Below are positions 1 to 64,000 of a stretch of 64,000 nucleotides of DNA, piece by piece. How positions within the stretch are numbered: position 1 is the first letter of the stretch; each line of letters starts with the position of its first letter. The position numbers and the translations under genes were made by a program. The notes under the pieces were generated by a model. The model worked only from the letters and a program-made list of their open reading frames with translations, did no database searches and was not told the origin of the DNA. The stretch covers positions 186,001-250,000 of the IMG/VR virus record IMGVR_UViG_3300019776_000324; one strand, written 5' to 3'.

Positions 1-210
1 GGCAACTATGGTTACAATGCCGCAACCGGTACATACGGCGACATGGTAGAACAAGGTGTTATTGATCCTACTAAAGTTACCAAGACTGCTTTGGTCAATG
101 CCGCAAGTATTGCTGGTTTGATTCTTACCACAGACTGTTCAATTGCACAGATCCCTGCCAAAGAAGGCCAGGCTCAACCGCAAATGGGTGGCATGGGCGG
201 TATGATGTAA
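1..210 (+). CDS. groL: Chaperonin GroEL, C-terminal fragment (gene starts before the window)
   Basis: Frame 1 reads [46 protein letters not shown]...QMGGMGGMM*, the GroEL C-terminus with GGM tail. Confidence 0.97.
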
Positions 211-235
211 TTAGTAGTTAATTTGTAATAAATAT

Positions 236-298
236 TACTGTGGGTGCCGATGGTCGGGCCCACAGTATTATGTCACTTGCTTAATAAAGGAGAAAACA
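236..298 (+). promoter_or_regulatory. Structured 5' leader of hsp20: hairpin plus ROSE-like anti-SD element
   Basis: Stem TACTGTGGG(236-244)/CCCACAGTA(259-267) encloses GCCGATGGTCGG; then CTTGCT-taataa-AGGAG (UYGCU opposite the SD). Second copy at 18155-18209. Confidence 0.7.
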
Positions 299-742
299 AT
301 GACAAGACTTACAACTCTGGACCTCAGTCCATTCTATCGCAACTCAATCGGTGTAGACAAATTATTTGATCGTTTGCTTGGTCAAATTGATGCTGGCGGA
401 ACTACACAGAACTATCCACCATACAATATTGTAAAAACTGGCGACAACACCTACGAGATTCAAGTAGCTGTTGCTGGCTTTACGCAGGGTGAAGTTACTG
501 TAAATGTTAACGAAGGTAATTTGATTATCACTGGTGAGAAATTATCTAAAGAATTGCCAGAAGGTCATGTGTATGAGCATCAGGGCATCAGCGCCCGTCG
601 TTTTATGCACACATTTACCTTGGCTGACTATGTAGAAGTAACTAGCGCACTAAGCAAGGACGGTATTCTTACTGTCAAGCTAGAACGCCAAGTTCCTGAA
701 GCAATGAAGCCTAAAACTATTGCGATATCATACGAATCGTAA
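299..742 (+). CDS. Small heat shock protein (Hsp20/IbpA family)
   Basis: NYPPYNI, AVAGF, HQGISARRF, DGILTVKL and C-terminal I-x-I motifs; AGGAG SD. Confidence 0.95.
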   Translation: MTRLTTLDLSPFYRNSIGVDKLFDRLLGQIDAGGTTQNYPPYNIVKTGDNTYEIQVAVAGFTQGEVTVNVNEGNLIITGEKLSKELPEGHVYEHQGISARRFMHTFTLADYVEVTSALSKDGILTVKLERQVPEAMKPKTIAISYES

Positions 743-804
743 TATAATATAGTAAATACAGTGGAGGGCATACTGCTCTCCACTATAATAACAAAGGAAC
801 TTGT

Positions 805-1113
805 ATGTCACAAGCTGGAACAGTTACAAAAATAGAAGTTAATCAAATTCTTAAAGAACCTCCAATGTTTAAGGTGATCTATCTTAACGATAATCAAACC
901 AGTATGGAATTTGTAATTGAAACTCTATTAGACTTTTTTAATTATACTCCAGACACCGCAGTAAAAATTACCCAAGATATCCACGAACAAGGATCAGCAG
1001 TGGTAGCAGTATTGCCATATGAAGTTGCTGAACAAAAAGGCATCGAAGTAACAGTAAGTGCCCGCAGTCAAAATTATCCACTACAAGTTAAACTAGAGCC
1101 AGAATCGGCTTAA
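805..1113 (+). CDS. clpS: ATP-dependent Clp protease adaptor ClpS
   Basis: EPPMFKVIYLNDNQTSMEFV...IHEQGSAVV..YEVAEQK...YPL. Confidence 0.95.
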   Translation: MSQAGTVTKIEVNQILKEPPMFKVIYLNDNQTSMEFVIETLLDFFNYTPDTAVKITQDIHEQGSAVVAVLPYEVAEQKGIEVTVSARSQNYPLQVKLEPESA

Positions 1114-1234
1114 CAGAACAGTCCGGTCAAGCCTATGGGGTAGGAATACCTTATGCTCACTTTGATATAGCTAGAATTTACTAGTGAACTCTCGGGACGC
1201 CGAGTGCTACGGGCATCATGAGGGCGATAAGCCT

Positions 1235-2020
1235 TCACCTAATTTCAATACGCTTGGGATAATACGCCAGTTGAGAATACTCAGTGTCCCCACGACCTCG
1301 GCAGTTGTTTGTAAATCTAACTCCTGCAAAGTCACGGTCAACACTTTTATGATAGTGCCCAAAGCACCAAGTTTTAATTTTGTTTTCAGTATCTTCATCC
1401 AGCACTGACAACAAATGTCGATTGCCCATGCAATTAAATCTCCAGGTATCAACTAGTTCTAAATCATGATCTATAATCCATGATGCTGGCAGAGTATGAG
1501 TTACAATTATTATTGAATGTACATCTGGATGTGTTTGTAATCTAGCAACACTATTAATTAAATATACAGCATCATGATAAGCCACACCATTTATATTATT
1601 TGCTGCGGATAGAGTAATGTCATTCCTTTGTTGATACCATTCGATGGTTTGCGCAACTTCGATATTTGGATCAAAATCATAACACCACCATCCATTTGTG
1701 GCCAAGATAGCAACGCCATTGACAATAACTACATTGTCTTGCATGTAAACAACATTTGGAATATTACTAACTTGCTGAACTAACTCTTGATAGCTTGCTC
1801 CAAGATCTTCTAAAGTATAACGATGCTCATCGTTGCCATCAATATAAAATACAGCGGCATAGCATTGTCCTAAATGAGTTAGTACATCAACAAGAACACT
1901 GCGGTCTCTACACACATCTCCGGCCACGACACAATATGGGCTGGTAGCTTGTCCAGTCCAGTCGAACTCATCCCAGGTTTCGATGTGTAGGTCAGAAATT
2001 AAATCAAAGGCAAAAGTCAT
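1235..2020 (-). CDS. Calcineurin-like metallophosphoesterase
   Basis: DLH, GD, GNDEH, H and GHYH metal-binding motifs. Confidence 0.85.
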   Translation of the reverse strand: MTFAFDLISDLHIETWDEFDWTGQATSPYCVVAGDVCRDRSVLVDVLTHLGQCYAAVFYIDGNDEHRYTLEDLGASYQELVQQVSNIPNVVYMQDNVVIVNGVAILATNGWWCYDFDPNIEVAQTIEWYQQRNDITLSAANNINGVAYHDAVYLINSVARLQTHPDVHSIIIVTHTLPASWIIDHDLELVDTWRFNCMGNRHLLSVLDEDTENKIKTWCFGHYHKSVDRDFAGVRFTNNCRGRGDTEYSQLAYYPKRIEIR

Positions 2021-2045
2021 GATAACTATTTACAGGAGATTGACA

Positions 2046-2399
2046 ATGAACATAATTTTTGGTGACAATATAGCAGCACTTGAAGACAAGTACACAGTAT
2101 TAGAGTTAGATACCTTTCGTATCGGATCAGATGGTCCAGTTAATACTGCTTATTGTGTTTTGGAACTTATTCCCCTTGAAGAAATGGCTCTAGCTGAAAG
2201 TATGGTAGATTTACATCATAATCTTATGCAGGAGTACAAGAAGCGCAATTGGAACTATTGCGAGCAAGCCATGGAACAACTTATGGGCAAATGGAACGGC
2301 GAACTGGATACTTTTTATCAAGAACTAGAAAAACGCATCGGCAAGCTAAAAACCCTGGAGTTAACCAACGAATGGTCTCCTATAATTGAAAAAGTCTAA
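2046..2399 (+). CDS. Stand-alone paralogue of the C-terminal region of the adenylate cyclase at 5485-7533
   Basis: AGGAG SD before ATG 2046; aligns by eye with the last ~120 aa of the cyclase (e.g. LMGKWNGELDTFY vs LIGKFGGQMDKYY). Confidence 0.7.
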   Translation: MNIIFGDNIAALEDKYTVLELDTFRIGSDGPVNTAYCVLELIPLEEMALAESMVDLHHNLMQEYKKRNWNYCEQAMEQLMGKWNGELDTFYQELEKRIGKLKTLELTNEWSPIIEKV

Positions 2400-2424
2400 A
2401 AACCCTTAGTAATACCACTTAATT

Positions 2425-2462
2425 TCTTGCTCTAGATCCTATAAATATCAATAGGAGCGAGA
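2425..2462 (+). promoter_or_regulatory. T4-type late promoter TATAAATA (2440-2447) inside a hairpin that sequesters the csgF SD
   Basis: TCCTAT(2437-42)/ATAGGA(2451-56) and TCTTGCTC/GAGCGAGA arms flank TATAAATA. Confidence 0.65.
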
Positions 2463-2464
2463 GT

Positions 2465-2917
2465 ATGATAATAATAATAAGATTTACTCTGCTATGTATA
2501 ATTGCGATCTCCTTACAAGCCGTCGCAGTGTCAGCAGAACTGATTCATCAGTTTAACAGCCCCGCCTTCAGCGGAATTGGCTGGTCCAGTCATGTGCTAA
2601 CCATTGAGCAGATGGAAGCCGCACGGGCTCAAAAAATCAAAGACGAAAACAAGGCTGCGCAAGATAAAGCTGAGCGCGACGCTAAAAACACTAACTTGGC
2701 TAAGTTTTTAGTCAATGTGGAAAGTCGTATCTATGCACAATTATCCAAGCAACTAGCAGATGCCATGTTCAGTGATGGCGGAAATAGTGGTAACATGGAC
2801 TTTCAAGGTACAAATATCAATTGGGTTAAAACCGCAACTGATGTTACATTAACAATTACGGAAGCTGGCGGCGGTGTAACGCAGATAACAGTTCCGTTGG
2901 CGAGCTTTGCATTCTAA
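2465..2917 (+). CDS. csgF: Curli assembly protein CsgF-like
   Basis: Signal peptide, then AELIHQFNSPAFSG (cf. CsgF N-terminal FxFxNPxFGG); SRIYAQLSKQL; immediately upstream of csgG. Confidence 0.8.
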   Translation: MIIIIRFTLLCIIAISLQAVAVSAELIHQFNSPAFSGIGWSSHVLTIEQMEAARAQKIKDENKAAQDKAERDAKNTNLAKFLVNVESRIYAQLSKQLADAMFSDGGNSGNMDFQGTNINWVKTATDVTLTITEAGGGVTQITVPLASFAF

Positions 2918-3699
2918 TGAAACGGCTTGCTATACTCTTCTGCACACTAGCCCTCTCAGGTTGCGCTAATCTTCACATGATGGCCGCACAGGAAGAACCT
3001 GTGGTCGTTCAACCCAAAGAAAATTTAATGGCCAAACTACCTACACTAGAAGGCCCACCAATGACTGTAGCAGTGTATGGGTTCAAAGACCTAACTGGAC
3101 AAATGAAACCCAACGACAAACTAGCAGTATTCAGTAAGGCTGTTACGCAAGGTGCAGAAGTATTTTTAATTAAGAGTCTACAAGATTCTAGAGGATGGTT
3201 TAGAGTTGTTGAGCGTGTTGGACTTGACAACCTAATTAAAGAGCGTCAACTTATACGCAATCAGCGTGAAGTGTACGAAGGTAAAGATGCCAAAGCATTA
3301 AAGCCACTAACTGTGGCAGGTGTCTTGATTGAGGGCGGAGTTATTGGCTATGACAGCAATATACGCTCAGGTGGTAACGGTGCCAGATTTTTAGGCATCG
3401 GAGGCAGTCAACAATACAGAGTAGATGAAGTTACAGTTAGTCTTAGACTAATCAGTATTGCATCCGGCGAAGTATTGTTAACCAACGCTGTAAGTAAAAC
3501 CATTTACTCTACAGCACATGATGTAGGTGTACTAAAGTTTGTAGATAATGCAACCAAAGCATTGGAAATTGAAACTGGCACCGCATTAAATGAGCCCACG
3601 ACTTATGCAGTTCGTGTGGCCATTGAGCAGTCAGTTTACGAAATGATAGTAGACGGACAACGAAAGGGTCTTTGGAATTTTGTCCAAAGCAAAAACTAA
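2917..3699 (+). CDS. csgG: Curli secretion channel CsgG (outer-membrane lipoprotein)
   Basis: Lipobox LSGC; VAVYGFKDLTGQ, FSKAVTQG, WFRVVERVGLDNLIKERQLIR, IEGGVIGYDSNIRSGGNGARFLGIG, NEP motifs. Confidence 0.95.
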   Translation: MKRLAILFCTLALSGCANLHMMAAQEEPVVVQPKENLMAKLPTLEGPPMTVAVYGFKDLTGQMKPNDKLAVFSKAVTQGAEVFLIKSLQDSRGWFRVVERVGLDNLIKERQLIRNQREVYEGKDAKALKPLTVAGVLIEGGVIGYDSNIRSGGNGARFLGIGGSQQYRVDEVTVSLRLISIASGEVLLTNAVSKTIYSTAHDVGVLKFVDNATKALEIETGTALNEPTTYAVRVAIEQSVYEMIVDGQRKGLWNFVQSKN

Positions 3700-3700
3700 A

Positions 3701-4321
3701 ATGAAATCAAGTATGACAAGCGTTTGTAAGTTGCTGAGTAAATTACTTACTGTAGTAGGAATCGTAGCCATGGGTAGTGCGATGGCCAATGAAGTTTATG
3801 TCGAGCAAGTAGGCAGTGGATCTACAATTAACATATTACAAGAAGGTTCTGATAATAGAATTGGCACAAGTTTATCGCCAGCCTATATTGGGTCTGGATC
3901 TAATACAGTTAATATTGATCAAATTGGTGCCAACAATACCTTAGACATGGTGGTTAATGGATCATCAACAGATGTTACAGTATCAACCACTGGTAGTAAT
4001 AACACTCAAGAGATTCAGTGCGGTACGACTGGGTCATCTGGTTGCGGTGGTAGTGTAATTACTCAAACCATTACAGGAGATAACAATACTGTACGACAAC
4101 TGCTAGGTGCTGGTGCCAATCATACCAGTAATATTGCAGTAACAGGTGATACCAATACTGTTACTCATACTAGTACTGCCACAGGCACAACCTCGGCAGA
4201 TATTACTGTAACAGGAAACACTAATACAGTAGCAGTTACTCAATCAGGAATGTTGAATCATAGTGTCACGGTTAATAGTAGCGGTAACCTTAATAACATT
4301 AGCATTATTCAGCGAGACTAG
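3701..4321 (+). CDS. Secreted curlin-like (CsgA/CsgB-type) beta-solenoid repeat protein
   Basis: Signal peptide ending AMA-NE; repeated (Q/T)-x-G-x-x-N strands rich in G/S/N/T/Q; lies directly after csgG. Confidence 0.75.
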   Translation: MKSSMTSVCKLLSKLLTVVGIVAMGSAMANEVYVEQVGSGSTINILQEGSDNRIGTSLSPAYIGSGSNTVNIDQIGANNTLDMVVNGSSTDVTVSTTGSNNTQEIQCGTTGSSGCGGSVITQTITGDNNTVRQLLGAGANHTSNIAVTGDTNTVTHTSTATGTTSADITVTGNTNTVAVTQSGMLNHSVTVNSSGNLNNISIIQRD

Positions 4322-5348
4322 TATATCAGCGGTAGGGAAAGTTACAGAACAAACTGGCCCTACCGAGATAGTTAGAAACAAAAAGTCCTCGCCGAGTGCG
4401 GTTAATGCGCCAGTCGAAATGAACGACACTATCATTACGGCCAAGGCAAAGGCAAAATTAACATTTGAAGATAACACCACAATAAACATTACAGAACAAA
4501 GTAAAGTATTGATTGATGACTTTGTTTATGATCCAAAGAACAAAGATGCTGGCAAACTGTCAATGAAGATGGTACAAGGTACAGCTCGATATGCGTCAGG
4601 ACAGATTGCTAAAAACAATCCTCAGGCAGTAAACATACAAACACCCACAGCTACAGTAGCAGTGCGTGGCACAGATTTCTCAATGACAGTAGATGAACTA
4701 GGTCGTAGTCTTGTTATGTTGTTACCAAGTTGCGATAAGAAAGGTTGTGTTACTGGAGCAATTAGTGTGAGTAATGAAGCTGGTACAGTATTTCTTGATG
4801 TGGCATTTCAGGCCACATTAGTTACTAGTATTTCAGTACCGCCACAGGCACCAGTAATAGTAACTATTGATACTGCTAACATTAATAACTTGTTGATTGT
4901 TAGCCCTCCTAAGGAAGTAGTTAAAGACACAAATGAAAACTCTCAGAAAACTGCACTTGATATAAACTTCTTAAACAAAGATCTACTCAAGTACAATGAA
5001 TTAGATAAAAACGAATTGGAAAAATTTAGATCCTTGGACATTAACTTTTTAGATGTAGACTTATTGGTAAACCTATTAGACCTAAGCACTGCACAACTAT
5101 CAGCCAGTCAAGAACAACTGTCTAACGAAGCTTCGTTGTTACCAAAGTATTCGCCAGCTTCTGGAATAACTTACTATTTTAGTGATGACGAAAGTAAAGT
5201 AATTCTTCGTAAAGTTACCACACATATTGCAGAAGTTACTGTACCTGTAGACCACGATGTTGTAATTAATATCACGCAGGATGGTACAGCAGTAACACAG
5301 CAAGTCAATCGCGGTGGAACATCAGTTATCAATATCATTCAGCGTTAG
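4263..5348 (+). CDS. Exported FecR-domain protein
   Basis: Signal peptide; VGKVTE..G, DTIIT, LTFEDNTTINITEQSKVLIDDFVYDP, TPTATVAVRGTDF motifs. Confidence 0.85.
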   Translation: MSRLIVAVTLITLALFSETSISAVGKVTEQTGPTEIVRNKKSSPSAVNAPVEMNDTIITAKAKAKLTFEDNTTINITEQSKVLIDDFVYDPKNKDAGKLSMKMVQGTARYASGQIAKNNPQAVNIQTPTATVAVRGTDFSMTVDELGRSLVMLLPSCDKKGCVTGAISVSNEAGTVFLDVAFQATLVTSISVPPQAPVIVTIDTANINNLLIVSPPKEVVKDTNENSQKTALDINFLNKDLLKYNELDKNELEKFRSLDINFLDVDLLVNLLDLSTAQLSASQEQLSNEASLLPKYSPASGITYYFSDDESKVILRKVTTHIAEVTVPVDHDVVINITQDGTAVTQQVNRGGTSVINIIQR

Positions 5349-5441
5349 CTCCTGAGTAAGTATGCCGTTTATATTTTACGATTAATTCTTAAATAGAATG
5401 CAGGCATTATAACTAAAACAAGCCGGCTACGAAGGATTTTT

Positions 5442-5472
5442 AAGTACCCACTTTATTGTGGGTATTTTTTTC
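5442..5472 (+). terminator. Intrinsic terminator after the FecR gene
   Basis: TACCCAC-tttatt-GTGGGTA followed by a T-tract. Confidence 0.65.
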
Positions 5473-5484
5473 ATTAAATACTCT

Positions 5485-7533
5485 ATGCTTAAAAAAATAA
5501 TAACAAGTCCTTGGACAGCATTACTAACATTGGCACTAGTAGTTGGATTGCGTGTAGCAGATCCTACTTTTGTTGAAAGCGTTCGTCTGCGCTACTTTGA
5601 CACACTAGTAACTAGTAAACCTGCAGAGGTCATTGGAGTTAGTGTTGTAAACATAGACGAGAAAGCCTTAGAAAAATATGGTCAATTCCCTTTCAGTCGC
5701 GATATCTACGCTTCCGTTATTCGAGAACTTTATCGTCGTAACGCTGGTCTGGTGGTTTTTAATATTCTTACTCCTGATCGCGATCGTATGGGTCAGGATC
5801 AATCTTATATCCAAGCACTCAGACAGTTCCCAACCATCCTACCTAGTATTGGATCTACACAAACAAGAAACCAACCAAGAAACCCAGGAACGATTATAAT
5901 TGGACCATACCAAAATCAAATAGTTACATATCCTGGAATTATTGCCAACATACCTGCTGTTGAAAATGCAGCTGCTGGAGTTGGAATTGTAAACACTTTT
6001 CCAGAAGTTGACGGAGTAGTAAGACGCATGCCGTTGGTAGTAATGAGCGATCAAAAACTTTATCCTGGTATGGCCATGGAAGTGTTGCGTGTAGCAGCAG
6101 GAGACTCGACATTCCAGGTTAAACTAAACGAGAATGGTGTAGAGAAAATGCGCATTCCAAAGTTTGGACCTATTGCTACTGATAGTTTAAGTCGTATTTG
6201 GATTGACTGGAGTTTGGTTCCGGACAAGTATAGTTTAACCAATCTGCCAGATGATTTTGAAGGTGAAATAGTTATTGTGGGTGTGTCAGCCCAAGGATTA
6301 AGTAATCCAGTAGCAACAAGCATGGGTGAAATGCTACCACAAGATTTACAAGCAGCAGTATTAGGCACAGTAATAGCAAATAAAGATCGACCTGCTATCA
6401 CTCGCCCAGATTGGGCCGATGGCGCTGAAATTATATTTGTGTTAGTGGCAGGTATTTTATTATTATTTTTATCAAGGTGGGTTTATGTTGGACTTTGTGC
6501 ATCTGTTGTTATACTCGGCGGGAGTTTACTATTTTCTAGTTGGGCTTATGGAAGTCTCGCTTGGCTTGTGGACGCAACTGTTCCGGTCGCTGGTCTTGTC
6601 ATTGTGCTTCTTCATGCTTATGGTGTTAAGTTTGTAAGTGAGTTCTTACAGAAGCAAGCGATCAAGAAACAGTTTGCTGGCTACTGCTCTAAAGAAGTTG
6701 TGGATATGTTGCAGAAGGATCCAGACTTGATCAAGCGTGGTGTGCGTAAGGATGTAAGTGTTATGTTTAGTGACCTGCGTGGCTTTACTCCTATTGGTGA
6801 ACACTACGGTGATGATGTTGCTGGACTTGGCAAGTACATGAACGGCTATATGGATGCTATTAGTCAGCCTATCATGGACAACAAAGGCATGGTTATCAAG
6901 TATGTAGGAGATGCAAGTATGCATATTCACGGTGCTCCTATTGAAGATCCTAATCACGCAAGAACAATCGTTGCTGTCGGTCTACAAATGTTAGATGCTG
7001 TAGACGAGTACACTAAGCTAATGGAAGCACAAGGCTTACCTCCTGCGGCAATGGGCTGGGGTTGTAACTCGGGCATTGGCTTTATTGGCGAAATGGGAAG
7101 CACAGATAGACACAGCTATGACATTTTAGGTGATATGGTTAGTACGGCGGCACGATTAGAAGCTCGTTGCAAAGCATATGGTGTACTATGTATTATTGGT
7201 GCTGAAACTTACAATCGTACCAAAGATGATTTCTTCTACCTGTTGTTAGATAACTTACAACCAAAAGGTAAAACTGTGGCAGACTTGATCTACACAGTAT
7301 TACGCACCAAAGGCGCAGACTACACCAAAGAACTATCAACACATAACAAGATGCATGCATTATACAAAGAGAAAAATTTTGATGCGGCCGCTATCTTATG
7401 TGGAGAATTAATTGGTAAGTTTGGCGGACAAATGGACAAGTACTATAAGATTTGGATCGAGCGTTGCGAGTTTATGAAAGAACAGAACTTACCAGAAAAC
7501 TGGAATGGTGAATTTGTAGCGCACGAAAAATAA
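5485..7533 (+). CDS. CHASE2-domain membrane-bound class III adenylate/guanylate cyclase
   Basis: N-terminal TM; CHASE2 (IDEKALEKYGQFPFSR, DGVVRRMPL); three TMs; cyclase motifs MFSDLRGFT, KYVGDA, GEMGS, YDILGDMVSTAARLE. Start placed at ATG 5485 (ORF track 5458). Confidence 0.92.
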   Translation: MLKKIITSPWTALLTLALVVGLRVADPTFVESVRLRYFDTLVTSKPAEVIGVSVVNIDEKALEKYGQFPFSRDIYASVIRELYRRNAGLVVFNILTPDRDRMGQDQSYIQALRQFPTILPSIGSTQTRNQPRNPGTIIIGPYQNQIVTYPGIIANIPAVENAAAGVGIVNTFPEVDGVVRRMPLVVMSDQKLYPGMAMEVLRVAAGDSTFQVKLNENGVEKMRIPKFGPIATDSLSRIWIDWSLVPDKYSLTNLPDDFEGEIVIVGVSAQGLSNPVATSMGEMLPQDLQAAVLGTVIANKDRPAITRPDWADGAEIIFVLVAGILLLFLSRWVYVGLCASVVILGGSLLFSSWAYGSLAWLVDATVPVAGLVIVLLHAYGVKFVSEFLQKQAIKKQFAGYCSKEVVDMLQKDPDLIKRGVRKDVSVMFSDLRGFTPIGEHYGDDVAGLGKYMNGYMDAISQPIMDNKGMVIKYVGDASMHIHGAPIEDPNHARTIVAVGLQMLDAVDEYTKLMEAQGLPPAAMGWGCNSGIGFIGEMGSTDRHSYDILGDMVSTAARLEARCKAYGVLCIIGAETYNRTKDDFFYLLLDNLQPKGKTVADLIYTVLRTKGADYTKELSTHNKMHALYKEKNFDAAAILCGELIGKFGGQMDKYYKIWIERCEFMKEQNLPENWNGEFVAHEK

Positions 7534-7534
7534 T

Positions 7535-7948
7535 CTAATTTACAGGCACACGAAGATGCACAGCTATGGCGCTGGCACCACCTGCATTAACTTGTGGAAT
7601 AGCGATAGCACATAGATAACTGTAACAAACTTCAGGAAATGCCATGGGTGCAATCTTGTAGGAATTATATCCTGTTACTAGTCCAGCACCAATGCCTATG
7701 TCCCAAGGCCCGTCCTTATATAAAGCATAACGAGCATAACCATAGGTGCTGCCACGATACTCGCTATTGCGATACCAACCACCAGCAACTGACCAACTGT
7801 CTGTAATAGTTTGTTCAAGGCCTGCTCCGTAATTAAATCCATTGAACCCAGGGCGGTCATGCACACTGGCTCCGTTGACTTGGATATATGTTTCTGCTAA
7901 TGATAGATTGCATACTGCTATTAACAGCATAGCTACAAGTGTTTTCAC
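7535..7948 (-). CDS. Small outer-membrane beta-barrel, PagP-like
   Basis: Signal peptide; SVH..FNGFNYGAGLE, GGWYRNSEYRGSTY, GAGLVTGY pattern of alternating beta-strands. Confidence 0.55.
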   Translation of the reverse strand: MKTLVAMLLIAVCNLSLAETYIQVNGASVHDRPGFNGFNYGAGLEQTITDSWSVAGGWYRNSEYRGSTYGYARYALYKDGPWDIGIGAGLVTGYNSYKIAPMAFPEVCYSYLCAIAIPQVNAGGASAIAVHLRVPVN

Positions 7949-7956
7949 ACTTTTAC

Positions 7957-8253
7957 TTATTTGTCTTTTTTAACGACTTCGTTAATTTGTGATTCAGCTT
8001 CTACACGCTCGTGCTCGATGGTCTTGCCGCGTAGGTGTAATACTGTGTTTACTTTTTGATTTAAACGAATTAAATCATTATCCAGCATGCGGATACGATC
8101 AATAAGAGCAATAAGAACTGTATTGGCGTCATTGATAACTGGCTTAACTTCTGTAGTAGCCCAAATCCAAACATATTTAATAATCATCCCCATTCCGACG
8201 GCCATAACAATTGGAAAGCCGTATTTGTTTACTAAGTTTACTATTTCGCCCAT
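7957..8253 (-). CDS. Small membrane protein (GFPI motif, single TM plus coiled coil; holin/YvrJ-like)
   Basis: NKYGFPIVMAVGMG...ALIDRIRMLDNDLIRL; paralogue of 8883-9164. Confidence 0.55.
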   Translation of the reverse strand: MGEIVNLVNKYGFPIVMAVGMGMIIKYVWIWATTEVKPVINDANTVLIALIDRIRMLDNDLIRLNQKVNTVLHLRGKTIEHERVEAESQINEVVKKDK

Positions 8254-8254
8254 T

Positions 8255-8449
8255 TTATTTCTTCCACGGTGATGATGCACCGCCCTTTTCTAGTCTATCT
8301 ATTTTTTTCTGTAAGTCTTTATTAAGTTTGACCCATTGCTTGCCATTTTCAATTGCTTCGTTTAGTGTTAACAAAGCATACATGCTTATAATAATAGCAA
8401 TGCCACCCATGATAAAGCCAATAAACGCATAAGTTACTTCTAACATCAT
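8255..8449 (-). CDS. Hypothetical membrane protein
   Basis: Hydrophobic N-terminus from MMLEVTYAF, then coiled coil. Confidence 0.45.
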   Translation of the reverse strand: MMLEVTYAFIGFIMGGIAIIISMYALLTLNEAIENGKQWVKLNKDLQKKIDRLEKGGASSPWKK

Positions 8450-8548
8450 GCTAACAACCCTACAATAACTCCAGCAACAAACGCTATCAGCGCAAACTTG
8501 GCCAAATCCCAATCGGTCCAAATTTGTTTAATGGGTAATGCATAAGGA

Positions 8549-8743
8549 TCATACTTTTTCATTGTTATCACCATCTTTTAAAAATTTCACTAAAGGATCT
8601 ACCTTAACCAACACACAACGACCATTGACATTTTTAACTTGAAAATAATCGCCGCTCTTCCAATCTAGTTTGTCTGTATCAAGCTCGGCGTCTAATACAA
8701 TCCTATTAGGTTCTAGGTCCCAGGTATAATCGTAGTACAGCAT
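8549..8743 (-). CDS. Hypothetical protein
   Basis: 64-aa ORF translationally coupled within the minus-strand operon. Confidence 0.55.
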   Translation of the reverse strand: MLYYDYTWDLEPNRIVLDAELDTDKLDWKSGDYFQVKNVNGRCVLVKVDPLVKFLKDGDNNEKV

Positions 8744-8883
8744 TATTCGGCCTTGTTTAAATCACTTAGTCGATCAGCACAAGCACGAATGTTTTTGCTT
8801 AATTCACCGAATCCAATTCTTTGTTCTACTTGGTGAGCAATACTGTGTAATTGCATAACTAGATATTCAATATCAAAGTCCAT
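8743..8883 (-). CDS. Hypothetical 46-aa protein (not in the ORF track)
   Basis: MDFDIEYLVMQLHSIAHQVEQRIGFGELSKNIRACADRLSDLNKAE*; TAATG overlaps at both ends. Confidence 0.55.
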   Translation of the reverse strand: MDFDIEYLVMQLHSIAHQVEQRIGFGELSKNIRACADRLSDLNKAE

Positions 8884-9164
8884 TAGTCTCTCCGTGCATC
8901 ATTCTTGCCGTCGGCACGAGCAATACGATCTGTGTCGGGCTTTAAGCCTAGTGCGTTACTGACAATAGTGTCAATACGGATAACATCGTGATTCATTGTT
9001 TTAACACGATTATCTAAGGCTGTAATAATGCCAGCCATGCCTTTAATAGCTGACAGAACTCCAGCTAGTAATAGTTTAATTGTGAGATATACAAAGTAAC
9101 CACCAGCAAGTGCAGTGGCAATTGGAAAACCTAGATCCCCAATGATTTTGAAGATTTCATTCAT
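8883..9164 (-). CDS. Small membrane protein (GFPI motif), paralogue of 7957-8253
   Basis: GDLGFPIATALAGG...ALDNRVKTMNHDVIRI; AGGAG SD and upstream ATAAATA. Confidence 0.6.
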   Translation of the reverse strand: MNEIFKIIGDLGFPIATALAGGYFVYLTIKLLLAGVLSAIKGMAGIITALDNRVKTMNHDVIRIDTIVSNALGLKPDTDRIARADGKNDARRD

Positions 9165-9228
9165 ACTCAGCTCCTTTTGTTAGAGTCTTTTTATTATGTG
9201 AGTATTTATTTTAGTTTTAAATTATTCG

Positions 9229-10527
9229 TTATGTAGGGTTTTTAAGCCATTGCACTAGCAGTTCAACATCCTTTTGTGTGCGCCAAGGCAGGTCACTGTT
9301 TACTATTTCTGCTACTTCGGGATTGTGTTTGGCAACTTCTCGTAAATCATAAAAATGTTTACCACCTTTGTGCTGATTCATTTGTTGTACACCTGCAGTC
9401 AAGTTTGTTTTAAGTTCGTTGAGGATATTGTTTTGCCAGTCTACAGAGAAAAACAATTGTTTGTTATAATCAGCAATGGCCTGTGCTTCGGCCATTTTGC
9501 GTTCTCTAACCCAGGGCATCCAGTTGGCAATTTGTTTCATAAGATCCGCAATTCTTCCCAGTCGTTCTTCTGGATCTGCACACTGATCGTATCGTTCGTC
9601 CCAAATATGACCAAAGGTTTTGAATCCATAACTGCGCAGGTATTCTAAACTGCCAGGTGTACCAGCTAATATAAAAGGTTGTCCGCAAGCAATGGGTCGC
9701 AAACTTTTTTCAGTTAAATGAAGTCTACTGTCATCAAATAATGTTTCTAGCACTACTTCTATATCTGTAGACTCGTAATCTGCAATATCAAAGTCAGCAC
9801 TGTAGTGACTTTGTGCTGTGCTAATTGGAAAGTAGTTTTCTAACACATTTGTTGGACGCCACACAGGATTTTTAAACTTGTGTAATTCATAGTGTATGCC
9901 TAACTCAGGCTCGACTGCATTAATACTCATCTTGCAATCGTTTTCTAATCCTAGACGAACTAGGAAGTCGGCAAGTTTTAATCTGTATTCTCTAGTTCCG
10001 GCCCAGGCACGATTGTAAATTAAAAATCTTTTTTCTACTTGTTTTGATTGTGTAACATGCTCGGCATAACGAAACCAATCTCTAGCAATAACAGCGTGAC
10101 TCCACCAGTAGACTGCAATGAAATTGTTGTCTTGATATTTTGCAAGCTCACTGCTATTTTTCTCTGAATGTAACAACAAGGTATAATCATAACAACTTAA
10201 AGGAGATTCAACTGCTGAGCGTAGATGCAAGCTGGCTACTTTATTGATTAGGTATTCACCACGAGTATGATATTTTCTAGAAAACTTAACAAAGTCATAC
10301 AGCATTTCTTTGGTGTATAAATCATAGTACAATGGTTCTTGATCGTGACAAATTAGATTGGCAGTTATTTGTTGTTCAAACCAAGATCGGTTGTCTTGAT
10401 ACAATGGAACCAAGTCATCAAGTTTTTTTGATCCATGAGGGAAAAACCGATAAATTATAGTATCGTTTGTGATTTGCTTTAAAACACTGTCGATGTACAA
10501 ATAAAAACGATCTAATGGAATACTCAT
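9229..10527 (-). CDS. Putative glycosyltransferase-like protein (GT10/GT-B-like C-terminal motif)
   Basis: VVLET...LTEKSLRPIACGQPFI...LRSYGFKTF...WDERYD motif. Confidence 0.55.
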   Translation of the reverse strand: MSIPLDRFYLYIDSVLKQITNDTIIYRFFPHGSKKLDDLVPLYQDNRSWFEQQITANLICHDQEPLYYDLYTKEMLYDFVKFSRKYHTRGEYLINKVASLHLRSAVESPLSCYDYTLLLHSEKNSSELAKYQDNNFIAVYWWSHAVIARDWFRYAEHVTQSKQVEKRFLIYNRAWAGTREYRLKLADFLVRLGLENDCKMSINAVEPELGIHYELHKFKNPVWRPTNVLENYFPISTAQSHYSADFDIADYESTDIEVVLETLFDDSRLHLTEKSLRPIACGQPFILAGTPGSLEYLRSYGFKTFGHIWDERYDQCADPEERLGRIADLMKQIANWMPWVRERKMAEAQAIADYNKQLFFSVDWQNNILNELKTNLTAGVQQMNQHKGGKHFYDLREVAKHNPEVAEIVNSDLPWRTQKDVELLVQWLKNPT

Positions 10528-10566
10528 ATATCGTTATTTAATAAAAAGAATCCCCTGGAACTAAAA

Positions 10567-11091
10567 ATGTCAACGCAATACACGCACAAATATCAACTTT
10601 ATCCATTTTGGGATGATGAGTACAAAAAATTAAACTATATTACAGAACCATTTAACGATCCTGTAAATGTTAGTCTTTGGTTAGGGCAAGGATATCCTCC
10701 TAACTTTGTTGGTGAGTTGTGTGACATGCGCCACCAATTACCTGCATGGAGTCGTAGATTTATAGAAATTTTTGAAGGTCAAGGCTGGAAGGATGTGGGC
10801 ATTGCCTTTTACCGTATGCACACAGGAACAGTGTTGCCCAACCATGTGGACTTGTATAAACGATATATTGAATTATTTAAACTTGAAGGCCAAGAAAAAA
10901 CTATTCGTCGTGCATTGGTACTACTTGAAGATTGGAAGTCTGGTCATTACCTGGAAATAAATGGCAGTCCTGTGGTCAATTGGCGAGCAGGTCAAGTGGT
11001 AGAGTGGGTATATGATACTCCACACATGGCAGCAAACATTGGATTAGAAGATAGATACACATTACAAATTACAGGGCACATTGATGATTAA
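10567..11091 (+). CDS. 2OG-Fe(II) dioxygenase / cupin hydroxylase-like
   Basis: HxD (NHVD), distal His (PHMAAN) and R-x-x-x-Q-I-T strand. Confidence 0.7.
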   Translation: MSTQYTHKYQLYPFWDDEYKKLNYITEPFNDPVNVSLWLGQGYPPNFVGELCDMRHQLPAWSRRFIEIFEGQGWKDVGIAFYRMHTGTVLPNHVDLYKRYIELFKLEGQEKTIRRALVLLEDWKSGHYLEINGSPVVNWRAGQVVEWVYDTPHMAANIGLEDRYTLQITGHIDD

Positions 11092-12007
11092 TAGTAGAAA
11101 TGAGTGGGATCCACTGGAAAAAATTATTGTAGGTAGTGCTACCAATGCAAACTGGCCCATGACTGATCCAGTGTTTGCAGAAGAAGCCCGCAATAGTTTA
11201 TGGACAGAAACACCAGCACCCAGTGGCCCAGTTCCACAATTTATTATTGATGAAGCAAATAGAGAGTTAGACATACTGTCCGAAACACTGGTGCGTTATG
11301 GCGCAATTGTTTACAGACCCAAGCCCATGGACTTTGTTGAAAACAAAGGCATGTACAATTACTGCCCTAGAGACCGTATGCTAGTAGCTGGCGATACATT
11401 GGTTGATTGTAATATGATGTATCCTTGCCGCAATCAAGAAAGTAAAAACTATGTCAGACTAATAGGCGAAGCTAGAAACATATTCACCATGCCTAGAGAC
11501 GAAGGCATGACACTAGACGCAGCTAATATATGTCGTTTAGGCGATACTTGGTTGTTTTTAGAATCAGCCAGCGGCAATCGTGCAGCCTATGAGTGGTTGT
11601 GTGGTAAGTTTCCTAAGATTAATATTGAGCTGGTTAATTTTTACGCAGGCGTGCATATTGATTCAACTATTACTCCGTTGCGTGAAGGATTAGTAATGCT
11701 CAATGCCGGTAGAGTAAATGCAGAAAACTGTCCTAAAGCCTTTAAAGATTGGGAAAAGATTTGGGTTACTGAGGATATGATTGTACCACAGAGCTTTTAC
11801 CAATATCCATATGCTAGCAAGTGGATTGCTATGAACTTGTTGGTATTAGACCCTGAAACAGTTATTATAGATGCTGCCCAAACTCAGCTAATTAATATAC
11901 TAAAGAGCAAGGGCATTGATAGTATTCCACTTACACTAAGTCATAGTAGAACATTAGGTGGTGGATTCCATTGCGTTACTTTAGACACCAGGAGACGACA
12001 TGCTTGA
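11084..12007 (+). CDS. Amidinotransferase (glycine/inosamine-phosphate amidinotransferase family)
   Basis: NEWDPLEKIIVG, YCPRD, DAAN, HIDST, GGGFHCVTLD (catalytic Asp/His/Cys). Confidence 0.9.
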   Translation: MINSRNEWDPLEKIIVGSATNANWPMTDPVFAEEARNSLWTETPAPSGPVPQFIIDEANRELDILSETLVRYGAIVYRPKPMDFVENKGMYNYCPRDRMLVAGDTLVDCNMMYPCRNQESKNYVRLIGEARNIFTMPRDEGMTLDAANICRLGDTWLFLESASGNRAAYEWLCGKFPKINIELVNFYAGVHIDSTITPLREGLVMLNAGRVNAENCPKAFKDWEKIWVTEDMIVPQSFYQYPYASKWIAMNLLVLDPETVIIDAAQTQLINILKSKGIDSIPLTLSHSRTLGGGFHCVTLDTRRRHA

Positions 12008-13274
12008 TCCTAATGCTATAACACGCATGATTGAAGACCAAATTACTAAAACAGTTAATGAGCAGATATTAACTGTAATGAGTTCTGACCAATGGTTAGA
12101 AAGTCTTGAGCAAAAAATACTACAGTACACTCAAGATCGTATATTGAGCAAATTTGCTAATGCATCAACTATGCCAGAAATTGTTAGTGCAGTCAAAGAC
12201 AGTGTCAGCAAATTGTTTGATGAAGGAAAAATACCCGGAGTAGAAGAGTTTGTTAACCCTGCGGTTATTAAGTCAACAATTGATCAAGCAGTTGAACAAT
12301 ATACACAAGCATCCGTTGAGCAATTTGGCCAAGATCCAAGATGGCAAGCCAGAGTTGAAGCACAAATCAATCAAGCTATCACGCAAAATACATTAGCAGT
12401 ACTAGGGTCTATTGATCTTAACCCAATTATCAAACAACGGGTTGATGACAATATGACCGTGTTCCGTCAAGACATATTAAAAGAGTTTGCAAGCACTGGT
12501 ATTAGCGATCAAGCCTCTGCATGTCAGTTAACTGTGATGGACGATACTGTGGTAGTAGAGAATTGCTTGACTGCACACAGTATAAATGTTGTAGAATCTG
12601 CTACCATACAAAATTTAGTAGTCAAAGGATCAATCAACACTGATAATTTTGCTTGGTCGCAACTGTCTGCAGATATCAGTCAAAAAACCCTGGATAGTTT
12701 AACAACAGAATGGCAAGGAAACTTGGTTAAACAAGTAGCTGATCATATTGTTGAAAACGGTATTGATTTTAAACAAGTCACGGTTGATGGCATAAAGTTA
12801 ATTGACGGTAATCGTTTATCAAGATCAATTACACAAACAAATATACAGTCATTGGGAGTGTTGGACACTTTATCAGTAACTGGAGAAGCACAGATTGGTG
12901 CTGCAAACATTCTAAAAACTCGTGTAGGAATCAACACTGATCTGCCAGACATGGCATTAAGTGTATGGGATGAAGAAGTATCAGTCAGCATTGGTAAATT
13001 TAAAAGCGATCAGGCCTTTGTGGGCACCAGCAGATTGCAAGGATTGGTTATAGGAGTAAATCGCCAGCCACAAATTGAAATTACTTCAGACGGGTTGACT
13101 CGAATTAAAAAACTTCAATTAGGCCTACATAAAGTTAGTTTTGAACCAGCAGTGCCAGGCTGGTCCGGTACTCGTGGCGACATGGTGTTTAATTCTAATC
13201 CAGGAGCAGATCGTGTGTTTGCCTGGGTATGCTTGGGCGCATTTAAATGGCAACCACTTAAGAGTGCAGAATGA
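12000..13274 (+). CDS. Hypothetical protein, possibly virion-associated (helical N-half, beta-rich C-half)
   Basis: TQTNIQSLGVLDTLSVTG resembles the fibre repeat; C-terminal GDMVFNSNP..WVC...W. Confidence 0.5.
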   Translation: MLDPNAITRMIEDQITKTVNEQILTVMSSDQWLESLEQKILQYTQDRILSKFANASTMPEIVSAVKDSVSKLFDEGKIPGVEEFVNPAVIKSTIDQAVEQYTQASVEQFGQDPRWQARVEAQINQAITQNTLAVLGSIDLNPIIKQRVDDNMTVFRQDILKEFASTGISDQASACQLTVMDDTVVVENCLTAHSINVVESATIQNLVVKGSINTDNFAWSQLSADISQKTLDSLTTEWQGNLVKQVADHIVENGIDFKQVTVDGIKLIDGNRLSRSITQTNIQSLGVLDTLSVTGEAQIGAANILKTRVGINTDLPDMALSVWDEEVSVSIGKFKSDQAFVGTSRLQGLVIGVNRQPQIEITSDGLTRIKKLQLGLHKVSFEPAVPGWSGTRGDMVFNSNPGADRVFAWVCLGAFKWQPLKSAE

Positions 13275-13822
13275 ATGTAAGCTGGGTATTATCTGATTCA
13301 GTAGTGCTAGATCCAACTCTGGATGTCACTCCACTCAAAAATATTGGAAGTTTCTGGGGATCGTGGTCTACTTGGCGTAGTTGCCAAACTGACAATGTAA
13401 TATGCAATGATCCTGTCAAAGCCGCAGAACTAATTAAACGAGAGTTTCAAAAAACTTGTAATTTTTATATTTCAAATTCAATATTTCAACAGTTAGGACG
13501 ACCAGAAGGAGTTAGACTCTACGGTGGTGCGTTCGAACATGATGTAGATCATCAAGACGACATTGTAGCCATGCATCTAGTTACTGGTACCAGCGATATA
13601 GTGCTACTGTTGGGATTTGATTTGACTGATCATGCACCAAACCCAGATAGATTAGAACAGCATCGTCGAATGAATTACAGAGGATTGATTCGGCAAGCAA
13701 TAACAGATAATGAGCATATACAATGGGTACTAGTAGACCATCCAGGAGAAATTGGTAAAGACATGATTTTGGATAATCTTACCAAAGACTCCATGTCTAG
13801 TGTGTTGAAATTACTAGATTGA
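13271..13822 (+). CDS. Hypothetical protein
   Basis: 183-aa coupled ORF; IVLLLGFD motif. Confidence 0.6.
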   Translation: MNVSWVLSDSVVLDPTLDVTPLKNIGSFWGSWSTWRSCQTDNVICNDPVKAAELIKREFQKTCNFYISNSIFQQLGRPEGVRLYGGAFEHDVDHQDDIVAMHLVTGTSDIVLLLGFDLTDHAPNPDRLEQHRRMNYRGLIRQAITDNEHIQWVLVDHPGEIGKDMILDNLTKDSMSSVLKLLD

Positions 13823-13854
13823 CAAAATAAGTCATTTAGTTGTATAATAGCTGT

Positions 13855-14883
13855 ATGACTACAACTACAGCTCCTCGTATTGGTTTTGCTTGCAAATGGA
13901 TCGATGAACCCAGCCAGGTCAACGGCATTAAGCCCAAAGATCCAGCAAAAGCATATAACACTGGATCAACCACAGTGCGCTGGCTAAACAACCAAACTCG
14001 AGATGTAGCCGAACAAAAGTTGTGGGACTTAATGGTTCAAAATATTGAATCGACCCGTAAACTAGTAGAAAGAGTAGGTACATTAAATGATAATCTTAGA
14101 ATGGTCCGCCTTAGCAGTGATCTCTTGCCTGTCTATACTCATGACGATTGGAAGTATTTTTGGCGCCGTGAAGATGTTAGACAGTACGCAGAAACTCACT
14201 TTGAACAAGTGGGTAACTTGGCAAGGTCATCTAATACTCGTCTCAGTTTCCATCCTGGGCAATTTACTGTGTTGGCATCTGATAACCCGGGCATTGTTGA
14301 CCGTTCAATAGAGGAGTTTGAGTATCATGCAGATATGGTCCGTTGGATGGGTTTCGGAAAAGAATTCCAAGATTATAAGATTAACGTACACATCTCAGGC
14401 CGTCAAGGGCCAGAAGGTATCAGAGCCGCCTACAAGAGATTGTCACCTGAGGCTCGTAACTGCATCACCATCGAAAACGAGGAAATAACACATGGGCTCC
14501 AACATACTCTTATGCTTTCTGATATTGTTCCTACTGTCTTGGACATTCATCATCACTGGGTCCGCGAGGGCGAATACATACACCCCAGAAGCGACAATTG
14601 TAAAAGAGTTATTGACAGTTGGAGGGGTACTCGTCCTACTATTCATTATGCTCTTAGTCGTGAAGATTATCTTGTCGGACATGATGCGACCTGTGCCCCC
14701 GACCATAAAGCACTTCTCGAATCCGGGCATAGTAAGCAAAAACTAAGAGCGCATTCGGACTTCTATTGGAATCATGCTACTAATGAATGGGCATTGAGTT
14801 TCTTAGAAGATTTTGATATTATGTGCGAGTCTAAGGGCAAGAATCTTGCTAGTCGTGCATTATATGAGCAATGGAAAAAGTAG
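13855..14883 (+). CDS. uvsE: UV-damage endonuclease (UvsE/UVDE)
   Basis: RIGFACK, RLSSDLLP, RLSFHPGQF, INVHISG, ITIENEE, LDIHHHW, AHSD, DIMCESKGK; TTGACA/TATAAT promoter at 13819-13848. Confidence 0.93.
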   Translation: MTTTTAPRIGFACKWIDEPSQVNGIKPKDPAKAYNTGSTTVRWLNNQTRDVAEQKLWDLMVQNIESTRKLVERVGTLNDNLRMVRLSSDLLPVYTHDDWKYFWRREDVRQYAETHFEQVGNLARSSNTRLSFHPGQFTVLASDNPGIVDRSIEEFEYHADMVRWMGFGKEFQDYKINVHISGRQGPEGIRAAYKRLSPEARNCITIENEEITHGLQHTLMLSDIVPTVLDIHHHWVREGEYIHPRSDNCKRVIDSWRGTRPTIHYALSREDYLVGHDATCAPDHKALLESGHSKQKLRAHSDFYWNHATNEWALSFLEDFDIMCESKGKNLASRALYEQWKK

Positions 14884-15098
14884 ACTATCAAGATCCACCG
14901 CCTAATTGGACAAGTATTATAATATTGTGGAACGATATTCTTTCTGGTCCTGACTATCGTATTAGAGATATATTAGAGTGGATAGATGATGCTCCCGGTG
15001 GCCGATATCACTTACACGGACACCAGTTTGACAAAGGATTTGATTTTAGATTTGAACGCCCAGAAGATGCAACATATTTTAAATTAAGGTGGTTATAG
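14871..15098 (+). CDS. Small protein of a paralogous family ending F-x-F-x4-DA-x2-F-x-L-x-W
   Basis: Shares its C-terminal pattern with 41409-41654 and 42034-42270. Confidence 0.6.
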   Translation: MEKVDYQDPPPNWTSIIILWNDILSGPDYRIRDILEWIDDAPGGRYHLHGHQFDKGFDFRFERPEDATYFKLRWL

Positions 15099-15388
15099 TG
15101 GAATGGATTACAAACAGTTGGCAGTATGTTAAACAAGATTGGGCAAGTAATCGAGTTAGATTCTGCGCAGAAGTATTTGCGTGGTCGTGTAGTGTAACTA
15201 GTGCTGTAATCTTTGCCGTTACAGTTCCAGATATTCCTGTAGTGCCGCTTTACAGTATTTTTATTGCTGGATGTTGTGCTAGTGCCTGGGCTTGTTGGAC
15301 TAGACGGAGTTTTGGATTGCTCGCCAACTCCGCCTTCCTAGTTACTATTGATAGTATAGGATTAATCCGGTATTTCTTACAGCATTAA
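15089..15388 (+). CDS. Small integral membrane protein (3 TM)
   Basis: Three hydrophobic segments. Confidence 0.6.
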   Translation: MVIVEWITNSWQYVKQDWASNRVRFCAEVFAWSCSVTSAVIFAVTVPDIPVVPLYSIFIAGCCASAWACWTRRSFGLLANSAFLVTIDSIGLIRYFLQH

Positions 15389-15594
15389 ACCTTAGGAGCT
15401 TTAGGTTTACGGGCAGTTTTGGCCTTTACACCGGGTTTCTTTTCACCTTGGATTTTTGCTGGACGAGTAGTAGCCTTCTTAACAGTAGGTTTTTTAACTT
15501 CTACTGGTTGCTCCACCTTGGGTGCTTCCACCTTGTATGGTGCTGGTGTTTCTGCTGGTTTAGAGCCAAAAAGTTTCTTAAAAAATTCTAACAT
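15385..15594 (-). CDS. Lys/Pro/Ala-rich basic protein
   Basis: MLEFFKKLFG amphipathic start after AGGAG SD; histone-H1-like low-complexity tail. Confidence 0.6.
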   Translation of the reverse strand: MLEFFKKLFGSKPAETPAPYKVEAPKVEQPVEVKKPTVKKATTRPAKIQGEKKPGVKAKTARKPKAPKV

Positions 15595-15787
15595 AATAAT
15601 CTCCTTATGCATGTATTTAACCGTTTTAATCATTAACGGTTAATATTATTATTGCATTGCCGCAATATATACTATATACTACTAGTGAAAACCATGAGAG
15701 AAAATACTATGCCAAAACATGAACGAATTGCTTTATTGCTATTGTTGGCAATACTAGCAGTCATGCTGGTAACCATTTAAGATTATT

Positions 15788-15934
15788 ATGACAAAAATTA
15801 TAGAACAATTTATGCACTTATTTGCCAAGGATGCAAGTGCCCTAGAACAATTCCTAAACTCACGCAATTTAAAAACCCATGCAGATGTAGAGTTTTGGAC
15901 ACGCTATTTTGAAAATAAAGGAAAAGTATTATGA
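15788..15934 (+). CDS. 48-aa protein, DUF3563-like (not in the ORF track)
   Basis: MTKIIEQFMHLFAKDASALEQFLNSRNLKTHADVEFWTRYFENKGKVL*; coupled to a 46-aa ORF at 15931-16071. Confidence 0.5.
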   Translation: MTKIIEQFMHLFAKDASALEQFLNSRNLKTHADVEFWTRYFENKGKVL

Positions 15935-16070
15935 AAATTATCAACGCAATTGTAAGTTTTATTCAAAGCATACGCGAAGCAAACTATGCAGCAAATTTAG
16001 CCCGTAACGGCAAAATTAAAGAATCTCAGTCTTGCTACGCTGATGCCAAAGGTATTTGTAGAGGTCTATA

Positions 16071-16625
16071 ATGATCATTACAGAATTTTTACCCGTTCAA
16101 CACTATAAACAGTTTGGCGATTGGCTAGAAATTCAAGACGAAGAAACTCGTCAACTGTACTTTGGTGTAGCTGGTAGTCAACATGTGATCAACGCACTAA
16201 TGGATCGTGTACTAGCGAACCCAGACGATCATTATTTTTTAGTGGCCAAAGACGGTGCTCGTTGGGTTGGTACTATTCATATCGCTGTCAGCAACACAGT
16301 AGTAGAATTTGGTGTGATTGTTGACGAAGAATATCGTGGACAAGGAGTTGCTAATATCTTAATGGATGAAGCTCTTATTTGGGCCCGAAATCGTGGCTAT
16401 AAAGAATTGTTTATGCATTGTTTAGGTTGGAACAAGCCTATACAGCATTTGTGCCACAAGCATGGGCTGGAAACTCACAACATGTATGGTGATAGCGAAG
16501 TCGAGATAAAGTTAGACCCAGCTAATTGGATTACTATCAACAAAGAAATCTGCATAAAACAACGCAACTTGTTCCACACATTCTTGCAGAATAATAGCAT
16601 GTTATATCGTGAGATGTACGGTTAA
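16071..16625 (+). CDS. GNAT family N-acetyltransferase
   Basis: VEFGVIVDEEYRGQGVANILM acetyl-CoA motif A. Confidence 0.85.
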   Translation: MIITEFLPVQHYKQFGDWLEIQDEETRQLYFGVAGSQHVINALMDRVLANPDDHYFLVAKDGARWVGTIHIAVSNTVVEFGVIVDEEYRGQGVANILMDEALIWARNRGYKELFMHCLGWNKPIQHLCHKHGLETHNMYGDSEVEIKLDPANWITINKEICIKQRNLFHTFLQNNSMLYREMYG

Positions 16626-16632
16626 ATACTAG

Positions 16633-17337
16633 ATGACTACAATCATAGCAACCCTGGTAATGGTCCAACTTACCATAGCGTGTGTGACACTATATTTGCA
16701 CCGCGGAGTATGTCACCGAGCTGTTTCATATAATCCTGTGGTAGAACATGTCATGCGCTTTTGGCTTTGGTTAACAACCGGCATGGTTACTAAACAATGG
16801 GTAGCAATACATCGCAAGCATCATCAACGGTCAGACCAAGAAGGTGACCCACATAGCCCACAAATCTACGGCATCAAGCGTGTGTTGTTTGGTGGTGCAT
16901 TTTTATATCATGCGGCCAGCAAAGACAAGGCCATGGTTGAAAAGCTAGGAGTAGGCACACCCGACGACTGGATTGAACGGAACCTTTACACTCCACACAG
17001 CAGACTTGGCATTAGTATTATGCTTATCATTGATCTATGCTTGTTTGGCCTATGGGGCTGGTTAGTCTGGGGCATTCAAATGATTTGGGTTCCATTCTGG
17101 GCTGCTGGTGTAATCAACGGTCTAGGGCATTGGGTTGGATATCGCAACACTGATACCGCAGATACCAGTCGTAATTTAATTCCTATAGCTGTATGGATTG
17201 GTGGTGAAGAGTTGCATAATGGGCATCACGCAGATGGTGCCAATGCCAAGTTCAGTACCAAATGGTGGGAGTTTGATATTGGCTGGATGTATATTACAAT
17301 TCTTAAAAAATTAGGGCTGGCTCAAGTTCGTCAATAA
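16633..17337 (+). CDS. Membrane fatty-acid (acyl-CoA/lipid delta-9-type) desaturase
   Basis: His boxes LHRGVCH, HRKHH, HNGHH; DPHSP; WWEFDIGW. Confidence 0.93.
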   Translation: MTTIIATLVMVQLTIACVTLYLHRGVCHRAVSYNPVVEHVMRFWLWLTTGMVTKQWVAIHRKHHQRSDQEGDPHSPQIYGIKRVLFGGAFLYHAASKDKAMVEKLGVGTPDDWIERNLYTPHSRLGISIMLIIDLCLFGLWGWLVWGIQMIWVPFWAAGVINGLGHWVGYRNTDTADTSRNLIPIAVWIGGEELHNGHHADGANAKFSTKWWEFDIGWMYITILKKLGLAQVRQ

Positions 17338-17345
17338 GTATTTTG

Positions 17346-18086
17346 ATGAAAATTGTGCTGGTCACCGGTGGGTTTGACCCTGTCCATTCTGGACATATTT
17401 CTTATTTTAAAGCAGCTCGCACCATGGGCGACATGTTGATCGTTGGACTCAACAGCGACGAATGGCTTGAGCGTAAAAAGGGTCGTGCATTTATGCCCTG
17501 GAATGAAAGATTATGTGTTATTAATAATCTCTCCATGGTTGATGAAGTGTTTACTTTCAACGACGAAGATGGCACAGCCAAGCATTTTATTCAACAGGTC
17601 AGAGCACACTATCCTGAAGCTGATTTGATATTTGCCAATGGTGGAGATCGCACAGCAACAAATATTCCAGAAATGGATTGTGCTGATAAAAATTTATATT
17701 TTGCATTTGGAGTTGGTGGCGAAAATAAATCTAATAGTTCAAGTTGGATCTTGCAAGAGTGGAAAGCACCTAAAACAGAACGCCCGTGGGGACATTATCG
17801 TGTACTGCATGAAGCGCCTGGCATGAAAGTCAAAGAGCTCACAGTAGAACCTGGAAAAAGTTTAAGCATGCAACGACATGCTCAACGCAGAGAATACTGG
17901 GTAGTAGAAGAAGGCAACTGCAAGGTTGAAACAGATACCAGTACATTGTTGTTGGATACACATCAAACTATAGATATTCCAGTGGGTTCGTGGCACCGTT
18001 TAAGCAACCCATTTACTAACCCTTGTAGAATTGTGGAAATACAGTATGGCACAGCCTGCGAAGAATCGGACATAGAGCGTAAGTAA
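17346..18086 (+). CDS. Cytidylyltransferase-like (HIGH) domain fused to a mannose-6-P isomerase type II cupin
   Basis: TGGFDPVHSGH, GLNSD, FANGGDR; then ERPWG..., LSMQRH, WHRLSNP, IVEIQYG. Confidence 0.85.
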   Translation: MKIVLVTGGFDPVHSGHISYFKAARTMGDMLIVGLNSDEWLERKKGRAFMPWNERLCVINNLSMVDEVFTFNDEDGTAKHFIQQVRAHYPEADLIFANGGDRTATNIPEMDCADKNLYFAFGVGGENKSNSSSWILQEWKAPKTERPWGHYRVLHEAPGMKVKELTVEPGKSLSMQRHAQRREYWVVEEGNCKVETDTSTLLLDTHQTIDIPVGSWHRLSNPFTNPCRIVEIQYGTACEESDIERK

Positions 18087-18101
18087 TTTCACCAAAAAGA
18101 C

Positions 18102-18130
18102 TTGCAAAATGTTGCAGTGCAATATATAAT
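18102..18130 (+). promoter_or_regulatory. Sigma70 promoter with a palindromic PhaR-like operator in the spacer
   Basis: TTGCAA-17-TATAAT; TTGCA-G-TGCAA palindrome at 18112-18122. Confidence 0.6.
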
Positions 18131-18154
18131 AGATAAATAAGTTAGAGAAAACAA

Positions 18155-18209
18155 GTTAGTGCCGATGGTCGGGCTAACGCAGAAGCTCGCTTAATTTAGG
18201 AGATTTACC
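18155..18209 (+). promoter_or_regulatory. Second copy of the hsp20-type structured leader
   Basis: GTTAG/CTAAC stem around TGCCGATGGTCGGG; CTCGCT-taattt-AGGAG. Confidence 0.7.
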
Positions 18210-18458
18210 ATGCAACAATTTAATTTAGACACAATCAAAGAAGCATTGAACCCAGCCAAGTTTATTGACCAAGCTGAAAAGAACACACAGGCTGTATTGG
18301 CTTATGTAGAACCAAAAGAACTCAGCAAGACATTGGTTACTTTGACCAAAGATGCTAGCGATTTTGCTCGCGCACAAGTAGAAGCAATGAACAGTATTGC
18401 TAACCTTGTTAAAACACAAGCTGAAGATTTCGCTAAGAAATTCGCTGTAACCAAGTAA
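18210..18458 (+). CDS. Small amphipathic helical protein, phasin-like
   Basis: 82 aa, Ala/Lys/Gln/Thr-rich, all-helical pattern, no Cys/Trp; PhaR-like box upstream. Confidence 0.5.
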   Translation: MQQFNLDTIKEALNPAKFIDQAEKNTQAVLAYVEPKELSKTLVTLTKDASDFARAQVEAMNSIANLVKTQAEDFAKKFAVTK

Positions 18459-18470
18459 TTCAAGCAATAC

Positions 18471-18508
18471 AACCCAAAGCCCGTATTATGCGGGCTTTCT
18501 CTTGGGTT
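18471..18508 (+). terminator. Intrinsic terminator-like hairpin
   Basis: AAAGCCCG-tattatg-CGGGCTTT within outer AACCCAA/TTGGGTT arms. Confidence 0.65.
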
Positions 18509-18557
18509 AATTTCCTGGCCATAACCCACTAAATACCTTGTCCAACCGGAGAAGCAA

Positions 18558-19283
18558 ATGCGTCAGGATTTTAACTGGAGTCAGCTCAATCGCAATAATT
18601 TGTACAGTATGTTGTATAGTGCTGGTGCTGATATTGTTGGCAAAAAAATGCCAGTTAAATTGCTACATCAGCGACTAAGCGCACACATTAAATCTTGCCT
18701 ACCAGTAACCATAAGAAAATGGCAGTATGATAGTAAACAAGATCGCGGCTTTCCTTATTTGGGCGGAGCCTATGACAGTGTGCAAGATAAACAGGGCAAA
18801 AAGAAGTTTATTGAAGTTGTCTTGAGTTATAATCCTTTGGATCAAGACGCACGAATAACCGAGTACCGTTGGCGCAGAATATGTAGTTTATTTGCTGATA
18901 CTATCTTACACGAAATTATTCACATGCGTCAGTATCGTAGCAGAAACTTTAAAGATATTCCAGGATACGAAAGCACAGCATACTATCACAAGCAACGCAT
19001 GGATCAAGAATACTATGGTCATCGCGATGAAATGGGTGCATTTAGTTTTAATATTGCTTGTGAAATGATTGATAAGTTTGGTTATAATCCAGCAGTTATT
19101 CGCAACTACATGGACAACATAACTAGTCGTACCAAGAAAGGTACATTTAGAAAATTCCTAGCTACCTTTGATTGGAATCATGACCACATCAAAGTGCGTC
19201 AAATGAAACAAAAGGTTCTCAAGCAGTTAGAATATGCTGCAATTGGCCGTCCTTTTAAAACAACCACTCATTTAACTTATTAA
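18558..19283 (+). CDS. HExxH zinc-metallopeptidase-like protein
   Basis: ILHEIIHMRQ...YYGHRDEMGA. Confidence 0.6.
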   Translation: MRQDFNWSQLNRNNLYSMLYSAGADIVGKKMPVKLLHQRLSAHIKSCLPVTIRKWQYDSKQDRGFPYLGGAYDSVQDKQGKKKFIEVVLSYNPLDQDARITEYRWRRICSLFADTILHEIIHMRQYRSRNFKDIPGYESTAYYHKQRMDQEYYGHRDEMGAFSFNIACEMIDKFGYNPAVIRNYMDNITSRTKKGTFRKFLATFDWNHDHIKVRQMKQKVLKQLEYAAIGRPFKTTTHLTY

Positions 19284-20882
19284 TTACTTTTGACGACCGC
19301 GTCCTAAAGTTGCTTTAGATCCCAGTTTCTTTTCAACTCCACCTGCACTGGCCTTGAGCCCTGAAGATTGTTGTGCAACTGCATCTAAATCTTGTGTGGT
19401 AGTTTTTGCTGGTGCAACTACTTGACCTTCATCACCATCTGTGCCATCATCAGTGACATCTGTAGCACCGTTGTACAAGATTTTAAAAGTAAAGTTACCC
19501 TTGCTACCTGTACTGTAAAAGGTCTTGTCAGCACTTAATTCTACATTGGTTACAGCAGTGCTAGGAAATACTACATCAAATGGTTTCAAAACAATTTCGT
19601 CACCCTTTTGATCTGCGTGTGTATAAACTTGAATAAATGCACCCCAGTTTAGAATCTCTGAAGCTGCTTGGCCAAAGTTGGTATTTTTATTAACCCAGGC
19701 AGCAACTTCATTGGCAATAACAGCACGGATATGAAAGAAAGGAATAACTGCACTTGGATCTCTAGCTTTACGGCCTTCGTATTTCTTTTCAAGATTTTTA
19801 CTTAATAGCTTTTGCCCTACAACTTCACTGCCAGGCGGAAGTTTTCTAATGGCCATGATTTGATCTAATTCTTCTGGAGTAATAATCTTTGCCAACACAG
19901 CAGTATTAAGACTTCCAGGAGTACTACCCGCAGTTACAGTATTAATTAATTCAACTTCTTTGGCATATTTCTTTAACAGTTTCTGACCGTCGGGATCGGC
20001 TGCCATTTCATCAATCTTTTCCACTAGATTCTTTGCACTTGCTTTGGCACCAGCTTCAGCTTTACTTGACAAGCCCATTATTTGTCCAGCTGGATTAGTT
20101 AATGTACTGTCAGTGAGTCCGCCAATTTTGCTACTGCCGAATGTGATACTACAAGTAGTATATCCACCTTTGGTTAAGAATTTTTTAGCAGCGTCTTGAG
20201 CAGAGCCTGTGGTCTTTTTGCCCATGACTAGGGCCATTGGTTGCAACATTTCGCAGAAGTAATTGGTAAATGCTGTGTAGTTCATGTTGCCTAGAGGAAT
20301 ACGAATTGGATAGCTGGTTGAGCTCATAAAGATTTCTGTAGCTCGAGCTTCGTCGCTGTCAGCACCAAATTTTGTTTGTATTTGTGATAAGATATCAGCA
20401 GGTGTTAAATTGATTAAATTTGATAATACATCAGTGGGTTTATATCCAGCTGCTTCTTTTTTTGCCACAGCAGTTTGTAGTGTAAAGCCACCTGGTAATT
20501 TATTGGCAAAACTGTTTTCTGCACGAATTGGGGAAATCTTTTGAAAGTAGCGTCCTAGGTAATAGCTCTTGCCACTGTCATCATTGAATTGTGCAATACC
20601 AAACCCGCCCTTTCCTGGTGCTGGAGTAGCAACAGCATCGCCCTTGGGACTTACCCATTGTATTGATTGTGGAGTTATTCCTAACTGTTGACATACTTGT
20701 GCCAGTGCATCCTGAAACTCTTCTGGACTAGCATACGCACCACCGCCTTGTGGGTAAAATTCTAGCCCCTGAAATACCAGTTGATCACCTTCAGGATTGG
20801 CAAAAAGAGTACCGGGTTTACGGTTAGCTAGGCCAACACTTTCGGTTAATATGGAATCAAGTAAGTTTAGAATATCACGCAT
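19284..20882 (-). CDS. Large hypothetical protein, probably virion-associated
   Basis: Starts [15 protein letters not shown] (candidate prohead-protease leader); late-type motif upstream. Confidence 0.55.
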
Positions 20883-20936
20883 TTGCTTTTCTTTAAAAAA
20901 TTTGTTATACTTACTTATCATTTATCCGGAGACAAT

Positions 20937-21527
20937 ATGCCAAACTTAGTACCCATTGTAGTAGAACAAACCTCAAAAGGCGAGCGCAGTTATGATATAT
21001 ACAGTAGACTCTTGCGTGATCGCATTGTCATGCTGGATACAGATGTAAACGAGCATACAGCCAGTTTAGTAGTGGCGCAAATGCTGTTTTTAGAATCAGA
21101 AGATCCAGACAAGGACATCCTATTTTACATCAATAGCCCAGGCGGTGTTGTTACAGCTGGCATGGCAATTTATGACACAATGAACTTTATCAAGCCCGAT
21201 GTTTCAACTGTAGTAATGGGCCAAGCATGTAGTATGGGTAGTTGTTTGGCACAAGCAGGCGCACCTGGCAAGCGTATTATTTTGCCCAATGCTAGACACA
21301 TGATTCACCAGCCATCAGGTGGTGCTCGTGGACAAGCAACAGATATTCAAATCCAAGCACAAGAAATATTAAAAATGAAGAAATACTTAACAGAGATTTA
21401 TGTCAAGCATAACAGTGCTGGTAAAACCTTTGAAGAATTAAGTGCTGATATGGAACGCGACTTCTTTATGAGTGCTGAAGAAGCTGTGGCCTACGGCCTA
21501 GCTGATCGAGTAATTAGCAGTAGATAA
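20937..21527 (+). CDS. clpP: ATP-dependent Clp protease proteolytic subunit
   Basis: [33 protein letters not shown] (Ser), MIHQP (His), ERD (Asp). Confidence 0.97.
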
Positions 21528-22828
21528 TGTCCTTTAACCAAACCTTTTGCTCAAGCCCGTGGTTTCATATGCGAATTAATAATTCGGGTTCATATGAATA
21601 CTGTAGGTGGCAGCAAAGGGATGGTGAATATCGTGTTGATCTAGAGAATAATATACAGCAACAAGCACCCTTGGTATATTTTCAAAAGACCATGGCACCT
21701 TTACGAGCTAGCATGTTAAATGGCCTGGCAATTGATGGCTGTAAAGACTGCTATAAAATGGAACAGCACGGCAAAGTAAGCGGACGCCAGAAACAACTGT
21801 TAAAAACAGGAATTCAACAACAGTATTTTGAAAAAAGTTTAATCAGTAGCCCATTAAAAGCAGACTTTGATTACAGCAATCTTAATCACGGGCAGACACT
21901 GAGGACTGTAGTTGACTGGCAAATAGATCTGGGCAATTATTGTAATGGAGCCTGTGTATTTTGTATTCCCGAAAGCTCTAGCAAACTGGCCACGGAATTT
22001 AAACAATTAAAGCTGATAGATAAACTACCCCCAAGATCCTGGTGTGATGATCCTGTACTGTTAGAAAAGTTTATTAAAGATTTAATTGCGAGTCCCAGTC
22101 TTGAGTATTTGCATTTTATTGGCGGCGAAACATTAATTACTCCAGGATTTAAAAAGATATTGCAGGCATTAATTTCAGCTGATCTGTCTCGAAATATAAC
22201 CATTGGGTTTACTACCAATCTTATTTCCTGGGACGATGAATTAATCAACAATATACTGCCCGAGTTTAAACAAATTAATCTTGGACTGAGTGTTGAAGCA
22301 TTGACTGAGGTCAACGACTATGTAAGATATCCCAGCCGTTTGGCCACTACTAATGATATCTTAGACCAATGGGTTGCAATAGGAAAAGCTCAAGGCTGGT
22401 TAATGCAACTCAGAATCACTCCAACCTGTTTGTCCATAGCAGATCTGACCACCGTTTATGATTATGCGTGGACTCATAATTTAAGTGTGGAAAGTTGTAA
22501 TTTCTTAGAAGAACCAAAATTCATGCGCATCAGTGTGTTGCCCATAGAATATCGACTGGCAATACAAGATCAAATGAAAACCTGGCTGGCAAGCAAAACT
22601 GATATTTCCCAAGAGCAGATCATCAACACTAGAAATCCTGAGTTTGCCCGCCAACAAATTTGTCAAGATGCTGAAAGTTATATCAATTATCTTGAAACTG
22701 CTGTTGATGAAAGCTATCGATTACCTGACTTGATTGATTATCTAAAACGATTAGAATCAATTCGTAATAATAGCATTATAGATTATCTACCACAATATGA
22801 AGAATTATTCAGAAGTCAAGGATATTAA
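21527..22828 (+). CDS. Radical SAM protein with N-terminal Cys (twitch/SPASM-like) domain
   Basis: CNGACVFC, GGE, FTTN; N-terminal FC..PW...YC and CKDC. Confidence 0.85.
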   Translation: MSFNQTFCSSPWFHMRINNSGSYEYCRWQQRDGEYRVDLENNIQQQAPLVYFQKTMAPLRASMLNGLAIDGCKDCYKMEQHGKVSGRQKQLLKTGIQQQYFEKSLISSPLKADFDYSNLNHGQTLRTVVDWQIDLGNYCNGACVFCIPESSSKLATEFKQLKLIDKLPPRSWCDDPVLLEKFIKDLIASPSLEYLHFIGGETLITPGFKKILQALISADLSRNITIGFTTNLISWDDELINNILPEFKQINLGLSVEALTEVNDYVRYPSRLATTNDILDQWVAIGKAQGWLMQLRITPTCLSIADLTTVYDYAWTHNLSVESCNFLEEPKFMRISVLPIEYRLAIQDQMKTWLASKTDISQEQIINTRNPEFARQQICQDAESYINYLETAVDESYRLPDLIDYLKRLESIRNNSIIDYLPQYEELFRSQGY

Positions 22829-23222
22829 TCCATATTCTCAGCTTAGAATCGAGCTGAGCCCTGTTGGACTGCCCAATATTCGCATAATCACACCAGATGA
22901 TTTAATTGAATATACAGGATTATCTGCGCCTGTTATATTGGATTATCAAATTGATATATTAAAGCCATATAATATTATATTAGAATTATATGATAAACAT
23001 TATACTACAGAATATGAAACTGCTATAATCATTAATCAAATATGCATTGATAATATCGAAATAATACCCAAATATAGTCATTTAACTGAATATATTAATG
23101 ATCACAATAATAATAATCCAACCAATTATCTAGGATTTAATGGTAAGTGGGCACTAACTATAGATCGCCCTTTTTACCATTGGCTACACCAGCATTCTGG
23201 ACAGGGTTGGCTACTGGATTAA
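22797..23222 (+). CDS. Hypothetical protein
   Basis: Overlap-coupled to the radical SAM gene. Confidence 0.6.
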   Translation: MKNYSEVKDINPYSQLRIELSPVGLPNIRIITPDDLIEYTGLSAPVILDYQIDILKPYNIILELYDKHYTTEYETAIIINQICIDNIEIIPKYSHLTEYINDHNNNNPTNYLGFNGKWALTIDRPFYHWLHQHSGQGWLLD

Positions 23223-23227
23223 AACGG

Positions 23228-23256
23228 TTGACCAAAAACTCCATTTAGGCTATAAT
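23228..23256 (+). promoter_or_regulatory. Early sigma70 promoter, member of a dispersed family (others start at 24240, 35622, 36118, 43022, 44027, 45364, 52841, 53136, 53616, 53878, 55575, 60377)
   Basis: Consensus (G)GTTGAC(C)-17-TATAAT/TATACT, often with TGn extended -10, followed by AGGAGC SD. Confidence 0.85.
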
Positions 23257-23285
23257 GTATGTATAGTTAATAAAAAGGAGCAAGA

Positions 23286-23711
23286 ATGAAGCAGATTCAA
23301 TACGCAGGTTACAGTATTCTTAAAGACGGTACTTGGAAGTTCCGTACAGCGACTGACGAAAAACGAATCTCCCAACTAGAAGCATTTGGTGAAGCAGTTT
23401 ACATGGTCTCTATCAAGCCTGTTGAAACTAAGTCACAAGCCGCTAAGGAGTTATTGGCTATGGATTACATGGGCAAAGATCCAGCCTGTGTTGACTTCTT
23501 TACTCAGTTTGCTAAAGACGAAAACCCGTTTAAGCGTAAAGCACGGATTGTTAAGGTTACAGTGCCCAATCGTGCTATTGCTGAACTTACAGGTGCAAAG
23601 GTTCGAGTAAGTCGTGGTGTATTTGGTAAAGTATATCCAGAAATTCCGATGACACCCAAGCAAGCTGAACGGATCCGCAACGAGTTTAACGCTAAAAACA
23701 AGGTAGCTTAA
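23286..23711 (+). CDS. Early hypothetical protein, paralogue of 55679-56005
   Basis: AG..GTxKxRxAxD..RI..L...G...TK..A...L pattern shared. Confidence 0.65.
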   Translation: MKQIQYAGYSILKDGTWKFRTATDEKRISQLEAFGEAVYMVSIKPVETKSQAAKELLAMDYMGKDPACVDFFTQFAKDENPFKRKARIVKVTVPNRAIAELTGAKVRVSRGVFGKVYPEIPMTPKQAERIRNEFNAKNKVA

Positions 23712-24176
23712 TTATGTACGAACTAACATCATATGGTAATCGCGAAACAGGCGAAGCACACTATCTAGTAGATGGTGTAGAAGTTACCAAAGCTGAATAT
23801 GATCGGTGTATGGTAGAGTATCGACTAGCAAAGGCAAACTAACAAATGACCAAAGAATATATCCGCAATTTGCCCTTTCAAGAATTAATGCACTGGGCAG
23901 AGATTTACAACGAGAATCTAGCAACCGACGGCGAAGTAAGCGCAGTCAGGACGATCCTTAACGATGAAGTAGAACGCCGTATCAACAACTGGGAGGTAGC
24001 AGAAGTATGACAAATCCAATTCCAAAAAGTAGCTTATGGGCCACACCCGCAGACTTTGATCACTTGACTATTATGCTCAACGAGTGTGGCAGCAAAGAAG
24101 AACAGCGAATGGCATGGTATGGTGCTATGTTGGCCCTTAACTTGTGCCACAATTTGCTAGAACAATACGAGAAAAG

Positions 24177-24268
24177 TGTAGCATAAAAACAACACCTTAA
24201 ACCCCCGTAAAAGGGGGTTTTTCTGGGTTTACCAAACGGTTGACCCGAAATGCCCAATTTGCTATAAT
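24177..24268 (+). repeat. Operator-terminator-promoter cassette, copy 1 (copy 2 at 52776-52869)
   Basis: TGTAGCATAAAAACAACA, CCCCGTAAAAGGGG hairpin with T-tract, GGGTTTACCAAA, then TTGACC-17-TATAAT. Confidence 0.85.
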
Positions 24269-24299
24269 ATATGTATAGTGAAAATAAAGGAGCAATAAG

Positions 24300-25464
24300 A
24301 TGACTACATTACAAGTTCGACAAGGTGATATTATTCGTGCATATGACTTCAAGCCAATGGTTGGTCGTGACGATTGCTACATCGAAGGTCAAGTGATTGA
24401 AACCAATAACACCGAGCAAGGTTATCAAGCCTACAAGATTGTGGTTACCAAAGACCATTTTGGCAACGATCGAGTTTCAACTATAGCTGGTCCGGACAAT
24501 CGTGTTGGTATTGAAATGTTTGTTCCGTGGAGAGTTAGTTTTTCAGAGTTCCAAGGTCGTATTATCAACTTGAGCCGCTAAGGAGCAAGAAAATGACAGT
24601 TAAAGAATTAATCGAGCAGTTACAGAAAATGAATCCAGAATCTACTGTTTACGTTGCTAAGTTTAATTTTGCCGAGACAGGTGATTTAAGTGATTATGTT
24701 GATGCTTATGAAAGACCCGTCGGTAACGGTGGAACTGAAGCCGTAATTATTGATCGCAGTTAAGGAGCGAATGATGATACTAGAATCTAGTATGGACTAT
24801 GGTACAGGTATTGTTACTATGCTGTTCGAAGGTGAGCGTCCAAGTTATGATGCTGTTTGTGAATATTGCGACAAGAACTATGGATTTAAACCATTTGGAT
24901 TTACTGTTACAATGCCCGGTGAATATAAAGGATTAATGAATCCCGGAGTTGTTACTACTTCTAGAAAGGAATTAGAATCATGAGAGAACTTACCAAATCT
25001 GAATTAGAAACCCTGGAGTTCTTAGGTAGCTTTGGCCCTACTGTTGATCCTGTGGCCTGCGAAGTTAAAGGTTACATGCACGACAGCGAAGGTGGCGGCA
25101 AAGTGTATTTGCGTTCACCTGACCTGCGAGCCATAGCTGAAGATTTAATCTCAATTGCCCAATGGTTGGATGAGCGTGCCACAGAAGCTGAACAGGTATA
25201 ATGGAAACGCATTATAAAATTCGACATCGTGTTACTGGATTGTACAGCAAAGGAACCGCCTACAATCAGTGGAGCGAAAAAGGTAAAACTTTTGATACCT
25301 TAGGTAAGTTGCGTAGCTATATCACTCGTTGTTTGAATGATGACTATATGTGTAAGTTTCTTGGCGATTTCCAAGTAATAGAATATGAAGTTCAACAGTC
25401 GGCCGTTAAAGAGTTGCATGACATTGTGAAACCAGAAAAGATTATGGAGTTGTTAAAGAGATGA
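24300..25464 (+). other. Run of small early hypothetical ORFs (24300-24581, 24750-24983, 24980-25201, 25201-25464)
   Basis: Closely coupled ORFs with AGGAG(C) SDs downstream of an early promoter. Confidence 0.65.
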
Positions 25465-25829
25465 AAGCATTTCAAGAGATTACCGAGTGGGATACAGATT
25501 TTGCTATGCCCAACCATGTTTACTTTTTGTCAGATTCAAAGGACAAAATGTACGGTTATGTAAAGTCCAGCACAGGTGAGATTCAAGAAATGACCACTCC
25601 TTATAAGTTCAAGGCTAGTGGACGCAAGTTTAAGGAAGTTAATAACATTTGGGGGTTCTTCCCTAAAGAGGAATTGATCTTAGTTGGTGAAACTTTTCGA
25701 GTGCCTGGATCAAAGGGTTCTGTTTATACTGTGACTAATGATCGCGGATCATGGACTTGCACCTGCCCAGCCAGTAAATGGCAAAAGGGCGAGTGCAAAC
25801 ATATCATTCAGTTAAAAATTAATAATTAA
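25461..25829 (+). CDS. SWIM zinc-finger protein
   Basis: GSKGSVYTV...WTCTCP......CKHI. Confidence 0.75.
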   Translation: MKAFQEITEWDTDFAMPNHVYFLSDSKDKMYGYVKSSTGEIQEMTTPYKFKASGRKFKEVNNIWGFFPKEELILVGETFRVPGSKGSVYTVTNDRGSWTCTCPASKWQKGECKHIIQLKINN

Positions 25830-27742
25830 CTTATTTTAGTCCAACCGTAGTTTATAGTTTGGCTGGAGCCCGAATTGTTAGTAATACCAAATGTAAACAC
25901 ATTGGTATTGGCCACAGCAGGTGCTGCGTTACTAATTGATCCTGCTGTTCCAATAATTTGATTGGGTATGCTGGTCCAAACTAGATTATTTCCTGTTAGA
26001 TAATACCAGGCAAATTGTTGCCCGATCGCTGGGACATTAGTATTGCTAAGACTTACAGTAGCATTCCATACAATGATACCGTTGGGTATGTTTCCATCAA
26101 CCCACAAGGCATAAGTTGCATTTGCAGGTACTGTAAAACTGTAAGTGCCAGAACCTGTGGTTACTGTCCATGATCCTTTAGATTGAGTAGCAACATTAGA
26201 AAGTGTTGCACCATTACCAAGAAGATTACTACCTGCAATATTACCTGTGGTACTGATATTACCTGGTGTGTATAAGGTACCATCGGTACTTAACACCATT
26301 TCTTTTGGTGTACCATCGCTGTCCGCAACAAATGTGATACTGGTGGTTGAATTCAATCCTGGGGAAGCAGTTGCAGTGGCATCGCCTAGTACTAGATTAC
26401 CGTTAGTAGCTTCTACATAAACATTATTAAGAGCACGAACATTGCCGCCTGTGATGTTGCCGATTGCACTTAAATCTATAGCGCCAACACTATGAAATCC
26501 GTTTAAACTCGGCGCAGGACTTGCACCACTACCTGTGATATTACCACTGGATAATACAAGATTTCCGCCAACACCTAAATCAATTCCGCCAGGCAGAATA
26601 ACTTGACCATTATCGGTAAATGTCGACAAATATCCATTGGAGTTAATAACAATATTTGCAACTGGCGATTGTTTTGTAATAGCAACTAACCCTCCGCCAG
26701 TATATGGTGTCCACCCACTGGCATCTACTAAATCTGTATAAGTGGCGTCTGTGTATAACCGATATGTAACAGTGTTAACTGATTCATAATACCAGGTGCC
26801 CAGTGCTTGAGTAGTGCTTATGTCACCGGTAATTGTTAACTGGCCGCGAGTTGGTTGGCTAAACGGAAACCCAAATACATCCATTTGAGCACCCGGGGCT
26901 AATGCTATAGAATTTATACCATCATTGATAACAATAGCAGTACCACCGTTGATATAGCCACTGTTTAGAGAAATATTATTTGCTGTAATAGTACCACCGG
27001 TAGTTGTAGAATAAGTTACCGCGGGTCCGCTGGCACTGAATGTGACCGCGCCATTGTCGGTTACAGTTTGTGTGTTGCTAGAATCTATAAGGTATGTTCC
27101 AGCAGACTCAACATCTAATAGAAGTTCTGTACCAGTTACTGCTGTCAGTGATGTAGTTGGGACAGTAATAGTTGAAGCATTAGGATCGTACACATTATAT
27201 CCAGCTACTGCTCTAATTTGAGTTGCGCCACCGGTATACCACCATTGACCACCAGTGTTGAATTTACCAACACTTGTACTTGCTCCACTAAAATCATAAT
27301 TAGTGGTTGTTATTCCATCTGATGATCGCACACCGTCGACAAACACAGTTTCGTCACCGCTACTGTTTCTTGTTACAGCAATATGATGCCAAGTATCATC
27401 GGCCATTGGTGCTACTGTATAGTTGTTGGCTGCAACACCATCTTGGTCAATATGTATTTGAGTAGCACTAGAAATTACTAAACTAAATCCACTGTTATCA
27501 GGAGTTAACGATCCTAAAATGGGGCCAGGTAAATTTGCTGCTTGGAAATAAACAAAGCACTCAACAGTATAAGCACCCGATCCAATAGTAACACCTGGAG
27601 AGAATGACAACCAGTTGCTACCACTAAACATTAACGAACCAATATTTTCTAATGTTGTTTCTGTTGATGTTACTATATTAGTACCTGTTATATTACCTGT
27701 AGTGCTAAACCCGCCGTCCGAGTTAAATGGTTGTTGTGACAT
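25826..27742 (-). CDS. Virion fibre/adhesin with a LamG/ConA-like domain
   Basis: YTVECFVY, WHHIAVTRN, VFVDGV LamG-like motifs plus GNIT repeats. Confidence 0.75.
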   Translation of the reverse strand: MSQQPFNSDGGFSTTGNITGTNIVTSTETTLENIGSLMFSGSNWLSFSPGVTIGSGAYTVECFVYFQAANLPGPILGSLTPDNSGFSLVISSATQIHIDQDGVAANNYTVAPMADDTWHHIAVTRNSSGDETVFVDGVRSSDGITTTNYDFSGASTSVGKFNTGGQWWYTGGATQIRAVAGYNVYDPNASTITVPTTSLTAVTGTELLLDVESAGTYLIDSSNTQTVTDNGAVTFSASGPAVTYSTTTGGTITANNISLNSGYINGGTAIVINDGINSIALAPGAQMDVFGFPFSQPTRGQLTITGDISTTQALGTWYYESVNTVTYRLYTDATYTDLVDASGWTPYTGGGLVAITKQSPVANIVINSNGYLSTFTDNGQVILPGGIDLGVGGNLVLSSGNITGSGASPAPSLNGFHSVGAIDLSAIGNITGGNVRALNNVYVEATNGNLVLGDATATASPGLNSTTSITFVADSDGTPKEMVLSTDGTLYTPGNISTTGNIAGSNLLGNGATLSNVATQSKGSWTVTTGSGTYSFTVPANATYALWVDGNIPNGIIVWNATVSLSNTNVPAIGQQFAWYYLTGNNLVWTSIPNQIIGTAGSISNAAPAVANTNVFTFGITNNSGSSQTINYGWTKIS

Positions 27743-27756
27743 TTATTGTTTTCCTA

Positions 27757-29814
27757 TTAATCTACCATGAGTCCAAATTCTGTTGCATCAAAACTAGCCC
27801 AGCCATTTTGGCCCACAGGAAGTTGTAATAAAATTTGTAATTCGCCAAGTCCACCTTGTACCGCTGTAACAATAGTATCGGCAACAAGTGGATTAGCCTT
27901 AATTCTGTTGCTTACTACCCATAACAACAATCCTGAGTTAGCATAATCGTAAGTCACAACAACATCAAATTGTTCCCAGTTAGCGCCAACTCCTGTGCCT
28001 TGAACAGCAAAAGTAACTTTGGCACTGTTGATGTTTACACCTGTTTCTGACTTATACACCACAGTGGCGGAACCATCACCTGGTAATTCTACAGCAAACG
28101 GATTAGTTGCGCCAGTGTAAACACCGTTGATAATCTTGCGTGAACCTCGAAGCACTTGTGCTTCGCCCGGTGTACCATTTGACCCAGCATCTCCAACATT
28201 GGTTGGTGCTAATACTAAGTTTGCACCAGTAAATGTCCATTGTCCTTGTAATCCTGTGCCATCACCGTATGTGGAAATGTTTAATGTACCGTCAGCGTTA
28301 TCTGTAACACAACTTGAGTACATTCCACTGGAGTAATAACTTGTTAAACTAGTAATGTTACCATTGCCGCCAGTTATCATTGTGCCATCGCCCTTAACTC
28401 CAGCTGGTCCAATGTATCCACCAGTTGGCAAGTTTAAGTTGCCGTTGTTACTAAAGAACCATGAATGAGTATTACCAGTATCATTAACTCCCATTTCAAC
28501 AGAAAAACCATTAGAATCAATATAAGCCCAATTAGTTATAGCGTCAGTTGAGTTAGGATCAACATTGGCAACATCAGTGGTCCATTGTAACTGAACAAAA
28601 TTATTTGACACTAAATTAACTGGACCTGCTAGAGTATTTGCAGCGCGAATAGTACCAGGATTTGGTAAATTTAACGCACCGACATTATCAAAATACCAAA
28701 CATGCTGGTCTATTCCATCTTTAACTGCTAGTGCTAGATTGCCATCTTGTACATACAAATATCCGTCACCTGGGCCAAGTATATTTCCTAAACTGTTTTC
28801 TTGTGTGCCGTCCCAGGTGCTACTGGTTATGCCGAGGTCAAGAAAGTGTGTGCTGTCAGTGCCGTTGTCTGAAGTAATAATGTAATCGCCACTGGCTACA
28901 GGTGAGTCACTGATATTTTGAAAATTAGTTTGGCTATATCCAATAACATTGCCTGTAACTTGTGTCATTACTGACGAGCCAAGAATAGTAAATCCTGGAA
29001 CACCGGTATACAATCCATCAACTCCAGAATCTGGATTTCCACTAAATGATGCAGTATGCGCATACAAGGTGTTGCCTGCATAGTTAAATCCTGCTGCTGC
29101 TCCTAAGTGGCCATCGATGTTAATTTGCACTGAAGTATTGCCATCGGCGGCAGGAATATTACCAATAAAATTAGTAGCTGTAATATTGCCCGAGGTACTA
29201 ATGCTGTTGCTACCAAAGCTGGCTAATAGAGCAGTTACATTGCTGTTACTATAATTTCCAGCAGGCAAGTTGGTCAATTGACTGCCATCACCTTTGACAA
29301 ATCCGGCTGTAATATTACCAGTAGTACTAATTACATTAGCGCCAAAACTAGCCAAGAATGTAGCAACATTACTATTGCCATAGTTACCGCTACCGCCACC
29401 AATACCGCTAAGGATACTTACGCCATTGGCATAGTTGATGTTTGAAGTGTTGCTTGGTAATGTTATATTACCAGTTTTACCAAATGTATAAGTCGCTGTA
29501 AGTACGGCGTTGTTGCCAGCACTTAGAGCAATATTGCCATAGGTGTTGTTTAGTTGAATAGGACTGGTACTGCCATTGGCAGGAATAACCATTGCCGCTG
29601 TAGCACCATGTGATAAATCTGCATTTTCTATGATCATGCCATTTAGATCATAGATAGCGTCTCCGACAAATCCAATGTTGCCAGTACTAATTGGAACAGT
29701 GCCGCCACCTGTGCCTGCAGCTACCCACTTGGTGCCATCGTAAGTATAAACTACACCGTTTTCGGCTGTAAATGTATCACCTGTAGTAGGGTTTGGTGGA
29801 AATGTAATATTCAT
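27757..29814 (-). CDS. Tail-fibre-like structural protein
   Basis: N-terminal FPPNPTTGD..YTYDGTKW module; GNITAG..GDGSQLTNLP repeats. Confidence 0.75.
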   Translation of the reverse strand: MNITFPPNPTTGDTFTAENGVVYTYDGTKWVAAGTGGGTVPISTGNIGFVGDAIYDLNGMIIENADLSHGATAAMVIPANGSTSPIQLNNTYGNIALSAGNNAVLTATYTFGKTGNITLPSNTSNINYANGVSILSGIGGGSGNYGNSNVATFLASFGANVISTTGNITAGFVKGDGSQLTNLPAGNYSNSNVTALLASFGSNSISTSGNITATNFIGNIPAADGNTSVQINIDGHLGAAAGFNYAGNTLYAHTASFSGNPDSGVDGLYTGVPGFTILGSSVMTQVTGNVIGYSQTNFQNISDSPVASGDYIITSDNGTDSTHFLDLGITSSTWDGTQENSLGNILGPGDGYLYVQDGNLALAVKDGIDQHVWYFDNVGALNLPNPGTIRAANTLAGPVNLVSNNFVQLQWTTDVANVDPNSTDAITNWAYIDSNGFSVEMGVNDTGNTHSWFFSNNGNLNLPTGGYIGPAGVKGDGTMITGGNGNITSLTSYYSSGMYSSCVTDNADGTLNISTYGDGTGLQGQWTFTGANLVLAPTNVGDAGSNGTPGEAQVLRGSRKIINGVYTGATNPFAVELPGDGSATVVYKSETGVNINSAKVTFAVQGTGVGANWEQFDVVVTYDYANSGLLLWVVSNRIKANPLVADTIVTAVQGGLGELQILLQLPVGQNGWASFDATEFGLMVD

Positions 29815-29883
29815 TCTTAAGTCCTGTTATTGTTCTTCTATATTTACCGTGACATAATGCAGTCACAGTTGCTAGCTTTCTGT

Positions 29884-30147
29884 TTAAATTTCTTCTTCTA
29901 ACCGATATCCACATCCATTGGGAATTCCTGACACTGTCAATGCTGTAACATCAGGATATCGACGACAGCCTTCGGGTCTAGTTTCATAGATATTACAAGT
30001 ACCATGTTCAGTATTGTATTCTGGACAAAATGTTTCAACATAAGTTTCTGAATCAGTGTAGGTTCTGACCCTGCAACATCCTCCATTGCAGGCTAGGCCA
30101 CCTAGGCATTGGCCACGAACCACAAGGTTGATCCATATTACACCCAT
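29884..30147 (-). CDS. YkgJ/CxxCxxCC-type cysteine-cluster protein
   Basis: C...CNGGCC...CP......CNIYETRPEGCRRYP. Confidence 0.7.
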   Translation of the reverse strand: MGVIWINLVVRGQCLGGLACNGGCCRVRTYTDSETYVETFCPEYNTEHGTCNIYETRPEGCRRYPDVTALTVSGIPNGCGYRLEEEI

Positions 30148-33100
30148 GCTATGTATTCTATATCAATGTTGCCCAAGTCAATAGCACCACCTGTGATGTT
30201 CATGAATTGTATGCTCAATGTGTCTGCGGCACTTGCCCATGCAGCAGTAATAAAGATACCGTAAGTCAGTGCAGTTCCTACTGAAATAACCACCTTGTGA
30301 TTGGTAGTTAATCCAGTTAAGGTAAATGTTTGTGTACTAGCCGCAGTCTTACCAACCGATGCTGGGTTAATAACTAGGGTGCTTTTTAGTATGCTACTGC
30401 TTGCAAACACACCAGTTAGGGCTGATCCATTACCAACAAAGTTGCCACTAGTGGTAATATTACCTGTGGCAGTTACTTGTCCGGCAGTTGAAATATTGCC
30501 ACTTGTAACATTACCAGTGGCACTTACTATACCACCTGTTAGAACATTACCACCTGTGACATTACCAGTTACACTCAGACTTGATAATGTACCAACGCTG
30601 GTAATGTTAGGCTGACTTGCAGTTAATACTGTGCCAGTTAAGTTGCCAGTTACATTGCCTGTATGAATACCAAATGTGTTGCTGTTGACATTTCCAGCTG
30701 TAATATTTCCGCTGACACTTAATGCGCTAAGAGTTCCAATGGCTGTGATATTAGTCTGACTTGCTGTGGTCAGTGTACCTGTAATATTTGTACCAGATAA
30801 GTTGCCACCTGCAATGTTACCGACAACACTTAAACTTGTCAATGAACCAACACTGGTTATATTAGTTTGAGCAGCAGTGGTTAATGTACCTGTAATATTT
30901 GTACCAGACAAGTTGCCAGCAGTAACATTACCAGAGACACTTAAACTTGATAGTGTGCCAACACTGGTAATATTTGGTTGTGCGGCAGTAGTTAATGTGC
31001 CAGTGACATTGGTAACAATCAAGTTACTACCTACAATATTTCCTAATGCACTTACTATACCGTCGGTATTGATATTGGCTCCACGAACATTACCTGTAGC
31101 ACTTACAATTCCAGTAGTTAATAAATTGCCAGAACTGGTATTACCACTTACACTTACACTAGTTAATGTACCGACGCTAGTGATGTTTGGTTGTGCGTTT
31201 CCAGTTACAGTCACCGCAGTTGTTGCAGTTGTAGCAACTACACCAGTCAACACAGATCCGTTACCAATAAAGAAGCTACCTGTGATGTTGCCGGTGGCTG
31301 AAATTCCATCACCCGAAGAAATAGCACCAGTTGCGCTAACTTGTCCAGTGGTTAAAACATTACCACCAGCAATATTACCCGAGGCAACAACAATACCACC
31401 AGTTCTGATATTGCCACCATCCACATTACCTGTAGCACTTACTAGACCTGTGGTTCTTAGGTTGCCGCCAGAGATATTGCCAGTTGAGCTCAATACACCA
31501 CCAGTATTAATGTTGCCACCTGTGATGTTGCCTGTGGCTGATATCGATGAACTAAATGTTCCAGCTGTGGCAACCAAGTTGGCACCTGTGATGTTGCCTG
31601 TGGCTGATATGGCTGAACTAAATGTTCCAGCGGCAGCAATTAAATTAGCACCTGTGATATTACCTGTGGCACTAATAGTTCCAGCAGTTGCAAAGTTGGC
31701 ACCGGTTACATTACCGCTGGCACTCATCTGCCCACTAGTTCTTAGGTTGCCTGCATTAACATTTCCACTAACACTTGCGCTGGTCAGTATGCCCACGCTG
31801 GTAATATTTGGTTGAGCAGCCGTAGTTAATACAGAACTCGAGAATGGTGCTGTAATATTACCAGTAATACTGAGATTTGTTCCAAACACATTTCCTGATG
31901 CTGACAAGTTTGCGGCCTGTACAAGACCAACTACACTTAGGCCTGTGTCGGTAATAGTAGCACGAAGATTGCTGGTATTTGATCCTCCTGTGACAAACTG
32001 TATTACCTGTCCTGCATTGTTGGTAATCAATAAAAGATTTCCGCCACTAGCTGAAACAAATGTATCACTGTCGCCAAGTATTGATAAATCTGGATTTGAA
32101 AAAGTGCTACTGGTTATACCAATGGCTGCCGAGTAAGATGGACTATCTACACCTAGATCATTTAAAGCAACAAACATAGACATAGCATTAGTACCCGAGC
32201 TATGATTAATCTGTACTAACTGTGCAGGATTATTTTGATTCGCATCAATTTGAACTATTGCATTGCCGTAATTGATACCCTCGTAGGCTGCACCAAAGTG
32301 TGCAGTTCCGTTGGCTACCAAGTTGGCAACAGCTATGTCATCGGCAGTTAACGCTAATGTCTTTAGTCCAGCACCGTCAGTATCCCAACGATTGTTGTTT
32401 AAGTTATATAAGAATGTTCTGTAGTAACTACCATTCGAAACATTACCAAGAATCATACCACCGCCATCAATCTGTGTATTACTTGTAGAATTGTTTGCTA
32501 AGGTAAAGTTTTTATCGTTGATTGAGATGGTATTGGCTGATGTGCTAGTACCAGTGATTACAATATTACCTACAGTGATATTACCAAACTGTACACTAGA
32601 ATTAGTATTAATATTCTGTGGTAGACTTAATGTCAAGTTCTTGCCACCTGAATCAGACACAATAACTTGATTGGTAGTGCCAACTACATTTTGCACACCA
32701 GTGGCATTGATAGCCACATTACCTTGTGTTACTGTCTGTGTAAGACCGGTACCTACTGTTAGACTTTGAACCACTTGTGTAGGAACAAAAGCTGTATTTT
32801 GGAAAGTAGTGTCAGGGAATGTTATACCAGAGCCTGCTACTGGTAATGTAATACCATCAGTGTCAAGTTGCAGTGCATTTACACCAGCACTTCCACCAAC
32901 AGGTGTTAATTTAAATTGTGCGTATGTTCCTTTGCCGCTAGTGTTGGTTACAAAATCTTCCGCAGCAAAGAACTGTAAGCCTGCTACTTGTCCTGTACTA
33001 TAACTAGGAATGCCGTTGGCAACAGTACCAGTCATACCAAGCCCACTAAAGCTGGCTAGAATGTCGTTTTGTAAAACATAGTGAGGATTGTCAGCTGTTC

Positions 33101-35108
33101 CACGGCTTGCTCTAAGAGCAATTAATCCGTAACCTGCTTGCGCTGGCTGTGGGCCTGTGTTGCTAGTTGCATAACCATCAACAGTGATACGAGCAAGAGT
33201 ATTGTCGTTACCAGTAATGTGGATCATACCACCAGCGCCATTAACTGGTTGGTAGTTGCCAGAACTACTACCAACAATGTTTAATGCACCAGCTGTTCCT
33301 GTTGGAATATTATTGGCATTAATAGATACAAATCCGTTATTAAAGGCACTAAACACATTACGAGTGTTTGCACTGTCTCTAACAGCAATAGAACGATTGA
33401 ATACAACATTGCCTGTGGCACCAACAGTACCGATTGTGATGTCTTGTTGCAAATTGCCAATGGTAATTGCATTGTTGTAAAAAGTAAAGTCTGCTACAGT
33501 CAAGCCACCAGCATTGGCAATAACCAAATTGCCACTTTGGGCCAATAAGTTTACAGTGATATCTTCGACTGAGTCTTTGATGTTTAAACCGCCAGTACCA
33601 GCATAGATACTGTTCCAGTAGTTAGTCCCAGTTCCTAGTTCAGATGTATCTGGATTAGTTGGCAAGAATGAACTGTTGGTATAAACATTGCCCGAATCAG
33701 CATTGATACTGATATTACCTGTGCTAGTGGTGATATTGTAGCCACCTTCATCAGTGTATAACAAGGTATTGCTCATTGCAACGGCCGGTACAGCAACTAC
33801 ACCAGATCCTTCTGGAACAATATTAATATTGCCATTGATAGTAGTGCCACTAATGGTTTGACCTGTTATGCTTAGTAGGCCAACTTGCGAAGGAATACCA
33901 GTGAGTTGGCTAGCATTACCAAACAAGTAACTACCTGAGATATTTCCTGGAGTTGTAATGGTGCCAGTGGCTGTAATTAACCCATTAACATTTAAATTGG
34001 CACCGCGAATATTTCCTTGAGCAATAATAACACCGTCGGTGTTTATTGACCCAGTAACACTAAGATTGCCGCCGCTTAGATTACCAGTATAGGTTGGCAA
34101 GTAAGCAGCCACATTGGCATTGCCATACTGTGCTGGCAAGCCAGTTAACTGACTGCCATCGCCGATAAAATACCCAGCTGTGATATTACCTGTGGTACTG
34201 ACACTAGTATTACTATTATTGGTTAAAACTGGTTGTCCAGCAACAGTCAGTACATTACCTGTAGTGCCTAAACCAACACCACCAATGTAAACTGTGTTAG
34301 AACTGAACCATGCATCACGCCACCAGTTGGTACTGTTGCCCAAACTATAAGTTACATTGGCTGCAGGAATAATATTGCTGGCCACATTGGCAAAGTTTAC
34401 GCCACTTGGTGCTGCATCAACCCATTGGCTACCATCATCGTCGGTGTACCAAACATACAAACGACCCGATACTTCATCCCACCAAAGTGTTTGATCAGTT
34501 GGATTTGTAGGAGCTGAACTGCTTTGAATTACTCCACCACCAATTGCTTGTCCATTTGCATAGGATATGTTTATACTGCTGATCCAACTGTTGGTATTAG
34601 ATTGATATAAGAAAGTTGCAATATTTGAATTTGCACCAACCAATATGCCTGACCCATTGGCTGCATTGGCAGTGCTGGCTGAGTTTGCCAGATGTATTGT
34701 CTTTGAATCTGTTGTAATGTTACCCAGTTCAATAATGTCGCCTTGAACTGTTAAATCACCACCTACTGTTAAATTACCAGCTATTGATAAGCCACCCGAC
34801 ACATCAACATATTGCAAATACGCTGTAGCCCAGCGTTGTGTAGGGCTACCTAGGTTTCTAATATTAGCCAAGTTTGGTACAATGCTTACATTGGCTTGTA
34901 CTACTCCTATACCGTTTGGTGCTAGAATCAAATTACCATTGGTATTTGTAGTTAATATAGTATTGTTGGCAATACGAACATTACTTAACACTGGCCCTGC
35001 GGCAAAAACCTGATCAAAATTCAAGTTTACATCATTAAATGCGGTTCTTAAAGGGTCGCCAGTACCATCATTTGGTAGTGCGCCGATGTTGATTACATAT
35101 TGAGTCAT
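30138..35108 (-). CDS. Giant (1656 aa) Gly/Asn/Thr-rich fibre / baseplate-associated protein
   Basis: N-terminal INIGALPNDGTGDPLRTAF..VNLNF (T4 gp9/gp10-like start); dozens of SATGNITGGN repeats and repeated LTTAAQPNITSVGTL units. Confidence 0.8.
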   Translation of the reverse strand: MTQYVINIGALPNDGTGDPLRTAFNDVNLNFDQVFAAGPVLSNVRIANNTILTTNTNGNLILAPNGIGVVQANVSIVPNLANIRNLGSPTQRWATAYLQYVDVSGGLSIAGNLTVGGDLTVQGDIIELGNITTDSKTIHLANSASTANAANGSGILVGANSNIATFLYQSNTNSWISSINISYANGQAIGGGVIQSSSAPTNPTDQTLWWDEVSGRLYVWYTDDDGSQWVDAAPSGVNFANVASNIIPAANVTYSLGNSTNWWRDAWFSSNTVYIGGVGLGTTGNVLTVAGQPVLTNNSNTSVSTTGNITAGYFIGDGSQLTGLPAQYGNANVAAYLPTYTGNLSGGNLSVTGSINTDGVIIAQGNIRGANLNVNGLITATGTITTPGNISGSYLFGNASQLTGIPSQVGLLSITGQTISGTTINGNINIVPEGSGVVAVPAVAMSNTLLYTDEGGYNITTSTGNISINADSGNVYTNSSFLPTNPDTSELGTGTNYWNSIYAGTGGLNIKDSVEDITVNLLAQSGNLVIANAGGLTVADFTFYNNAITIGNLQQDITIGTVGATGNVVFNRSIAVRDSANTRNVFSAFNNGFVSINANNIPTGTAGALNIVGSSSGNYQPVNGAGGMIHITGNDNTLARITVDGYATSNTGPQPAQAGYGLIALRASRGTADNPHYVLQNDILASFSGLGMTGTVANGIPSYSTGQVAGLQFFAAEDFVTNTSGKGTYAQFKLTPVGGSAGVNALQLDTDGITLPVAGSGITFPDTTFQNTAFVPTQVVQSLTVGTGLTQTVTQGNVAINATGVQNVVGTTNQVIVSDSGGKNLTLSLPQNINTNSSVQFGNITVGNIVITGTSTSANTISINDKNFTLANNSTSNTQIDGGGMILGNVSNGSYYRTFLYNLNNNRWDTDGAGLKTLALTADDIAVANLVANGTAHFGAAYEGINYGNAIVQIDANQNNPAQLVQINHSSGTNAMSMFVALNDLGVDSPSYSAAIGITSSTFSNPDLSILGDSDTFVSASGGNLLLITNNAGQVIQFVTGGSNTSNLRATITDTGLSVVGLVQAANLSASGNVFGTNLSITGNITAPFSSSVLTTAAQPNITSVGILTSASVSGNVNAGNLRTSGQMSASGNVTGANFATAGTISATGNITGANLIAAAGTFSSAISATGNITGANLVATAGTFSSSISATGNITGGNINTGGVLSSTGNISGGNLRTTGLVSATGNVDGGNIRTGGIVVASGNIAGGNVLTTGQVSATGAISSGDGISATGNITGSFFIGNGSVLTGVVATTATTAVTVTGNAQPNITSVGTLTSVSVSGNTSSGNLLTTGIVSATGNVRGANINTDGIVSALGNIVGSNLIVTNVTGTLTTAAQPNITSVGTLSSLSVSGNVTAGNLSGTNITGTLTTAAQTNITSVGSLTSLSVVGNIAGGNLSGTNITGTLTTASQTNITAIGTLSALSVSGNITAGNVNSNTFGIHTGNVTGNLTGTVLTASQPNITSVGTLSSLSVTGNVTGGNVLTGGIVSATGNVTSGNISTAGQVTATGNITTSGNFVGNGSALTGVFASSSILKSTLVINPASVGKTAASTQTFTLTGLTTNHKVVISVGTALTYGIFITAAWASAADTLSIQFMNITGGAIDLGNIDIEYIAWV
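31519..31670 (-). repeat. 66-bp tandem repeat inside the fibre gene
   Basis: CCTGTGATGTTGCCTGTGGCTGATAT at 31519 and 31585, a variant at 31651 (22-aa unit ISATGNITGANLxAxAGTFSSx). Confidence 0.85.
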
Positions 35109-35242
35109 AGGTGGAATTAGCCTTTTTCATTATTTATGGCTAAATGCTTAACCTAATGGCATTGCGCATAGTGCAATACTCTGCTATACTAGCATCATGC
35201 TGTTGTTAAACAGCGTTTAACATAGAAAGGTAATTTTTACAA

Positions 35243-35512
35243 ATGAAACATTTTAATCCAGAAACCAAGACTTTTAAAGTATTTTCCGCACTACAATCAG
35301 GCAAGGCTTTGACAGCTAGCCAAGCAGCAAAAATGGGCGTTAAGAACTTGTCCGCTGAAGTATCACGCATTCGTAGCAATGGCTTTGCCGTCTATACGAA
35401 TAGCCGCAAAGCTGGCAATGGTGTTCAAGTTACAGAATATGTACTTGGTAAACCATCACGCAAGCTAGTAGCCCTTGGCTACAAAGCTCAGGCAATGGGA
35501 ATTACATTGTAA
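35243..35512 (+). CDS. Winged helix-turn-helix DNA-binding protein
   Basis: ALQSGKALTASQAAKMGVKNLSAEVSRIRSNGFAVY; promoter TTGCGC-17-TATACT at 35162-35190. Confidence 0.7.
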   Translation: MKHFNPETKTFKVFSALQSGKALTASQAAKMGVKNLSAEVSRIRSNGFAVYTNSRKAGNGVQVTEYVLGKPSRKLVALGYKAQAMGITL

Positions 35513-35550
35513 TTTAAGTCCTTAATACCCCGTTCGGAGGTATTACCCCT

Positions 35551-35579
35551 AGCCCAAGTGCAATGCTTGGGCTTTTTTA
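35551..35579 (+). terminator. Intrinsic terminator
   Basis: AGCCCAAG-tgcaatg-CTTGGGCT plus T-tract. Confidence 0.75.
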
Positions 35580-35678
35580 TGAGCCCAAATTTCCTTCATT
35601 TTTGCACTAGTTTTAGCTCGGTTGACCATTAATTACCAAAATGCTATAATATAGTTGTATAGTTAGGAAAGGATCATT

Positions 35679-36128
35679 ATGAAACGAGGTGAAATGCTTG
35701 CAAAAATGTTAGTTATTGCTACCAACGCACATGATGGCCAATTTGATAAGGGCGGCGCACCTTACATTTTGCACCCTCTAAAAGTCATGCACTACCTAAA
35801 GACCGACGACGAAGAATTGCAATGTATTGCTCTTGGACACGATGTTATTGAAGACACTAAGGTTACTTACAGGGACTTAGCTGACGCTGGAATTAGCGTA
35901 AGAGTTATGGATGGTATTAAGGCTCTAACTAAGCAACCTGGGCAGACACTAGACGAATACAAAGAAGGTGTGTTTGCCAATCGTGATGCTATGCTGGTTA
36001 AGAGTTGCGACCTGCGTCATAACAGTGATATCCGTCGGTTAAAGGGTGTCACTGATAAAGACCTTGCTAGGATTGCAAAATACAATCAGTTCTACATGGA
36101 GATCCAATCTCGGTTAGTTGACCATTAA
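35679..36128 (+). CDS. HD-domain (p)ppGpp hydrolase-like protein (small alarmone hydrolase/Mesh1-like)
   Basis: AHDGQFDKGGAPYILHP, LGHDVIEDT, VKSCDLRHN. Confidence 0.8.
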   Translation: MKRGEMLAKMLVIATNAHDGQFDKGGAPYILHPLKVMHYLKTDDEELQCIALGHDVIEDTKVTYRDLADAGISVRVMDGIKALTKQPGQTLDEYKEGVFANRDAMLVKSCDLRHNSDIRRLKGVTDKDLARIAKYNQFYMEIQSRLVDH

Positions 36129-36175
36129 ATCCGTTCGTTGTATAATAGTAGTATATTAAGAATTAAGGATATCGT

Positions 36176-36694
36176 ATGCCAAATTGGTGTTCAAATCGTG
36201 CTCGTATTACCGGCCCTGCTCCTGTAATCAAAGAAATCACAGACATCTTAAATCAGGATGATCATCCACTATTAAACTGGATGGTACCACAACCTAAGTT
36301 TGCAAATGATCAAGATTGGTATGATTGGAATATTAATAATTGGGGAACTAAGTGGGACATCGCAGATGTGTACTTTGAAAATCAAGCAGAAGAAGATACA
36401 ATAGAATTCTCTTTTTGCACAGCGTGGGCACCGCCAGTTGATGCGTTTTTAACTTGGGCACAACAAGACGGACGAGTGCAGTTTAATTTGGATTATTGGG
36501 AACCCGGTGTTGGTTTTGTAGGTAGTGCGAATTGGGATGGCGATTACTTTGATGACAATTATGTAGACTGTAATCAGGACGAAACAGCTTATAAGCATAT
36601 AGCATCAGATGTCTGGGGTTACGAAGAATATGAAGAGCCGGAACCGTTAACGGAATGGTATAAAGACGGTGTCAAAGAAAAAGGATTAGCATAA
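36176..36694 (+). CDS. DUF1281/YubB ferredoxin-like family protein
   Basis: MPNWCSN...WYDWNINNWGTKWD...FCTAWAPP...YWEPG. Confidence 0.7.
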   Translation: MPNWCSNRARITGPAPVIKEITDILNQDDHPLLNWMVPQPKFANDQDWYDWNINNWGTKWDIADVYFENQAEEDTIEFSFCTAWAPPVDAFLTWAQQDGRVQFNLDYWEPGVGFVGSANWDGDYFDDNYVDCNQDETAYKHIASDVWGYEEYEEPEPLTEWYKDGVKEKGLA

Positions 36695-37068
36695 TGGAAT
36701 TAAATGATATTGTTGTAAGCGTGTTGACCGGCATCGGAATTGGAGTTGGTCTAGCCGTTTTGTATATTATCTACCTAATTTTTAAAGTTAAAAAACGCAT
36801 TGACCAAATGGTAGAAGAAGTCATTGCCGAAGCCGAAGCCAGTATGGTTGGATTGGATATTGAACTAGACAAAGATACATATTTTTGCTATAATAGTGAA
36901 GATAAGCAGTTTGTTTGCCAAGGTAAAACAGTGGGGGAAATCGCCCAAGCATTTAGAAGTCGCTACCCAACCAAGACAGCATACTTGGCTGGCGGTGATC
37001 CAGAAGTAGTAGAACAATTTAAAACAGAATTATTAAAGTTAGTCACAGATGAAAATAGCCCTAGCTAG
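36694..37068 (+). CDS. Membrane-anchored hypothetical protein
   Basis: N-terminal TM segment. Confidence 0.6.
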   Translation: MELNDIVVSVLTGIGIGVGLAVLYIIYLIFKVKKRIDQMVEEVIAEAEASMVGLDIELDKDTYFCYNSEDKQFVCQGKTVGEIAQAFRSRYPTKTAYLAGGDPEVVEQFKTELLKLVTDENSPS

Positions 37069-37969
37069 TGATGTACATTTAGAATTTGGACCTATTACCT
37101 TGGACAATACCGAAGGTGCAGAGGTCCTAGTTCTTGCTGGTGACATTTGTGTGGCCAAGCATTTTGTGGATGGTCGCCCTACTTACCTGCAACATCTAGC
37201 AAAAGAATATCGTCAGTTTTTTGATCATGTGTGTCGAGAATTTCCGCATGTGGTGTACATCATGGGCAATCATGAACACTATTCGGGTGATGTAGCCCAT
37301 ACAGAGAACATTCTTCGATATCACTTGGACTACGGCAATTTACACATCCTTGAAAAACAAACATGGACTCACCAGGGCCATACCTTTATTGGTGGCACAT
37401 TGTGGACTGATATGGATCAGCAAAATGGTGTAGCTATGAGCTACTGTCAGAATGCCATGAATGACTTCCGCGAAGTGCTCAACAGTAATCGCATGGTTGT
37501 GCGTCAAGTTCCTATCTACGAACGGAATCCCTTATGGGTGCCAGATGGTAAAAATGGTGGACAATATAACAAGAACCCAGACGGATCTTTAATTAACATT
37601 GGCTACAAGAGCAAAGAAGAACCGGCTAGATGGACACCAGAAGATAGTGTTATTGATCATGATAAAATGCTGGCCTATGTTGACCATGTTACCCGTGATC
37701 CAGGTAGCTATATTGTTGTTGGCCATCATTGCCCAAGCGAGTTAAGCGTAGCTGAACAGTATAAAGGCAACATGTTAAATGCCGCATTCCGTAGCAAGCT
37801 AGACGACTTTATCGAAGCTCGCCCGCAGATACGATACTGGTTACATGGTCATACGCACCATAATTTTAATTACTGGATTGGCGAAACCCGTGTGGTATGT
37901 AACCCTAGAGGTTACACAGGTCACGAGGCTATGGCAGATTGGTTTAAACTACAGTATTTGGAGATCTAA
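37049..37969 (+). CDS. Calcineurin-like metallophosphoesterase (second copy)
   Basis: SDVH, AGDI, GNHEH, HHCP, HGHTH, CNPRGY. Confidence 0.9.
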   Translation: MKIALASDVHLEFGPITLDNTEGAEVLVLAGDICVAKHFVDGRPTYLQHLAKEYRQFFDHVCREFPHVVYIMGNHEHYSGDVAHTENILRYHLDYGNLHILEKQTWTHQGHTFIGGTLWTDMDQQNGVAMSYCQNAMNDFREVLNSNRMVVRQVPIYERNPLWVPDGKNGGQYNKNPDGSLINIGYKSKEEPARWTPEDSVIDHDKMLAYVDHVTRDPGSYIVVGHHCPSELSVAEQYKGNMLNAAFRSKLDDFIEARPQIRYWLHGHTHHNFNYWIGETRVVCNPRGYTGHEAMADWFKLQYLEI

Positions 37970-39049
37970 TGTATAAATGGTTAAAATATTCAGGAGCAAG
38001 TGTATCAGTTACACTTAATCCCTTACACTGGCGATTGATTCCGTGGACCAGTAAATTTCGTGACGAGTGGGCTGGCCCTAAAGAATGGACTGGAACTGTA
38101 AGTTGGTTATTTTTAACTATTAATCTTTGGATCGATGACGGGAGTTGGTAATGCAAATGGAACCTAAACCGATTCGAGACTTGTATCTTAACCGTGCCGA
38201 AGTTGAGCGGTTGTTAGAGCTAATGGATACCTTTGGCAATGACTGGGTGCATATCATCAACGAAACCGATAATATAGGTGGTGAGGAAGGTGCTCGGGTA
38301 GAATTCTTTACAGACTTAAATTCATTTCCGGGCTTGTTTACTACAACACTTAGAAACCCTAACGAAAACTTGTTTTAATGAACAAAGAAAATACTTTTCG
38401 AGCACTCAAAGATCAAGCACCATTTGTGGAACGCTGGCAATGTCGTGTTGGGTTTCACCGCTGGATGAAGTGGTCTGACATCGAAAAGAAAACTAGTAAT
38501 CTCTATGCTTATCAAAAGAGATATTGTGCCGACTGTAACGAAGGCGAAAGCCGAAAATTAAAAATTGATTGGTAATATGATGAAAATTGAATCAGCTGAC
38601 GGCCGCGAAGGCTACTTGATCTGGTGCGGTGGAGACCGATATGTGTTTAGAATCTATGACCTATGGCATAACTTTGTAGACTATGATATTCGTCACTGTG
38701 ACATGCGAGTCAAGATCATAGATTCAGATGCGTTCTTTTACACAGACAAGCAAGGCAGTCGAGTTGATCACAGTCCGGAAACATTAGGATTAAAATGAGC
38801 AAAGAAATCATTGGCTACAGATTTAAACGGCTAAAAGAATTAGTCGATGGCAAAATGTCTTTCACAGATCACTGGGAGCCAATCTATCCTATACAGCCGG
38901 GATGGATCTCTACAGCGGCTATTATGTCTTGTCAGGATTGTCACAGAACTATTAGTTCTTCAGGTGGGCCTGGGTACAACTGTTTATGTCCAGAATGTTA
39001 CAACAAGTTTAAGTTGGTTAATTTTACAGCAGGAAATGATCCCATATGA
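37969..39049 (+). other. Run of small hypothetical ORFs (37969, 38145, 38378, 38565, 38795)
   Basis: Overlapping start/stop coupling; two carry Cys pairs (possible Zn ribbons). Confidence 0.6.
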
Positions 39050-39690
39050 AAGTTTGGATAAGCAAATACCGTAATCACTGGATTAGTCCATATGTTATAC
39101 TTAAGGCTGTGTGCTTTTGGGAAAAAGATGAAGATCGCATTTACAATCTTAAAGATACAAACAATAATCCATATGTTCGTTGGGTTAAATTGTTAAATCC
39201 TGTTTGCCAAGGCATACAAAAGTTTTTAGATACAGTTCACCCACGCTGGACTTATGTTAAAATTGATCGCTGGGATACATGGTCAATGGATCATACCTTG
39301 GCTGATATTATTCTTCCCATGCTCAAGCAACTTGCTGCCACCAAACATGGTGCACCATTTGTTGATGATGAAGATGTTCCAGAAGGATTAAACTTGCGTA
39401 GTACTGAAGGAGAACCCAAAGAGAATGAGTGGGACACTGACAGTAATCACTTTAGACGCTGGGACTGGGTACTAGACGAAATGATCTGGGCATTTGAACA
39501 AAAAGTAGATGACAATGCTGACAGCAAGTTCTTTGATCACAGCGAATGCGATCCAGAAACAAGACTTGACGACCTGCTTAATAATGTAAGCAAAACCAAG
39601 TATGATCAAGCAGGACATCAAAAGTGGCAGGATCGCAAGGCAAATGGATTCCGCTTGTTTGGCAAATATTACGAAGCACTATGGGACTAA
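39046..39690 (+). CDS. Conserved-looking phage hypothetical protein
   Basis: IDRWDTWSMDHTLA..ILPMLKQL...WDWVLDEMIWAF...GFRLFGKYYEALWD. Confidence 0.7.
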   Translation: MKVWISKYRNHWISPYVILKAVCFWEKDEDRIYNLKDTNNNPYVRWVKLLNPVCQGIQKFLDTVHPRWTYVKIDRWDTWSMDHTLADIILPMLKQLAATKHGAPFVDDEDVPEGLNLRSTEGEPKENEWDTDSNHFRRWDWVLDEMIWAFEQKVDDNADSKFFDHSECDPETRLDDLLNNVSKTKYDQAGHQKWQDRKANGFRLFGKYYEALWD

Positions 39691-39694
39691 AATT

Positions 39695-40444
39695 ATGGCA
39701 ATGACAATACTACCAACCAAAGTTTATAATACTAATACTGTGTTTGAAGTTGACGACGACTTTGATATATTGTTAGAAGAAAAAACAGATCGTGCATTAA
39801 AGAAAGAAGTTCCCGACGCTACCTTTGAGGATGATCCTGTGGCCTTAACTATCACTAGCTACTTGATCTGGCTTAAGAATCCAGCTCGTCGTTGGGTTCC
39901 TGTTAACGAAGTTGGCCGTGTCACTCCTGAAGCCCGCGAAATGGCCCATGACTTACGCAAGTATTTCCTACATCGTAGCACAATGAAAGTTCTACAAGGA
40001 CAAACACCTACAGAGTTTCAGTATAAGCTGAATGCTTTCTTATCTGATATCCGTCCACTCAAAATAGACGAGCTAGGCATGCTGTATCGCTTGCCTTACT
40101 TTTGGCAGGAAGATCTTGCCCTGGATCAAGTGTTTGAAGGTGCTCCACAAATTGAATTTGATGGCCCAGGTATGTATAGTATGATCAGTCATACCACACT
40201 GACTCCTATTCGTGAAGTATTAAAAAGTCGTCGGTCAGGAGACTTTGCTCAGTTTTGGTTCAAGGACACCAGTGACCAACGCTGTGTGTATGAAGTTAAA
40301 ACTGACAACAAATTAATATCGTTATTTAGAAGTTTGTTTAAGCAACCCGAAATGGCAGTCAAGTGCTACTCCAAGATGGAACATCTGCGTGGTAGTCATA
40401 TCAAAACTAGATACTGGCGTTTGAGTAACCTGGAACTACAATGA
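39695..40444 (+). CDS. Hypothetical protein
   Basis: Long ORF; start moved to ATG 39695 to avoid the overlap. Confidence 0.6.
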   Translation: MAMTILPTKVYNTNTVFEVDDDFDILLEEKTDRALKKEVPDATFEDDPVALTITSYLIWLKNPARRWVPVNEVGRVTPEAREMAHDLRKYFLHRSTMKVLQGQTPTEFQYKLNAFLSDIRPLKIDELGMLYRLPYFWQEDLALDQVFEGAPQIEFDGPGMYSMISHTTLTPIREVLKSRRSGDFAQFWFKDTSDQRCVYEVKTDNKLISLFRSLFKQPEMAVKCYSKMEHLRGSHIKTRYWRLSNLELQ

Positions 40445-40654
40445 TTGCTGAGAAATGGTCAGAAAAGTGGGTCTAGGTCCTTTAGTTTGTATTAATTGTG
40501 AACTACTTGCTGTGCGTGAAGATCACACGGATCGTTGCCCTCGTTGTGGTGAAGAAAATTTCTTAGATTACCTGTGGATGTTCACTGAAGAGCAGCAAGA
40601 ACGAGTTCACGCAAATAGTCGCTTTCATCGGTTTGTAGCAGGACAAGACGCCTA

Positions 40655-41188
40655 ATGGGCCTAACACTACCACCCGACGATCCACGCAATCCTAAAAGCA
40701 AGAAGAAATCAAATCTTGCAGATGGGCGTGACAGCTACGACTCTACATCAACTGGTAGTTTGGTTGAGTTCTTTAATCGTAATGTAACACCTTATCCTAC
40801 CGATGTGGGTGGTCCTGCTTTTGACCTTATTCCTGTGGAAAAGCAAAAGGACATCATGGTCAATGTTGCCCGTATGCATGCCAAACAGGAATACAACCGA
40901 ATTATGGAATTGGTGGAAGTACTACAGCGCCAAGCAGATGAAGTAAGAAAACGGTTAGATATTACCGATTTGGTTCATGCGGCCAAGTATTCCTTCCAGA
41001 TCTACCATGGTCAGTGCTATTGGTTGGCCATGGATCGTGCTAGAGGCGGAACCTTATTAACCCAAACTGGACCAGATGAATGGACTACAACCAAACCAGA
41101 CCATTATGAGTATGTTTGCCGTGTAAAATGGCTAGGAGATTATACCTGGATTGAAGTTGACAACAATGGCGAAAGCGTGTTAAAATAG
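40655..41188 (+). CDS. DUF2452-like protein
   Basis: PYPTDVGGPAF...AKYSFQIYHGQCYWL...GPDEW...LGDYTW. Confidence 0.55.
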   Translation: MGLTLPPDDPRNPKSKKKSNLADGRDSYDSTSTGSLVEFFNRNVTPYPTDVGGPAFDLIPVEKQKDIMVNVARMHAKQEYNRIMELVEVLQRQADEVRKRLDITDLVHAAKYSFQIYHGQCYWLAMDRARGGTLLTQTGPDEWTTTKPDHYEYVCRVKWLGDYTWIEVDNNGESVLK

Positions 41189-41408
41189 TATATGACAGGA
41201 CACAACGCATTTGGCCAATTGGTCACAGCAACAACAACAGCTCGAGTTCAATGGAACAATCACATCGCCCAGGATGATTTTGAATTATGGCAAAAAGACT
41301 ATACCTGGGAAGCCTTACATGGTCAACGCTATGGGCAAAGTTTTTGTAATAGGTTTGGTATAACAGACAACTTATTATATTACAGCACATGGCCTCCCGA
41401 GCAGATGG

Positions 41409-41654
41409 ATGATTATATACGGAAACATTATCTTGCGAGAACCTGAGTATCTATACCATTGCACCATACCGTGGCGCGATCAAAATAATCCTATGTTTTA
41501 TTGGGATACATTGTGTGCTAATGCTATAGAATTATTTGGACTTCCGGGCGATAGGTATATAACAGATATAAGCGAGAAATCAATGACATGGAGTTTTCGC
41601 AACCAACAAGACGCATTACTTTTTAAACTTAAATTCGCAGAGGCAGTATGCTAG
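41409..41654 (+). CDS. Small protein of the ...DALLFKL family
   Basis: C-terminal WSFRNQQDALLFKLKF. Confidence 0.6.
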   Translation: MIIYGNIILREPEYLYHCTIPWRDQNNPMFYWDTLCANAIELFGLPGDRYITDISEKSMTWSFRNQQDALLFKLKFAEAVC

Positions 41655-42043
41655 TAGAACGACAACTTTATTTTGCTTATGGCGCAAACATGCATCCAGG
41701 TAACATGCAATGGCGATGCCCTAATGCACTGGCTCGTGGAGCATTTGTTGTTCGAGACTGGGAGTTAAAGTTCTACAGTCATGCCACGATTGAACCTCGC
41801 AAAGGAAGAACAGTTAGTGGAGTATTGTGGGAAATTACTCCTGACTGTGAATTATCCTTAGATACCTTTGAAGGGTATCCTAGTTATTATACAAAACGCA
41901 CATGGATTCAAGATGGCGTCCAGTTTTTCTTTTACGAGATGACTGATCCTAAGAGTGGTAGACCAAGTTCTGGATATGTACAAGACATTGAAGAAAGTCA
42001 CCAATTTTGGGGAATTAAACAACCCATGGAAATATGCTCCTAA
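41648..42043 (+). CDS. Gamma-glutamylcyclotransferase (AIG2-like) family
   Basis: YFAYGANM..M..RCP, ATIEP, VSGVLWEI, LDTFEGYP..Y. Confidence 0.85.
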   Translation: MLVERQLYFAYGANMHPGNMQWRCPNALARGAFVVRDWELKFYSHATIEPRKGRTVSGVLWEITPDCELSLDTFEGYPSYYTKRTWIQDGVQFFFYEMTDPKSGRPSSGYVQDIEESHQFWGIKQPMEICS

Positions 42044-42270
42044 ACAGTCCTGTAGAGTGGTCAAGAGACAAAACAAGTTTTAATCATGCCAAAGAAATTA
42101 GCAAGGCATTTGGCGAAGTAGAACATGTATTAGATTGGTGTAAAAGTGAATTAGCTAATGAATGGCGCTGGCAGTTAGTTGATGTGTCAAGCGATCGTAG
42201 ACCCGGTCGTTACATATTTTATTTTGACGACGAGCGTGATTACCTAGCATTTGTAATGAAATGGGCGTAA
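42034..42270 (+). CDS. Small protein of the ...DxxxFxxxW family
   Basis: VLDWCK...W...YIFYFDDERDYLAFVMKW. Confidence 0.6.
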   Translation: MLLNSPVEWSRDKTSFNHAKEISKAFGEVEHVLDWCKSELANEWRWQLVDVSSDRRPGRYIFYFDDERDYLAFVMKWA

Positions 42271-43020
42271 ATGAAGGTAGATAATTTTGTAGTATTAGAC
42301 AGCGTGTATGGCAAGTTCATTGTACCACGCACTTGTTTGTTTCAAGCAGAATCTCTCGTCAAGACTGGTCGTACACATATCGAGGATGAACTAAACAATA
42401 TATTTGCTATTGTTGGAACATTACCTGCTGGATCGATCATTGTTGATGGTGGATGCAACGCCGGGTTCTTTACAATTCCTGTGGCACACATGACGCAGAA
42501 TCGTGACATAAGAATCATCAGCTTTGAACCACAGCGTCAGTTATTTCAGGCAGTAGGCGGCAGTCTTGCACTCAACGGATACCAGCATGTTTACCTACAC
42601 AATGTTGGTCTTGGTACAGAACCCGGAATAGCTCAACTGCCGGCAATTGACTACAGCGTAGCTCAGGACTTTGGCACTGTACAACTTAGCGACGATACCA
42701 CAGTAGAAGAAGATGGCTGGTTAAACGATCGTGTGGTAGACATAACCAGTATTGACGCTATGGATCTACCCAGTTTAGAATTTTTTAAATTGGATGTAGA
42801 AGGATACGAAGTTCCAGCACTGCAAGGATCAATTAACACTATACAAAAATACAGACCTTGGATATGGGTCGAGTACTTTATTACTGGTGCAGAAACGATC
42901 AAAGCGGCACTCAGTGATATAGATGACTATGAATTCTTTATAGTAGACTACCAAAATATGCTGTGTGCTCCTAAGGAAAAACTGGCTCAAATTACCACTG
43001 TAGGGCTGAAAAAAGTATAG
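42271..43020 (+). CDS. FkbM-family SAM methyltransferase
   Basis: VDGGCNAGFF, SFEPQ, KLDVEGYE. Confidence 0.88.
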   Translation: MKVDNFVVLDSVYGKFIVPRTCLFQAESLVKTGRTHIEDELNNIFAIVGTLPAGSIIVDGGCNAGFFTIPVAHMTQNRDIRIISFEPQRQLFQAVGGSLALNGYQHVYLHNVGLGTEPGIAQLPAIDYSVAQDFGTVQLSDDTTVEEDGWLNDRVVDITSIDAMDLPSLEFFKLDVEGYEVPALQGSINTIQKYRPWIWVEYFITGAETIKAALSDIDDYEFFIVDYQNMLCAPKEKLAQITTVGLKKV

Positions 43021-43078
43021 GTTGACCAGAAATTACCCTTTTAGTATAATAGTAGTATAGTAACTAATAGGGGTTGTA

Positions 43079-43606
43079 ATGACAAATCGTGCATGGATTG
43101 CCACTGGTTGTGTATTATTGCTTATTTTACTGTTTCGACAAGAAGCTCGAATGGATATGCTAGAAGAAAAACTTGACGATATTATTCAAGTCAAGGAACA
43201 AGTCAAATACAATAAAAATGATGTTGAATGTTTGACTCGAAATATCTATTACGAAGCTCGTGGCGAAGACGATCGTGGTCGAATGGCTGTAGCCCATGTT
43301 ACTATTAATCGATTAAAAACTGGATACTGGGGTAACACGATTTGCAAAGTGGTCTATGCTAAGAAACAATTTAGTTGGACACTAGCAAAGAAATTGCCCA
43401 GACCTGACAGTCGAGTTTGGGCAGAGAGTGAAGAAGTAGCTCGAAAGGTACTAGCAGGACATCGTGTTCGTGGGTTGGCAAAAAGTTTGTACTATCATGC
43501 AACCTACATCAAAGATCCAAAATGGGCTGATACTGATCACGAAGTAGGTCAGATTGGTAACCATGTTTTTTACAATCGTGCAAAAGGTAGTAATTTAGAA
43601 ATCTAA
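43079..43606 (+). CDS. Cell wall hydrolase (SleB/Hydrolase_2), membrane-anchored
   Basis: CLTRNIYYEARGE...AVAHVTINR...QFSW...YYHA...IGNHVFY. Confidence 0.9.
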   Translation: MTNRAWIATGCVLLLILLFRQEARMDMLEEKLDDIIQVKEQVKYNKNDVECLTRNIYYEARGEDDRGRMAVAHVTINRLKTGYWGNTICKVVYAKKQFSWTLAKKLPRPDSRVWAESEEVARKVLAGHRVRGLAKSLYYHATYIKDPKWADTDHEVGQIGNHVFYNRAKGSNLEI

Positions 43607-43615
43607 GGAGAGACA

Positions 43616-45123
43616 ATGAAATCATATCGTTTTTTAGGTGAAGAAGCAGAAGCATTGGGTAACCGTCTGGACCATGCTCGTAAATGTGCCACTGGCGCAA
43701 AGACCGCTTGGGCAAAGAATTACTGGCAACGAAATGTAGAACGGTTATTGTTTCAATGGCGTCAATTACCTATTCTACACGACGGCGGCGCACAGATGAC
43801 TATCATTCCTAAATGGATGGTCAGTTACGATTTTTATGAAAAGTCTGGTGCTCATGAATATACTGGCATTACTGAACGAGCATATGACAAGTTATTTAGA
43901 GAAAGTGCCAACTTGGATGCAAGTTGGGAAAATCATAGATCAGCAAGATTAGCAAAGGCACAATAATGGCAATAATTTACAAAGATAAACACGGCAAGTT
44001 CTTTTATGTACAAGAGCGTTATTCGGTTGACCAAAAAGACTGGATCCGTTATACTAATACTATGGGTGAGGAATTTACTTGCCTTAAAGACGCATTTGAT
44101 GAACGATTTACTCCACAGGAGCAATAAATGACTGAAGAACGCTTGATGGTAGCAGAAGCTGTAATGGCCGGCCAGATTCCAGAATATCACTTGACACAAG
44201 ATGAAATTGATGAGCTGTTTGAACGATGCTGTGACCTGGCCACAGAAAAGTTAATGGCAGAAGCTGAAGAGCGTGGTTGCTCAGTGTTCTACGGCGTTGA
44301 GGGCGATACAGTACAATAATGTCCGACATCAAGTTCAAACGATTCTCTGCAGATAAACAGGAACAAATTCAACAATTTGTTGCTTATGCACAGATGTGCG
44401 GTTTGTCTGGCAAGGATATCCGTAGCATCGGCGATAAGCTGGATCGTGATCGTAAGGCTGAAGAGCGCCGTCAAAACTTGGAAATAGTTCAAGGCTTTGA
44501 ATGTTTACCCATCGGCGACGACAAGCGTTATAAGAATCATGGTGTAGGTTATTTTAACCAAATCTTAGATCGCAGATTCAAACTTAAAACTGCCCGCGGC
44601 CCTTACAACTTCAAACAAGATTACAACGGTTGGGAAATTAAAAGTTTAGAGACTGGCACAATTAAACGGCATCGTGTTGAAGTTTATGATTATCAACTTT
44701 CTGAAAGCAGTGGCTGGGAACGCAGAATGCGATATGCAGTATTGCTTGATATTTCATTTGGTAAATTGAAGTTAGATTTTTAACATGGATCACCAATTTA
44801 TTGTCATGTGGTGCAACGAAGGCTTGGAGTATGTGGCTGACATTACTGCTGATCAACAGCGTGTGGTGTGGGAAAACTTACAAGGTCACGAAAGTCCAAG
44901 ACATGCGTATGCCAATCCTTTCCATCTTAGATTGCGGGCACAACTTAACTTGGACCGACATTATGAGATATATATTGTTGATGGTGCAGAAGGTATAACG
45001 GAACAAGAAATTAAAAATATGTTTCGCTATGATCCACAAGGATCTGCAGATTTAATACGCAGTAAAGGTATTTGTTTTTACAGTAATCGACGAGATACAA
45101 CTCAACAATCGGTTATTGTCTAG
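43616..45123 (+). other. Hypothetical early ORFs (43616-43966, 44128-44319, 44319-44783, 44785-45123)
   Basis: SD-preceded ORFs; early promoter at 44027. Confidence 0.6.
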
Positions 45124-45129
45124 TTTTCG

Positions 45130-45352
45130 AACGCCGGGTGATACCGGCTAGTGCGACCCGCACGATAACTGGTCTTATCAACCGGGGGTGGTCCCAGTCT
45201 AACCCTAACTGGCGCTGGCAATGCGATAACGAGCCCTGTCGAGCAGCGGATGAGGCCTTGCGTAGTGTGACTGACACTGATCGGTGAACTCACAGTAACA
45301 GTAAGAATAGCTGTTGCAATGCTAAGGATATAAAGGACCGCCGGGGGCTGAA
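45130..45352 (+). ncRNA. Candidate structured non-coding RNA of unknown family
   Basis: GC-rich intergenic island with successive hairpins (45133-48, 45151-63, 45164-79, 45194-212) and a nested domain closed by 45232-37/45344-49 and 45246-49/45338-41; strand assumed. Confidence 0.55.
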
Positions 45353-45420
45353 GAGCATTTTGGTTGACGGACACAAGTATTTTTGCTATACTATAGCTCT
45401 TAATAACTTTTAAGGTGACA

Positions 45421-45873
45421 ATGAGACCAATTTGCGTAAACCTAGGATGTAACAAATTTGCCGTGCCTGTGCGCGGCCGTGTTGGCGAACCTGGAGTTAG
45501 GTATCGTGTGTTTTGTGGCGATTGCCATATTAGTAGCTACAGCCAAACACCGTTGCGTCCCGGAGTTACACCATTTAAGAAGAATCAATGTAGTAATTTA
45601 GATGGTCGTTTGGGATTTCCGTGTATTACTGATCACAGCAAGTTTGATCAAGTCAGTACCAAAGGCAAATTTGAAATCGATCACATAGATAGAGATCCTA
45701 ACAACAATGACCCTGCCAATTTACAAGAATTATGTATGCACTGTCACAAAGAAAAGGGCATGCGACAGGGCGACTTTGACAGGCACAAAAAAAAAGGTGA
45801 AATAACTATTTCGGGCAGACGCTTGAGATGGTCAAGTAAAATTATGTTTAACGAATTATTTGATGAAGCATAG
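45421..45873 (+). CDS. HNH endonuclease with Cys (Zn) motifs
   Basis: EIDHIDRDPNNNDPANLQELCMHCHKEK; own promoter TTGACG-17-TATACT. Confidence 0.85.
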   Translation: MRPICVNLGCNKFAVPVRGRVGEPGVRYRVFCGDCHISSYSQTPLRPGVTPFKKNQCSNLDGRLGFPCITDHSKFDQVSTKGKFEIDHIDRDPNNNDPANLQELCMHCHKEKGMRQGDFDRHKKKGEITISGRRLRWSSKIMFNELFDEA

Positions 45874-45894
45874 TATAGTGTGTTATAATAAACA

Positions 45895-46467
45895 ATGGCA
45901 AAATATCTAGACCCAGCAATCCTAAAAGAACTCGACGAATACCGAAAGCGTATTTTTAAAGAGCGTGAAGAAATTTATCGCAAGCACAAAATTGATGTGC
46001 TTGACACAGACACGCTGAGTTCCTTATCAGTTTACGAAATCGTCAGTCAATACGACGCCGACTATAATATTAACTTTGCTAGAAATGGCGAAGATGCAAA
46101 ATCTCAAGGTGTGCTAATTGAACAAAAATGCAGTCGTGTTGAACGACGCAAGCGATTAGGCACTTACCCAGATGCACTGTATCAATTTCATGCCATGGGC
46201 GATCTAATATATCCAAGATATATCTTAGTAAGTCGAGACAAAACCACATTAGAACTAGTTAGGATTTACGATATCAGTGCTCCTAAAAATATCAAGGTAG
46301 TTCAAGACTGTTTAATGGGCGAGCGCCAGGCTTGGGAAGATCGTTGTGCCATTGATAAAAAATATATGAAACGAGATGTAATTGGTATTCCTGAATCTGT
46401 ACTCAAAGACAATTTAAAAATTACAAAAACATTAACCGTTAACAATTGTGAAGTAACTATTGCTTGA
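45895..46467 (+). CDS. Putative PD-(D/E)xK restriction-endonuclease-like protein
   Basis: GEDAK....IEQKCS motif; adjacent to a methyltransferase. Confidence 0.45.
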   Translation: MAKYLDPAILKELDEYRKRIFKEREEIYRKHKIDVLDTDTLSSLSVYEIVSQYDADYNINFARNGEDAKSQGVLIEQKCSRVERRKRLGTYPDALYQFHAMGDLIYPRYILVSRDKTTLELVRIYDISAPKNIKVVQDCLMGERQAWEDRCAIDKKYMKRDVIGIPESVLKDNLKITKTLTVNNCEVTIA

Positions 46468-46479
46468 TATAAATACGTG

Positions 46480-47727
46480 ATGATATATACCCGGCAACAA
46501 TTTTTAAAACAGTTTAAACTAAACAAAAATATTAGTTATACAGACTTTTGCTCAAAGATTGCTGTTCTCAACGGCAGTGATACTTCTGGGCAATTTGTTA
46601 CTCGCAGTGACTTGGATACCTTTGTTAAGAAGAACGCAACCAAAGACAATCGTGTCAGTAGGCTAGACGATTACAAGAAGAAACTGTACCAAGTGCTGGT
46701 TACAGATGCAGATGAAGCACTAGGACAGTGGTTTGACCGTACTGCTGCTATCTCTGAAAATATTGATTATTATTTTCAACTTCCAAATGCCAGCATACTT
46801 GAAGACAAGACATTTGCTGGGCGCACACATTCCAAGTATGGTCGCTTGTGTAAGAATATAAACTTTGAGCAGTTCTTCAACACACGCAAACTATACTCCA
46901 ATGACTTTGAATATACATTTGGCTTGATGCGAGCCATGTTTGAAGATTTTAAAATTCGTAATAGTTTGGTTGGCCCTGCTATGTTTGATCATATATGCCG
47001 TATAGAAGATCGTAACTACGGGCAGTTCTGGACTGACTTTATGATGGGGTGTAATCGTGCAAGCGTATTCAATCCTGTAACATATCGTGGCATACTAGAT
47101 GAACTATTGCCAGGAGAAACATTGTTTGCACCTGTTATGGGTTGGAATAGCTATCAGCTGGCATTTTATAACAGTCACTTTAAACATTTTGTAGCTACTG
47201 ATGTGATTCCAGAAGTAGTCAACAATGGAAAGAAATTACACCAAGAGTGGTTAGCGTATAAAGATCGCAGTTTATTTGAACTAGAGGACAAGACTGTTAA
47301 GTTATATTGTTCGCCCAGCGAAGAGCTAGCAAAGGGCACAGACTTTGTGGCTATGTATCAAGGTCAAGTTGATGCGGTGTTGTTTAGTCCACCATACTTT
47401 GACTTAGAGATATATCCCAGTGCTGACCAAAGTTTTACTAACTATCCCAACTATCAAGATTGGTTATTGAACTATTGGGAAGCTACAGTTAAGACAGCTA
47501 AACAAGTTCTCAAACCTGGCGGCCGCTTTGCTTTTGTAATTAGTAACTATCGTAACAAGGCCAAACAAGAAGTCGCTATTAGCCAAGACATGCGAGATAT
47601 AGTTGAATTACATTTAGGTAAACCTACACACTATAAAGTACAGTGGTCTGCTATTGCTGGAGGTCGACAAGCTATGAAAACTAGAGATGGTAATTTTGAA
47701 GATCTCTGGTTATTTGAAAAGGATTAA
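46480..47727 (+). CDS. DNA amino-methyltransferase (N4-C/N6-A type)
   Basis: Degenerate motif I FAPVMGWNS, ATDV, catalytic SPPYF, LKPGG. Confidence 0.75.
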   Translation: MIYTRQQFLKQFKLNKNISYTDFCSKIAVLNGSDTSGQFVTRSDLDTFVKKNATKDNRVSRLDDYKKKLYQVLVTDADEALGQWFDRTAAISENIDYYFQLPNASILEDKTFAGRTHSKYGRLCKNINFEQFFNTRKLYSNDFEYTFGLMRAMFEDFKIRNSLVGPAMFDHICRIEDRNYGQFWTDFMMGCNRASVFNPVTYRGILDELLPGETLFAPVMGWNSYQLAFYNSHFKHFVATDVIPEVVNNGKKLHQEWLAYKDRSLFELEDKTVKLYCSPSEELAKGTDFVAMYQGQVDAVLFSPPYFDLEIYPSADQSFTNYPNYQDWLLNYWEATVKTAKQVLKPGGRFAFVISNYRNKAKQEVAISQDMRDIVELHLGKPTHYKVQWSAIAGGRQAMKTRDGNFEDLWLFEKD

Positions 47728-47728
47728 C

Positions 47729-48775
47729 ATGAATTACTTAGACGAAATTCGAGCTCGATATGATATCAAGGACTATGTAGAAAGTCCTGTAACTATACCA
47801 GAGCTACCTACAGATGGCATTGTACTAATTGTTGGCACAAGTGGGTCAGGAAAAACTACAATATTAAAAACAGTAGACAACCCAAAACCTATTGTGATTG
47901 ATCACGCTAAAACTGTCATTGAAAACTTCTCTACTCCTGAGCAGGGTGAAGAACTGTTACTGGCTTGCGGGCTAAGAACTATTCCTGCTTGGTTCCGTGC
48001 TCCTAATACTTTAAGCAATGGTGAGTTTCATAGATTTGAAATTGCTGTAGGCTTAGATCAAGGACACACAATCATTGATGAGTTTACAAGTGTTGTTGAC
48101 CGTGACACTGCTAAAAGTCTTGCTTATAGTGTTCGCAAGTATTTTGACCGTAATCCTGGTGTGTTGTATATTGCATCATGTCACAGAGATATCATTGACT
48201 GGTTAGATCCAGAATGGGTGTACGATACCGACTTACAGGTATTAGAAAACCGGAGGTCACCCTTTCGTCTGGGACGACGACCCGACATTACCCTTACCAT
48301 CAGAAGCACAGGTCCGCAGTATTGGGATATGTTCAAAAAGTATCACTATCTCGACACAAACATGAGTCGTAGTGGTCACTATTATGTTGGCCTTATTGGA
48401 GATAAACCTGTGGCATTTCACGCAGTATTACATTCGACCAACAGAGATATTCATAGTTACTGGCGTGGACATCGCACAGTTGTACTACCTGAGTTTCAAG
48501 GCATGGGAATAGGCACAGCATTTAGCGATGCTATTGCTCAGATCTATGTAGACAAGGGCTTAAGATATTTCTCTAAAACAGCACATCCTAGCTTTGGTGA
48601 ACACCGCGAAAAGTCTGACCTATGGCGTCCAACCAGCACTAACAAGAAAAGTCGTTTAGGTAGCTATCTACTTAAAGACGGTTCAGCTCGTAAGATGCCC
48701 GGCTACGGTGGAACTACTACAGCCCGAGATGCTGGTCGTATTTGCTACAGTCACGAATATATTGGCCAAAAGTGA
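47729..48775 (+). CDS. ABC-type ATPase fused to a GNAT acetyltransferase
   Basis: Walker A GTSGSGKTT, signature LSNGE, Walker B IIDEFTSVVDR, H-loop SCH; GNAT RTVVLPEFQGMGIG. Confidence 0.85.
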   Translation: MNYLDEIRARYDIKDYVESPVTIPELPTDGIVLIVGTSGSGKTTILKTVDNPKPIVIDHAKTVIENFSTPEQGEELLLACGLRTIPAWFRAPNTLSNGEFHRFEIAVGLDQGHTIIDEFTSVVDRDTAKSLAYSVRKYFDRNPGVLYIASCHRDIIDWLDPEWVYDTDLQVLENRRSPFRLGRRPDITLTIRSTGPQYWDMFKKYHYLDTNMSRSGHYYVGLIGDKPVAFHAVLHSTNRDIHSYWRGHRTVVLPEFQGMGIGTAFSDAIAQIYVDKGLRYFSKTAHPSFGEHREKSDLWRPTSTNKKSRLGSYLLKDGSARKMPGYGGTTTARDAGRICYSHEYIGQK

Positions 48776-48776
48776 T

Positions 48777-49700
48777 ATGGAAAAACTTGAATATGGACTA
48801 TCCAGTGTCGGACTAGGAACCAATATTGGTTTCATGTCGGCGTTGATTGACGCAGGAATTCCAAGTTGCATTTATGTTGATGATCAAAATCATCTCATGT
48901 TCAAGTTAAAACGCATTTTTAACATAAGCGACGATGTATTGGATGTGGTGTTTGATCCAGACTACAATAACAACATAACTGACCAACTGGGCGATCAACT
49001 AAAATATTTTAGTCCGTATTTTGATGTAGATTCAATTAACGCATTTGATCAGCAGTTCTCAATTAACAAACAAAACAAGCCAGCTATTGGCCTAGCAATG
49101 TTTCATCGCAGTAACCCTGGGGAAAACATAGATAACCGGTATCCTCACAGCAAGTTATACTCCAGAGAAGTATATGCCAACATTTTTAATCTAATTGTTG
49201 CCAGCGGATATGATGTAATTACATTCAACAGTGAAAACATAGATATCGAACACAAAGTTTGGCAACTCAACGAACTATGCGAGTGCGTTATTGGATATGA
49301 AGGCGGAATTGCTCATATTGCACACTTATTAAAAATACCAAGTATTGTTCTTCCGTATCATCATTGTGGAGATGGTGTCAGACCCTTATGGGCCGACAGT
49401 GGCATACTGGATGTTAACCTATTACATGCTCCTCAACTGTTACACATAGATCGTAGAACTTATTTTTTAAGTTCCCCAAGAGAAATTGTCAATTGGTCTC
49501 CTGATCAACTCAAACAAAAAATTCAAGACTTGCACGATCAAAAAGGAAACAATGTATTATTTGGCGCAGGAGTTACTGTAAAGAATGACACATTACAAGT
49601 GTTTACTGATGTTCCTGGGTTAGAAACAATGTCACCGTGGTTATCTACTTTTGAATTTGAGTTTGTAACAAACTATATTAAAGGTCGCACATTTGTCTAA
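48777..49700 (+). CDS. Glycosyltransferase family 9-like protein
   Basis: VIGYEGGIAHIAHLLKIPSIVL resembles GT9 xIGxDSGxxHxAxAxxxP. Confidence 0.55.
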   Translation: MEKLEYGLSSVGLGTNIGFMSALIDAGIPSCIYVDDQNHLMFKLKRIFNISDDVLDVVFDPDYNNNITDQLGDQLKYFSPYFDVDSINAFDQQFSINKQNKPAIGLAMFHRSNPGENIDNRYPHSKLYSREVYANIFNLIVASGYDVITFNSENIDIEHKVWQLNELCECVIGYEGGIAHIAHLLKIPSIVLPYHHCGDGVRPLWADSGILDVNLLHAPQLLHIDRRTYFLSSPREIVNWSPDQLKQKIQDLHDQKGNNVLFGAGVTVKNDTLQVFTDVPGLETMSPWLSTFEFEFVTNYIKGRTFV

Positions 49701-50445
49701 ACAATTACATGCGTTTGGTGATAGTTTTATTGTAGGGGACCAAGATGATTTTTTGCACGAAGTCCCTACTGCTACTCACGGCATGCCTTGGGACCAAAGA
49801 CTTGAATATTTAAAAACACAAGTAAGTTTTGTTTCAATACTGGCCAAACACTACGGATATGATTTAACAAATTATGCCGAGCGTGGCACGGGTAACTATC
49901 CGCAGATTGATCGCTTATGGACAAATTTAATCAACGGTAATATTAAACCAGGCGACTTGGTTTTGTTTGGAATCACTACTACTATTAGAGATCGATTCAT
50001 GTTGCATGAAGTTGATAGATGCACTAGTGATAAATTTGGTGCGTTTATGGTTGATAGGAACCTGTTGGATAAGAACAGTGATCGCCAGCGACTGTTAGAA
50101 CTTGATTATTTTTATATTCTTAGTTTGCTGGATCAGTTGAGCAAAAAGTTTAATGTTAGAATTATCAAGTTCAATCTGTTTGACAATTCGTTAGATCATG
50201 CCAACTCCAAAATAACTGATGTATGTCAAGTTGACGACTTTGTGGGCTGGGCAACTCCAGGCAATACTTTGGTTGATATTCTTAACGATTCCTGGGGACA
50301 GGGTGTATTTTATACCTTTGCACACGAAGAAATAAAAATACCAACAGGATACGAATACTTGTACACAGCTAAAAAACATCCTAGCATTGAAGGACATAAA
50401 AAGATTGCCGATTGGTGGATTTTGAACAATATTGTGTCAACTTAA
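49693..50445 (+). CDS. SGNH/GDSL hydrolase-like protein
   Basis: AFGDSF, G.GN and HPSIEGHKKIA blocks. Confidence 0.7.
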   Translation: MSKQLHAFGDSFIVGDQDDFLHEVPTATHGMPWDQRLEYLKTQVSFVSILAKHYGYDLTNYAERGTGNYPQIDRLWTNLINGNIKPGDLVLFGITTTIRDRFMLHEVDRCTSDKFGAFMVDRNLLDKNSDRQRLLELDYFYILSLLDQLSKKFNVRIIKFNLFDNSLDHANSKITDVCQVDDFVGWATPGNTLVDILNDSWGQGVFYTFAHEEIKIPTGYEYLYTAKKHPSIEGHKKIADWWILNNIVST

Positions 50446-50470
50446 TACCTAGCTTGTGCGTTAATATAGT

Positions 50471-50872
50471 ATGATGAGGAGACAATCATGCTTATGCGTA
50501 CTAACAATTCCAATCTTAGTGATACTAAGTTTAATGGCACAATCGAGCTCAGCTCAATCCAGCCCAGTCTTGAACGATACTCTCTTAGAACCGCCTGCCC
50601 GCATTGTGACAGCCGAAGGTCGGGCCCGTGTGGTCATCACAAAACACAAACCAAAACTACACCTACCTAAACACCAACGCCCTGTTGTTCGTTTAGCCTT
50701 AAACGACGACGATGATTACTATGATGAATTGCCTGACATACAAGTTGGGTATCGTCGTCCAGAGTTGGTTGATCAAACAGCCGAAGTCAATGACATCTCC
50801 GATGAAATAAAAATTAGATTACTACTTGCTCGAAAGCGGGCACTCGAAGCATATCACGCAAATTGGTCCTAA
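50471..50872 (+). CDS. Hypothetical exported protein
   Basis: Hydrophobic N-terminus. Confidence 0.5.
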   Translation: MMRRQSCLCVLTIPILVILSLMAQSSSAQSSPVLNDTLLEPPARIVTAEGRARVVITKHKPKLHLPKHQRPVVRLALNDDDDYYDELPDIQVGYRRPELVDQTAEVNDISDEIKIRLLLARKRALEAYHANWS

Positions 50873-51019
50873 ATCGTTATTTAAAAAATTAATAACGATT
50901 AACAAAAAATATTATAAACCAAATAACGAAAATCCATAGATTTTCGAGGTATATAATGTTACAATCAATTATCAGTACAAACACTGAGAAACCAATTTTT
51001 CAACTTAAAGGAGATTTAC

Positions 51020-51559
51020 ATGAAGACAGTAGGACATAAATTAGAGAAGTTTGTAGTAACCGGTGTCAAGCCAGGACAACCAGAAGATGCGTTCTTTGAT
51101 ATCACAGAAGAATCATTTCCAGGCAAATGGAAAGTAATCGTTTACTATCCAAAAGATTTTACATTCGTATGCCCAACAGAGATTGTAGCCTACGACAAGT
51201 TAACAGGCGACTTTAGTGACCGTGATGCAGTATTGCTAACAGGTAGCACAGACAATGAGTTCTGTAAAGTTAGCTGGCAGAATGCTCACAGTGATTTGAA
51301 GAAGATCACACACAATCAGTTCGCTGACACACAGCGTGGTGAGTTGAGTTTGATCGAACAGTTAGGCGTGTTCTATGCTCCAGCAGGTGCAGCACTTCGC
51401 GCAACATTCATCGTTGACCCAGACAATGTTATCCAGCATGTCACAGTAAACAACTTGAATGTTGGTCGTAGCCCAGAAGAAACATTGCGTGTATTGGATG
51501 CGTTACAAACTGGTGAATTATGTGCATGTAACCGTACAGTAGGCGGGGAGACTCTATAA
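51020..51559 (+). CDS. ahpC: Peroxiredoxin AhpC
   Basis: YPKDFTFVCPTEI, RATFIVDP, VGRSPEETLRVLDALQTGELC. Confidence 0.96.
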   Translation: MKTVGHKLEKFVVTGVKPGQPEDAFFDITEESFPGKWKVIVYYPKDFTFVCPTEIVAYDKLTGDFSDRDAVLLTGSTDNEFCKVSWQNAHSDLKKITHNQFADTQRGELSLIEQLGVFYAPAGAALRATFIVDPDNVIQHVTVNNLNVGRSPEETLRVLDALQTGELCACNRTVGGETL

Positions 51560-52065
51560 TGTCTTTTATCGAGCAAGTCAAAAGTGCCTTGCCTGATTAC
51601 GCAAAGGACGCCAAGTTAAATCTTGATGCGGTCCTTTTGCGTAGTACATTAGATGCTGATGTGGCCATGGGTTGTGCTGTAGCCGCATTGGCCGCAACAG
51701 GCAATGGCAAATTAGTTAGTTTAATTTTAGCCGATGAACCAGCACTAGCTGAATCAGCAATGACAGCCGCTAGCATTATGGCACAAAACAATGTATGGTA
51801 TCCATATGTTGAAATGGCTGATGATCCTGCACTTAAAGGTTTGCCTGCACAGTTGCGCATGAATGCTATTGCTAGCCATGGCGGAACTACCAAGTCAAAC
51901 TTTGAAGCATTCTCATTGGCAGCTAGTATCGTAGGCAAGTGTCACTTCTGTGTAAAAGCACACTACGAAACACTCAAGCAAGAAGGCTATACAGTAGAGA
52001 ATCTGCGTGATATTGGCCGTATTGCCGCAGTAATGAATAGTGTAGCAAAAGTGTTAAATAGCTAA
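51559..52065 (+). CDS. ahpD: Alkyl hydroperoxidase AhpD
   Basis: LPDYAKDAKLNL, MAQNNVWY, LRMN, CHFCVKAH. Confidence 0.93.
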   Translation: MSFIEQVKSALPDYAKDAKLNLDAVLLRSTLDADVAMGCAVAALAATGNGKLVSLILADEPALAESAMTAASIMAQNNVWYPYVEMADDPALKGLPAQLRMNAIASHGGTTKSNFEAFSLAASIVGKCHFCVKAHYETLKQEGYTVENLRDIGRIAAVMNSVAKVLNS

Positions 52066-52785
52066 GTGAAACCTGTTTTAATACTACAACATCAAGTTCC
52101 AGAAAACGCAGCATATTTGACTACATGGCTAGATCGCAATCATGTCGTGTATCAAATATGCAACGCTGGAGCGGGCGAACAATTTCCTAGTAGTATTGAA
52201 CCATATTCTGCCCTGGCAGTAATGGGCGGAGGTATGAGTGCTAACGATCCATTATTAAGTAATCGTCAAGCAGAAATATTAATCCTGCAAGCCATACATA
52301 GAGATATTCCTGTTGTGGGACATTGTCTTGGTGGACAGTTAATGAGTCGTGCATTGGGTGGGGAAATCTCAGCCAGTCCGCAACCAGAAATAGGTTGGCA
52401 AAATATCACCTATGAAGACACTCCGTTGGTCCAGGAATGGTTTGGCGACAATCCTACACCTACAGTTATCCACTGGCACTACGAATCATTTAGTATTCCA
52501 GAAGGTGCAACCAGATTAGCTACTAGTCCTAGTTGCCCTAATCAAGTCTGGGCCTATGGTAAACACCTGGCCATGCAGTTCCACATAGAAATCAATGAAG
52601 TTAAAATTGATTCATGGGTTTACGAGGACGATGACAAGTGGGCACTAGCTAGACAGCAGTATGAATCTGCCCAAGATAAAATTACAATTCTCGCTGGTAT
52701 TCCATATCATTTGGCACAGCATCAAGCCACAGCTGATTGTATATACACCAAATGGCTCAGCACAACAGAGTGGTCTGTTGCCTAA
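52066..52785 (+). CDS. Class I glutamine amidotransferase-like protein
   Basis: MGGGMSAND, GHCLGGQL, EIGW, HWH, QFHIE. Confidence 0.9.
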   Translation: MKPVLILQHQVPENAAYLTTWLDRNHVVYQICNAGAGEQFPSSIEPYSALAVMGGGMSANDPLLSNRQAEILILQAIHRDIPVVGHCLGGQLMSRALGGEISASPQPEIGWQNITYEDTPLVQEWFGDNPTPTVIHWHYESFSIPEGATRLATSPSCPNQVWAYGKHLAMQFHIEINEVKIDSWVYEDDDKWALARQQYESAQDKITILAGIPYHLAQHQATADCIYTKWLSTTEWSVA

Positions 52786-52869
52786 AAACAACACATTTTT
52801 AGCCCCGTAAAAGGGGCTTTTTTACGGGTTTACCAAAAGGTTGACTCAAAATGCCCAATTTGCTATACT
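52776..52869 (+). repeat. Operator-terminator-promoter cassette, copy 2
   Basis: TGTTGCCTAAAAACAACA, GCCCCGTAAAAGGGGC hairpin, GGGTTTACCAAA, then TTGACT-17-TATACT. Confidence 0.85.
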
Positions 52870-52898
52870 ATTATTATAGTGAACAATAAGGAGCTGAA

Positions 52899-54591
52899 AT
52901 GAATCAAGTAGAATATAAAGTTGGAGATGATGTTAGCCACGGAATTGGTGGCGATCGTTACTACGATGGTAAAATTGCTAGAATCACCAAGCGTTTTATT
53001 TTTACAGATTCAGGTCGTCAATATACCCGTAAAGAAGCCAAAGATGGCCGGGTGTATTATACTCAAACCGGTTGCAAATACTGTTATTTGATGCCAGGCA
53101 AGCACGAATACATGGACCCACACTTCTAAAAACGGTTGACCCGAAATACCCAATTTGCTATAATAGTATATAGAGTTAAAAAACGGAGCAAGAAATGACA
53201 AGAAAACATTTTATCGCAATGGCAAAAGAAATCGCTGAAATGCCAGATCGTAAGTCAGCCAAAATTGCAGCCGAAGCATTTGCCCAGGTAGCCCGTTCAG
53301 TTAATCCAAGATTTGACTTCGGTCGTTTCTTTACAGCCTGTGGAGTTTAATAATGTTGAAAGAATTTAACGAAGTTCAAAAACTTGTTCAAGTTCTCCGT
53401 GGCCCACAGTTTGATCGCAAGCGTCACGGTGGTTTATTTGATCGTGGCAGTGCAGACAGTTATTATGGTCGTGGACACGATCCACACTGGTATCCAGAGG
53501 GCACCGGTAACGGTGTTAAAATTACCGAGTTAAACTCGGCAGAATTAGAAGAATATTTGGCTGGATACGAGCATAATGAACGCCATGGTGACAAAAAGAG
53601 TTACGACTAAAACGGTTGACCAGAAATTACCGATTTGTTATACTATTAACATAGTAAAGAAAAAGGAGCAGAAAATGACTACATTACAAGACAAATTAGG
53701 CCGTACCTTAACAGTAGGTGATCGTGTAGCTTATGCCTCATTTAAAAACCTGGGCATGACATTTGGTACTGTTACCAAATTGGGTCGTTTGCGGGCCATA
53801 GTAACACCAGAAGCACCTGCATTTAACCCCGATTCTGAGTCGTTTCGCACTACAGAATTGGTAAAGATCTAAAACGGTTGACCCGAAATACCCAATTTGC
53901 TATAATAGTAGTATAGTAATTAATTAGGAGCAGAAATGAACTACACAGTAGAACAAATTAAAGAAATTGTGTTTGAAGCTAGACTCGAGGCACAGAAAGC
54001 CGCTAAGTTCTTTTTTGATACCAAGTTAGGCGGCGAGGACAAGTTTAGTTGTGGTTTTGCTTGGGTTGATATCTACGGAGTCAAAGGTAATACCAAATTG
54101 GGTCGTGCGCTAAAAGAAGCTGGTGTGCGTAAGAGTTATACCGGTAGCTACCAAATTTGGAACCCAAGTGGCTTGGGGGTGCAAAACATTGACACCCTTG
54201 AAGCAGGTGCAGAAGCGGCCGCCAAAGTATTTGAGAATTACGGCTTTAAGGCCTATGCTGGCTCAAGGTTAGACTAATGAAACTTATTGCTCGAACAAAA
54301 ACCGGTTACCTGGCCGAGATCGAAGAAGGAGAAATTGCCAACCTCCTGGGCTATAATAGTACATACGACGATGGATATCGTACAGTGGTTAGAAATCAAC
54401 CCAGTGAAGACTTAACAGGCTTTGAAGTTGAAGTAGAGAGGATGTATGATATTGCCAAGATGTTGCGTGGTCTAAACAAGACAGATATTGAAAAAGTTCA
54501 AGCAACTCTCAGGAATACACAAGAAAAGATAGATGAGTTGCAAGATATTGTTAATAAATTGACATTGTTTGAAACATTAAAGGACGCTTAA
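52899..54591 (+). other. Array of promoter-led single-gene or two-gene units (ORFs 52899-53129, 53195-53350, 53353-53610, 53675-53872, 53936-54277, 54277-54591)
   Basis: Four promoter copies in about 1.1 kb; 40 bp identical at 53129-53168 and 53871-53910. Confidence 0.8.
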
Positions 54592-54756
54592 TATGACCTT
54601 AGATCAAGCCCTAGCTGAAATTATTACCTACAGTATTGCCAACGGTGTTGACAGTTTAACAGCAGTTGAGCGTATGGTTAAAAACTACAAGACATTGAAC
54701 GCAGAACAGCAACAGGCCGTTACAGTATTCATGGCCGAAACTAAAATGGAAATGGT

Positions 54757-55416
54757 ATGAGCCGCAGAGAAAAATACGATCGTATTGATGCAATAGACGC
54801 AGACTTGGTATGGTCAGCGGCACAAGCGGCTTATCGCATCAACGGCGGTTACTTGAAAGTTCCTGAGAGGTCCGGCGACAAGATTGTCAAGCCAACCAAC
54901 CGAGAAATTGTAACTATTGCACTTTACGATCCGTCGTTGATTACTGATGCTGATCGTGAAGCGGCCCAGAAGTGTCGTCAGTACATGGCAAGCTCAGCAA
55001 CTATGGCCACACTCAAAGATGAAATCACTGAATGGGGACAAATTGTTGCTCGTCTATGCGATAAGAAAACAATTACCAGCAACTATGACATGGCAGTACT
55101 TACAGCTATACCGCAGAGTCATGTCAACGATTTGAAAAAAGAAGAAACAGAAGGTCGCTTGGCTCGTTGCTCGTGTATTCAAGCAATCGCTGGAGATAAG
55201 ATAGAAGTTACAGGCGAAGTAGTTCGTTGTAATTTTTCGATGAAATTTAACACTTGGTTTGTTACTGCAATTACCACCGACGATCATGCGATATGGTTTG
55301 CTTATCGTGAAGGTGCCAAAGTAGGAACCAATGTTGTTGTCCGTGGCACAGTCAAACGACACAGTGACCGAGCTACTCAACTTAATCGTGTCAAACTCGT
55401 GGAGGAATCCAAATGA
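54757..55416 (+). CDS. Hypothetical protein with a probable C-terminal OB-fold
   Basis: GDKIEVTGEV...VVVRGTVKRH....TQLNRVK. Confidence 0.55.
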   Translation: MSRREKYDRIDAIDADLVWSAAQAAYRINGGYLKVPERSGDKIVKPTNREIVTIALYDPSLITDADREAAQKCRQYMASSATMATLKDEITEWGQIVARLCDKKTITSNYDMAVLTAIPQSHVNDLKKEETEGRLARCSCIQAIAGDKIEVTGEVVRCNFSMKFNTWFVTAITTDDHAIWFAYREGAKVGTNVVVRGTVKRHSDRATQLNRVKLVEESK

Positions 55417-55678
55417 AAGCATTTGTGTTAGGAACTGTTTTTGGTATTTTGATTTGCACTGTTGGTCTATCCGGAATTGCTAGGATTTTGGACAACGGTG
55501 TGGCCAAAGTCCAGGAAGTGTCCAAAGAAGCTGCCAAATAAGGCATTTTGGACAACCAAAAGCATACTATATGGTTGACATTAAAACCCAATTCAGCTAT
55601 AATAGTATTTGTAGTATGTAATAAAGGCAGTACAGTATTTTAAATCAACTTAGTAAGGCAACTTAGAAAGGCAACATC

Positions 55679-56005
55679 ATGTCAGTAGAAAAATTATTTA
55701 CAGTAGCAGGTACAGCAACAAATCCTAACGGTACAGTTAAGGCTCGTTTCGCTAACGATTTGGTAGCTCGTATTAAGATTTTGAACAAAGCAGGTTGTAC
55801 TAACATTAACTTGGTAGAATTGCCAAAGGCAATGACCAAGTTAGAAGCTCTCCAACATTTGCAAAGCATTGGTATCACTGAAGGTGACGCTGGTTATGCT
55901 GTAGCAAACAAGTTGGCTGAGAAGACCAAAGTAGCCAAAAAAGGCGAAGTAAAGGTCAAAGCAACTAAGGCATCTGCTAAAACAGCAGAAAAAGTAGTAG
56001 CCTAA
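55679..56005 (+). CDS. Early hypothetical protein with a Lys/Ala-rich tail, paralogue of 23286-23711
   Basis: VAG...GTVKARFAND..RIKIL...MTKLEALQHL. Confidence 0.7.
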   Translation: MSVEKLFTVAGTATNPNGTVKARFANDLVARIKILNKAGCTNINLVELPKAMTKLEALQHLQSIGITEGDAGYAVANKLAEKTKVAKKGEVKVKATKASAKTAEKVVA

Positions 56006-56077
56006 TAACCCAGGGGCAGGACGCTGGGTGTAGGCCCAGACTGTAAGTCCCCTGATAACTTTCTTAGAAAGCATATC

Positions 56078-56437
56078 ATGAGTAAACCAGTATTTTCAGA
56101 CCTATTCAAATTTTCAGGTCGTCGCAATCGTCAATCCTTTATTCTTTTACAGTTGGCAAGTATTGTAGCTGTATTGTTAGGCATTGGCATTATCACAGCC
56201 GTTACCGCAGTATCACCAGGTGTAGGTGGCGTACTAGCTATCCTTGGCATCATTGGATTCATTGCTATTTGCGTAGCCAACTGGGCCAGTGCTAGTCAAC
56301 GCATTCGTGACTTTGGTCAGTCGGGTGTATGGGCATTGGTAATGTTGATCCCTTACATTGGTCCTGTGTTTAGCCTGGCACTATGGTTCATTCCAAGTAC
56401 CGAAGGTGAAAACAAATACGGTCCTAGCTGTATCTAA
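56078..56437 (+). CDS. DUF805 membrane protein
   Basis: FKFSGRRNR, QRIRDFGQSG, IPYIG, GENKYGP. Confidence 0.85.
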   Translation: MSKPVFSDLFKFSGRRNRQSFILLQLASIVAVLLGIGIITAVTAVSPGVGGVLAILGIIGFIAICVANWASASQRIRDFGQSGVWALVMLIPYIGPVFSLALWFIPSTEGENKYGPSCI

Positions 56438-56443
56438 TACCAA

Positions 56444-56743
56444 ATGATATTAAGAATAACAGCCAAGTTTTTAGCGATCTTGGCTGTTATTCTTTTGTCT
56501 GGTTGTGCAATACCAGTAGTAGTATCTATGGCAACAGGAGCTGCTAGTGTAGCAGTAAATGAAACCACAGGCAAAACTGCCACTGATCATGTTGTTAGTG
56601 CAGTTAATGGCAAGGACTGCCGGGTGAGTAGAATGGGCAAACAAGACATTTGCCAAGAAGAAGTACAACAATTTCAATTTACAGTAATCACCACAGGTGT
56701 TACTTCGTCCTCAGTAGAAGAAATTCAATCTAAATATCGTTAA
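56444..56743 (+). CDS. Putative lipoprotein
   Basis: Lipobox LSGC; TGKTATDHVVS...DC. Confidence 0.6.
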   Translation: MILRITAKFLAILAVILLSGCAIPVVVSMATGAASVAVNETTGKTATDHVVSAVNGKDCRVSRMGKQDICQEEVQQFQFTVITTGVTSSSVEEIQSKYR

Positions 56744-56773
56744 TAGGTTAGCCGTTTGGCTAAGTATTTTGAT

Positions 56774-57246
56774 ATGTTTGACGAATTAGATCTAACAATC
56801 AAAACCGCAATACACAATCTTATGCTAGTGCTGTATGAGCAGGGCATAACGGAAATTCACACTGGCGGACTTATGAGATTACTGGGTGTGTCTGACGAAG
56901 TGGCTCAGAAATACGATAAAGAACGAGTAATTTTAGATGATGATTTTGTTAAATATGTAAAGGAATACAATACTCCTAGACCCAAAGATCAACCTTTACA
57001 TTAATGACCTTACCAATATTTAAAAGCGGCGATGCACTGTTTACCGTTATAATCCGAGACTCTGCAGCCAATGACCGTTTAATAAAATGGACCAAAACCA
57101 GCCGCAGTATTCAAGCCCGTGTTGAAGATAACCGCATGCATATCTATGACCATAATACTTTAAGTTTGTTTATGGTCACTTGGACACACTCGTGGGATAA
57201 TATGGTTATTTGGGATCCGTGGTCAAAACGGCATATAAACTTTTAA
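56774..57246 (+). other. Two small hypothetical ORFs (56774-57004, 57004-57246)
   Basis: Coupled ORFs after TAAGTA. Confidence 0.55.
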
Positions 57247-57317
57247 AATACTTGACACACTGCCTTTATAGTGTATAATTAATAGGTGCTCAGGCACTTT
57301 ATATAAAGGAAATAACA

Positions 57318-57506
57318 ATGTCACAACATGACGCAATCGTAGAAGCATTTAACACTTACCTCTCTGAAAACGAGAAGTTCACAACCAAAGGCGTTAAAGC
57401 GTCAGCTGCTCGTGCTCGTAAAGCATTACAAGAAATGAGCAAAGGTATCAAAGAGCGTCGTAAAGAAATTACCGCAGAAAAAGAAGCGTTAGCTGCTGCC
57501 AAGTAA
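57318..57506 (+). CDS. Histone H1-like Hc1-family protein
   Basis: EKFTTKGVKASAARARKALQEMSK...RRKEI. Confidence 0.75.
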   Translation: MSQHDAIVEAFNTYLSENEKFTTKGVKASAARARKALQEMSKGIKERRKEITAEKEALAAAK

Positions 57507-57955
57507 TGATGGATGCCCATTCTCAAATGGCCGAAGCACTAGCTGATAGCATGACTGTATCGGTTAGTGCTCCTGGAACTTATAGTACAATTACCAATGG
57601 CGGGTTTGCCTACTCTAACACTGCTATTACCAACAACGGTGTTGCTACTGGATCCTTAGGACCGTACACTGTTAGCACTGGTTATTCACAACCATGGTTC
57701 AGCAACTCTGCTAGTCCAAAAATCCGTTTAGATGGTGAAGACGCTGACATAGAAGTCAACGGCGAAAGCCTCATGGGCTTGATGAAAGAAATCCGCGAAC
57801 GACTAAATCTCATAACCATTAACGAAAAGATGGAAAAGGAATGGGACGAACTACGAGCCTTAGGTGATCAATATCGTGCCCTAGAAGCCAAGTTAAAAGA
57901 ACAAGGCGAAATGTGGAACAAGCTAAAAGCTATGCCACCGCCTGATATCAAGTAA
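57506..57955 (+). CDS. Hypothetical protein with a C-terminal coiled coil
   Basis: ADIEVNGESL...IRERLNLI...EWDELRALGDQYRALE. Confidence 0.6.
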   Translation: MMDAHSQMAEALADSMTVSVSAPGTYSTITNGGFAYSNTAITNNGVATGSLGPYTVSTGYSQPWFSNSASPKIRLDGEDADIEVNGESLMGLMKEIRERLNLITINEKMEKEWDELRALGDQYRALEAKLKEQGEMWNKLKAMPPPDIK

Positions 57956-59337
57956 TGTCAGCATGGAAAGAGTTTTATAATCAAATTCGCGACCCAAGCT
58001 GGCCCGACTGCGACAACGAAACTGACTTTGAACAACTACCTGACAATATCAAACAAGAGTGTATCAAAGTGTTTGGTTATCAGCCCAACCAGTTTAAAAA
58101 AACTTCTAAATTAAAAAATCAAGTATTTCCTATTAGGTCTGAAACAAGTTGTCAACTCAAATGGTCCTGGAGTACATTATTTTTAACCACAGAAGAAACA
58201 GCCAGTTGCCACAGAACTGACCATCATAAATTTGATACAGATCAATTTGATTTTCATAATACACCAAGTAAATTAGACGACCGTCGGCGTATGCTTGAAG
58301 GGTTGTGGCCCAAGCGCGGTTGCAACTATTGTCAAGATATTGAATCAGCGGGCGGCCAAAGTGATCGCATTACTAATTTAGATTTTCCTGGCATACATGC
58401 ACCTCCAGAATTAGACACTGATCCAACCGCGGTACATGTTACTCCTAGAATACTTGAAGTTTATTTTGATAACACTTGTAATCTAAAATGTCTATACTGT
58501 GGCCCGCACTTTAGCAGTTTATGGGATGCTGAAAATATAAAATTTGGGCAACCTGCATTTAACAAAAGCAAAAACATTGAGCAAAATAAACAAAAAATAT
58601 TTGAATGGCTAAAAGTCAACGGAAAACATTTAACTCATTTTAATATTCTCGGTGGTGAACCGTTGTATCAAAGTGAACTAGAAGAATGTTTAGAATTATT
58701 TGATCAGTATCCAGCACCTGAGCTTAAATTACAAATTTTTACCAATCTTAATTGTCGATTGCCCTATCTACAAAAAATAGTACAACGGGTTGGTCAATTA
58801 GTTGATCAAGATAAACTAAGAGAATTTGAAATTACTGCTAGTTTAGATTGTTGGGGAGCTCCGCAAGAATATGTTAGATATCCGTTAAACTTGGTTGCAT
58901 GGGAAAAGAATTTTGAATATTTGTTAACTCAAGACTGGATTAATTTAATAGTAAGTTCAACAGTAACGCCACTTACAATAAAAACTCTTCCGGACTTGCT
59001 TGAAAAAATACAACAGTGGAATCAGCAAAGAATTGTGCATCATTATCAAAATAGTGTAAATGGTCCTAGTTACATGTTCATTGATATTTTTGGTGACATT
59101 TTTGCCGAGGATTTTAAACGAGCATTGGATTTTAAACCTGCTGATACTCCTGAGCAACAATCAAGCAAAGGTTATCTTGAAGGGATTGCAACGCAGTCTG
59201 GTTCCAAAGGTCCAAACTTAAAAGAAATCAAAAATCTGTTTAATTTTTTAAATGAAATGGATCGCAGAAGATCGACTAGTTGGCGTGAGGTGTTTCCTTG
59301 GTTGATTGTGGAATTTAATAAACATGGGTTATATTGA
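57955..59337 (+). CDS. Radical SAM protein (second copy)
   Basis: CNLKCLYC, GGEP, FTN, EYVRYP; N-terminal CQLKW..SCHR and CNYC. Confidence 0.85.
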   Translation: MSAWKEFYNQIRDPSWPDCDNETDFEQLPDNIKQECIKVFGYQPNQFKKTSKLKNQVFPIRSETSCQLKWSWSTLFLTTEETASCHRTDHHKFDTDQFDFHNTPSKLDDRRRMLEGLWPKRGCNYCQDIESAGGQSDRITNLDFPGIHAPPELDTDPTAVHVTPRILEVYFDNTCNLKCLYCGPHFSSLWDAENIKFGQPAFNKSKNIEQNKQKIFEWLKVNGKHLTHFNILGGEPLYQSELEECLELFDQYPAPELKLQIFTNLNCRLPYLQKIVQRVGQLVDQDKLREFEITASLDCWGAPQEYVRYPLNLVAWEKNFEYLLTQDWINLIVSSTVTPLTIKTLPDLLEKIQQWNQQRIVHHYQNSVNGPSYMFIDIFGDIFAEDFKRALDFKPADTPEQQSSKGYLEGIATQSGSKGPNLKEIKNLFNFLNEMDRRRSTSWREVFPWLIVEFNKHGLY

Positions 59338-59439
59338 GTAATATACCCAGATAACGGCAAAAACCTATCAAAAATCATAGATTTTTATTAACATCAATAG
59401 TATAATACTAAGTATTTTAGAGAACAGTAAAACAACCAG

Positions 59440-59700
59440 GCTGTCATTTGATTGATCAGCGGAGGATTACAATCTAGAACTGTTCCAAAACGGACGGGCT
59501 TGTGCCGTAAAGCAAGCAGTAGTATAAGAGGACTTCGGAACTCCTCTTCAATGACAAATGGTATAGGCCGTGTGAGAAACAAAGCACCGCTTAAAGAGTA
59601 TGGCACTGAGGCCCGAGGTCTTAATCTGTCTCCAATTCTATACACTTCATCTGTCTTTGCGCCCATCCTGGGAATCCGCTGATACGCACAGTATTGCGTC
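59440..59700 (+). ncRNA. Long structured 5' leader / candidate ncRNA upstream of a cell wall hydrolase
   Basis: 9-bp long-range stem ATCAGCGGA(59455-63)/TCCGCTGAT(59675-83); AGAGGA..TTCG..TCCTCT hairpin; ACGCA/TGCGT hairpin next to the SD. Confidence 0.5.
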
Positions 59701-59712
59701 GAGGAGACGAAG

Positions 59713-60375
59713 ATGAAACTTAAAAAACTTCTTATATCGTTATTAACAGTAGTAAGCAGTAGTGCATTTGCAGTAGATGTAGCAGAAGTAAAAGCAGAAG
59801 TCTCTTATAGAGATCAAATTGTTGACCAAGCCAGCAAGTTTGTTGAGCGCACAGTTAACATAATTGCAACTCCATTCTTGTCAGACAAGGATGTAGAGTG
59901 TCTAGCTCGTAACATATTTTACGAGTCAGGTAGCGAACCAACTGAGGGCAAAATTGCCGTTGGTCTTGTTACTATAAATCGTGCCCAAGATCCACGCTTT
60001 GGTAAGAGCGTATGCGAAGTTGTCAAAGCTCGCACAGTGGTCACTAAAACACGCGAAGTCAAACGCACAGAAATGGTTCGAGTAGGGTATTTTGGCCCTC
60101 CTGAAAAAGTTGTTAGAACAGAAGAAGTAGTTCAACAAGTGCCAGTATGTCAGTTTTCGTGGACATGCCAGGGCTATGCCCGTGCTCCAAAACCCACAGA
60201 TGAACGCTGGGTAGAAAGTCAGCGTATTGCTGAAGGTATTGCTCGTGGAGACTACGAAGAATATCGCGGCAAATACGGCTCTGCACTATTCTTCCACTCT
60301 ACAGGAGTGCGCCCAATTTGGGCTAAAACCAAGAAGTTTGTAACCAAGACTGGACAGCACTTATTCTACGAATAG
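59713..60375 (+). CDS. Cell wall hydrolase (SleB/Hydrolase_2), secreted
   Basis: Signal peptide; CLARNIFYESGSE, AVGLVTINR, CQFSW, FFHS, GQHLFY. Confidence 0.9.
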   Translation: MKLKKLLISLLTVVSSSAFAVDVAEVKAEVSYRDQIVDQASKFVERTVNIIATPFLSDKDVECLARNIFYESGSEPTEGKIAVGLVTINRAQDPRFGKSVCEVVKARTVVTKTREVKRTEMVRVGYFGPPEKVVRTEEVVQQVPVCQFSWTCQGYARAPKPTDERWVESQRIAEGIARGDYEEYRGKYGSALFFHSTGVRPIWAKTKKFVTKTGQHLFYE

Positions 60376-60437
60376 GTTGACCAAATATTCGCATTTTGTT
60401 ATAATAGTAGTATGAATAACAAATGTGAGTTCGTATA

Positions 60438-60833
60438 ATGGCATTCCATCTTGAAGGACCCTGGTTAAGCACAACTGGACGCAAGAAAGGCCCACGCAAA
60501 TGGGCTAGTTCTGAAGCCAAGCGTTTAGCACAAAAGCGACAAGCTGACTGGGATCGCAAGCTCGTTGAGTTTGACAAGATGGCGCCTAAATTTAGTACAG
60601 GACCATATAATGCACCTAAAAAATCTATCACAGACTTTATCCCAAAAACGCCACCAGGTCGTGAAACGGCTCAAATACCTAGCCAAGATACTGGTTGGGT
60701 TACCTGCGTAAAGCCCACAGATAACGAATACACAGGCACTAAAATCAAAGGCATTGGTACTATGCACAAGTCCAATGCCGTGCCTGTATTCTCTGATGAA
60801 GAGGCAATTGAGATAAGTAAAATGCGTAGATAA
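60438..60833 (+). CDS. Conserved-looking phage hypothetical protein
   Basis: YTGTKIKGIGTMHKSNAVPVFS..EAIEISKMRR; early promoter at 60377. Confidence 0.65.
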   Translation: MAFHLEGPWLSTTGRKKGPRKWASSEAKRLAQKRQADWDRKLVEFDKMAPKFSTGPYNAPKKSITDFIPKTPPGRETAQIPSQDTGWVTCVKPTDNEYTGTKIKGIGTMHKSNAVPVFSDEEAIEISKMRR

Positions 60834-60859
60834 TGAAAGGATAGTCGCAAACAAAATAC

Positions 60860-61078
60860 ATGAGTAAAGATGATTTTATTAAAATGGAAGGTGTAATTAC
60901 CGAAGTATTGCGTAATACACAATATCGAGTTCAGCTCGAAAACTTTGAAAAACCTGTGCTTGCTAGTCTAAGTGGGCGCATGAGACAAAACAATATTAAA
61001 GTGCTTGCAGGAGATACAGTAGAGCTAGAATTTAGCCCGTACGATCTTAACCGCGGGCGTATCACAAGACGCAGATAA
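60860..61078 (+). CDS. infA: Translation initiation factor IF-1
   Basis: MSKDDFIKMEGVITEVL...SGRMRQNNIKVLAGD.V..EFSPYDLNRGRI. Confidence 0.95.
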   Translation: MSKDDFIKMEGVITEVLRNTQYRVQLENFEKPVLASLSGRMRQNNIKVLAGDTVELEFSPYDLNRGRITRRR

Positions 61079-62083
61079 ATGATAGAAGATAAGCATGGGC
61101 TAGCTCATGCGATTCCTATTCAATCGGGCACTATTGCCCTGCGTATTAAAGTTGAAGATTTTGGACAACACAGTCTTTTACCGTTCTTAAATTTGTTTGG
61201 CAAATTGTACATTGGAAACATTAACCAAGAATACTTTGCCCAACTGTTCACTCCTAAACGACGCCGATTCCTACAAGATTTAAACTCTGCTACAACCAAT
61301 AGAGATTTAGAATTTCAATTAAGCATGGCAAGACTAGCACTGACCACTGAGTGGAAGTGGCCAGCCTTTGTTAACATGATATATTCAGATGGCGAACTCG
61401 AGTGGGCCACAGGCGGCAGTAGAATACTTGCCAGTGGATTAAGCAAGCCCAATCCGGAACAAACTATATCAGTATTATTATTTGATCAAACTAAAACAGC
61501 AGTTGATCAGTGGTTGGTTGATCCAGTGGAAATTACTACAGATCAACAGTTACATCAAGTTCTTAATTTAACTTATACACAAATGCAAAGCCCAACTATA
61601 CAATTATCATCAGTGTTAAAACAAGTTGGCGATCATACTAGATTATTTTTGCATGGCATTATTGACGAAGAACTACAAGGATATCAAAACTCCAACGAAT
61701 CAACTGAATTAAAATTGCTGGATAATCTAAGGCAGTGGCAAACAAATAACCCTAGGCCGCAAATAGAAATTTATACAAATTGGCCCGAGCTAATAAGCGA
61801 TAGTTTAGGCGTATGGGATTGCCGTATTGTAGGGCCTATTCCTCAAGTGAGTAGTCCTGATTTCAAGCCAGGACACTTGGAACGCTTGGCCAAGATGAAC
61901 GCAGAAAACAACAAGGCCAAACATATATTGTATGTTAGGAATCCTAGACCCATTGATTTGTCAGAGTTTTTGGTTTGGATAGATAACAAACACACTGCCT
62001 TTATTGAAGCAAACTGGGACTTTTTATTGTATCAAAGCACACTGGAATACCAGTCAAGAATGATTGGTTTCAGTACCATTTAA
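61079..62083 (+). CDS. Hypothetical protein
   Basis: 334-aa ORF, no recognisable motif. Confidence 0.6.
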   Translation: MIEDKHGLAHAIPIQSGTIALRIKVEDFGQHSLLPFLNLFGKLYIGNINQEYFAQLFTPKRRRFLQDLNSATTNRDLEFQLSMARLALTTEWKWPAFVNMIYSDGELEWATGGSRILASGLSKPNPEQTISVLLFDQTKTAVDQWLVDPVEITTDQQLHQVLNLTYTQMQSPTIQLSSVLKQVGDHTRLFLHGIIDEELQGYQNSNESTELKLLDNLRQWQTNNPRPQIEIYTNWPELISDSLGVWDCRIVGPIPQVSSPDFKPGHLERLAKMNAENNKAKHILYVRNPRPIDLSEFLVWIDNKHTAFIEANWDFLLYQSTLEYQSRMIGFSTI

Positions 62084-62096
62084 AATAAATATTAAT

Positions 62097-62639
62097 ATGC
62101 GTAACGAAATCAACTTAATTGAAGCAAGCACCCGTCCAGCTAAACTGGAAACTACTCCACTGCCATATGCAGAAAAGGCCTTAGATCCTGTAATGAGCAA
62201 AGAGACCATAGAATATCACTATGAACATCTTGCAAAAGGCTACGCAAAACGCTATAATAGTGGTGAAGGCAATGCAGACTTTAACCGTGCTGGTAGCTTT
62301 TTACACAATAAATTTTTCCCACAACTACAACCGCCCAAAGGCGCAAACCGTCCCAAAGGAGCAGTACTTGAACTCATTGAAACAAACTTCAAAACATACG
62401 AAGACTTTAAAGATGAATTTAAAAAAGTGGCCATGGCTGTGCAGGGATCGGGCTGGGTATACCTTAGCACATCGGGCACGATTAAAACCATTCCAAACCA
62501 TCAGGTTAGAACAGATATCTGTTTACTCGTTGATTGGTGGGAGCATGCTTGGGCACTAGATTATCAATGGGACAAAGAAAAGTACCTGGATAATATTTGG
62601 AAAATTATTAATTGGAATGTTTGTAGCGAAAGATTATGA
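62097..62639 (+). CDS. Fe/Mn superoxide dismutase (compact)
   Basis: LPY...[31 protein letters not shown]; all four metal ligands present. Confidence 0.9.
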
Positions 62640-62962
62640 TAACAGTAACCGAACAAGCAGTAGCTAAAATCAAGGATATTTTAGCAGAAGAAAACAACCC
62701 AGATCTCAAACTCCGTGTATTTGTACAGGGAGGCGGATGTTCAGGCATGAGCTATGGCTTTACCTTGGACGATGCCCAGGCAGAAGATGACTGGGATTTA
62801 GAAGTTTCTGGCATAAAAGTGCTGGTTGACAGCATGTCGGGTGGCTACCTACAAGGTGCTACAGTTGACTACAAAGAAAGTGATTACGGTAGCAGTTTTA
62901 CCATTGATAATCCACAAGCAACTACAACCTGTGGTTGCGGTTCCAGCTTTAGTCCTTACTAA
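62636..62962 (+). CDS. erpA: A-type Fe-S carrier ErpA/IscA
   Basis: [38 protein letters not shown]. Confidence 0.9.
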
Positions 62963-62981
62963 AATACCCAAAACACCTTAA

Positions 62982-63017
62982 ATCTAGTTTCTGCTAAATA
63001 CAGCAGAGGAACTAGAT
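62982..63017 (+). promoter_or_regulatory. Late promoter TAAATA within an RBS-sequestering hairpin
   Basis: ATCTAGTT-TCTGCT/aaatac/AGCAGA-gg-AACTAGAT; SD GAGGA lies in the 3' arm. Confidence 0.7.
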
Positions 63018-63019
63018 CT

Positions 63020-64000
63020 ATGGCTCAACAAATTATCAATATTGGCGCGGCTCCGAACGACGGGCAAGGTACCCCTTTACGGACAAGTTTTGAATATTGT
63101 GATGAAAATTTTACAGAATTATACGCTAGAGCACAAACAGAACCACCACCTACACTAGTAGGCAGCGCTGGCGATGTGCCCGGAATGTATGCATATAATA
63201 GTACATATTTTTACTATTGTTTTGGCACCTACAATGGCTCCAGTGTTATTTGGGCGCAGTTGACCAACACTGGTAATATTGCAGCCACACAAATTTCAAG
63301 TGGGACCAGCAGTGTTGCAATTGCTAGTCCCAACGCAAATGTTACTTTTACAGTCAACGGCACTAGTAATGTAATTGTAGTCAATTCATCTGGTGCTAAT
63401 CTTAATGGATACTTAAACGCTACAGGCAATATCACAGGCGGCAATGTTTCAACTGCTGGTAATGTTTCTGCTGGATACTTTGTTGGTAACGGTAGTTTAT
63501 TAACTGGATTACCAGCAACCTATGGCAATGCTCAAGTTGCTGCATACATGCCATTTTACACTGGCACCTTGTCTCCTATAGGAATATATACCAACAATTA
63601 TTATTATGCCAACGGCACTCCGGTTTCATTCAGTGGAAACGGTGGCGGATCATATGGCAATGCTCAAGTCGCTGATTACTTGCCAACATACACTGGCAAC
63701 CTTGGTGGGACATTAACCACCGTCAGTCAACCACACATTACTACAATTGGTACATTAACTGGACTTACTGTCACCGGACTAGGTGCTGTAGCATTAAACC
63801 CAACTGCAAATAATGTTTCAATTAGTCCAACCTTTGGTGGAACTGTAACTATTAATCCAGCAGGCATCGGATCAATAGATAATATGAACATTGGTGTTAC
63901 TACACCGGGCACCGGTAAGTTCAGCACATTATCTGCTACTGGTAATATTACTGGTGCATATTTTGTAGGTGACGGCAGTCAATTAACCAATTTGCCAGTT
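63020..64000 (+). CDS. Fibre/baseplate-associated structural protein, N-terminal part (runs off the window)
   Basis: MAQQIINIGAAPNDGQGTPLRTSF...NFTELY start; YGNAQVA.Y.P.YTG and GNITG repeats shared with 30138-35108. Confidence 0.8.
   Translation, partial: MAQQIINIGAAPNDGQGTPLRTSFEYCDENFTELYARAQTEPPPTLVGSAGDVPGMYAYNSTYFYYCFGTYNGSSVIWAQLTNTGNIAATQISSGTSSVAIASPNANVTFTVNGTSNVIVVNSSGANLNGYLNATGNITGGNVSTAGNVSAGYFVGNGSLLTGLPATYGNAQVAAYMPFYTGTLSPIGIYTNNYYYANGTPVSFSGNGGGSYGNAQVADYLPTYTGNLGGTLTTVSQPHITTIGTLTGLTVTGLGAVALNPTANNVSISPTFGGTVTINPAGIGSIDNMNIGVTTPGTGKFSTLSATGNITGAYFVGDGSQLTNLPV

What the first reader, a model, noticed from the sequence alone, without database searches (positions are those of the whole stretch)
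23220..60405. Promoter cassettes fused to the stop codon of the upstream gene: a gene-shuffling architecture
Seen: at least 13 related early promoters. In many, the upstream ORF's stop is directly followed by (AAAC)GGTTGACC (23222, 43020, 53129, 53610, 53872, 60375) or overlaps it (36128). Two copies share 40 identical bp (53129-53168, 53871-53910). Two unrelated downstream ORFs start with the same 16 nt ATGACTACATTACAAG (24300, 53675). Known: repeated promoter/stem-loop cassettes mediate modular shuffling in some T4-type phages. Inference: recombination between repeats excises, inserts and reorders one-gene units, giving an integron-like but integrase-free array of host-takeover or anti-defence genes.
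Basis: partly seen in the sequence, partly recalled or inferred. Interest (0 to 1): 0.6.

Follow-up and report, generated by a model that had tools for sequence, protein, structure and literature searches.

The report
Early promoter cassettes in jumbo phage
The repeats are strong early promoters, each with a fixed leader and ribosome site, in an uncultured freshwater jumbo phage; they occasionally act as crossover points for swapping small genes, as already known for T4-type phages, but most gene gain and loss here happens at ordinary gene boundaries without them.

Summary
The window holds 13 related sigma-70-type promoter cassettes, all on the + strand. Eleven have a fixed 59-63 nt from GGTTGACC to the ATG. 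In seven the upstream stop codon abuts or overlaps the cassette. The 40-bp identical pair and the shared 16-nt gene start are both real.

The genome is a 344-kb freshwater jumbo myovirus, distantly related to Rak2-like, T4-superfamily phages such as Atu_ph07 and CBB.

Nothing upstream of GGTTGACC is conserved in 592 family cassettes, and stop positions form a broad continuum. The "fusion" is therefore genome compaction, not a mobile stop-plus-promoter unit.

Cassette-to-cassette exchanges do occur:
- a 742-bp block between the two identical 40-bp cores, absent from relatives that carry one cassette at that site;
- the promoter-plus-gene unit at 53614-53872, found in three different cassette-bounded contexts;
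- a variable slot at 35620-36175.

They are a small minority, however. Only 2 of 37 clean indels are cassette-to-cassette. In 620 gene-level events, 20 have a cassette at both boundaries against 12 expected, and 457 have none against 457 expected. Most indels run from start codon to start codon with RBS/ATG microhomology.

This is a PeSL-like situation in a new phage lineage, not an integron-like system.

The parts
23226..23285 (+). Promoter-leader-RBS cassette before gene 23286-23711. The upstream stop ends at 23222.
   Evidence: Orthologous cassettes are present in G006, G007, G008 and G010.
24200..24222 (+). Intrinsic terminator (CCCCC/GGGGG stem, then a T run) 15 nt upstream of cassette 24238. 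Together they form a composite terminator-promoter, like a PeSL.
   Evidence: Fold z = -4.4.
24238..24299 (+). Cassette before gene 24300-24581, preceded by the conserved GGGTTTACCAAA linker.
35552..35578 (+). Intrinsic terminator after gene 35243-35512. It is conserved in G006, G007, G008 and G010.
35620..35678 (+). Cassette heading the window-specific gene 35679-36128.
35679..36128 (+). Variable cargo gene (HD-type metal-dependent phosphohydrolase, 149 aa), flanked by cassettes on both sides and absent from all four syntenic relatives.
   Evidence: PHROG 990 at E = 2.5e-55. G006 and G008 have a single hybrid cassette at this site.
36116..36175 (+). Cassette (variant with AGTTGACC) before the conserved gene 36176-36694. 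The stop of the upstream gene lies inside its spacer.
43020..43078 (+). Cassette before gene 43079-43606 (cell-wall hydrolase). The upstream TAG shares its G with GGTTGACC.
   Evidence: Pfam PF07486.
44025..44127 (+). Cassette core lying inside the small ORF 43966-44127, with a 103-nt leader to gene 44128.
45362..45420 (+). Divergent cassette before the window-specific genes 45421-46467.
52801..52823 (+). Intrinsic terminator (CCCC/GGGG stem) upstream of cassette 52839. This is a second composite terminator-promoter.
52839..52898 (+). Cassette orthologous to one in G006, G008 and G010. Here it heads gene 52899-53129; in those relatives it heads an unrelated 90-aa gene.
53134..53194 (+). Cassette before gene 53195. 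It is the left copy of the 40-bp identical core (53129-53168).
53134..53875 (+). 742-bp block (gene 53195, gene 53353, cassette 53614, gene 53675) bounded by the two identical 40-bp cores. It is absent from relatives that join gene 52899 to gene 53936 through one cassette.
   Evidence: L253, L265 and others.
53614..53872 (+). One-gene unit: cassette 53614 plus gene 53675-53872 (65 aa). It is found behind three different upstream genes in relatives, always between cassettes.
   Evidence: (L130 versus L139).
53876..53935 (+). Cassette before gene 53936. It is the right copy of the 40-bp identical core (53871-53910).
54277..54591 (+). Window-specific gene with no cassette at either end. It is an example of a start-codon-to-start-codon indel with 4-nt microhomology.
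   Evidence: Joint 54276>54593. Junction sequences.
55520..55553 (+). Hairpin upstream of cassette 55573.
   Evidence: Fold z = -3.8.
55573..55678 (+). Cassette of a distinct subtype (TTGACA, 106-nt leader) before the conserved 108-aa gene 55679. It is positionally conserved across about 60 relatives.
60375..60437 (+). Cassette before gene 60438. It carries an inverted repeat across the -10 region, with compensatory changes in orthologues.
24300..24315 (+). 16-nt gene start shared with 53675-53690, encoding MTTLQ.

Best explanation
The repeats are the early promoters of a roughly 344-kb freshwater jumbo myovirus of the Rak2-like branch of the T4 superfamily.

Anatomy. Each is a complete expression cassette of about 60 nt with these parts:
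- an extended -35 (GGTTGACC);
- a conserved 17-bp spacer;
- a TG-extended consensus -10;
- a conserved initial transcribed stretch that contains a second -10-like hexamer;
- a strong AAGGAG ribosome site;
- the ATG at a fixed distance.

Host RNA polymerase with sigma-70 would fire them immediately after infection (inferred). They would drive short, unidirectional operons of small ORFan genes.

Why stops abut them. The genome is tightly packed, so the preceding gene usually ends at or inside the cassette. That is compaction, not a fused mobile element.

Role in gene turnover. The cassettes are 30-60 bp of near-identical sequence in direct orientation, and the phage has T4-like recombination genes. 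They therefore sometimes serve as crossover sites that insert, delete or relocate the genes between them, as described for PeSL elements.

This is a minor route. Most gene turnover in this phage family happens at any gene boundary, as modules running from one start codon to the next and joined through a few bases of RBS/ATG microhomology.

Shown versus inferred. Shown: the anatomy, distribution, conservation, comparative breakpoints and statistics. Inferred: promoter activity, early timing and the recombination mechanism.
For: Cassette anatomy and strand bias.

Fixed GG-to-ATG distance (mode 61 in about 600 cassettes).

Phage identity:
- tail sheath, portal, gp46-like SbcC and family-B DNA polymerase;
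- polymerase 44-50% identical to Phosso, Atu_ph07, CBB and GAP32;
- freshwater metagenomes.

Same architecture reported for CBB: 18 RpoD-like promoters with an UP-like element, clustered before short hypothetical early ORFs (PMC5259590).

Compaction: stop positions form a continuum and nothing upstream of GG is conserved.

Cassette-to-cassette events.

Nearby cassettes are more alike than distant ones (36.7 versus 31.8 of 61 positions, p=3e-4).

Most indels are unrelated to cassettes.

Start-to-start modules with 3-16 nt microhomology.
Against: - No transcript data exist, so promoter activity and early timing rest on consensus alone.
- No relative of the window closer than about 82% nucleotide identity was found. 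Very recent events in this genome could not be sampled without bias.
- The nucleotide-level survey needs flanks of at least 250 bp, which may under-sample the densest cassette arrays.
- Gene calls came from a home-made caller.
- The counted events are not phylogenetically independent.
- With leaderless cassettes included, both-boundary events show a small excess (20 against 12.4 expected). In the window, 2 of about 11 lineage-specific blocks are cassette-flanked against about 0.3 expected. A modest real preference therefore cannot be excluded.
Confidence: 0.75

Rival explanations
1. One reading: recombination between promoter repeats is the main engine. It excises, inserts and reorders one-gene units, giving an integron-like, integrase-free array.
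For: - The hot spot at 52.8-54.0 kb has four cassettes in 1.1 kb.
- A 742-bp block there is flanked by perfect 40-bp repeats and is absent in relatives with one cassette.
- The 53675 unit occurs in three contexts.
- There are 15 different arrangements among 19 complete loci at this site.
- The 35.6-kb slot is a further case.
- PeSL is a precedent, with mini-circles demonstrated (PMC2839356).
Against: - Boundaries of gene gain and loss match random expectation with respect to cassettes.
- 31 of 37 clean indels have no cassette.
- Gene families occur with or without their own cassette.
- Many cassettes head multi-gene operons rather than one-gene units.
- The stop codon is not part of the repeat.
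- No circular junctions could be looked for, because only contigs were available.
Confidence: 0.15
2. The cassettes are similar only because of functional constraint on strong promoters and translation signals. They play no part in recombination, and the cassette-bounded differences are coincidences of gene-boundary indels in a compact genome.
For: - Orthologous cassettes keep position-specific signatures across genomes, so there is no wholesale homogenisation.
- Both-boundary events are close to chance frequency.
Against: - The 40-bp perfect identity is an outlier among cassette pairs (next longest 24). It flanks exactly the block that is missing from relatives.
- Single cassettes at empty sites look like hybrids of the two flanking copies (L100; G006).
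- The alignments overlap by 31-52 nt at empty sites.
Confidence: 0.1

Closest known systems
PeSL elements (promoter-early stem-loops) of T4-type phages: RB49/phi1, T4/PST, KVP40/nt-1 (Arbiol et al. 2010, PMC2839356; Comeau et al. 2014, PMC4122927)
   Same: - Repeated strong sigma-70-like early promoters in direct orientation, concentrated in hyperplastic regions of small ORFans.
- Some indels and replacements are bounded by them.
- Two or three copies here are coupled to a GGGG/CCCC stem-loop terminator.
   Different: - Most copies here lack the stem-loop: seven abut the upstream stop codon.
- The conserved unit extends downstream (leader plus RBS to the ATG) rather than upstream.
- No upstream AT-rich block is conserved.
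- Cassette-bounded events are a small minority of indels.
- Mini-circles are untested.
- The host phage is a Rak2-like jumbo phage, not a Tevenvirinae member.
RpoD-like early promoter clusters of Rak2-like jumbo phages (vB_PcaM_CBB, GAP32; Buttimer et al. 2017, PMC5259590)
   Same: - Nearest cultured relatives by DNA polymerase.
- Tens of sigma-70 consensus promoters clustered before short hypothetical ORFs read in one direction, interpreted as the early region.
   Different: - The polymerase is only 44% identical.
- The extended cassette described here (spacer, leader, fixed ATG distance) and its role in gene exchange did not appear in the passages of that paper read here (a term search).
- An UP-like element is reported for CBB but is not conserved here.
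Integrons
   Same: A unidirectional array of small cargo genes with repeated boundary sequences.
   Different: - No integrase and no attI or attC sites.
- Each repeat is itself a promoter, whereas an integron has a single Pc.
- Boundaries of most cargo genes lack the repeat.
- Any exchange would run by general homologous or microhomology recombination.

Membership tests
PeSL (T4-type promoter-early stem-loop cassettes) | Strong sigma-70-like early promoter repeated many times in direct orientation. | tested here: met
   - 13 copies in the window and 35 in the genome, all on the + strand, with a near-consensus -35, a 17-bp spacer and a TG-extended -10.
- Early timing is inferred, not measured.
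PeSL (T4-type promoter-early stem-loop cassettes) | [quoted passage not shown] | tested here: not met
   - The 20 positions upstream of GG have near-zero information in 592 unique cassettes.
- An A-rich AAAAC flank is present in only some window copies.
PeSL (T4-type promoter-early stem-loop cassettes) | Adjacent stem-loop that acts as a terminator (often GGGG...CCCC). | tested here: not met
   - Present at only 3 of 13 cassettes: terminators at 24200-24222, 35552-35578 and 52801-52823. There is also a hairpin at 55520-55553.
- Seven cassettes abut or overlap the upstream stop, leaving no room for one.
PeSL (T4-type promoter-early stem-loop cassettes) | Preferential location in hyperplastic regions next to ORFans. 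| tested here: met
   - 27% of genes in the variable stretch upstream of gene 55679 have their own cassette, against 12.5% in the 20-kb neighbourhoods.
- Genes downstream of cassettes are small (median 108 aa against 160) and have no informative family match.
PeSL (T4-type promoter-early stem-loop cassettes) | Indels and replacements between close relatives have their breakpoints in the elements. | tested here: inconclusive
   - Clear examples exist.
- They amount to only 2 of 37 clean indels, and 20 of 620 gene-level events against 12.4 expected.
- No relative of the window above 85% nucleotide identity was available.
PeSL (T4-type promoter-early stem-loop cassettes) | Formation of mini-circles by recombination between neighbouring elements. 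| not testable with these tools
   Only assembled contigs of public runs could be laid on the window, with no raw reads.
Integron | Tyrosine-recombinase integrase with attI and attC recombination sites. | not tested
- The repeats are promoters, and most cargo boundaries lack them.
Rak2-like jumbo myoviruses (T4 superfamily) | T4-type core replication and structural genes, with closest similarity to Rak2, CBB, GAP32 and Atu_ph07. | tested here: met
   - DNA polymerase 44-50% identical to Phosso, Atu_ph07, CBB and GAP32.
- Tail sheath, portal and a gp46-like nuclease.
- Genome of 344 kb.

The most novel reading that the evidence does not exclude
In this freshwater Rak2-like phage lineage, a promoter-leader-RBS cassette (rather than a promoter-terminator PeSL) might act as a portable exchange site. 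Promoter-led ORFan units would then move between a few hot slots (35.6 kb, 52.8-54 kb), possibly via mini-circles exchanged among co-infecting relatives. The conserved spacer and the -10-like hexamer at the transcript start might additionally be a regulatory or recombination-protein target.
Probability: 0.25. Interest if true: 0.45.

Novelty: new member of a known kind. Interest (0 to 1): 0.3.

Why it matters
The finding extends the T4-type picture to an uncultured freshwater jumbo-phage lineage. In that picture, early promoter repeats sit in hyperplastic regions and occasionally mediate modular exchange.

More usefully, it puts numbers on the idea. In roughly 2 Mb of related sequence, promoter repeats account for only a few percent of gene-sized indels. 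The dominant pattern is start-codon-to-start-codon modules joined by RBS/ATG microhomology.

That tempers 'integron-like' readings of such arrays. The work also supplies a well-defined cassette consensus for annotating early genes in these phages.

Tried and rejected
- GenBank phages: megablast and blastn of two 4-kb stretches gave no match.
- Close relatives: IMG/VR and metagenome scans gave many relatives, but none above about 82% nucleotide identity to the window.
- Circular or deletion junction reads could not be looked for. The five public runs are kept as contigs with small shares. Several short joints there (sides of 24-30 nt) were judged uninterpretable. The joint 53579>53869 turned out to be a relative with a different downstream neighbour, not a clean deletion.
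- Recent lateral transfer of gene 53675: its third-codon-position identity to G008 (76%) is high but not an outlier. Rejected as evidence.
- Homology of ORFs 24300 and 53675: none by BLAST. The MTTLQ start also occurs in another member of the 24300 family (L045), so a window-specific conversion is not required.
- T4-type late promoter TATAAATA: not enriched in this genome.
- Enrichment of breakpoints at cassettes was tested four ways, all null or marginal (57/69, 64). The raw 5-fold enrichment over random bases is explained by breakpoints falling at gene junctions in general.
- Function of the small ORFs: Pfam and PHROGs gave only 'unknown function', apart from a cell-wall hydrolase (43079) and an HD phosphohydrolase (35679).
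- One call failed on a reference format and was repeated through loci.
Full report
WHAT THE SEQUENCE IS

The window is bases 186001-250000 of a 344,244-bp IMG/VR virus record with 40.5% G+C. It has no nucleotide match among GenBank phages.

It encodes a tail sheath, a portal, a gp46-like SbcC nuclease and a family-B DNA polymerase. The polymerase is 44-50% identical to those of Sinorhizobium phage Phosso, Agrobacterium phage Atu_ph07, Pectobacterium phage CBB and Cronobacter phage GAP32. The phage is therefore a distant member of the Rak2-like jumbo myoviruses within the T4 superfamily. Public runs holding parts of the stretch are freshwater metagenomes.

Of 467 genes called by my own simple caller, 403 are on the + strand.

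CHECK OF THE OBSERVATION

GGTTGACC occurs nine times on the + strand and never on the - strand, against 1.3 expected. A weight matrix built from the 24 strict genome copies finds 13 cassettes in the window and 35 in the genome, all on the + strand.

Eleven of the 13 have the downstream ATG 59-63 nt after GG.

The 40-bp identity 53129-53168 = 53871-53910 is exact. It is the longest in-register match among all cassette pairs in the genome; the next longest is 24.

The 16-nt shared gene start is real. Two gene starts matching over the 13 nt after the ATG is very unlikely by chance (my estimate is about 1e-4 over all gene pairs in the window). The two proteins are unrelated by BLAST.

ANATOMY OF THE CASSETTE

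The same element was found in at least 118 IMG/VR stretches, many on contigs of 300-365 kb. From 592 unique copies in relatives, the conserved unit has these parts:
- it starts sharply at GGTTGACC;
- a conserved spacer follows (an AAAT...ATTTG dyad);
- then a TG-extended TATAAT;
- then a conserved initial transcribed stretch containing a TATAGT-like hexamer exactly 11 nt after the -10 (137 of 592 copies);
- then an A-rich stretch, AAGGAG and the ATG.

A second size class has the ATG 36-37 nt after GG, which implies leaderless transcripts.

Nothing upstream of GG is conserved. In 607 cassettes with an upstream gene, the stop-to-GG distance is a continuum:
- 171 stops lie inside the cassette;
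- 24 lie at -1;
- 44 lie at 0-2;
- 39 lie at +3;
- the rest lie further away.

The 'fusion' of stop and promoter is therefore tight packing, not a structural part of a mobile unit.

Three window cassettes (24238, 35620, 52839) are preceded by canonical intrinsic terminators. Two of these have CCCC/GGGG stems and a shared GGGTTTACCAAA linker. These are true terminator-promoter composites and are conserved in position in relatives.

COMPARATIVE TEST OF THE SHUFFLING IDEA

I assembled syntenic regions of 39-52 kb from four relatives (G006, G007, G008, G010; about 75% nucleotide identity). I also collected 79 IMG/VR loci centred on the orthologue of gene 55679 and 80 metagenome loci centred on gene 52899.

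Gene order is conserved, but small genes turn over heavily.

Test 1, window gene junctions against the four relatives. Synteny breaks occur at 28 of 38 junction-relative cells with a cassette and 117 of 169 without (odds ratio 1.24, p=0.70).

Test 2, nucleotide-level comparison of 162 dereplicated loci.
- 29% of junction-level breakpoints fall at cassette junctions, against 18% of all junctions. The capture window is wider for cassette junctions.
- Among 37 roughly independent clean indels, 2 are cassette-to-cassette, 4 touch a cassette on one side and 31 have none.

Test 3, gene-family strings, 620 distinct indel events.
- No cassette at either boundary: 457 observed, 457 expected.
- Cassette at both boundaries: 20 observed, 12.4 expected.
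- The first gene of an inserted block carries a cassette less often than average.
- The gene after the block carries one more often than average.

Test 4, the most variable stretch only. Both boundaries carry a cassette in 8 events against 9.6 expected.

Junction sequences of cassette-free indels show modules running from one start codon to the next, with 3-16 nt of shared RBS/ATG sequence. Freshwater contigs show the same for window gene 54277: joint 54276>54593 has 4 nt shared.

The same gene family is found with or without its own cassette in different genomes, for example 53936, 54757 and 53353.

WHERE CASSETTES DO MARK EXCHANGES

(a) 53134-53875. Several relatives (L253, L265 and others) join gene 52899 to gene 53936 through a single cassette. 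The window has two cassettes with identical 40-bp cores and 742 bp between them, carrying genes 53195 and 53353, cassette 53614 and gene 53675. The alignments overlap by about 52 nt on the single cassette.

(b) The unit of cassette 53614 plus gene 53675. It lies behind gene 53353 in the window, behind a different gene and in front of 53195 in G008, and directly behind 52899 in three metagenome loci. It is always cassette-bounded.

(c) 35620-36175. G006 and G008 have terminator, one cassette, then gene 36176. That single cassette resembles 35620 at its 5' end and 36116 at its 3' end. The window carries an extra HD-phosphohydrolase gene between two cassettes. G007 and G010 carry other cargo there.

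(d) Cassette 52839 is orthologous across genomes but heads different genes.

(e) L056 versus L100, at 97.8% identity, differ by a 464-bp unit with a 31-nt overlap inside the cassette.

Nearby cassettes are slightly more alike than distant ones.

INTERPRETATION

The cassettes are best read as host-polymerase early promoters, each with a built-in leader and ribosome site. This matches the RpoD-like promoter clusters reported before short early ORFs in phage CBB (PMC5259590).

They resemble the PeSL elements of T4-type phages (PMC2839356, PMC4122927). Both are repeated early promoters in hyperplastic regions that sometimes bound indels.

They differ from PeSLs in three ways. Most lack the stem-loop. 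There is no conserved upstream AT-rich block. They bound only a few percent of indels.

T4-like recombination needs only short patches of homology (stated in PMC2839356). The cassette is therefore simply the longest of several kinds of conserved gene punctuation that can be used, and the shorter RBS/ATG motifs are used far more often.

The integron analogy does not hold.

The function of the cargo genes is unknown.

LIMITS

- There are no transcript data and no raw reads.
- No relative is closer than about 82% nucleotide identity.
- Gene calls are home-made.
- Counted events are not phylogenetically independent.
- The nucleotide survey may under-sample arrays of very short units.

Noticed in passing
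window 60375-60437, with orthologues in G006, G008 and G010: An inverted repeat spans the -10 region and transcript start of this promoter (CGCA..TGTTAT / ATAACA..TGCG). The arms show compensatory differences between genomes. This could be an operator or a 5' hairpin specific to this gene.
   Followed up: no
family-wide; in the window, for example 53165-53180 and 53907-53920: A -10-like hexamer (TATAGT or similar) sits exactly 11 nt after the true -10 in 137 of 592 cassettes, at about the transcript start. With the -10 it forms a CTATA...TATAG dyad. That placement is reminiscent of sigma-dependent promoter-proximal pause elements or an operator.
   Followed up: partly
G000 positions 14470, 112635, 199819 and 261489; relatives; histogram: A second class of cassettes has the ATG 36-37 nt after GG, only 6-7 nt after the -10. 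About 63 of roughly 600 cassettes are of this kind. This implies leaderless mRNAs for some early genes.
   Followed up: partly
window 21569-22828 and 57955-59337; G000 76544-78118: At least three radical-SAM domain proteins are encoded in one phage genome. Their roles are unknown.
   Followed up: no
window 25826-35108, - strand: Three large ORFs (638, 685 and 1656 aa) read against the early arrays and have no Pfam or PHROG match. The 685- and 1656-aa proteins are 36% identical paralogues. They are possibly fibre or other structural proteins.
   Followed up: no
window 24300-24315 and 53675-53690; L045:9296: The shared MTTLQ start of two unrelated small proteins also occurs in another lineage's member of the 24300 family, while other orthologues start MVGLT, MEVQ or MNFT. 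The cause is open: a short conversion tract or selection on the translation start.
   Followed up: partly
window 46480-50445: A block of larger genes is variably present among relatives. It includes a 415-aa protein with a methyltransferase-like PHROG match and a 348-aa protein with a P-loop ATPase and a GNAT domain (PHROG 11143).
   Followed up: no
G000 ends: The 'direct terminal repeat' of the record is only about 100 bp: the first 50 bases recur at position 344146. It may be an assembly overlap of a circularly permuted or circular map rather than a true long terminal repeat like those of CBB or XacN1.
   Followed up: no

Follow-up and report, generated by a model that had tools for sequence, protein, structure and literature searches.

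A previously undescribed pseudoknotted RNA of jumbo phages

A GC-rich island at the locus and its homologues

What does a GC-rich, apparently non-coding island directly upstream of an HNH nuclease gene encode, and is it functionally connected to that nuclease? We addressed this question for a 64,000-nt stretch of phage DNA (hereafter the window), corresponding to bases 186001-250000 of a 344,244-bp IMG/VR phage record with direct terminal repeats (IMGVR_UViG_3300019776_000324). A first-pass annotation based on sequence alone had described an unmatched RNA-like element at 45130-45352, with four consecutive hairpins and a nested multi-stem domain, sitting immediately before an HNH/nuclease/methylase block. 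It had interpreted this element as a novel phage non-coding RNA (ribozyme, decoy/sponge, or guide/scaffold), with a link to the HNH gene that it already considered speculative. The island lies in a 291-bp gap (45124-45414) between an ORF at 44785-45123 (112 aa, no Pfam or PHROG match) and an HNH endonuclease ORF at 45415-45873 (+; 152 aa, matching Pfam HNH_3/HNH and PHROG HNH families). In 100-nt windows, the first 240 bases of this gap have a G+C content of 54-60%, compared to about 33-45% in the flanks. The observation itself is confirmed: the consecutive hairpins and the nested 3' domain are real, and a covariance model of the family places the RNA at 45125-45360 (+), close to the limits first proposed.

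Minimum-free-energy folding of the single sequence was no better than that of shuffled sequences (z = -0.85 on the + strand and -0.73 on the - strand), so that thermodynamics alone would have dismissed the element. The earlier failure to match known RNAs was upheld as well. ARAGORN found no tRNA or tmRNA in the window, and never called the element in homologous loci where it did call the flanking tRNAs and tmRNAs. The 4227 covariance models of Rfam 15 gave no match at gathering thresholds over the whole window, only one chance match (E = 9.4) in a permissive search of 45000-45500, and no match recurring at the position of the RNA in 14 member loci scanned at E <= 10.

Homologues were first reached through relatives of the two flanking proteins, which led to two viral contigs carrying the same island, one without an HNH gene downstream and the other with a different upstream gene. 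Conserved stretches of the island, used as exact patterns, then identified further members in viral contigs and in at least 120 contigs of a metagenome collection. A strict pattern returned nothing from one genome each of about 185,000 prokaryotic species, while a looser pattern matched at least 120 places in these genomes, of which the 120 loci examined scored only 13-19 bits with the family model, local to the pattern, and are chance matches. True members instead score 89-198 bits over the full model. In total, we collected 255 loci with 222 distinct sequences from viral and freshwater metagenome contigs, with lengths of 136-256 nt in the first two sets and up to 273 nt in members carrying insertions, and a mean G+C content of 53% against 42% in the flanks. 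Searches by blastn with the window region and two divergent members against 50,697 GenBank phage records found no match, i.e. no cultured phage carrying this RNA was detected, and the sequencing runs that hold the sequence are labelled as freshwater or aquatic metagenomes. Literature searches likewise found no description of this RNA and, although neither Rfam nor the searchable literature is exhaustive, we consider it a new RNA class.

Conserved structure and tertiary contacts

To evaluate the structure, we built a covariance model (R1; 197 positions, 36 pairs) from 32 members with short variable domains and a hand-derived core structure, and used it to align three sets of sequences (A5, A6, and A7). 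The window sequence is a full-length match to this model (129.4 bits, E about 1e-47, model positions 1-197) and the only copy in the 344-kb genome. These model-based alignments show strong covariation. In A5 (99 distinct sequences), 95.1% of cells form standard pairs, compared to 32-44% when partners are slid by 1-3 columns, and 24 of 36 pairs show changes on both sides (661 cells), with none of 500 shuffles reaching any observed measure. In A6 (72 distinct sequences, collected with a pattern that left hairpin H4 free), 95.5% of cells are paired against 31-46% for slid controls, and 28 of 42 pairs show changes on both sides. Across both sets, 0 of 500 shuffles reached the observed value on four of five measures. 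Importantly, however, the search patterns fixed parts of the core (TGGTYC, GGGTGGT, and the H5 sequence), which inflates the apparent invariance of these elements.

The RNA begins with a short leader (45125-45132, UUUCGAAC) carrying the GAACG-type motif of the family, followed by hairpin H1 (45133-45148; stem 45133-45137 with 45144-45148, loop GUGAUA at 45138-45143), in which all 5 pairs show changes on both sides. After a UA dinucleotide comes hairpin H2 (45151-45163; GUGCG-ACC-CGCAC, triloop ACC at 45156-45158), which has 100% of cells paired, GC/CG/AU switching at two pairs, and G-U pairs that fix the strand as +. It is followed by GAUGAGAA and by hairpin H3 (45169-45185; stem 45169-45173 with 45181-45185, loop CUUAUCA at 45174-45180), in which all 5 pairs again change on both sides. 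The central strand, given as GGGUGGUN in the order of family elements, reads GGGUGGUC in the window (45186-45193) and includes GGGUGGU, invariant in nearly all members; a group of members carries an extra hairpin module between this strand and H4. Hairpin H4 (45194-45212; CCAGU-CUAACCCUA-ACUGG) has a 5-bp stem and, in the family, an 8-9-nt loop of the form YNNACCNA. It was invariant in the first, pattern-limited set, whereas 4 of its 5 pairs show changes on both sides in the set not constrained in H4, and further variants appear in read loose ends. Hairpin H5 (45213-45225; CGC-UGGCAAU-GCG, CGY-UGGCAAY-RCG in the family) directly abuts H4 and is the most conserved element. Its 7-nt loop, whose invariance was partly forced by the search patterns, has U at position 1 and A at position 5 and is T-loop-like by inspection only, while its third pair switches from C-G to U-A in 10 and 9 sequences.

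A 4-6-nt joiner connects this core to a 3' domain of two nested helices. The outer helix, P-B (45232-45349; AGCCCU 45232-45237 with GGGGCU 45344-45349), is 6-11 bp long in the family and extremely variable in sequence, and all 9 of its model pairs show changes on both sides, with dozens of different complementary sequence pairs. The inner helix, P-C (45246-45341; GCGG 45246-45249 with CCGC 45338-45341), lies beyond a conserved internal loop, which inspection by eye did not establish as either a K-turn or a tetraloop receptor. The second pair of P-C switches from C-G (68) to U-A (28) to A-U (2) with no unpaired cell. An alternative long-range helix predicted by RNAalifold, GGUGGU with ACCGCC, was rejected in favour of P-C, as it shows only one-sided changes and A-C mismatches in 8 sequences. 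P-C also closes a simple 7-nt loop in the minimal, 160-nt member L135 (homologous loci are numbered with the prefix L). The domain enclosed by P-C exceeds 130 nt in other members. In the clade of the window (45250-45337), it includes a closing helix (about 45256-45259 with 45324-45327), a hairpin at 45267-45293 with a CUGA...GAAC internal loop and an inner hairpin at 45275-45286, and a hairpin at 45297-45315. These helices were read by eye from a subfamily alignment and change compensatorily between relatives, without a formal count. The RNA ends with a 3' tail (45350-45361, GAAGAGCAUUUU) containing the conserved AGC motif of the family.

A mutual-information scan recovered the modelled helices and flagged two further interactions. 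One is a pseudoknot (PK1, 45156-45189) in which the H2 loop A45156-C45157-C45158 pairs with U45189-G45188-G45187, i.e. with the first GGU of the central strand. ACC pairs with GGU in most members, AUC with GAU in two clades, and GUC with GAC, G(U)CC with GGC, ACU with AGU, and ACA with UGU in others. Given these five compensatory types, and three pairs retained in 99 of 99 A5 sequences and 177 of 177 parsable distinct sequences in the pooled set, PK1 is established by covariation. The other is a kissing-loop interaction between the loops of H1 and H3 (45139-45180), where UGAUA 45139-45143 is complementary to UAUCA 45176-45180. Across 47 loop-pair types, the mean longest Watson-Crick run is 3.64, compared to 2.31 for loops paired across types and 2.43 for shuffled loops, with many different sequence pairs and strands swapped in some clades, although one clade with GUAGCA in both loops lacks the complementarity. 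In addition, the second GGU of the central strand (G45190-G45191-U45192) is complementary to the ACC of the H4 loop (45202-45205). Both sides are invariant in 174 parsed members and both are lost together in the only lineage whose central strand reads GGACCUU (3 distinct sequences), in which the H4 loop gains GG(U/C). This provides good but not conclusive support, with no proof of the exact register, for a second pseudoknot (PK2, 45190-45205) that would extend PK1 into one continuous GGUGGU helix stacked between H2 and H4. Finally, G-U pairs outnumber A-C cells 371 to 103 in the helices and abutting tRNAs are always on the same strand, which identifies the + strand as the RNA.

Genomic neighbourhood, HNH cargo, and expression

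We next examined the genomic context of the family. Of 164 distinct members in the first two sets, 69 (about 42%) begin within 5 nt of the encoded CCA of a same-strand tRNA, 40 are followed by a tRNA within 12 nt, 30 have both, and 109 have a tRNA within 2 kb, with no preference for a tRNA identity. Many loci include 10-25 tRNAs within 5 kb, and several also carry a permuted tmRNA; the general context of the RNA is tRNA gene arrays. The junctions are exact: the tRNA CCA is directly followed by (A)GAACGU and H1, and P-B is followed by (A/G)AGCA and a tail that runs 8-20 nt into base +1 of the next tRNA. About a third of members, including the one in the window, have no tRNA within 2 kb. The phage of the window does encode a 28-tRNA array at 330-341 kb and a permuted tmRNA at 323 kb, but its copy of the RNA is located about 100 kb away, between protein genes. 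The RNA occurs once in each of six phage records of 52-344 kb.

In the clade of the window, the RNA follows a protein gene and has no promoter of its own. The nearest upstream promoter-like site (44027-44055 (+), TTGACC-17-TATACT) is a consensus match only, and the RNA probably ends this transcription unit, although co-transcription is inferred. A strong sigma-70-like promoter (45364-45392 (+), TTGACG-17-TATACT) lies immediately after the RNA and belongs to the HNH gene, and relatives in this clade also have a strong promoter right after the RNA. Across 100 loci, no protein family occurs within 3 kb of the RNA in more than 15, although one clade has an RNA polymerase omega homologue just downstream (PF01192, E = 2.7e-14). 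Likewise, five near-complete genomes encode no Rsr/Ro60, SmpB, or CCA-adding enzyme, and RtcB was found only in the phage of the window.

The co-occurrence of the RNA with the HNH gene, which had been suggested beforehand as a test of their association, was low: an HNH homologue follows the RNA in only 4 of 100 loci (the window, L003, L064, and L126). Close relatives with and without this gene (L126 against L032 and L140, and L003 against L028) are collinear through the last bases of the RNA, then carry 1-2.7 kb of unrelated sequence, and become collinear again. In the window, this island holds the HNH gene with its own promoter, a 190-aa ORF found nowhere else in the set, and a methyltransferase-like ORF. 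The HNH gene is therefore mobile cargo in a replacement hotspot whose left boundary is the conserved RNA gene. Homing endonuclease genes commonly lodge beside conserved sequences.

Four freshwater metatranscriptome runs contain contigs of 151-216 nt that lie entirely within the RNA (45136-45341), including one of 196 nt with 7 differences from the window (96% identity), while coverage of the flanking protein genes is zero. In contrast, four DNA metagenome runs cover the upstream gene about as deeply as the RNA, and some reach the HNH gene. While these RNA and DNA runs come from different samples, and are thus not matched controls, and contigs do not define the ends of the RNA, the contrast is what a stable, abundant small RNA would give.

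Possible roles of the RNA

Taken together, the interpretation of the first-pass annotation is partly supported: the element is a novel phage RNA, whereas a link to the HNH/nuclease/methylase block is not supported and none of the proposed roles could be proven, a guide for the HNH protein being the least likely. Our analyses directly establish a conserved, single-copy, + strand, expressed RNA with a compact pseudoknotted 5' core and a 3' domain holding a lineage-specific insert, found in jumbo phages that also carry large tRNA arrays and often a tmRNA, and not tied to any neighbouring protein gene. Beyond this, we infer that within tRNA arrays the RNA is cut out as a discrete stable molecule by the enzymes that mature the neighbouring tRNAs, with RNase P making its 3' end at the +1 base of the next tRNA and 3'-trailer endonucleases making its 5' end, although this processing cannot be general given the members without nearby tRNAs. 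In the clade of the window, the gene would have moved out of the array to the 3' end of a protein operon. We further infer that the RNA acts in trans, its near-invariant surface (GGUGGU/ACC pseudoknot helix, H4 loop, and H5 loop UGGCAAU) serving as a recognition platform for a conserved macromolecule that the phages themselves do not encode. A host component of the tRNA/translation machinery is the most likely partner, which would make the RNA part of the phage translation-support module. We consider this overall picture somewhat more likely than not, while the identity of the partner is only tentative, as both target and trans action rest on context and on the pattern of invariant unpaired nucleotides.

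Other explanations appear less likely. The RNA could be a ribozyme that helps mature phage tRNAs, for instance by cutting at or near its own 5' edge to free the CCA end of the upstream tRNA, as proposed for the minimal HDV-like theta ribozymes of gut phages, which also lie within 5 nt of phage tRNA ends (PMC10879173) and are also pseudoknotted. A core with many invariant unpaired nucleotides is typical of catalytic RNAs, and the 69 members abutting a tRNA are consistent with such a position, although the copy in the window and about a third of the family are not. However, HDV-like ribozymes have a nested double pseudoknot whose P1 helix starts at the cleavage site, whereas the leader here has no conserved complement elsewhere in the RNA (complementarity to downstream single strands of 2.72 against 2.56, and 3.70 against 3.68, for shuffled controls) and the observed or proposed pseudoknots join the H2 and H4 loops to a central strand. 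In addition, no Rfam ribozyme model matches, the spacing from CCA to H1 varies from 5 to 8 nt, members without nearby tRNAs keep the whole core, and the RNA, three to four times larger than theta ribozymes and found in freshwater jumbo phages, is at 136-273 nt with a conserved 3' domain far larger than a 5' cut would require. A similarly unlikely possibility is an RNA-only particle that would self-assemble into homo-oligomers through H1 and H3 loops pairing between molecules, as a small cousin of GOLLD and ROOL. These RNAs are phage-borne, highly structured, of unknown biochemical function, and typically located in or beside tRNA arrays (PMC12286853, PMC5737381), GOLLD having also been found in lake metagenomes, and RNAs under 200 nt can form cages and filaments (10.64898/2026.07.01.735769). 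The loop covariation cannot distinguish pairing within from pairing between molecules. Yet there is no sequence similarity to GOLLD or ROOL and neither Rfam model matches, GOLLD and ROOL measure roughly 580-800 nt and have a different architecture, one clade lacks loop complementarity entirely, and H1 and H3 flank a short hairpin that is itself pseudoknotted, which favours pairing within one molecule.

A ligand-binding aptamer, either a free-standing sponge for a small molecule such as a signalling nucleotide or a cis-acting riboswitch, is more doubtful still. The roughly 110-nt pseudoknotted core with invariant junction nucleotides resembles riboswitch aptamers in size and conservation pattern, but no gene class recurs downstream, a tRNA often follows within 0-12 nt, leaving no expression platform or regulated ORF, no T-box or other riboswitch model matches, and nothing points to a particular ligand. 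A purely cis-acting element, such as an mRNA 3'-end stabiliser, a terminator, or a DNA-level homing-endonuclease target or recombination site, would fit the location of the RNA at the end of a transcription unit in the window's clade and the adjacent insertion hotspot. This is very unlikely, however, given the compensatory changes, G-U tolerance on one strand only, PK1 and the proposed PK2, RNA-only metatranscriptome coverage, the absence of a called terminator-like site, and array-embedded copies that are not at mRNA ends. Least likely is a guide, scaffold, or regulator RNA working with the HNH nuclease: beyond the absence of the HNH gene after the RNA in 96 of 100 loci, its own promoter, its location in swapped cargo, and the general context of tRNA arrays, the 152-aa protein has only an HNH motif and no RuvC domain, unlike the IscB-type ORFs (RuvC plus HNH, about 400-500 aa) found immediately downstream of HEARO/omega RNAs, and the Rfam HEARO model does not match. 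A group I or II intron carrying a homing endonuclease is not supported either, as no intron model matches, the HNH ORF lies outside the RNA, and the RNA is intergenic or between tRNAs rather than inside a gene. Compared to the tRNAs and tmRNAs with which it shares neighbourhood, strand, and implied processing, the RNA has no acceptor/T-arm structure and no tag reading frame. Small stable RNAs of the T4 tRNA gene cluster (species 1 and 2) are also discrete RNAs of unknown function co-transcribed and co-processed with phage tRNAs, but no sequence relation to them is known. A further, unlikely possibility is a new class of functional RNA with its own biochemical activity, which could be a trans-acting catalytic or tRNA-recognising RNA that would use its invariant GGU/ACC pseudoknot core and T-loop-like H5 to engage tRNA 3' ends or elbows, and that jumbo phages would deploy with their tRNA arrays to remodel or protect the tRNA pool, for example against host tRNA-targeting defences. 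This would represent a phage RNA machine with no known counterpart.

Only a few classes of large or intricately folded bacterial and phage RNAs of unknown function are known (OLE, GOLLD, ROOL, raiA, and HEARO before it was solved), and each one that was solved revealed unexpected biology. With more than 220 distinct natural sequences, clear covariation for seven helices and one pseudoknot, a second pseudoknot and a kissing-loop contact also indicated, a minimal 136-160-nt form, evidence of expression, and a defined niche in the translation module of uncultured freshwater jumbo phages, this family is ready for structure determination and biochemistry. For genome annotation, it explains a recurrent GC-rich "intergenic" island and marks a hotspot where mobile genes such as HNH endonucleases insert, and it also offers a way to study why large phages invest in tRNA arrays.

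tRNA array, tmRNA and a conserved element next to tRNA-Gln

Outside of the window, the phage genome (record G000:C1) carries about 28 tRNA genes in one array at 330354-341019, along with a permuted (two-piece) tmRNA at 323249-323631, for which ARAGORN reads an unusually long tag. An RtcB RNA ligase gene (E = 6e-127) sits inside the array at 337721-338848. In some of the homologous loci, a conserved element of about 85 nt was identified between the structured RNA and the next tRNA-Gln, at 966-1053 (-) in locus L102, and also in loci L106, L115, L051, L043, L117 and L119. This element is predicted to fold into a Y shape closed by an 8-bp stem (MFE z = -3.6). It is called by neither ARAGORN nor Rfam, and could represent either an aberrant tRNA-like gene or another new small RNA.

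Protein-coding genes around the RNA and elsewhere in the window

The segment immediately following the RNA (window 45364-47727) is a hypervariable island, which in this phage holds the HNH endonuclease gene, a 190-aa ORF unique within the set of loci, and a 416-aa ORF with weak DNA methyltransferase similarity. Each of the first two genes is preceded by a near-consensus sigma-70 promoter. At window 47687-48775 (+), a 362-aa ORF was annotated as a fusion of a P-loop (ABC-type) ATPase and a GNAT acetyltransferase (PHROG 11143, E = 3.5e-83), which is conserved 0.7-2.7 kb downstream of the RNA in 12 loci, and is widespread in unrelated phages at 32-39% identity. In one clade of these phages, a 75-aa RNA polymerase omega subunit homologue (PF01192, E = 2.7e-14) is encoded immediately after the RNA, at 1307-1534 (+) in locus L012, with the equivalent ORF found in L007, L010, L069, L125, L130 and L137.

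Upstream of the RNA, a 175-aa SleB-type cell-wall hydrolase (PF07486, E = 3e-24) is encoded at a distance of 1.5 kb (window 43079-43606, +). Further away, a 691-aa ORF at window 5458-7533 (+) combines an N-terminal CHASE2 sensor domain (E = 1e-36) with an adenylate/guanylate cyclase catalytic domain (E = 1e-13). Such a membrane-sensor nucleotide cyclase, here assigned from conserved domains alone, is unusual for a phage.

Sequence variation within the RNA family

The H4 loop and adjoining bases of the RNA copy in the window (45199-45209) read CUAACCCUAAC, the same 11 nt as the vertebrate telomerase RNA template. However, other members of the family differ at this position, and we thus regard this identity as a coincidence. 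Beyond these local differences, a subgroup of the RNA family (loci L024, L388, L389, L392, L396, L399, L403, L404, L406, L407, L419, L426 and L427) carries an extra inserted module of about 40-60 nt between the central strand and H4, including a hairpin capped by a GAAA-type tetraloop. Such modules are typical of peripheral elements in large folded RNAs.

What the first reader, a model, noticed from the sequence alone, without database searches (positions are those of the whole stretch)
45421..48775. HNH, PD-(D/E)xK-like nuclease, amino-methyltransferase and ABC-ATPase-GNAT fusion: candidate DNA modification/restriction module
Seen: four adjacent co-oriented genes. The MTase has SPPY but an atypical SAM motif (FAPVMGWNS) and a long N-terminal region. 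The ATPase has no membrane partner and is fused to a GNAT. MTase and ATPase-GNAT follow a perfect TATAAATA late promoter. Known: GNAT-fold Mom-type enzymes modify adenine in phage DNA late in infection. Inference: late two-step base modification (methylation plus acylation) protects packaged DNA, and the nucleases attack unmodified host or competitor DNA.
Basis: partly seen in the sequence, partly recalled or inferred. Interest (0 to 1): 0.65.

Follow-up and report, generated by a model that had tools for sequence, protein, structure and literature searches.

The report
Phage restriction-modification cassette beside ATPase-acetyltransferase
The four genes are not one system: a jumbo T4-like phage carries a mobile HNH nuclease, a new PvuII-like restriction enzyme with its methylase (probable target ACGT, a site almost erased from the phage genome), and an unrelated, already-predicted ATPase-acetyltransferase.

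Summary
All four co-oriented genes and the TATAAATA box are real. They do not form one conserved module.

- **Restriction-modification pair.** ORF 45895-46467 folds like the restriction enzyme PvuII and keeps an invariant D67...E76-x-K78. Gene 46480-47727 is a SAM methyltransferase with SPPY; its closest viral models are annotated N4-cytosine DNA methylases. The two genes are adjacent in about 25 of 57 related phage loci.
- **Not linked.** Neither the HNH gene nor the ATPase-GNAT accompanies this pair elsewhere.
- **Probable target ACGT.** The 344-kb genome has 22 ACGT against 726 expected. ACGT is the only tetramer specifically depleted in carriers of the nuclease. Two complete relatives lacking both genes have normal ACGT counts. 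A conserved ATAAATACGT lies just upstream of the methylase gene.
- **Timing.** The nuclease usually follows a sigma-70-type promoter, the methylase a T4-type late promoter.
- **ATPase-GNAT.** It is a conserved gene bordering a slot that holds different restriction-modification and nuclease cassettes in relatives. The literature already predicts it to be a DNA-base acylating enzyme; this is untested.
- **HNH.** It looks like a free-standing mobile endonuclease.

Two-step methylation plus acylation is not supported.

The parts
45126..45361 (+). Conserved structured non-coding element, a candidate new RNA. It sits at the 5' border of the variable cassette slot and is not part of the R-M pair.
   Evidence: 72-82% DNA identity in related loci. 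An nhmmer profile finds it once in the genome and in 10 related loci. RNAalifold predicts 41 pairs, 26 with compensatory double changes, and the G-U pairs favour the + strand. No Rfam match at E<=1.
45364..45392 (+). Sigma-70-like promoter (TTGACG-17-TATACT with an extended TG) upstream of the HNH gene.
   Evidence: Consensus scan, 10 of 12 matches. The hexamers are also conserved in alignment A6. Function is inferred.
45421..45873 (+). Free-standing HNH endonuclease with an N-terminal Cys-rich region; probably a mobile, homing-type gene.
   Evidence: Pfam HNH_3 9.8e-6 and HNH 1.6e-4, both over cut-off. phrog_1271 2.7e-9. Homologues at 35-79% identity are present upstream of AG in only about 11-12 of 49 related loci, and at varying positions.
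45860..45889 (+). Sigma-70-like promoter (TTGATG-18-TATAAT). Its -10 box ends 5 nt before the ORF2 ATG.
   Evidence: 11 of 20 ORF2 homologues have such a promoter within 70 nt, 10 of them with at least 11 of 12 matches, against a 5% background.
45895..46467 (+). Type II restriction endonuclease of the PvuII fold (ORF2, 190 aa).
46468..46478 (+). T4-type late-promoter box TATAAATA (46468-46475) overlapping a conserved ACGT (46475-46478), 4 nt before the MT ATG.
   Evidence: This is one of only 22 ACGT sites in the genome.
46480..47727 (+). SAM-dependent amino-methyltransferase (415 aa), probably the cognate DNA methylase (N4-cytosine type suggested).
47729..48775 (+). ABC-type ATPase fused to a GNAT acyltransferase (AG, 348 aa). 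It is a conserved anchor gene flanking the variable slot, and here it is probably co-transcribed with MT.
   Evidence: phrog_11143 3.5e-83. Walker A GxSGSGK, signature LSNGE, Walker B IDEF, H-loop CH and the GNAT motif QGxGxG are invariant in 23 sequences down to about 40% identity. 91 phage records and 148 IMG/VR matches. An AAGGA ribosome-binding site lies inside the MT 3' end.

Best explanation
The stretch is a mosaic in a hypervariable slot of a 344-kb T4-like jumbo phage. It holds three independent units.

1. A free-standing HNH endonuclease, probably mobile.
2. A two-gene Type II restriction-modification cassette.
   - ORF2 is a PvuII-fold endonuclease, usually driven by a sigma-70-type (early) promoter.
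   - The next gene is an SPPY amino-methyltransferase, driven by a conserved T4-type late promoter that overlaps an ACGT. It can also be reached by read-through from the ORF2 promoter.
   - The inferred target is ACGT.
   - Inferred mechanism: the nuclease is made early and cuts unmethylated ACGT in host or competing phage DNA. The phage escapes mainly because ACGT has been purged from its genome. The methylase marks the few remaining sites before packaging.
3. An ABC-ATPase-GNAT fusion that borders the slot in all relatives. It most likely uses ATP-driven clamping and acyl-CoA to acylate a nucleic-acid base, as predicted in the literature. It is not a partner of this methylase.

Shown: the folds, motifs, gene linkage, ACGT depletion and its association with ORF2, and conservation of the promoter motifs.
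Inferred: the ACGT specificity, the timing of expression, the leaderless transcripts, and every enzymatic activity.
For: **Genome.** The record is 344,244 bp with direct terminal repeats. It encodes a T4 gp23-type capsid protein, 1e-97.

**ORF2.** PvuII fold with an invariant D...ExK.

**MT.** MTase fold, SPPY, and structural matches to viral DNA N4-cytosine MTases.

**Linkage.**
- ORF2 lies immediately upstream of MT in about 25 of 57 loci, across at least 8 different genomic contexts.
- In one record the two genes are about 14 kb apart.

**ACGT.**
- 22 observed against 726 expected, uniform along the genome.
- It is the only tetramer specifically depleted in ORF2-positive DNA: O/E 0.11 against 0.89, while the next tetramer has a ratio of 0.80.
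- Median O/E is 0.15 in 19 ORF2-positive loci and 0.92 in 49 related loci without it (Mann-Whitney p = 1.4e-9).
- Two complete relatives that lack ORF2 and MT have O/E 0.90 and 0.95.
- AG orthologues carry on average 2.8 ACGT sites; the window's copy carries none.

**Promoters.**
- ATAAATACGT lies upstream of 19 of 34 MT genes.
- A sigma-70 consensus lies upstream of 11 of 20 ORF2 genes, and a late box upstream of only 1 of 20.

**AG.**
- It is independent of MT and ORF2.
- In relatives the slot upstream of AG holds D12, N6_N4 and Eco57I-class DNA MTases, each preceded by an unannotated 240-290 aa gene. It also holds HNH and NUMOD3 endonucleases, or a ParB-like (DGQHR) gene plus a 185-aa gene.
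- The published prediction for ABC-GNAT is in PMC7824862.
Against: - No activity, cut site or methylated base has been measured.
- ORF2 gets no hit from the Pfam PvuII model.
- MT is below the Pfam DNA-methylase cut-off, 19.3 against 26.7 bits. Its closest solved structures are tRNA m2G methyltransferases.
- ACGT depletion also occurs in an unrelated small-phage group with no ORF2 or MT in the loci held (L131-L141). Host enzymes can therefore cause it, and carriers of the cassette may simply share hosts or ancestry.
- Three ORF2-positive contigs are only weakly depleted (L015-17 at 0.54-0.69, L044 at 0.85). Some ORF2-negative loci are strongly depleted (L028-31, L056).
- Making the nuclease before the methylase is the reverse of the usual order in R-M systems. 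This rests on promoter motifs alone.
- The capsid gene itself is not directly preceded by TATAAATA.
Confidence: 0.65

Rival explanations
1. All four genes form one late-acting modification/restriction module: the MTase and the ATPase-GNAT modify the same base in two steps (methylation, then acylation), and the HNH and ORF2 nucleases attack unmodified DNA.
For: - The four genes are adjacent and co-oriented.
- AG starts one base after the MT stop and has no promoter of its own, so here the two are probably co-transcribed from the late box.
- In relatives AG is often directly preceded by a DNA MTase of some class.
Against: - None of 57 MT loci carries AG or the HNH. None of 79 AG loci carries this MT or ORF2.
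- The MTases next to AG belong to unrelated classes, and about half of the loci have no MTase there. That pattern fits a shared insertion hot spot better than a pathway.
- The ORF2-MT pair works as a unit in many contexts without AG.
Confidence: 0.08
2. ORF2-MT is a restriction-modification pair, but the ACGT purge is imposed by ACGT-specific enzymes of the host. The phage cassette then has another, unknown specificity, or was simply captured from such a host.
For: - An unrelated small-phage group (L131-L141) has essentially no ACGT, and no ORF2 or MT in the loci held.
- Other palindromes are also depleted in this genome: AGCGCT 1 against 29, AAGCTT 16 against 72, GTATAC 24 against 90. That is the usual signature of host restriction.
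- Some ORF2-positive loci are only weakly depleted.
Against: - ACGT depletion tracks ORF2 within one phage clade.
- MT-only loci are on average much less depleted, median 0.46 against 0.15.
- ACGT is conserved inside the MT promoter in 19 of 34 loci even though the site is purged everywhere else.
- A phage that carries a protective methylase would have little need to purge a host site.
Confidence: 0.2
3. ORF2 is a methylation-dependent nuclease like NhoI or Eco15I. MT marks ACGT in all DNA in the cell, ORF2 cuts the marked sites, and the phage survives because it has almost no ACGT.
For: - NhoI and the Eco15I N-terminal domain score within about 1 Z unit of PvuII, 8.1-8.8 against 9.8.
- This model would explain why purging is needed despite the presence of a methylase.
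Against: - The promoter arrangement (nuclease early, methylase late) would leave the nuclease without a substrate for most of the infection.
- A conserved ACGT in the cassette's own promoter would be a guaranteed self-cut.
- The 22 residual sites would be lethal.
Confidence: 0.07
4. The methyltransferase acts on RNA (a tRNA or rRNA m2G-type enzyme), and ORF2 is a resolvase or repair nuclease rather than a restriction enzyme.
Against: - The best viral structural matches are annotated DNA N4-cytosine MTases, with alignments that include the N-terminal half.
- ORF2 matches PvuII over its full length, well above the resolvases.
- The conserved nuclease-methylase pairing and the palindrome-specific depletion are hallmarks of R-M systems.
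Confidence: 0.05

Closest known systems
PvuII restriction-modification system (R.PvuII with M.PvuII, an N4-cytosine methylase)
   Same: - It has an Asp...Glu-x-Lys motif with similar spacing (the PvuII residues are quoted from my own knowledge).
- The partner methylase has an SPP(Y/F) motif, and its structural neighbours are annotated N4-cytosine enzymes.
   Different: - There is no detectable sequence similarity to the Pfam PvuII family.
- The methylase has the motif order I then IV and a 200-residue N-terminal domain of unknown fold. M.PvuII has the order IV then I (own knowledge).
- The inferred target is ACGT, not CAGCTG; CAGCTG occurs 232 times, counting both strands.
- There is no C-protein gene.
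- The nuclease sits behind an early promoter and the methylase behind a late one.
Virus-encoded R-M systems used to degrade host DNA (chlorella viruses; R-M genes noted in jumbo phages, PMC7824862)
   Same: A lytic virus carries a Type II nuclease and a methylase. The proposed role is attack on host or rival DNA, with the virus's own DNA protected.
   Different: Here protection appears to rest mainly on near-total loss of the site (O/E 0.03), not on full methylation. The chlorella-virus comparison rests on my own knowledge, not on a tool result.
ABC ATPase-GNAT fusion predicted to acylate a DNA base (Iyer et al. 2013, as summarised in PMC7824862; example Tenacibaculum phage pT24)
   Same: Same architecture. 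The pT24 homologue is 36% identical over 97% of the protein. Same PHROG family.
   Different: - In small phages a ParB-like gene precedes it. In jumbo relatives a DGQHR ParB-like gene plus a 185-aa gene often precede it.
- This genome has no ParB_N match and no homologue of either partner.
- The chemistry is still untested in any member, as far as the searched literature shows.
Phage Mu Mom
   Same: A GNAT-fold enzyme in a phage, expressed late, that modifies DNA. In Burkholderia phage phiE255 the AG homologue sits after the tail-fibre genes, as mom does in Mu (the Mu position is from my own knowledge).
   Different: - AG matches only general GNAT models and carries an N-terminal ABC ATPase.
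- It is not fused to a nuclease.
- Mom is now reported to use charged tRNA (PMC13219725), whereas AG keeps the acyl-CoA-type QGxGxG motif.
TmcA / NAT10 (ATPase plus GNAT RNA cytidine acetyltransferases)
   Same: An NTPase domain is fused to a GNAT, so acetyl transfer could be coupled to ATP-driven substrate handling (own knowledge).
   Different: The ATPase in those enzymes is helicase-type, not ABC-type. No sequence match to them appeared in any scan.

Membership tests
Type II restriction-modification system | An endonuclease with a nuclease fold and catalytic motif | tested here: met
   PvuII-type PD-(D/E)xK fold. D67, E76 and K78 are invariant in 20 sequences.
Type II restriction-modification system | A SAM-dependent DNA methyltransferase | tested here: inconclusive
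   The MTase fold and SPPY are clear, and the best viral structural matches are annotated DNA N4-cytosine MTases. Pfam N6_N4_Mtase is below its cut-off, 19.3 against 26.7 bits, and a DNA substrate is not shown.
Type II restriction-modification system | Conserved genetic linkage of nuclease and methylase | tested here: met
   The two genes are adjacent on the same strand in about 25 of 57 MT loci, across several genomic contexts. They lie on the same contig but about 14 kb apart in one more.
Type II restriction-modification system | Both enzymes act on the same DNA sequence | not testable with these tools
   Only indirect evidence: ACGT depletion tied to ORF2, and a conserved ACGT in the MT promoter.
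PvuII endonuclease family (Pfam PF09225) | A match to the family's sequence model | tested here: not met
   There was no Pfam hit for ORF2 or for any of 20 homologues, even at E<=5. The relationship holds at the fold level only. 12% of members of the closest ESM Atlas cluster carry PF09225.
N6/N4 amino-methyltransferases | Motif IV (D/N/S)PP(Y/F) and a SAM-binding motif I | tested here: met
   S303-P304-P305-Y306 is conserved (P-P-Y invariant, S in at least 90%). FAPVMGWN stands at the motif-I position, before an invariant TDVIP.
ABC ATPase-GNAT predicted DNA-modification system | Fusion of an ABC-type ATPase and a GNAT, with intact motifs | tested here: met
   phrog_11143 3.5e-83. All ATPase and GNAT motifs are invariant.
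ABC ATPase-GNAT predicted DNA-modification system | An accompanying ParB-like partner gene | tested here: not met
   There is no PF02195 match in the 344-kb genome and no homologue of the relatives' c9 or c5 genes.
Mom family | Membership of the Mom-specific branch of GNATs, or fusion to a nuclease | not tested
   Only general GNAT models matched. No Mom sequence or model was compared. There is no nuclease fusion.
T4-type late promoter | A TATAAATA box conserved upstream of the gene in a phage with T4-type machinery | tested here: met
   The box is at 46468-46475. It is conserved in 18-19 of 34 loci. The phage has a T4 gp23-type capsid protein. The late sigma factor gp55 was not searched for.
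T4-type late promoter | A transcript start a few bases downstream, late in infection | not testable with these tools
Free-standing homing HNH endonuclease | An HNH motif, with sporadic presence or absence between conserved genes | tested here: met
   Pfam HNH_3 and HNH. Present in only about 11-12 of 49 syntenic loci, at differing positions. Cleavage and homing were not tested.

The most novel reading that the evidence does not exclude
A clade of T4-like jumbo phages swaps Type II restriction-modification cassettes at one hot spot and uses them as weapons. The nuclease is made early from a sigma-70 promoter on a leaderless mRNA and shreds host or rival phage DNA. The phage survives mainly because its genome has been purged of the site (ACGT at 3% of expectation). 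A late-expressed methylase imprints the few residual sites for the next infection, and the ACGT inside its own late promoter gives methylation-sensitive feedback. The neighbouring ATPase-GNAT adds an independent acyl-type DNA protection.
Probability: 0.3. Interest if true: 0.75.

Novelty: new variant of a known kind. Interest (0 to 1): 0.55.

Why it matters
- It adds two unannotated protein families to the restriction-modification repertoire. The nuclease family has 248 relatives, none named. The methylase family has 654 relatives, named at best 'SAM-dependent methyltransferase'.
- It gives a concrete, cheap-to-test specificity prediction: ACGT.
- If the early-nuclease, late-methylase order and the site purge are confirmed, this is a clear case of a lytic phage using restriction as offence and protecting itself by sequence avoidance rather than by modification.
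- It identifies a cassette-exchange hot spot next to the ATPase-GNAT gene, which is useful for mining new enzymes.
- It corrects the idea that the ATPase-GNAT works with this methylase, while showing where that gene's usual partners are found.

Tried and rejected
- **Group I intron or other known RNA around the HNH gene.** Rfam found nothing at gathering score across the window, and nothing at E<=1 in 44500-46700. There are no tRNA genes.
- **Near-identical phage records.** None found.
- **Sequence searches against solved structures.** Nothing useful for ORF2, MT or gene 48777-49700. AG gave only weak P-loop and GNAT matches.
- **Pfam, PHROG and NCBIfam scans of ORF2.** Empty.
- **Iyer et al. 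2013.** The paper is not held, so its content is cited only through the 2021 review.
- **Expression evidence.** I did not try another route, so no transcript ends were examined.
- **c5, the usual upstream partner of AG.** No family or structure match. Its FEHxIP...N motif looks HNH-like by eye only.
- **Do other cassettes each go with their own avoided palindrome?** Suggestive only: CTAG 0 against 16 and 1 against 11 in L075 and L089, AATT 14 against 46 in L073. The loci are too short to conclude.
Full report
**Setting**

The window is bases 186001-250000 of a 344,244-bp viral record with direct terminal repeats. The genome is 40.5% G+C. It encodes a T4 gp23-type major capsid protein (PF07068, 1e-97), so this is a T4-like jumbo phage known only from metagenomes. 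No near-identical phage record is held.

**The observation**

Four co-oriented ORFs lie at 45415-48775.

- *HNH.* It passes Pfam HNH_3 and HNH and matches phrog_1271. Its start is ATG 45421, behind an AAGGTG ribosome-binding site.
- *ORF2, 45895-46467.* It has no family match.
- *Third gene (MT).* It has only sub-threshold DNA-methylase matches in Pfam. It matches phrog_12517 (4e-12) and phrog_498, 'DNA methyltransferase' (4e-8).
- *Fourth gene (AG).* It is an ABC-type ATPase fused to a GNAT (phrog_11143, 3.5e-83; Acetyltransf_1 over cut-off). Homologues and the sequence place its start at ATG 47729, one base after the MT stop, behind an AAGGA ribosome-binding site.
- *TATAAATA.* It is at 46468-46475.

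**The four genes are not one unit**

- MT has 57 related loci in IMG/VR, at 43-72% identity.
- An ORF2 homologue sits immediately upstream, on the same strand, in about 25 of them, across at least eight different surrounding gene orders.
- None of these loci has AG or the HNH nearby.
- AG has 148 matches. The best 79 loci include 49 from close jumbo-phage relatives (68-88% identity), and none has this MT or ORF2 within 6 kb.
- Five large relatives carrying AG, three of them at least 93% complete, have no ORF2 or MT anywhere in the record.

The conserved unit is therefore ORF2 plus MT.

**ORF2 is a PvuII-fold nuclease**

- The model built from 20 homologues has pLDDT 94.
- Foldseek ranks R.PvuII first, with TM up to 0.63.
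- The closest ESM Atlas cluster (TM 0.81) is viral, and 12% of its members carry the Pfam PvuII domain.
- D67, E76 and K78 are invariant.
- No sequence model detects the relationship.
- All 248 relatives found are unnamed metagenomic proteins.

**MT is an amino-methyltransferase, probably acting on DNA**

- The model has pLDDT 88.
- Among predicted viral structures the top matches are annotated N4-cytosine DNA methylases of pithoviruses and phage DNA methylases (E down to 2.4e-13). These alignments span 300-440 columns and so also cover part of the N-terminal half.
- FAPVMGWN, TDVIP, PSE and SPPY are conserved in 31 sequences.
- Sources name the 654 relatives at most 'SAM-dependent methyltransferase'.
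- The DNA substrate is inferred from these matches and from the linkage to a restriction-type nuclease.

**Probable target: ACGT**

- While checking the conserved sequence in front of MT, I found that ACGT occurs 22 times in the genome against 726 expected (O/E 0.03). The depletion is even along the genome.
- ACGT is the only tetramer specifically depleted in ORF2-carrying DNA relative to related phages: 0.11 against 0.89. The next tetramer has a ratio of 0.80.
- Median O/E is 0.15 in 19 non-redundant ORF2-positive loci, 0.46 in 16 loci with MT but no adjacent ORF2, and 0.92 in 49 AG loci (p = 1.4e-9 for ORF2-positive against AG loci).
- Two complete relatives without the pair show 0.90 and 0.95 over 120 kb each.
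- One MT locus with strong depletion but no adjacent ORF2 turned out to have ORF2 about 14 kb away on the same contig.
- AG orthologues carry on average 2.8 ACGT sites, while the window's copy has none. It shows other bases at the positions where close orthologues have the site.
- ATAAATACGT lies directly upstream of 19 of 34 MT genes, against a background of 0.3%. It is the only ACGT within the four genes.

*Caveats.* Relatedness among carriers is not controlled. A few ORF2-positive contigs are weakly depleted. An unrelated small-phage group also lacks ACGT without having the cassette in the loci held. Host enzymes remain a possible cause.

**Regulation**

- A sigma-70 consensus promoter precedes 11 of 20 ORF2 genes (10 with at least 11 of 12 matches; background 5%). 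Its -10 box is often 5-6 nt from the ATG. Only 1 of 20 has a late box.
- MT instead carries NATAAATA 4-7 nt from its ATG.
- Genome-wide, TATAAATA is depleted (14 against about 46 expected). It is strand-biased (12 on the + strand, 2 on the - strand).
- It sits 4-9 nt from the ATG of an ORF at eight of those 14 sites. One of them lies 3 kb upstream of the capsid gene.
- The genes it precedes are mixed in kind.
- TATAAATA is the T4 late-promoter consensus (established knowledge).
- I infer that the nuclease is made early, that the methylase is made late and also by read-through (the gap between the genes is 12 nt with no terminator), and that the messages are leaderless or nearly so.

**The ATPase-GNAT**

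- All ATPase motifs and the GNAT acyl-CoA motif are invariant down to about 40% identity.
- The family is overwhelmingly viral.
- A 2021 review states that this fusion had been predicted to perform an uncharacterised acyl modification of a DNA base, and cites phage pT24 (PMC7824862). I found no experimental follow-up.
- In small phages a ParB-like gene precedes it.
- In jumbo relatives the slot just upstream of AG holds one of several alternatives:
  - a DGQHR ParB-like gene plus a 185-aa gene;
  - different DNA methylases (D12, N6_N4 or Eco57I classes), each behind an unannotated 240-290 aa gene;
  - HNH or NUMOD3 endonucleases.
- AG with its upstream cassette appears in two different genome contexts.
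- This points to a hot spot for nuclease and methylase cassettes next to AG. It supports a role for AG in DNA conflicts, but not a pathway shared with this particular methylase.
- This genome lacks the ParB-like and 185-aa partners.

**The HNH gene**

Homologues are present in only about 11-12 of 49 syntenic loci, at varying positions within the slot. This is what is expected of a free-standing mobile endonuclease.

**Verdict**

The finding is best described as a new Type II restriction-modification pair with a predicted ACGT specificity and unusual regulation. It lies between a mobile HNH gene and an already-predicted ATPase-GNAT enzyme.

Noticed in passing
window 45126-45361 (+): A roughly 235-nt non-coding element (50% G+C in a 40% genome) is conserved in 10 related phage loci and occurs once in this genome. 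It has 41 predicted pairs, 26 of them with compensatory double changes, including a long-range closing helix. There is no Rfam match. It is a candidate new structured RNA lying just 5' of the variable cassette slot.
   Followed up: partly
whole genome; in window coordinates 2440-2447 and 46468-46475: TATAAATA is three-fold depleted genome-wide and strand-biased. It is followed by an ATG after only 4-5 nt at six genes. This suggests late transcripts that start at or next to the start codon, i.e. leaderless.
   Followed up: partly
loci L070-L118, the 2-3 genes upstream of the ATPase-GNAT gene: This is a hypervariable slot that holds unrelated cassettes: D12, N6_N4 and Eco57I-class DNA methylases each behind an unannotated gene, plus HNH and NUMOD3 endonucleases. 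Some loci show their own depleted palindromes: CTAG 0 against 16 in L075, AATT 14 against 46 in L073.
   Followed up: partly
L072, L082, L084, L085, L112 and others, upstream of AG: The usual partners of the ATPase-GNAT in relatives are a 350-410 aa protein with a DGQHR motif (ParB/Srx-like: phrog_1033 at 6e-3, PDB SbnI at 0.011) and a 185-aa protein with a conserved FEHxIP...N motif. The stop codon of the 185-aa gene overlaps the AG start (ATGA). Both genes are absent from this genome.
   Followed up: partly
whole genome: Several 6-bp palindromes are also strongly depleted: AGCGCT 1 against 29, AAGCTT 16 against 72, GTATAC 24 against 90, GTGCAC 19 against 64. This is probably avoidance of host restriction.
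   Followed up: no
L131-L141, L146 (small phage contigs carrying a distant ATPase-GNAT): These loci contain essentially no ACGT (0-1 site per locus, against 5-14 expected each), and no ORF2 or MT in the stretch held.
   Followed up: no
window 48777-49700 and 49693-50445: Two genes lie between AG and the AhpC/AhpD pair that are absent at this position in most relatives. The first has no family or structure match; by eye it resembles a GT-B glycosyltransferase, unverified. The second has a weak GDSL/SGNH hydrolase match.
   Followed up: partly
window 5458-7533, 21527-22828, 57955-59337, 51020-52065: Auxiliary genes that are unusual for a phage: a CHASE2-adenylate/guanylate cyclase, two radical SAM proteins, and an AhpC/AhpD-like pair (named from the translations by eye, not scanned).
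   Followed up: no
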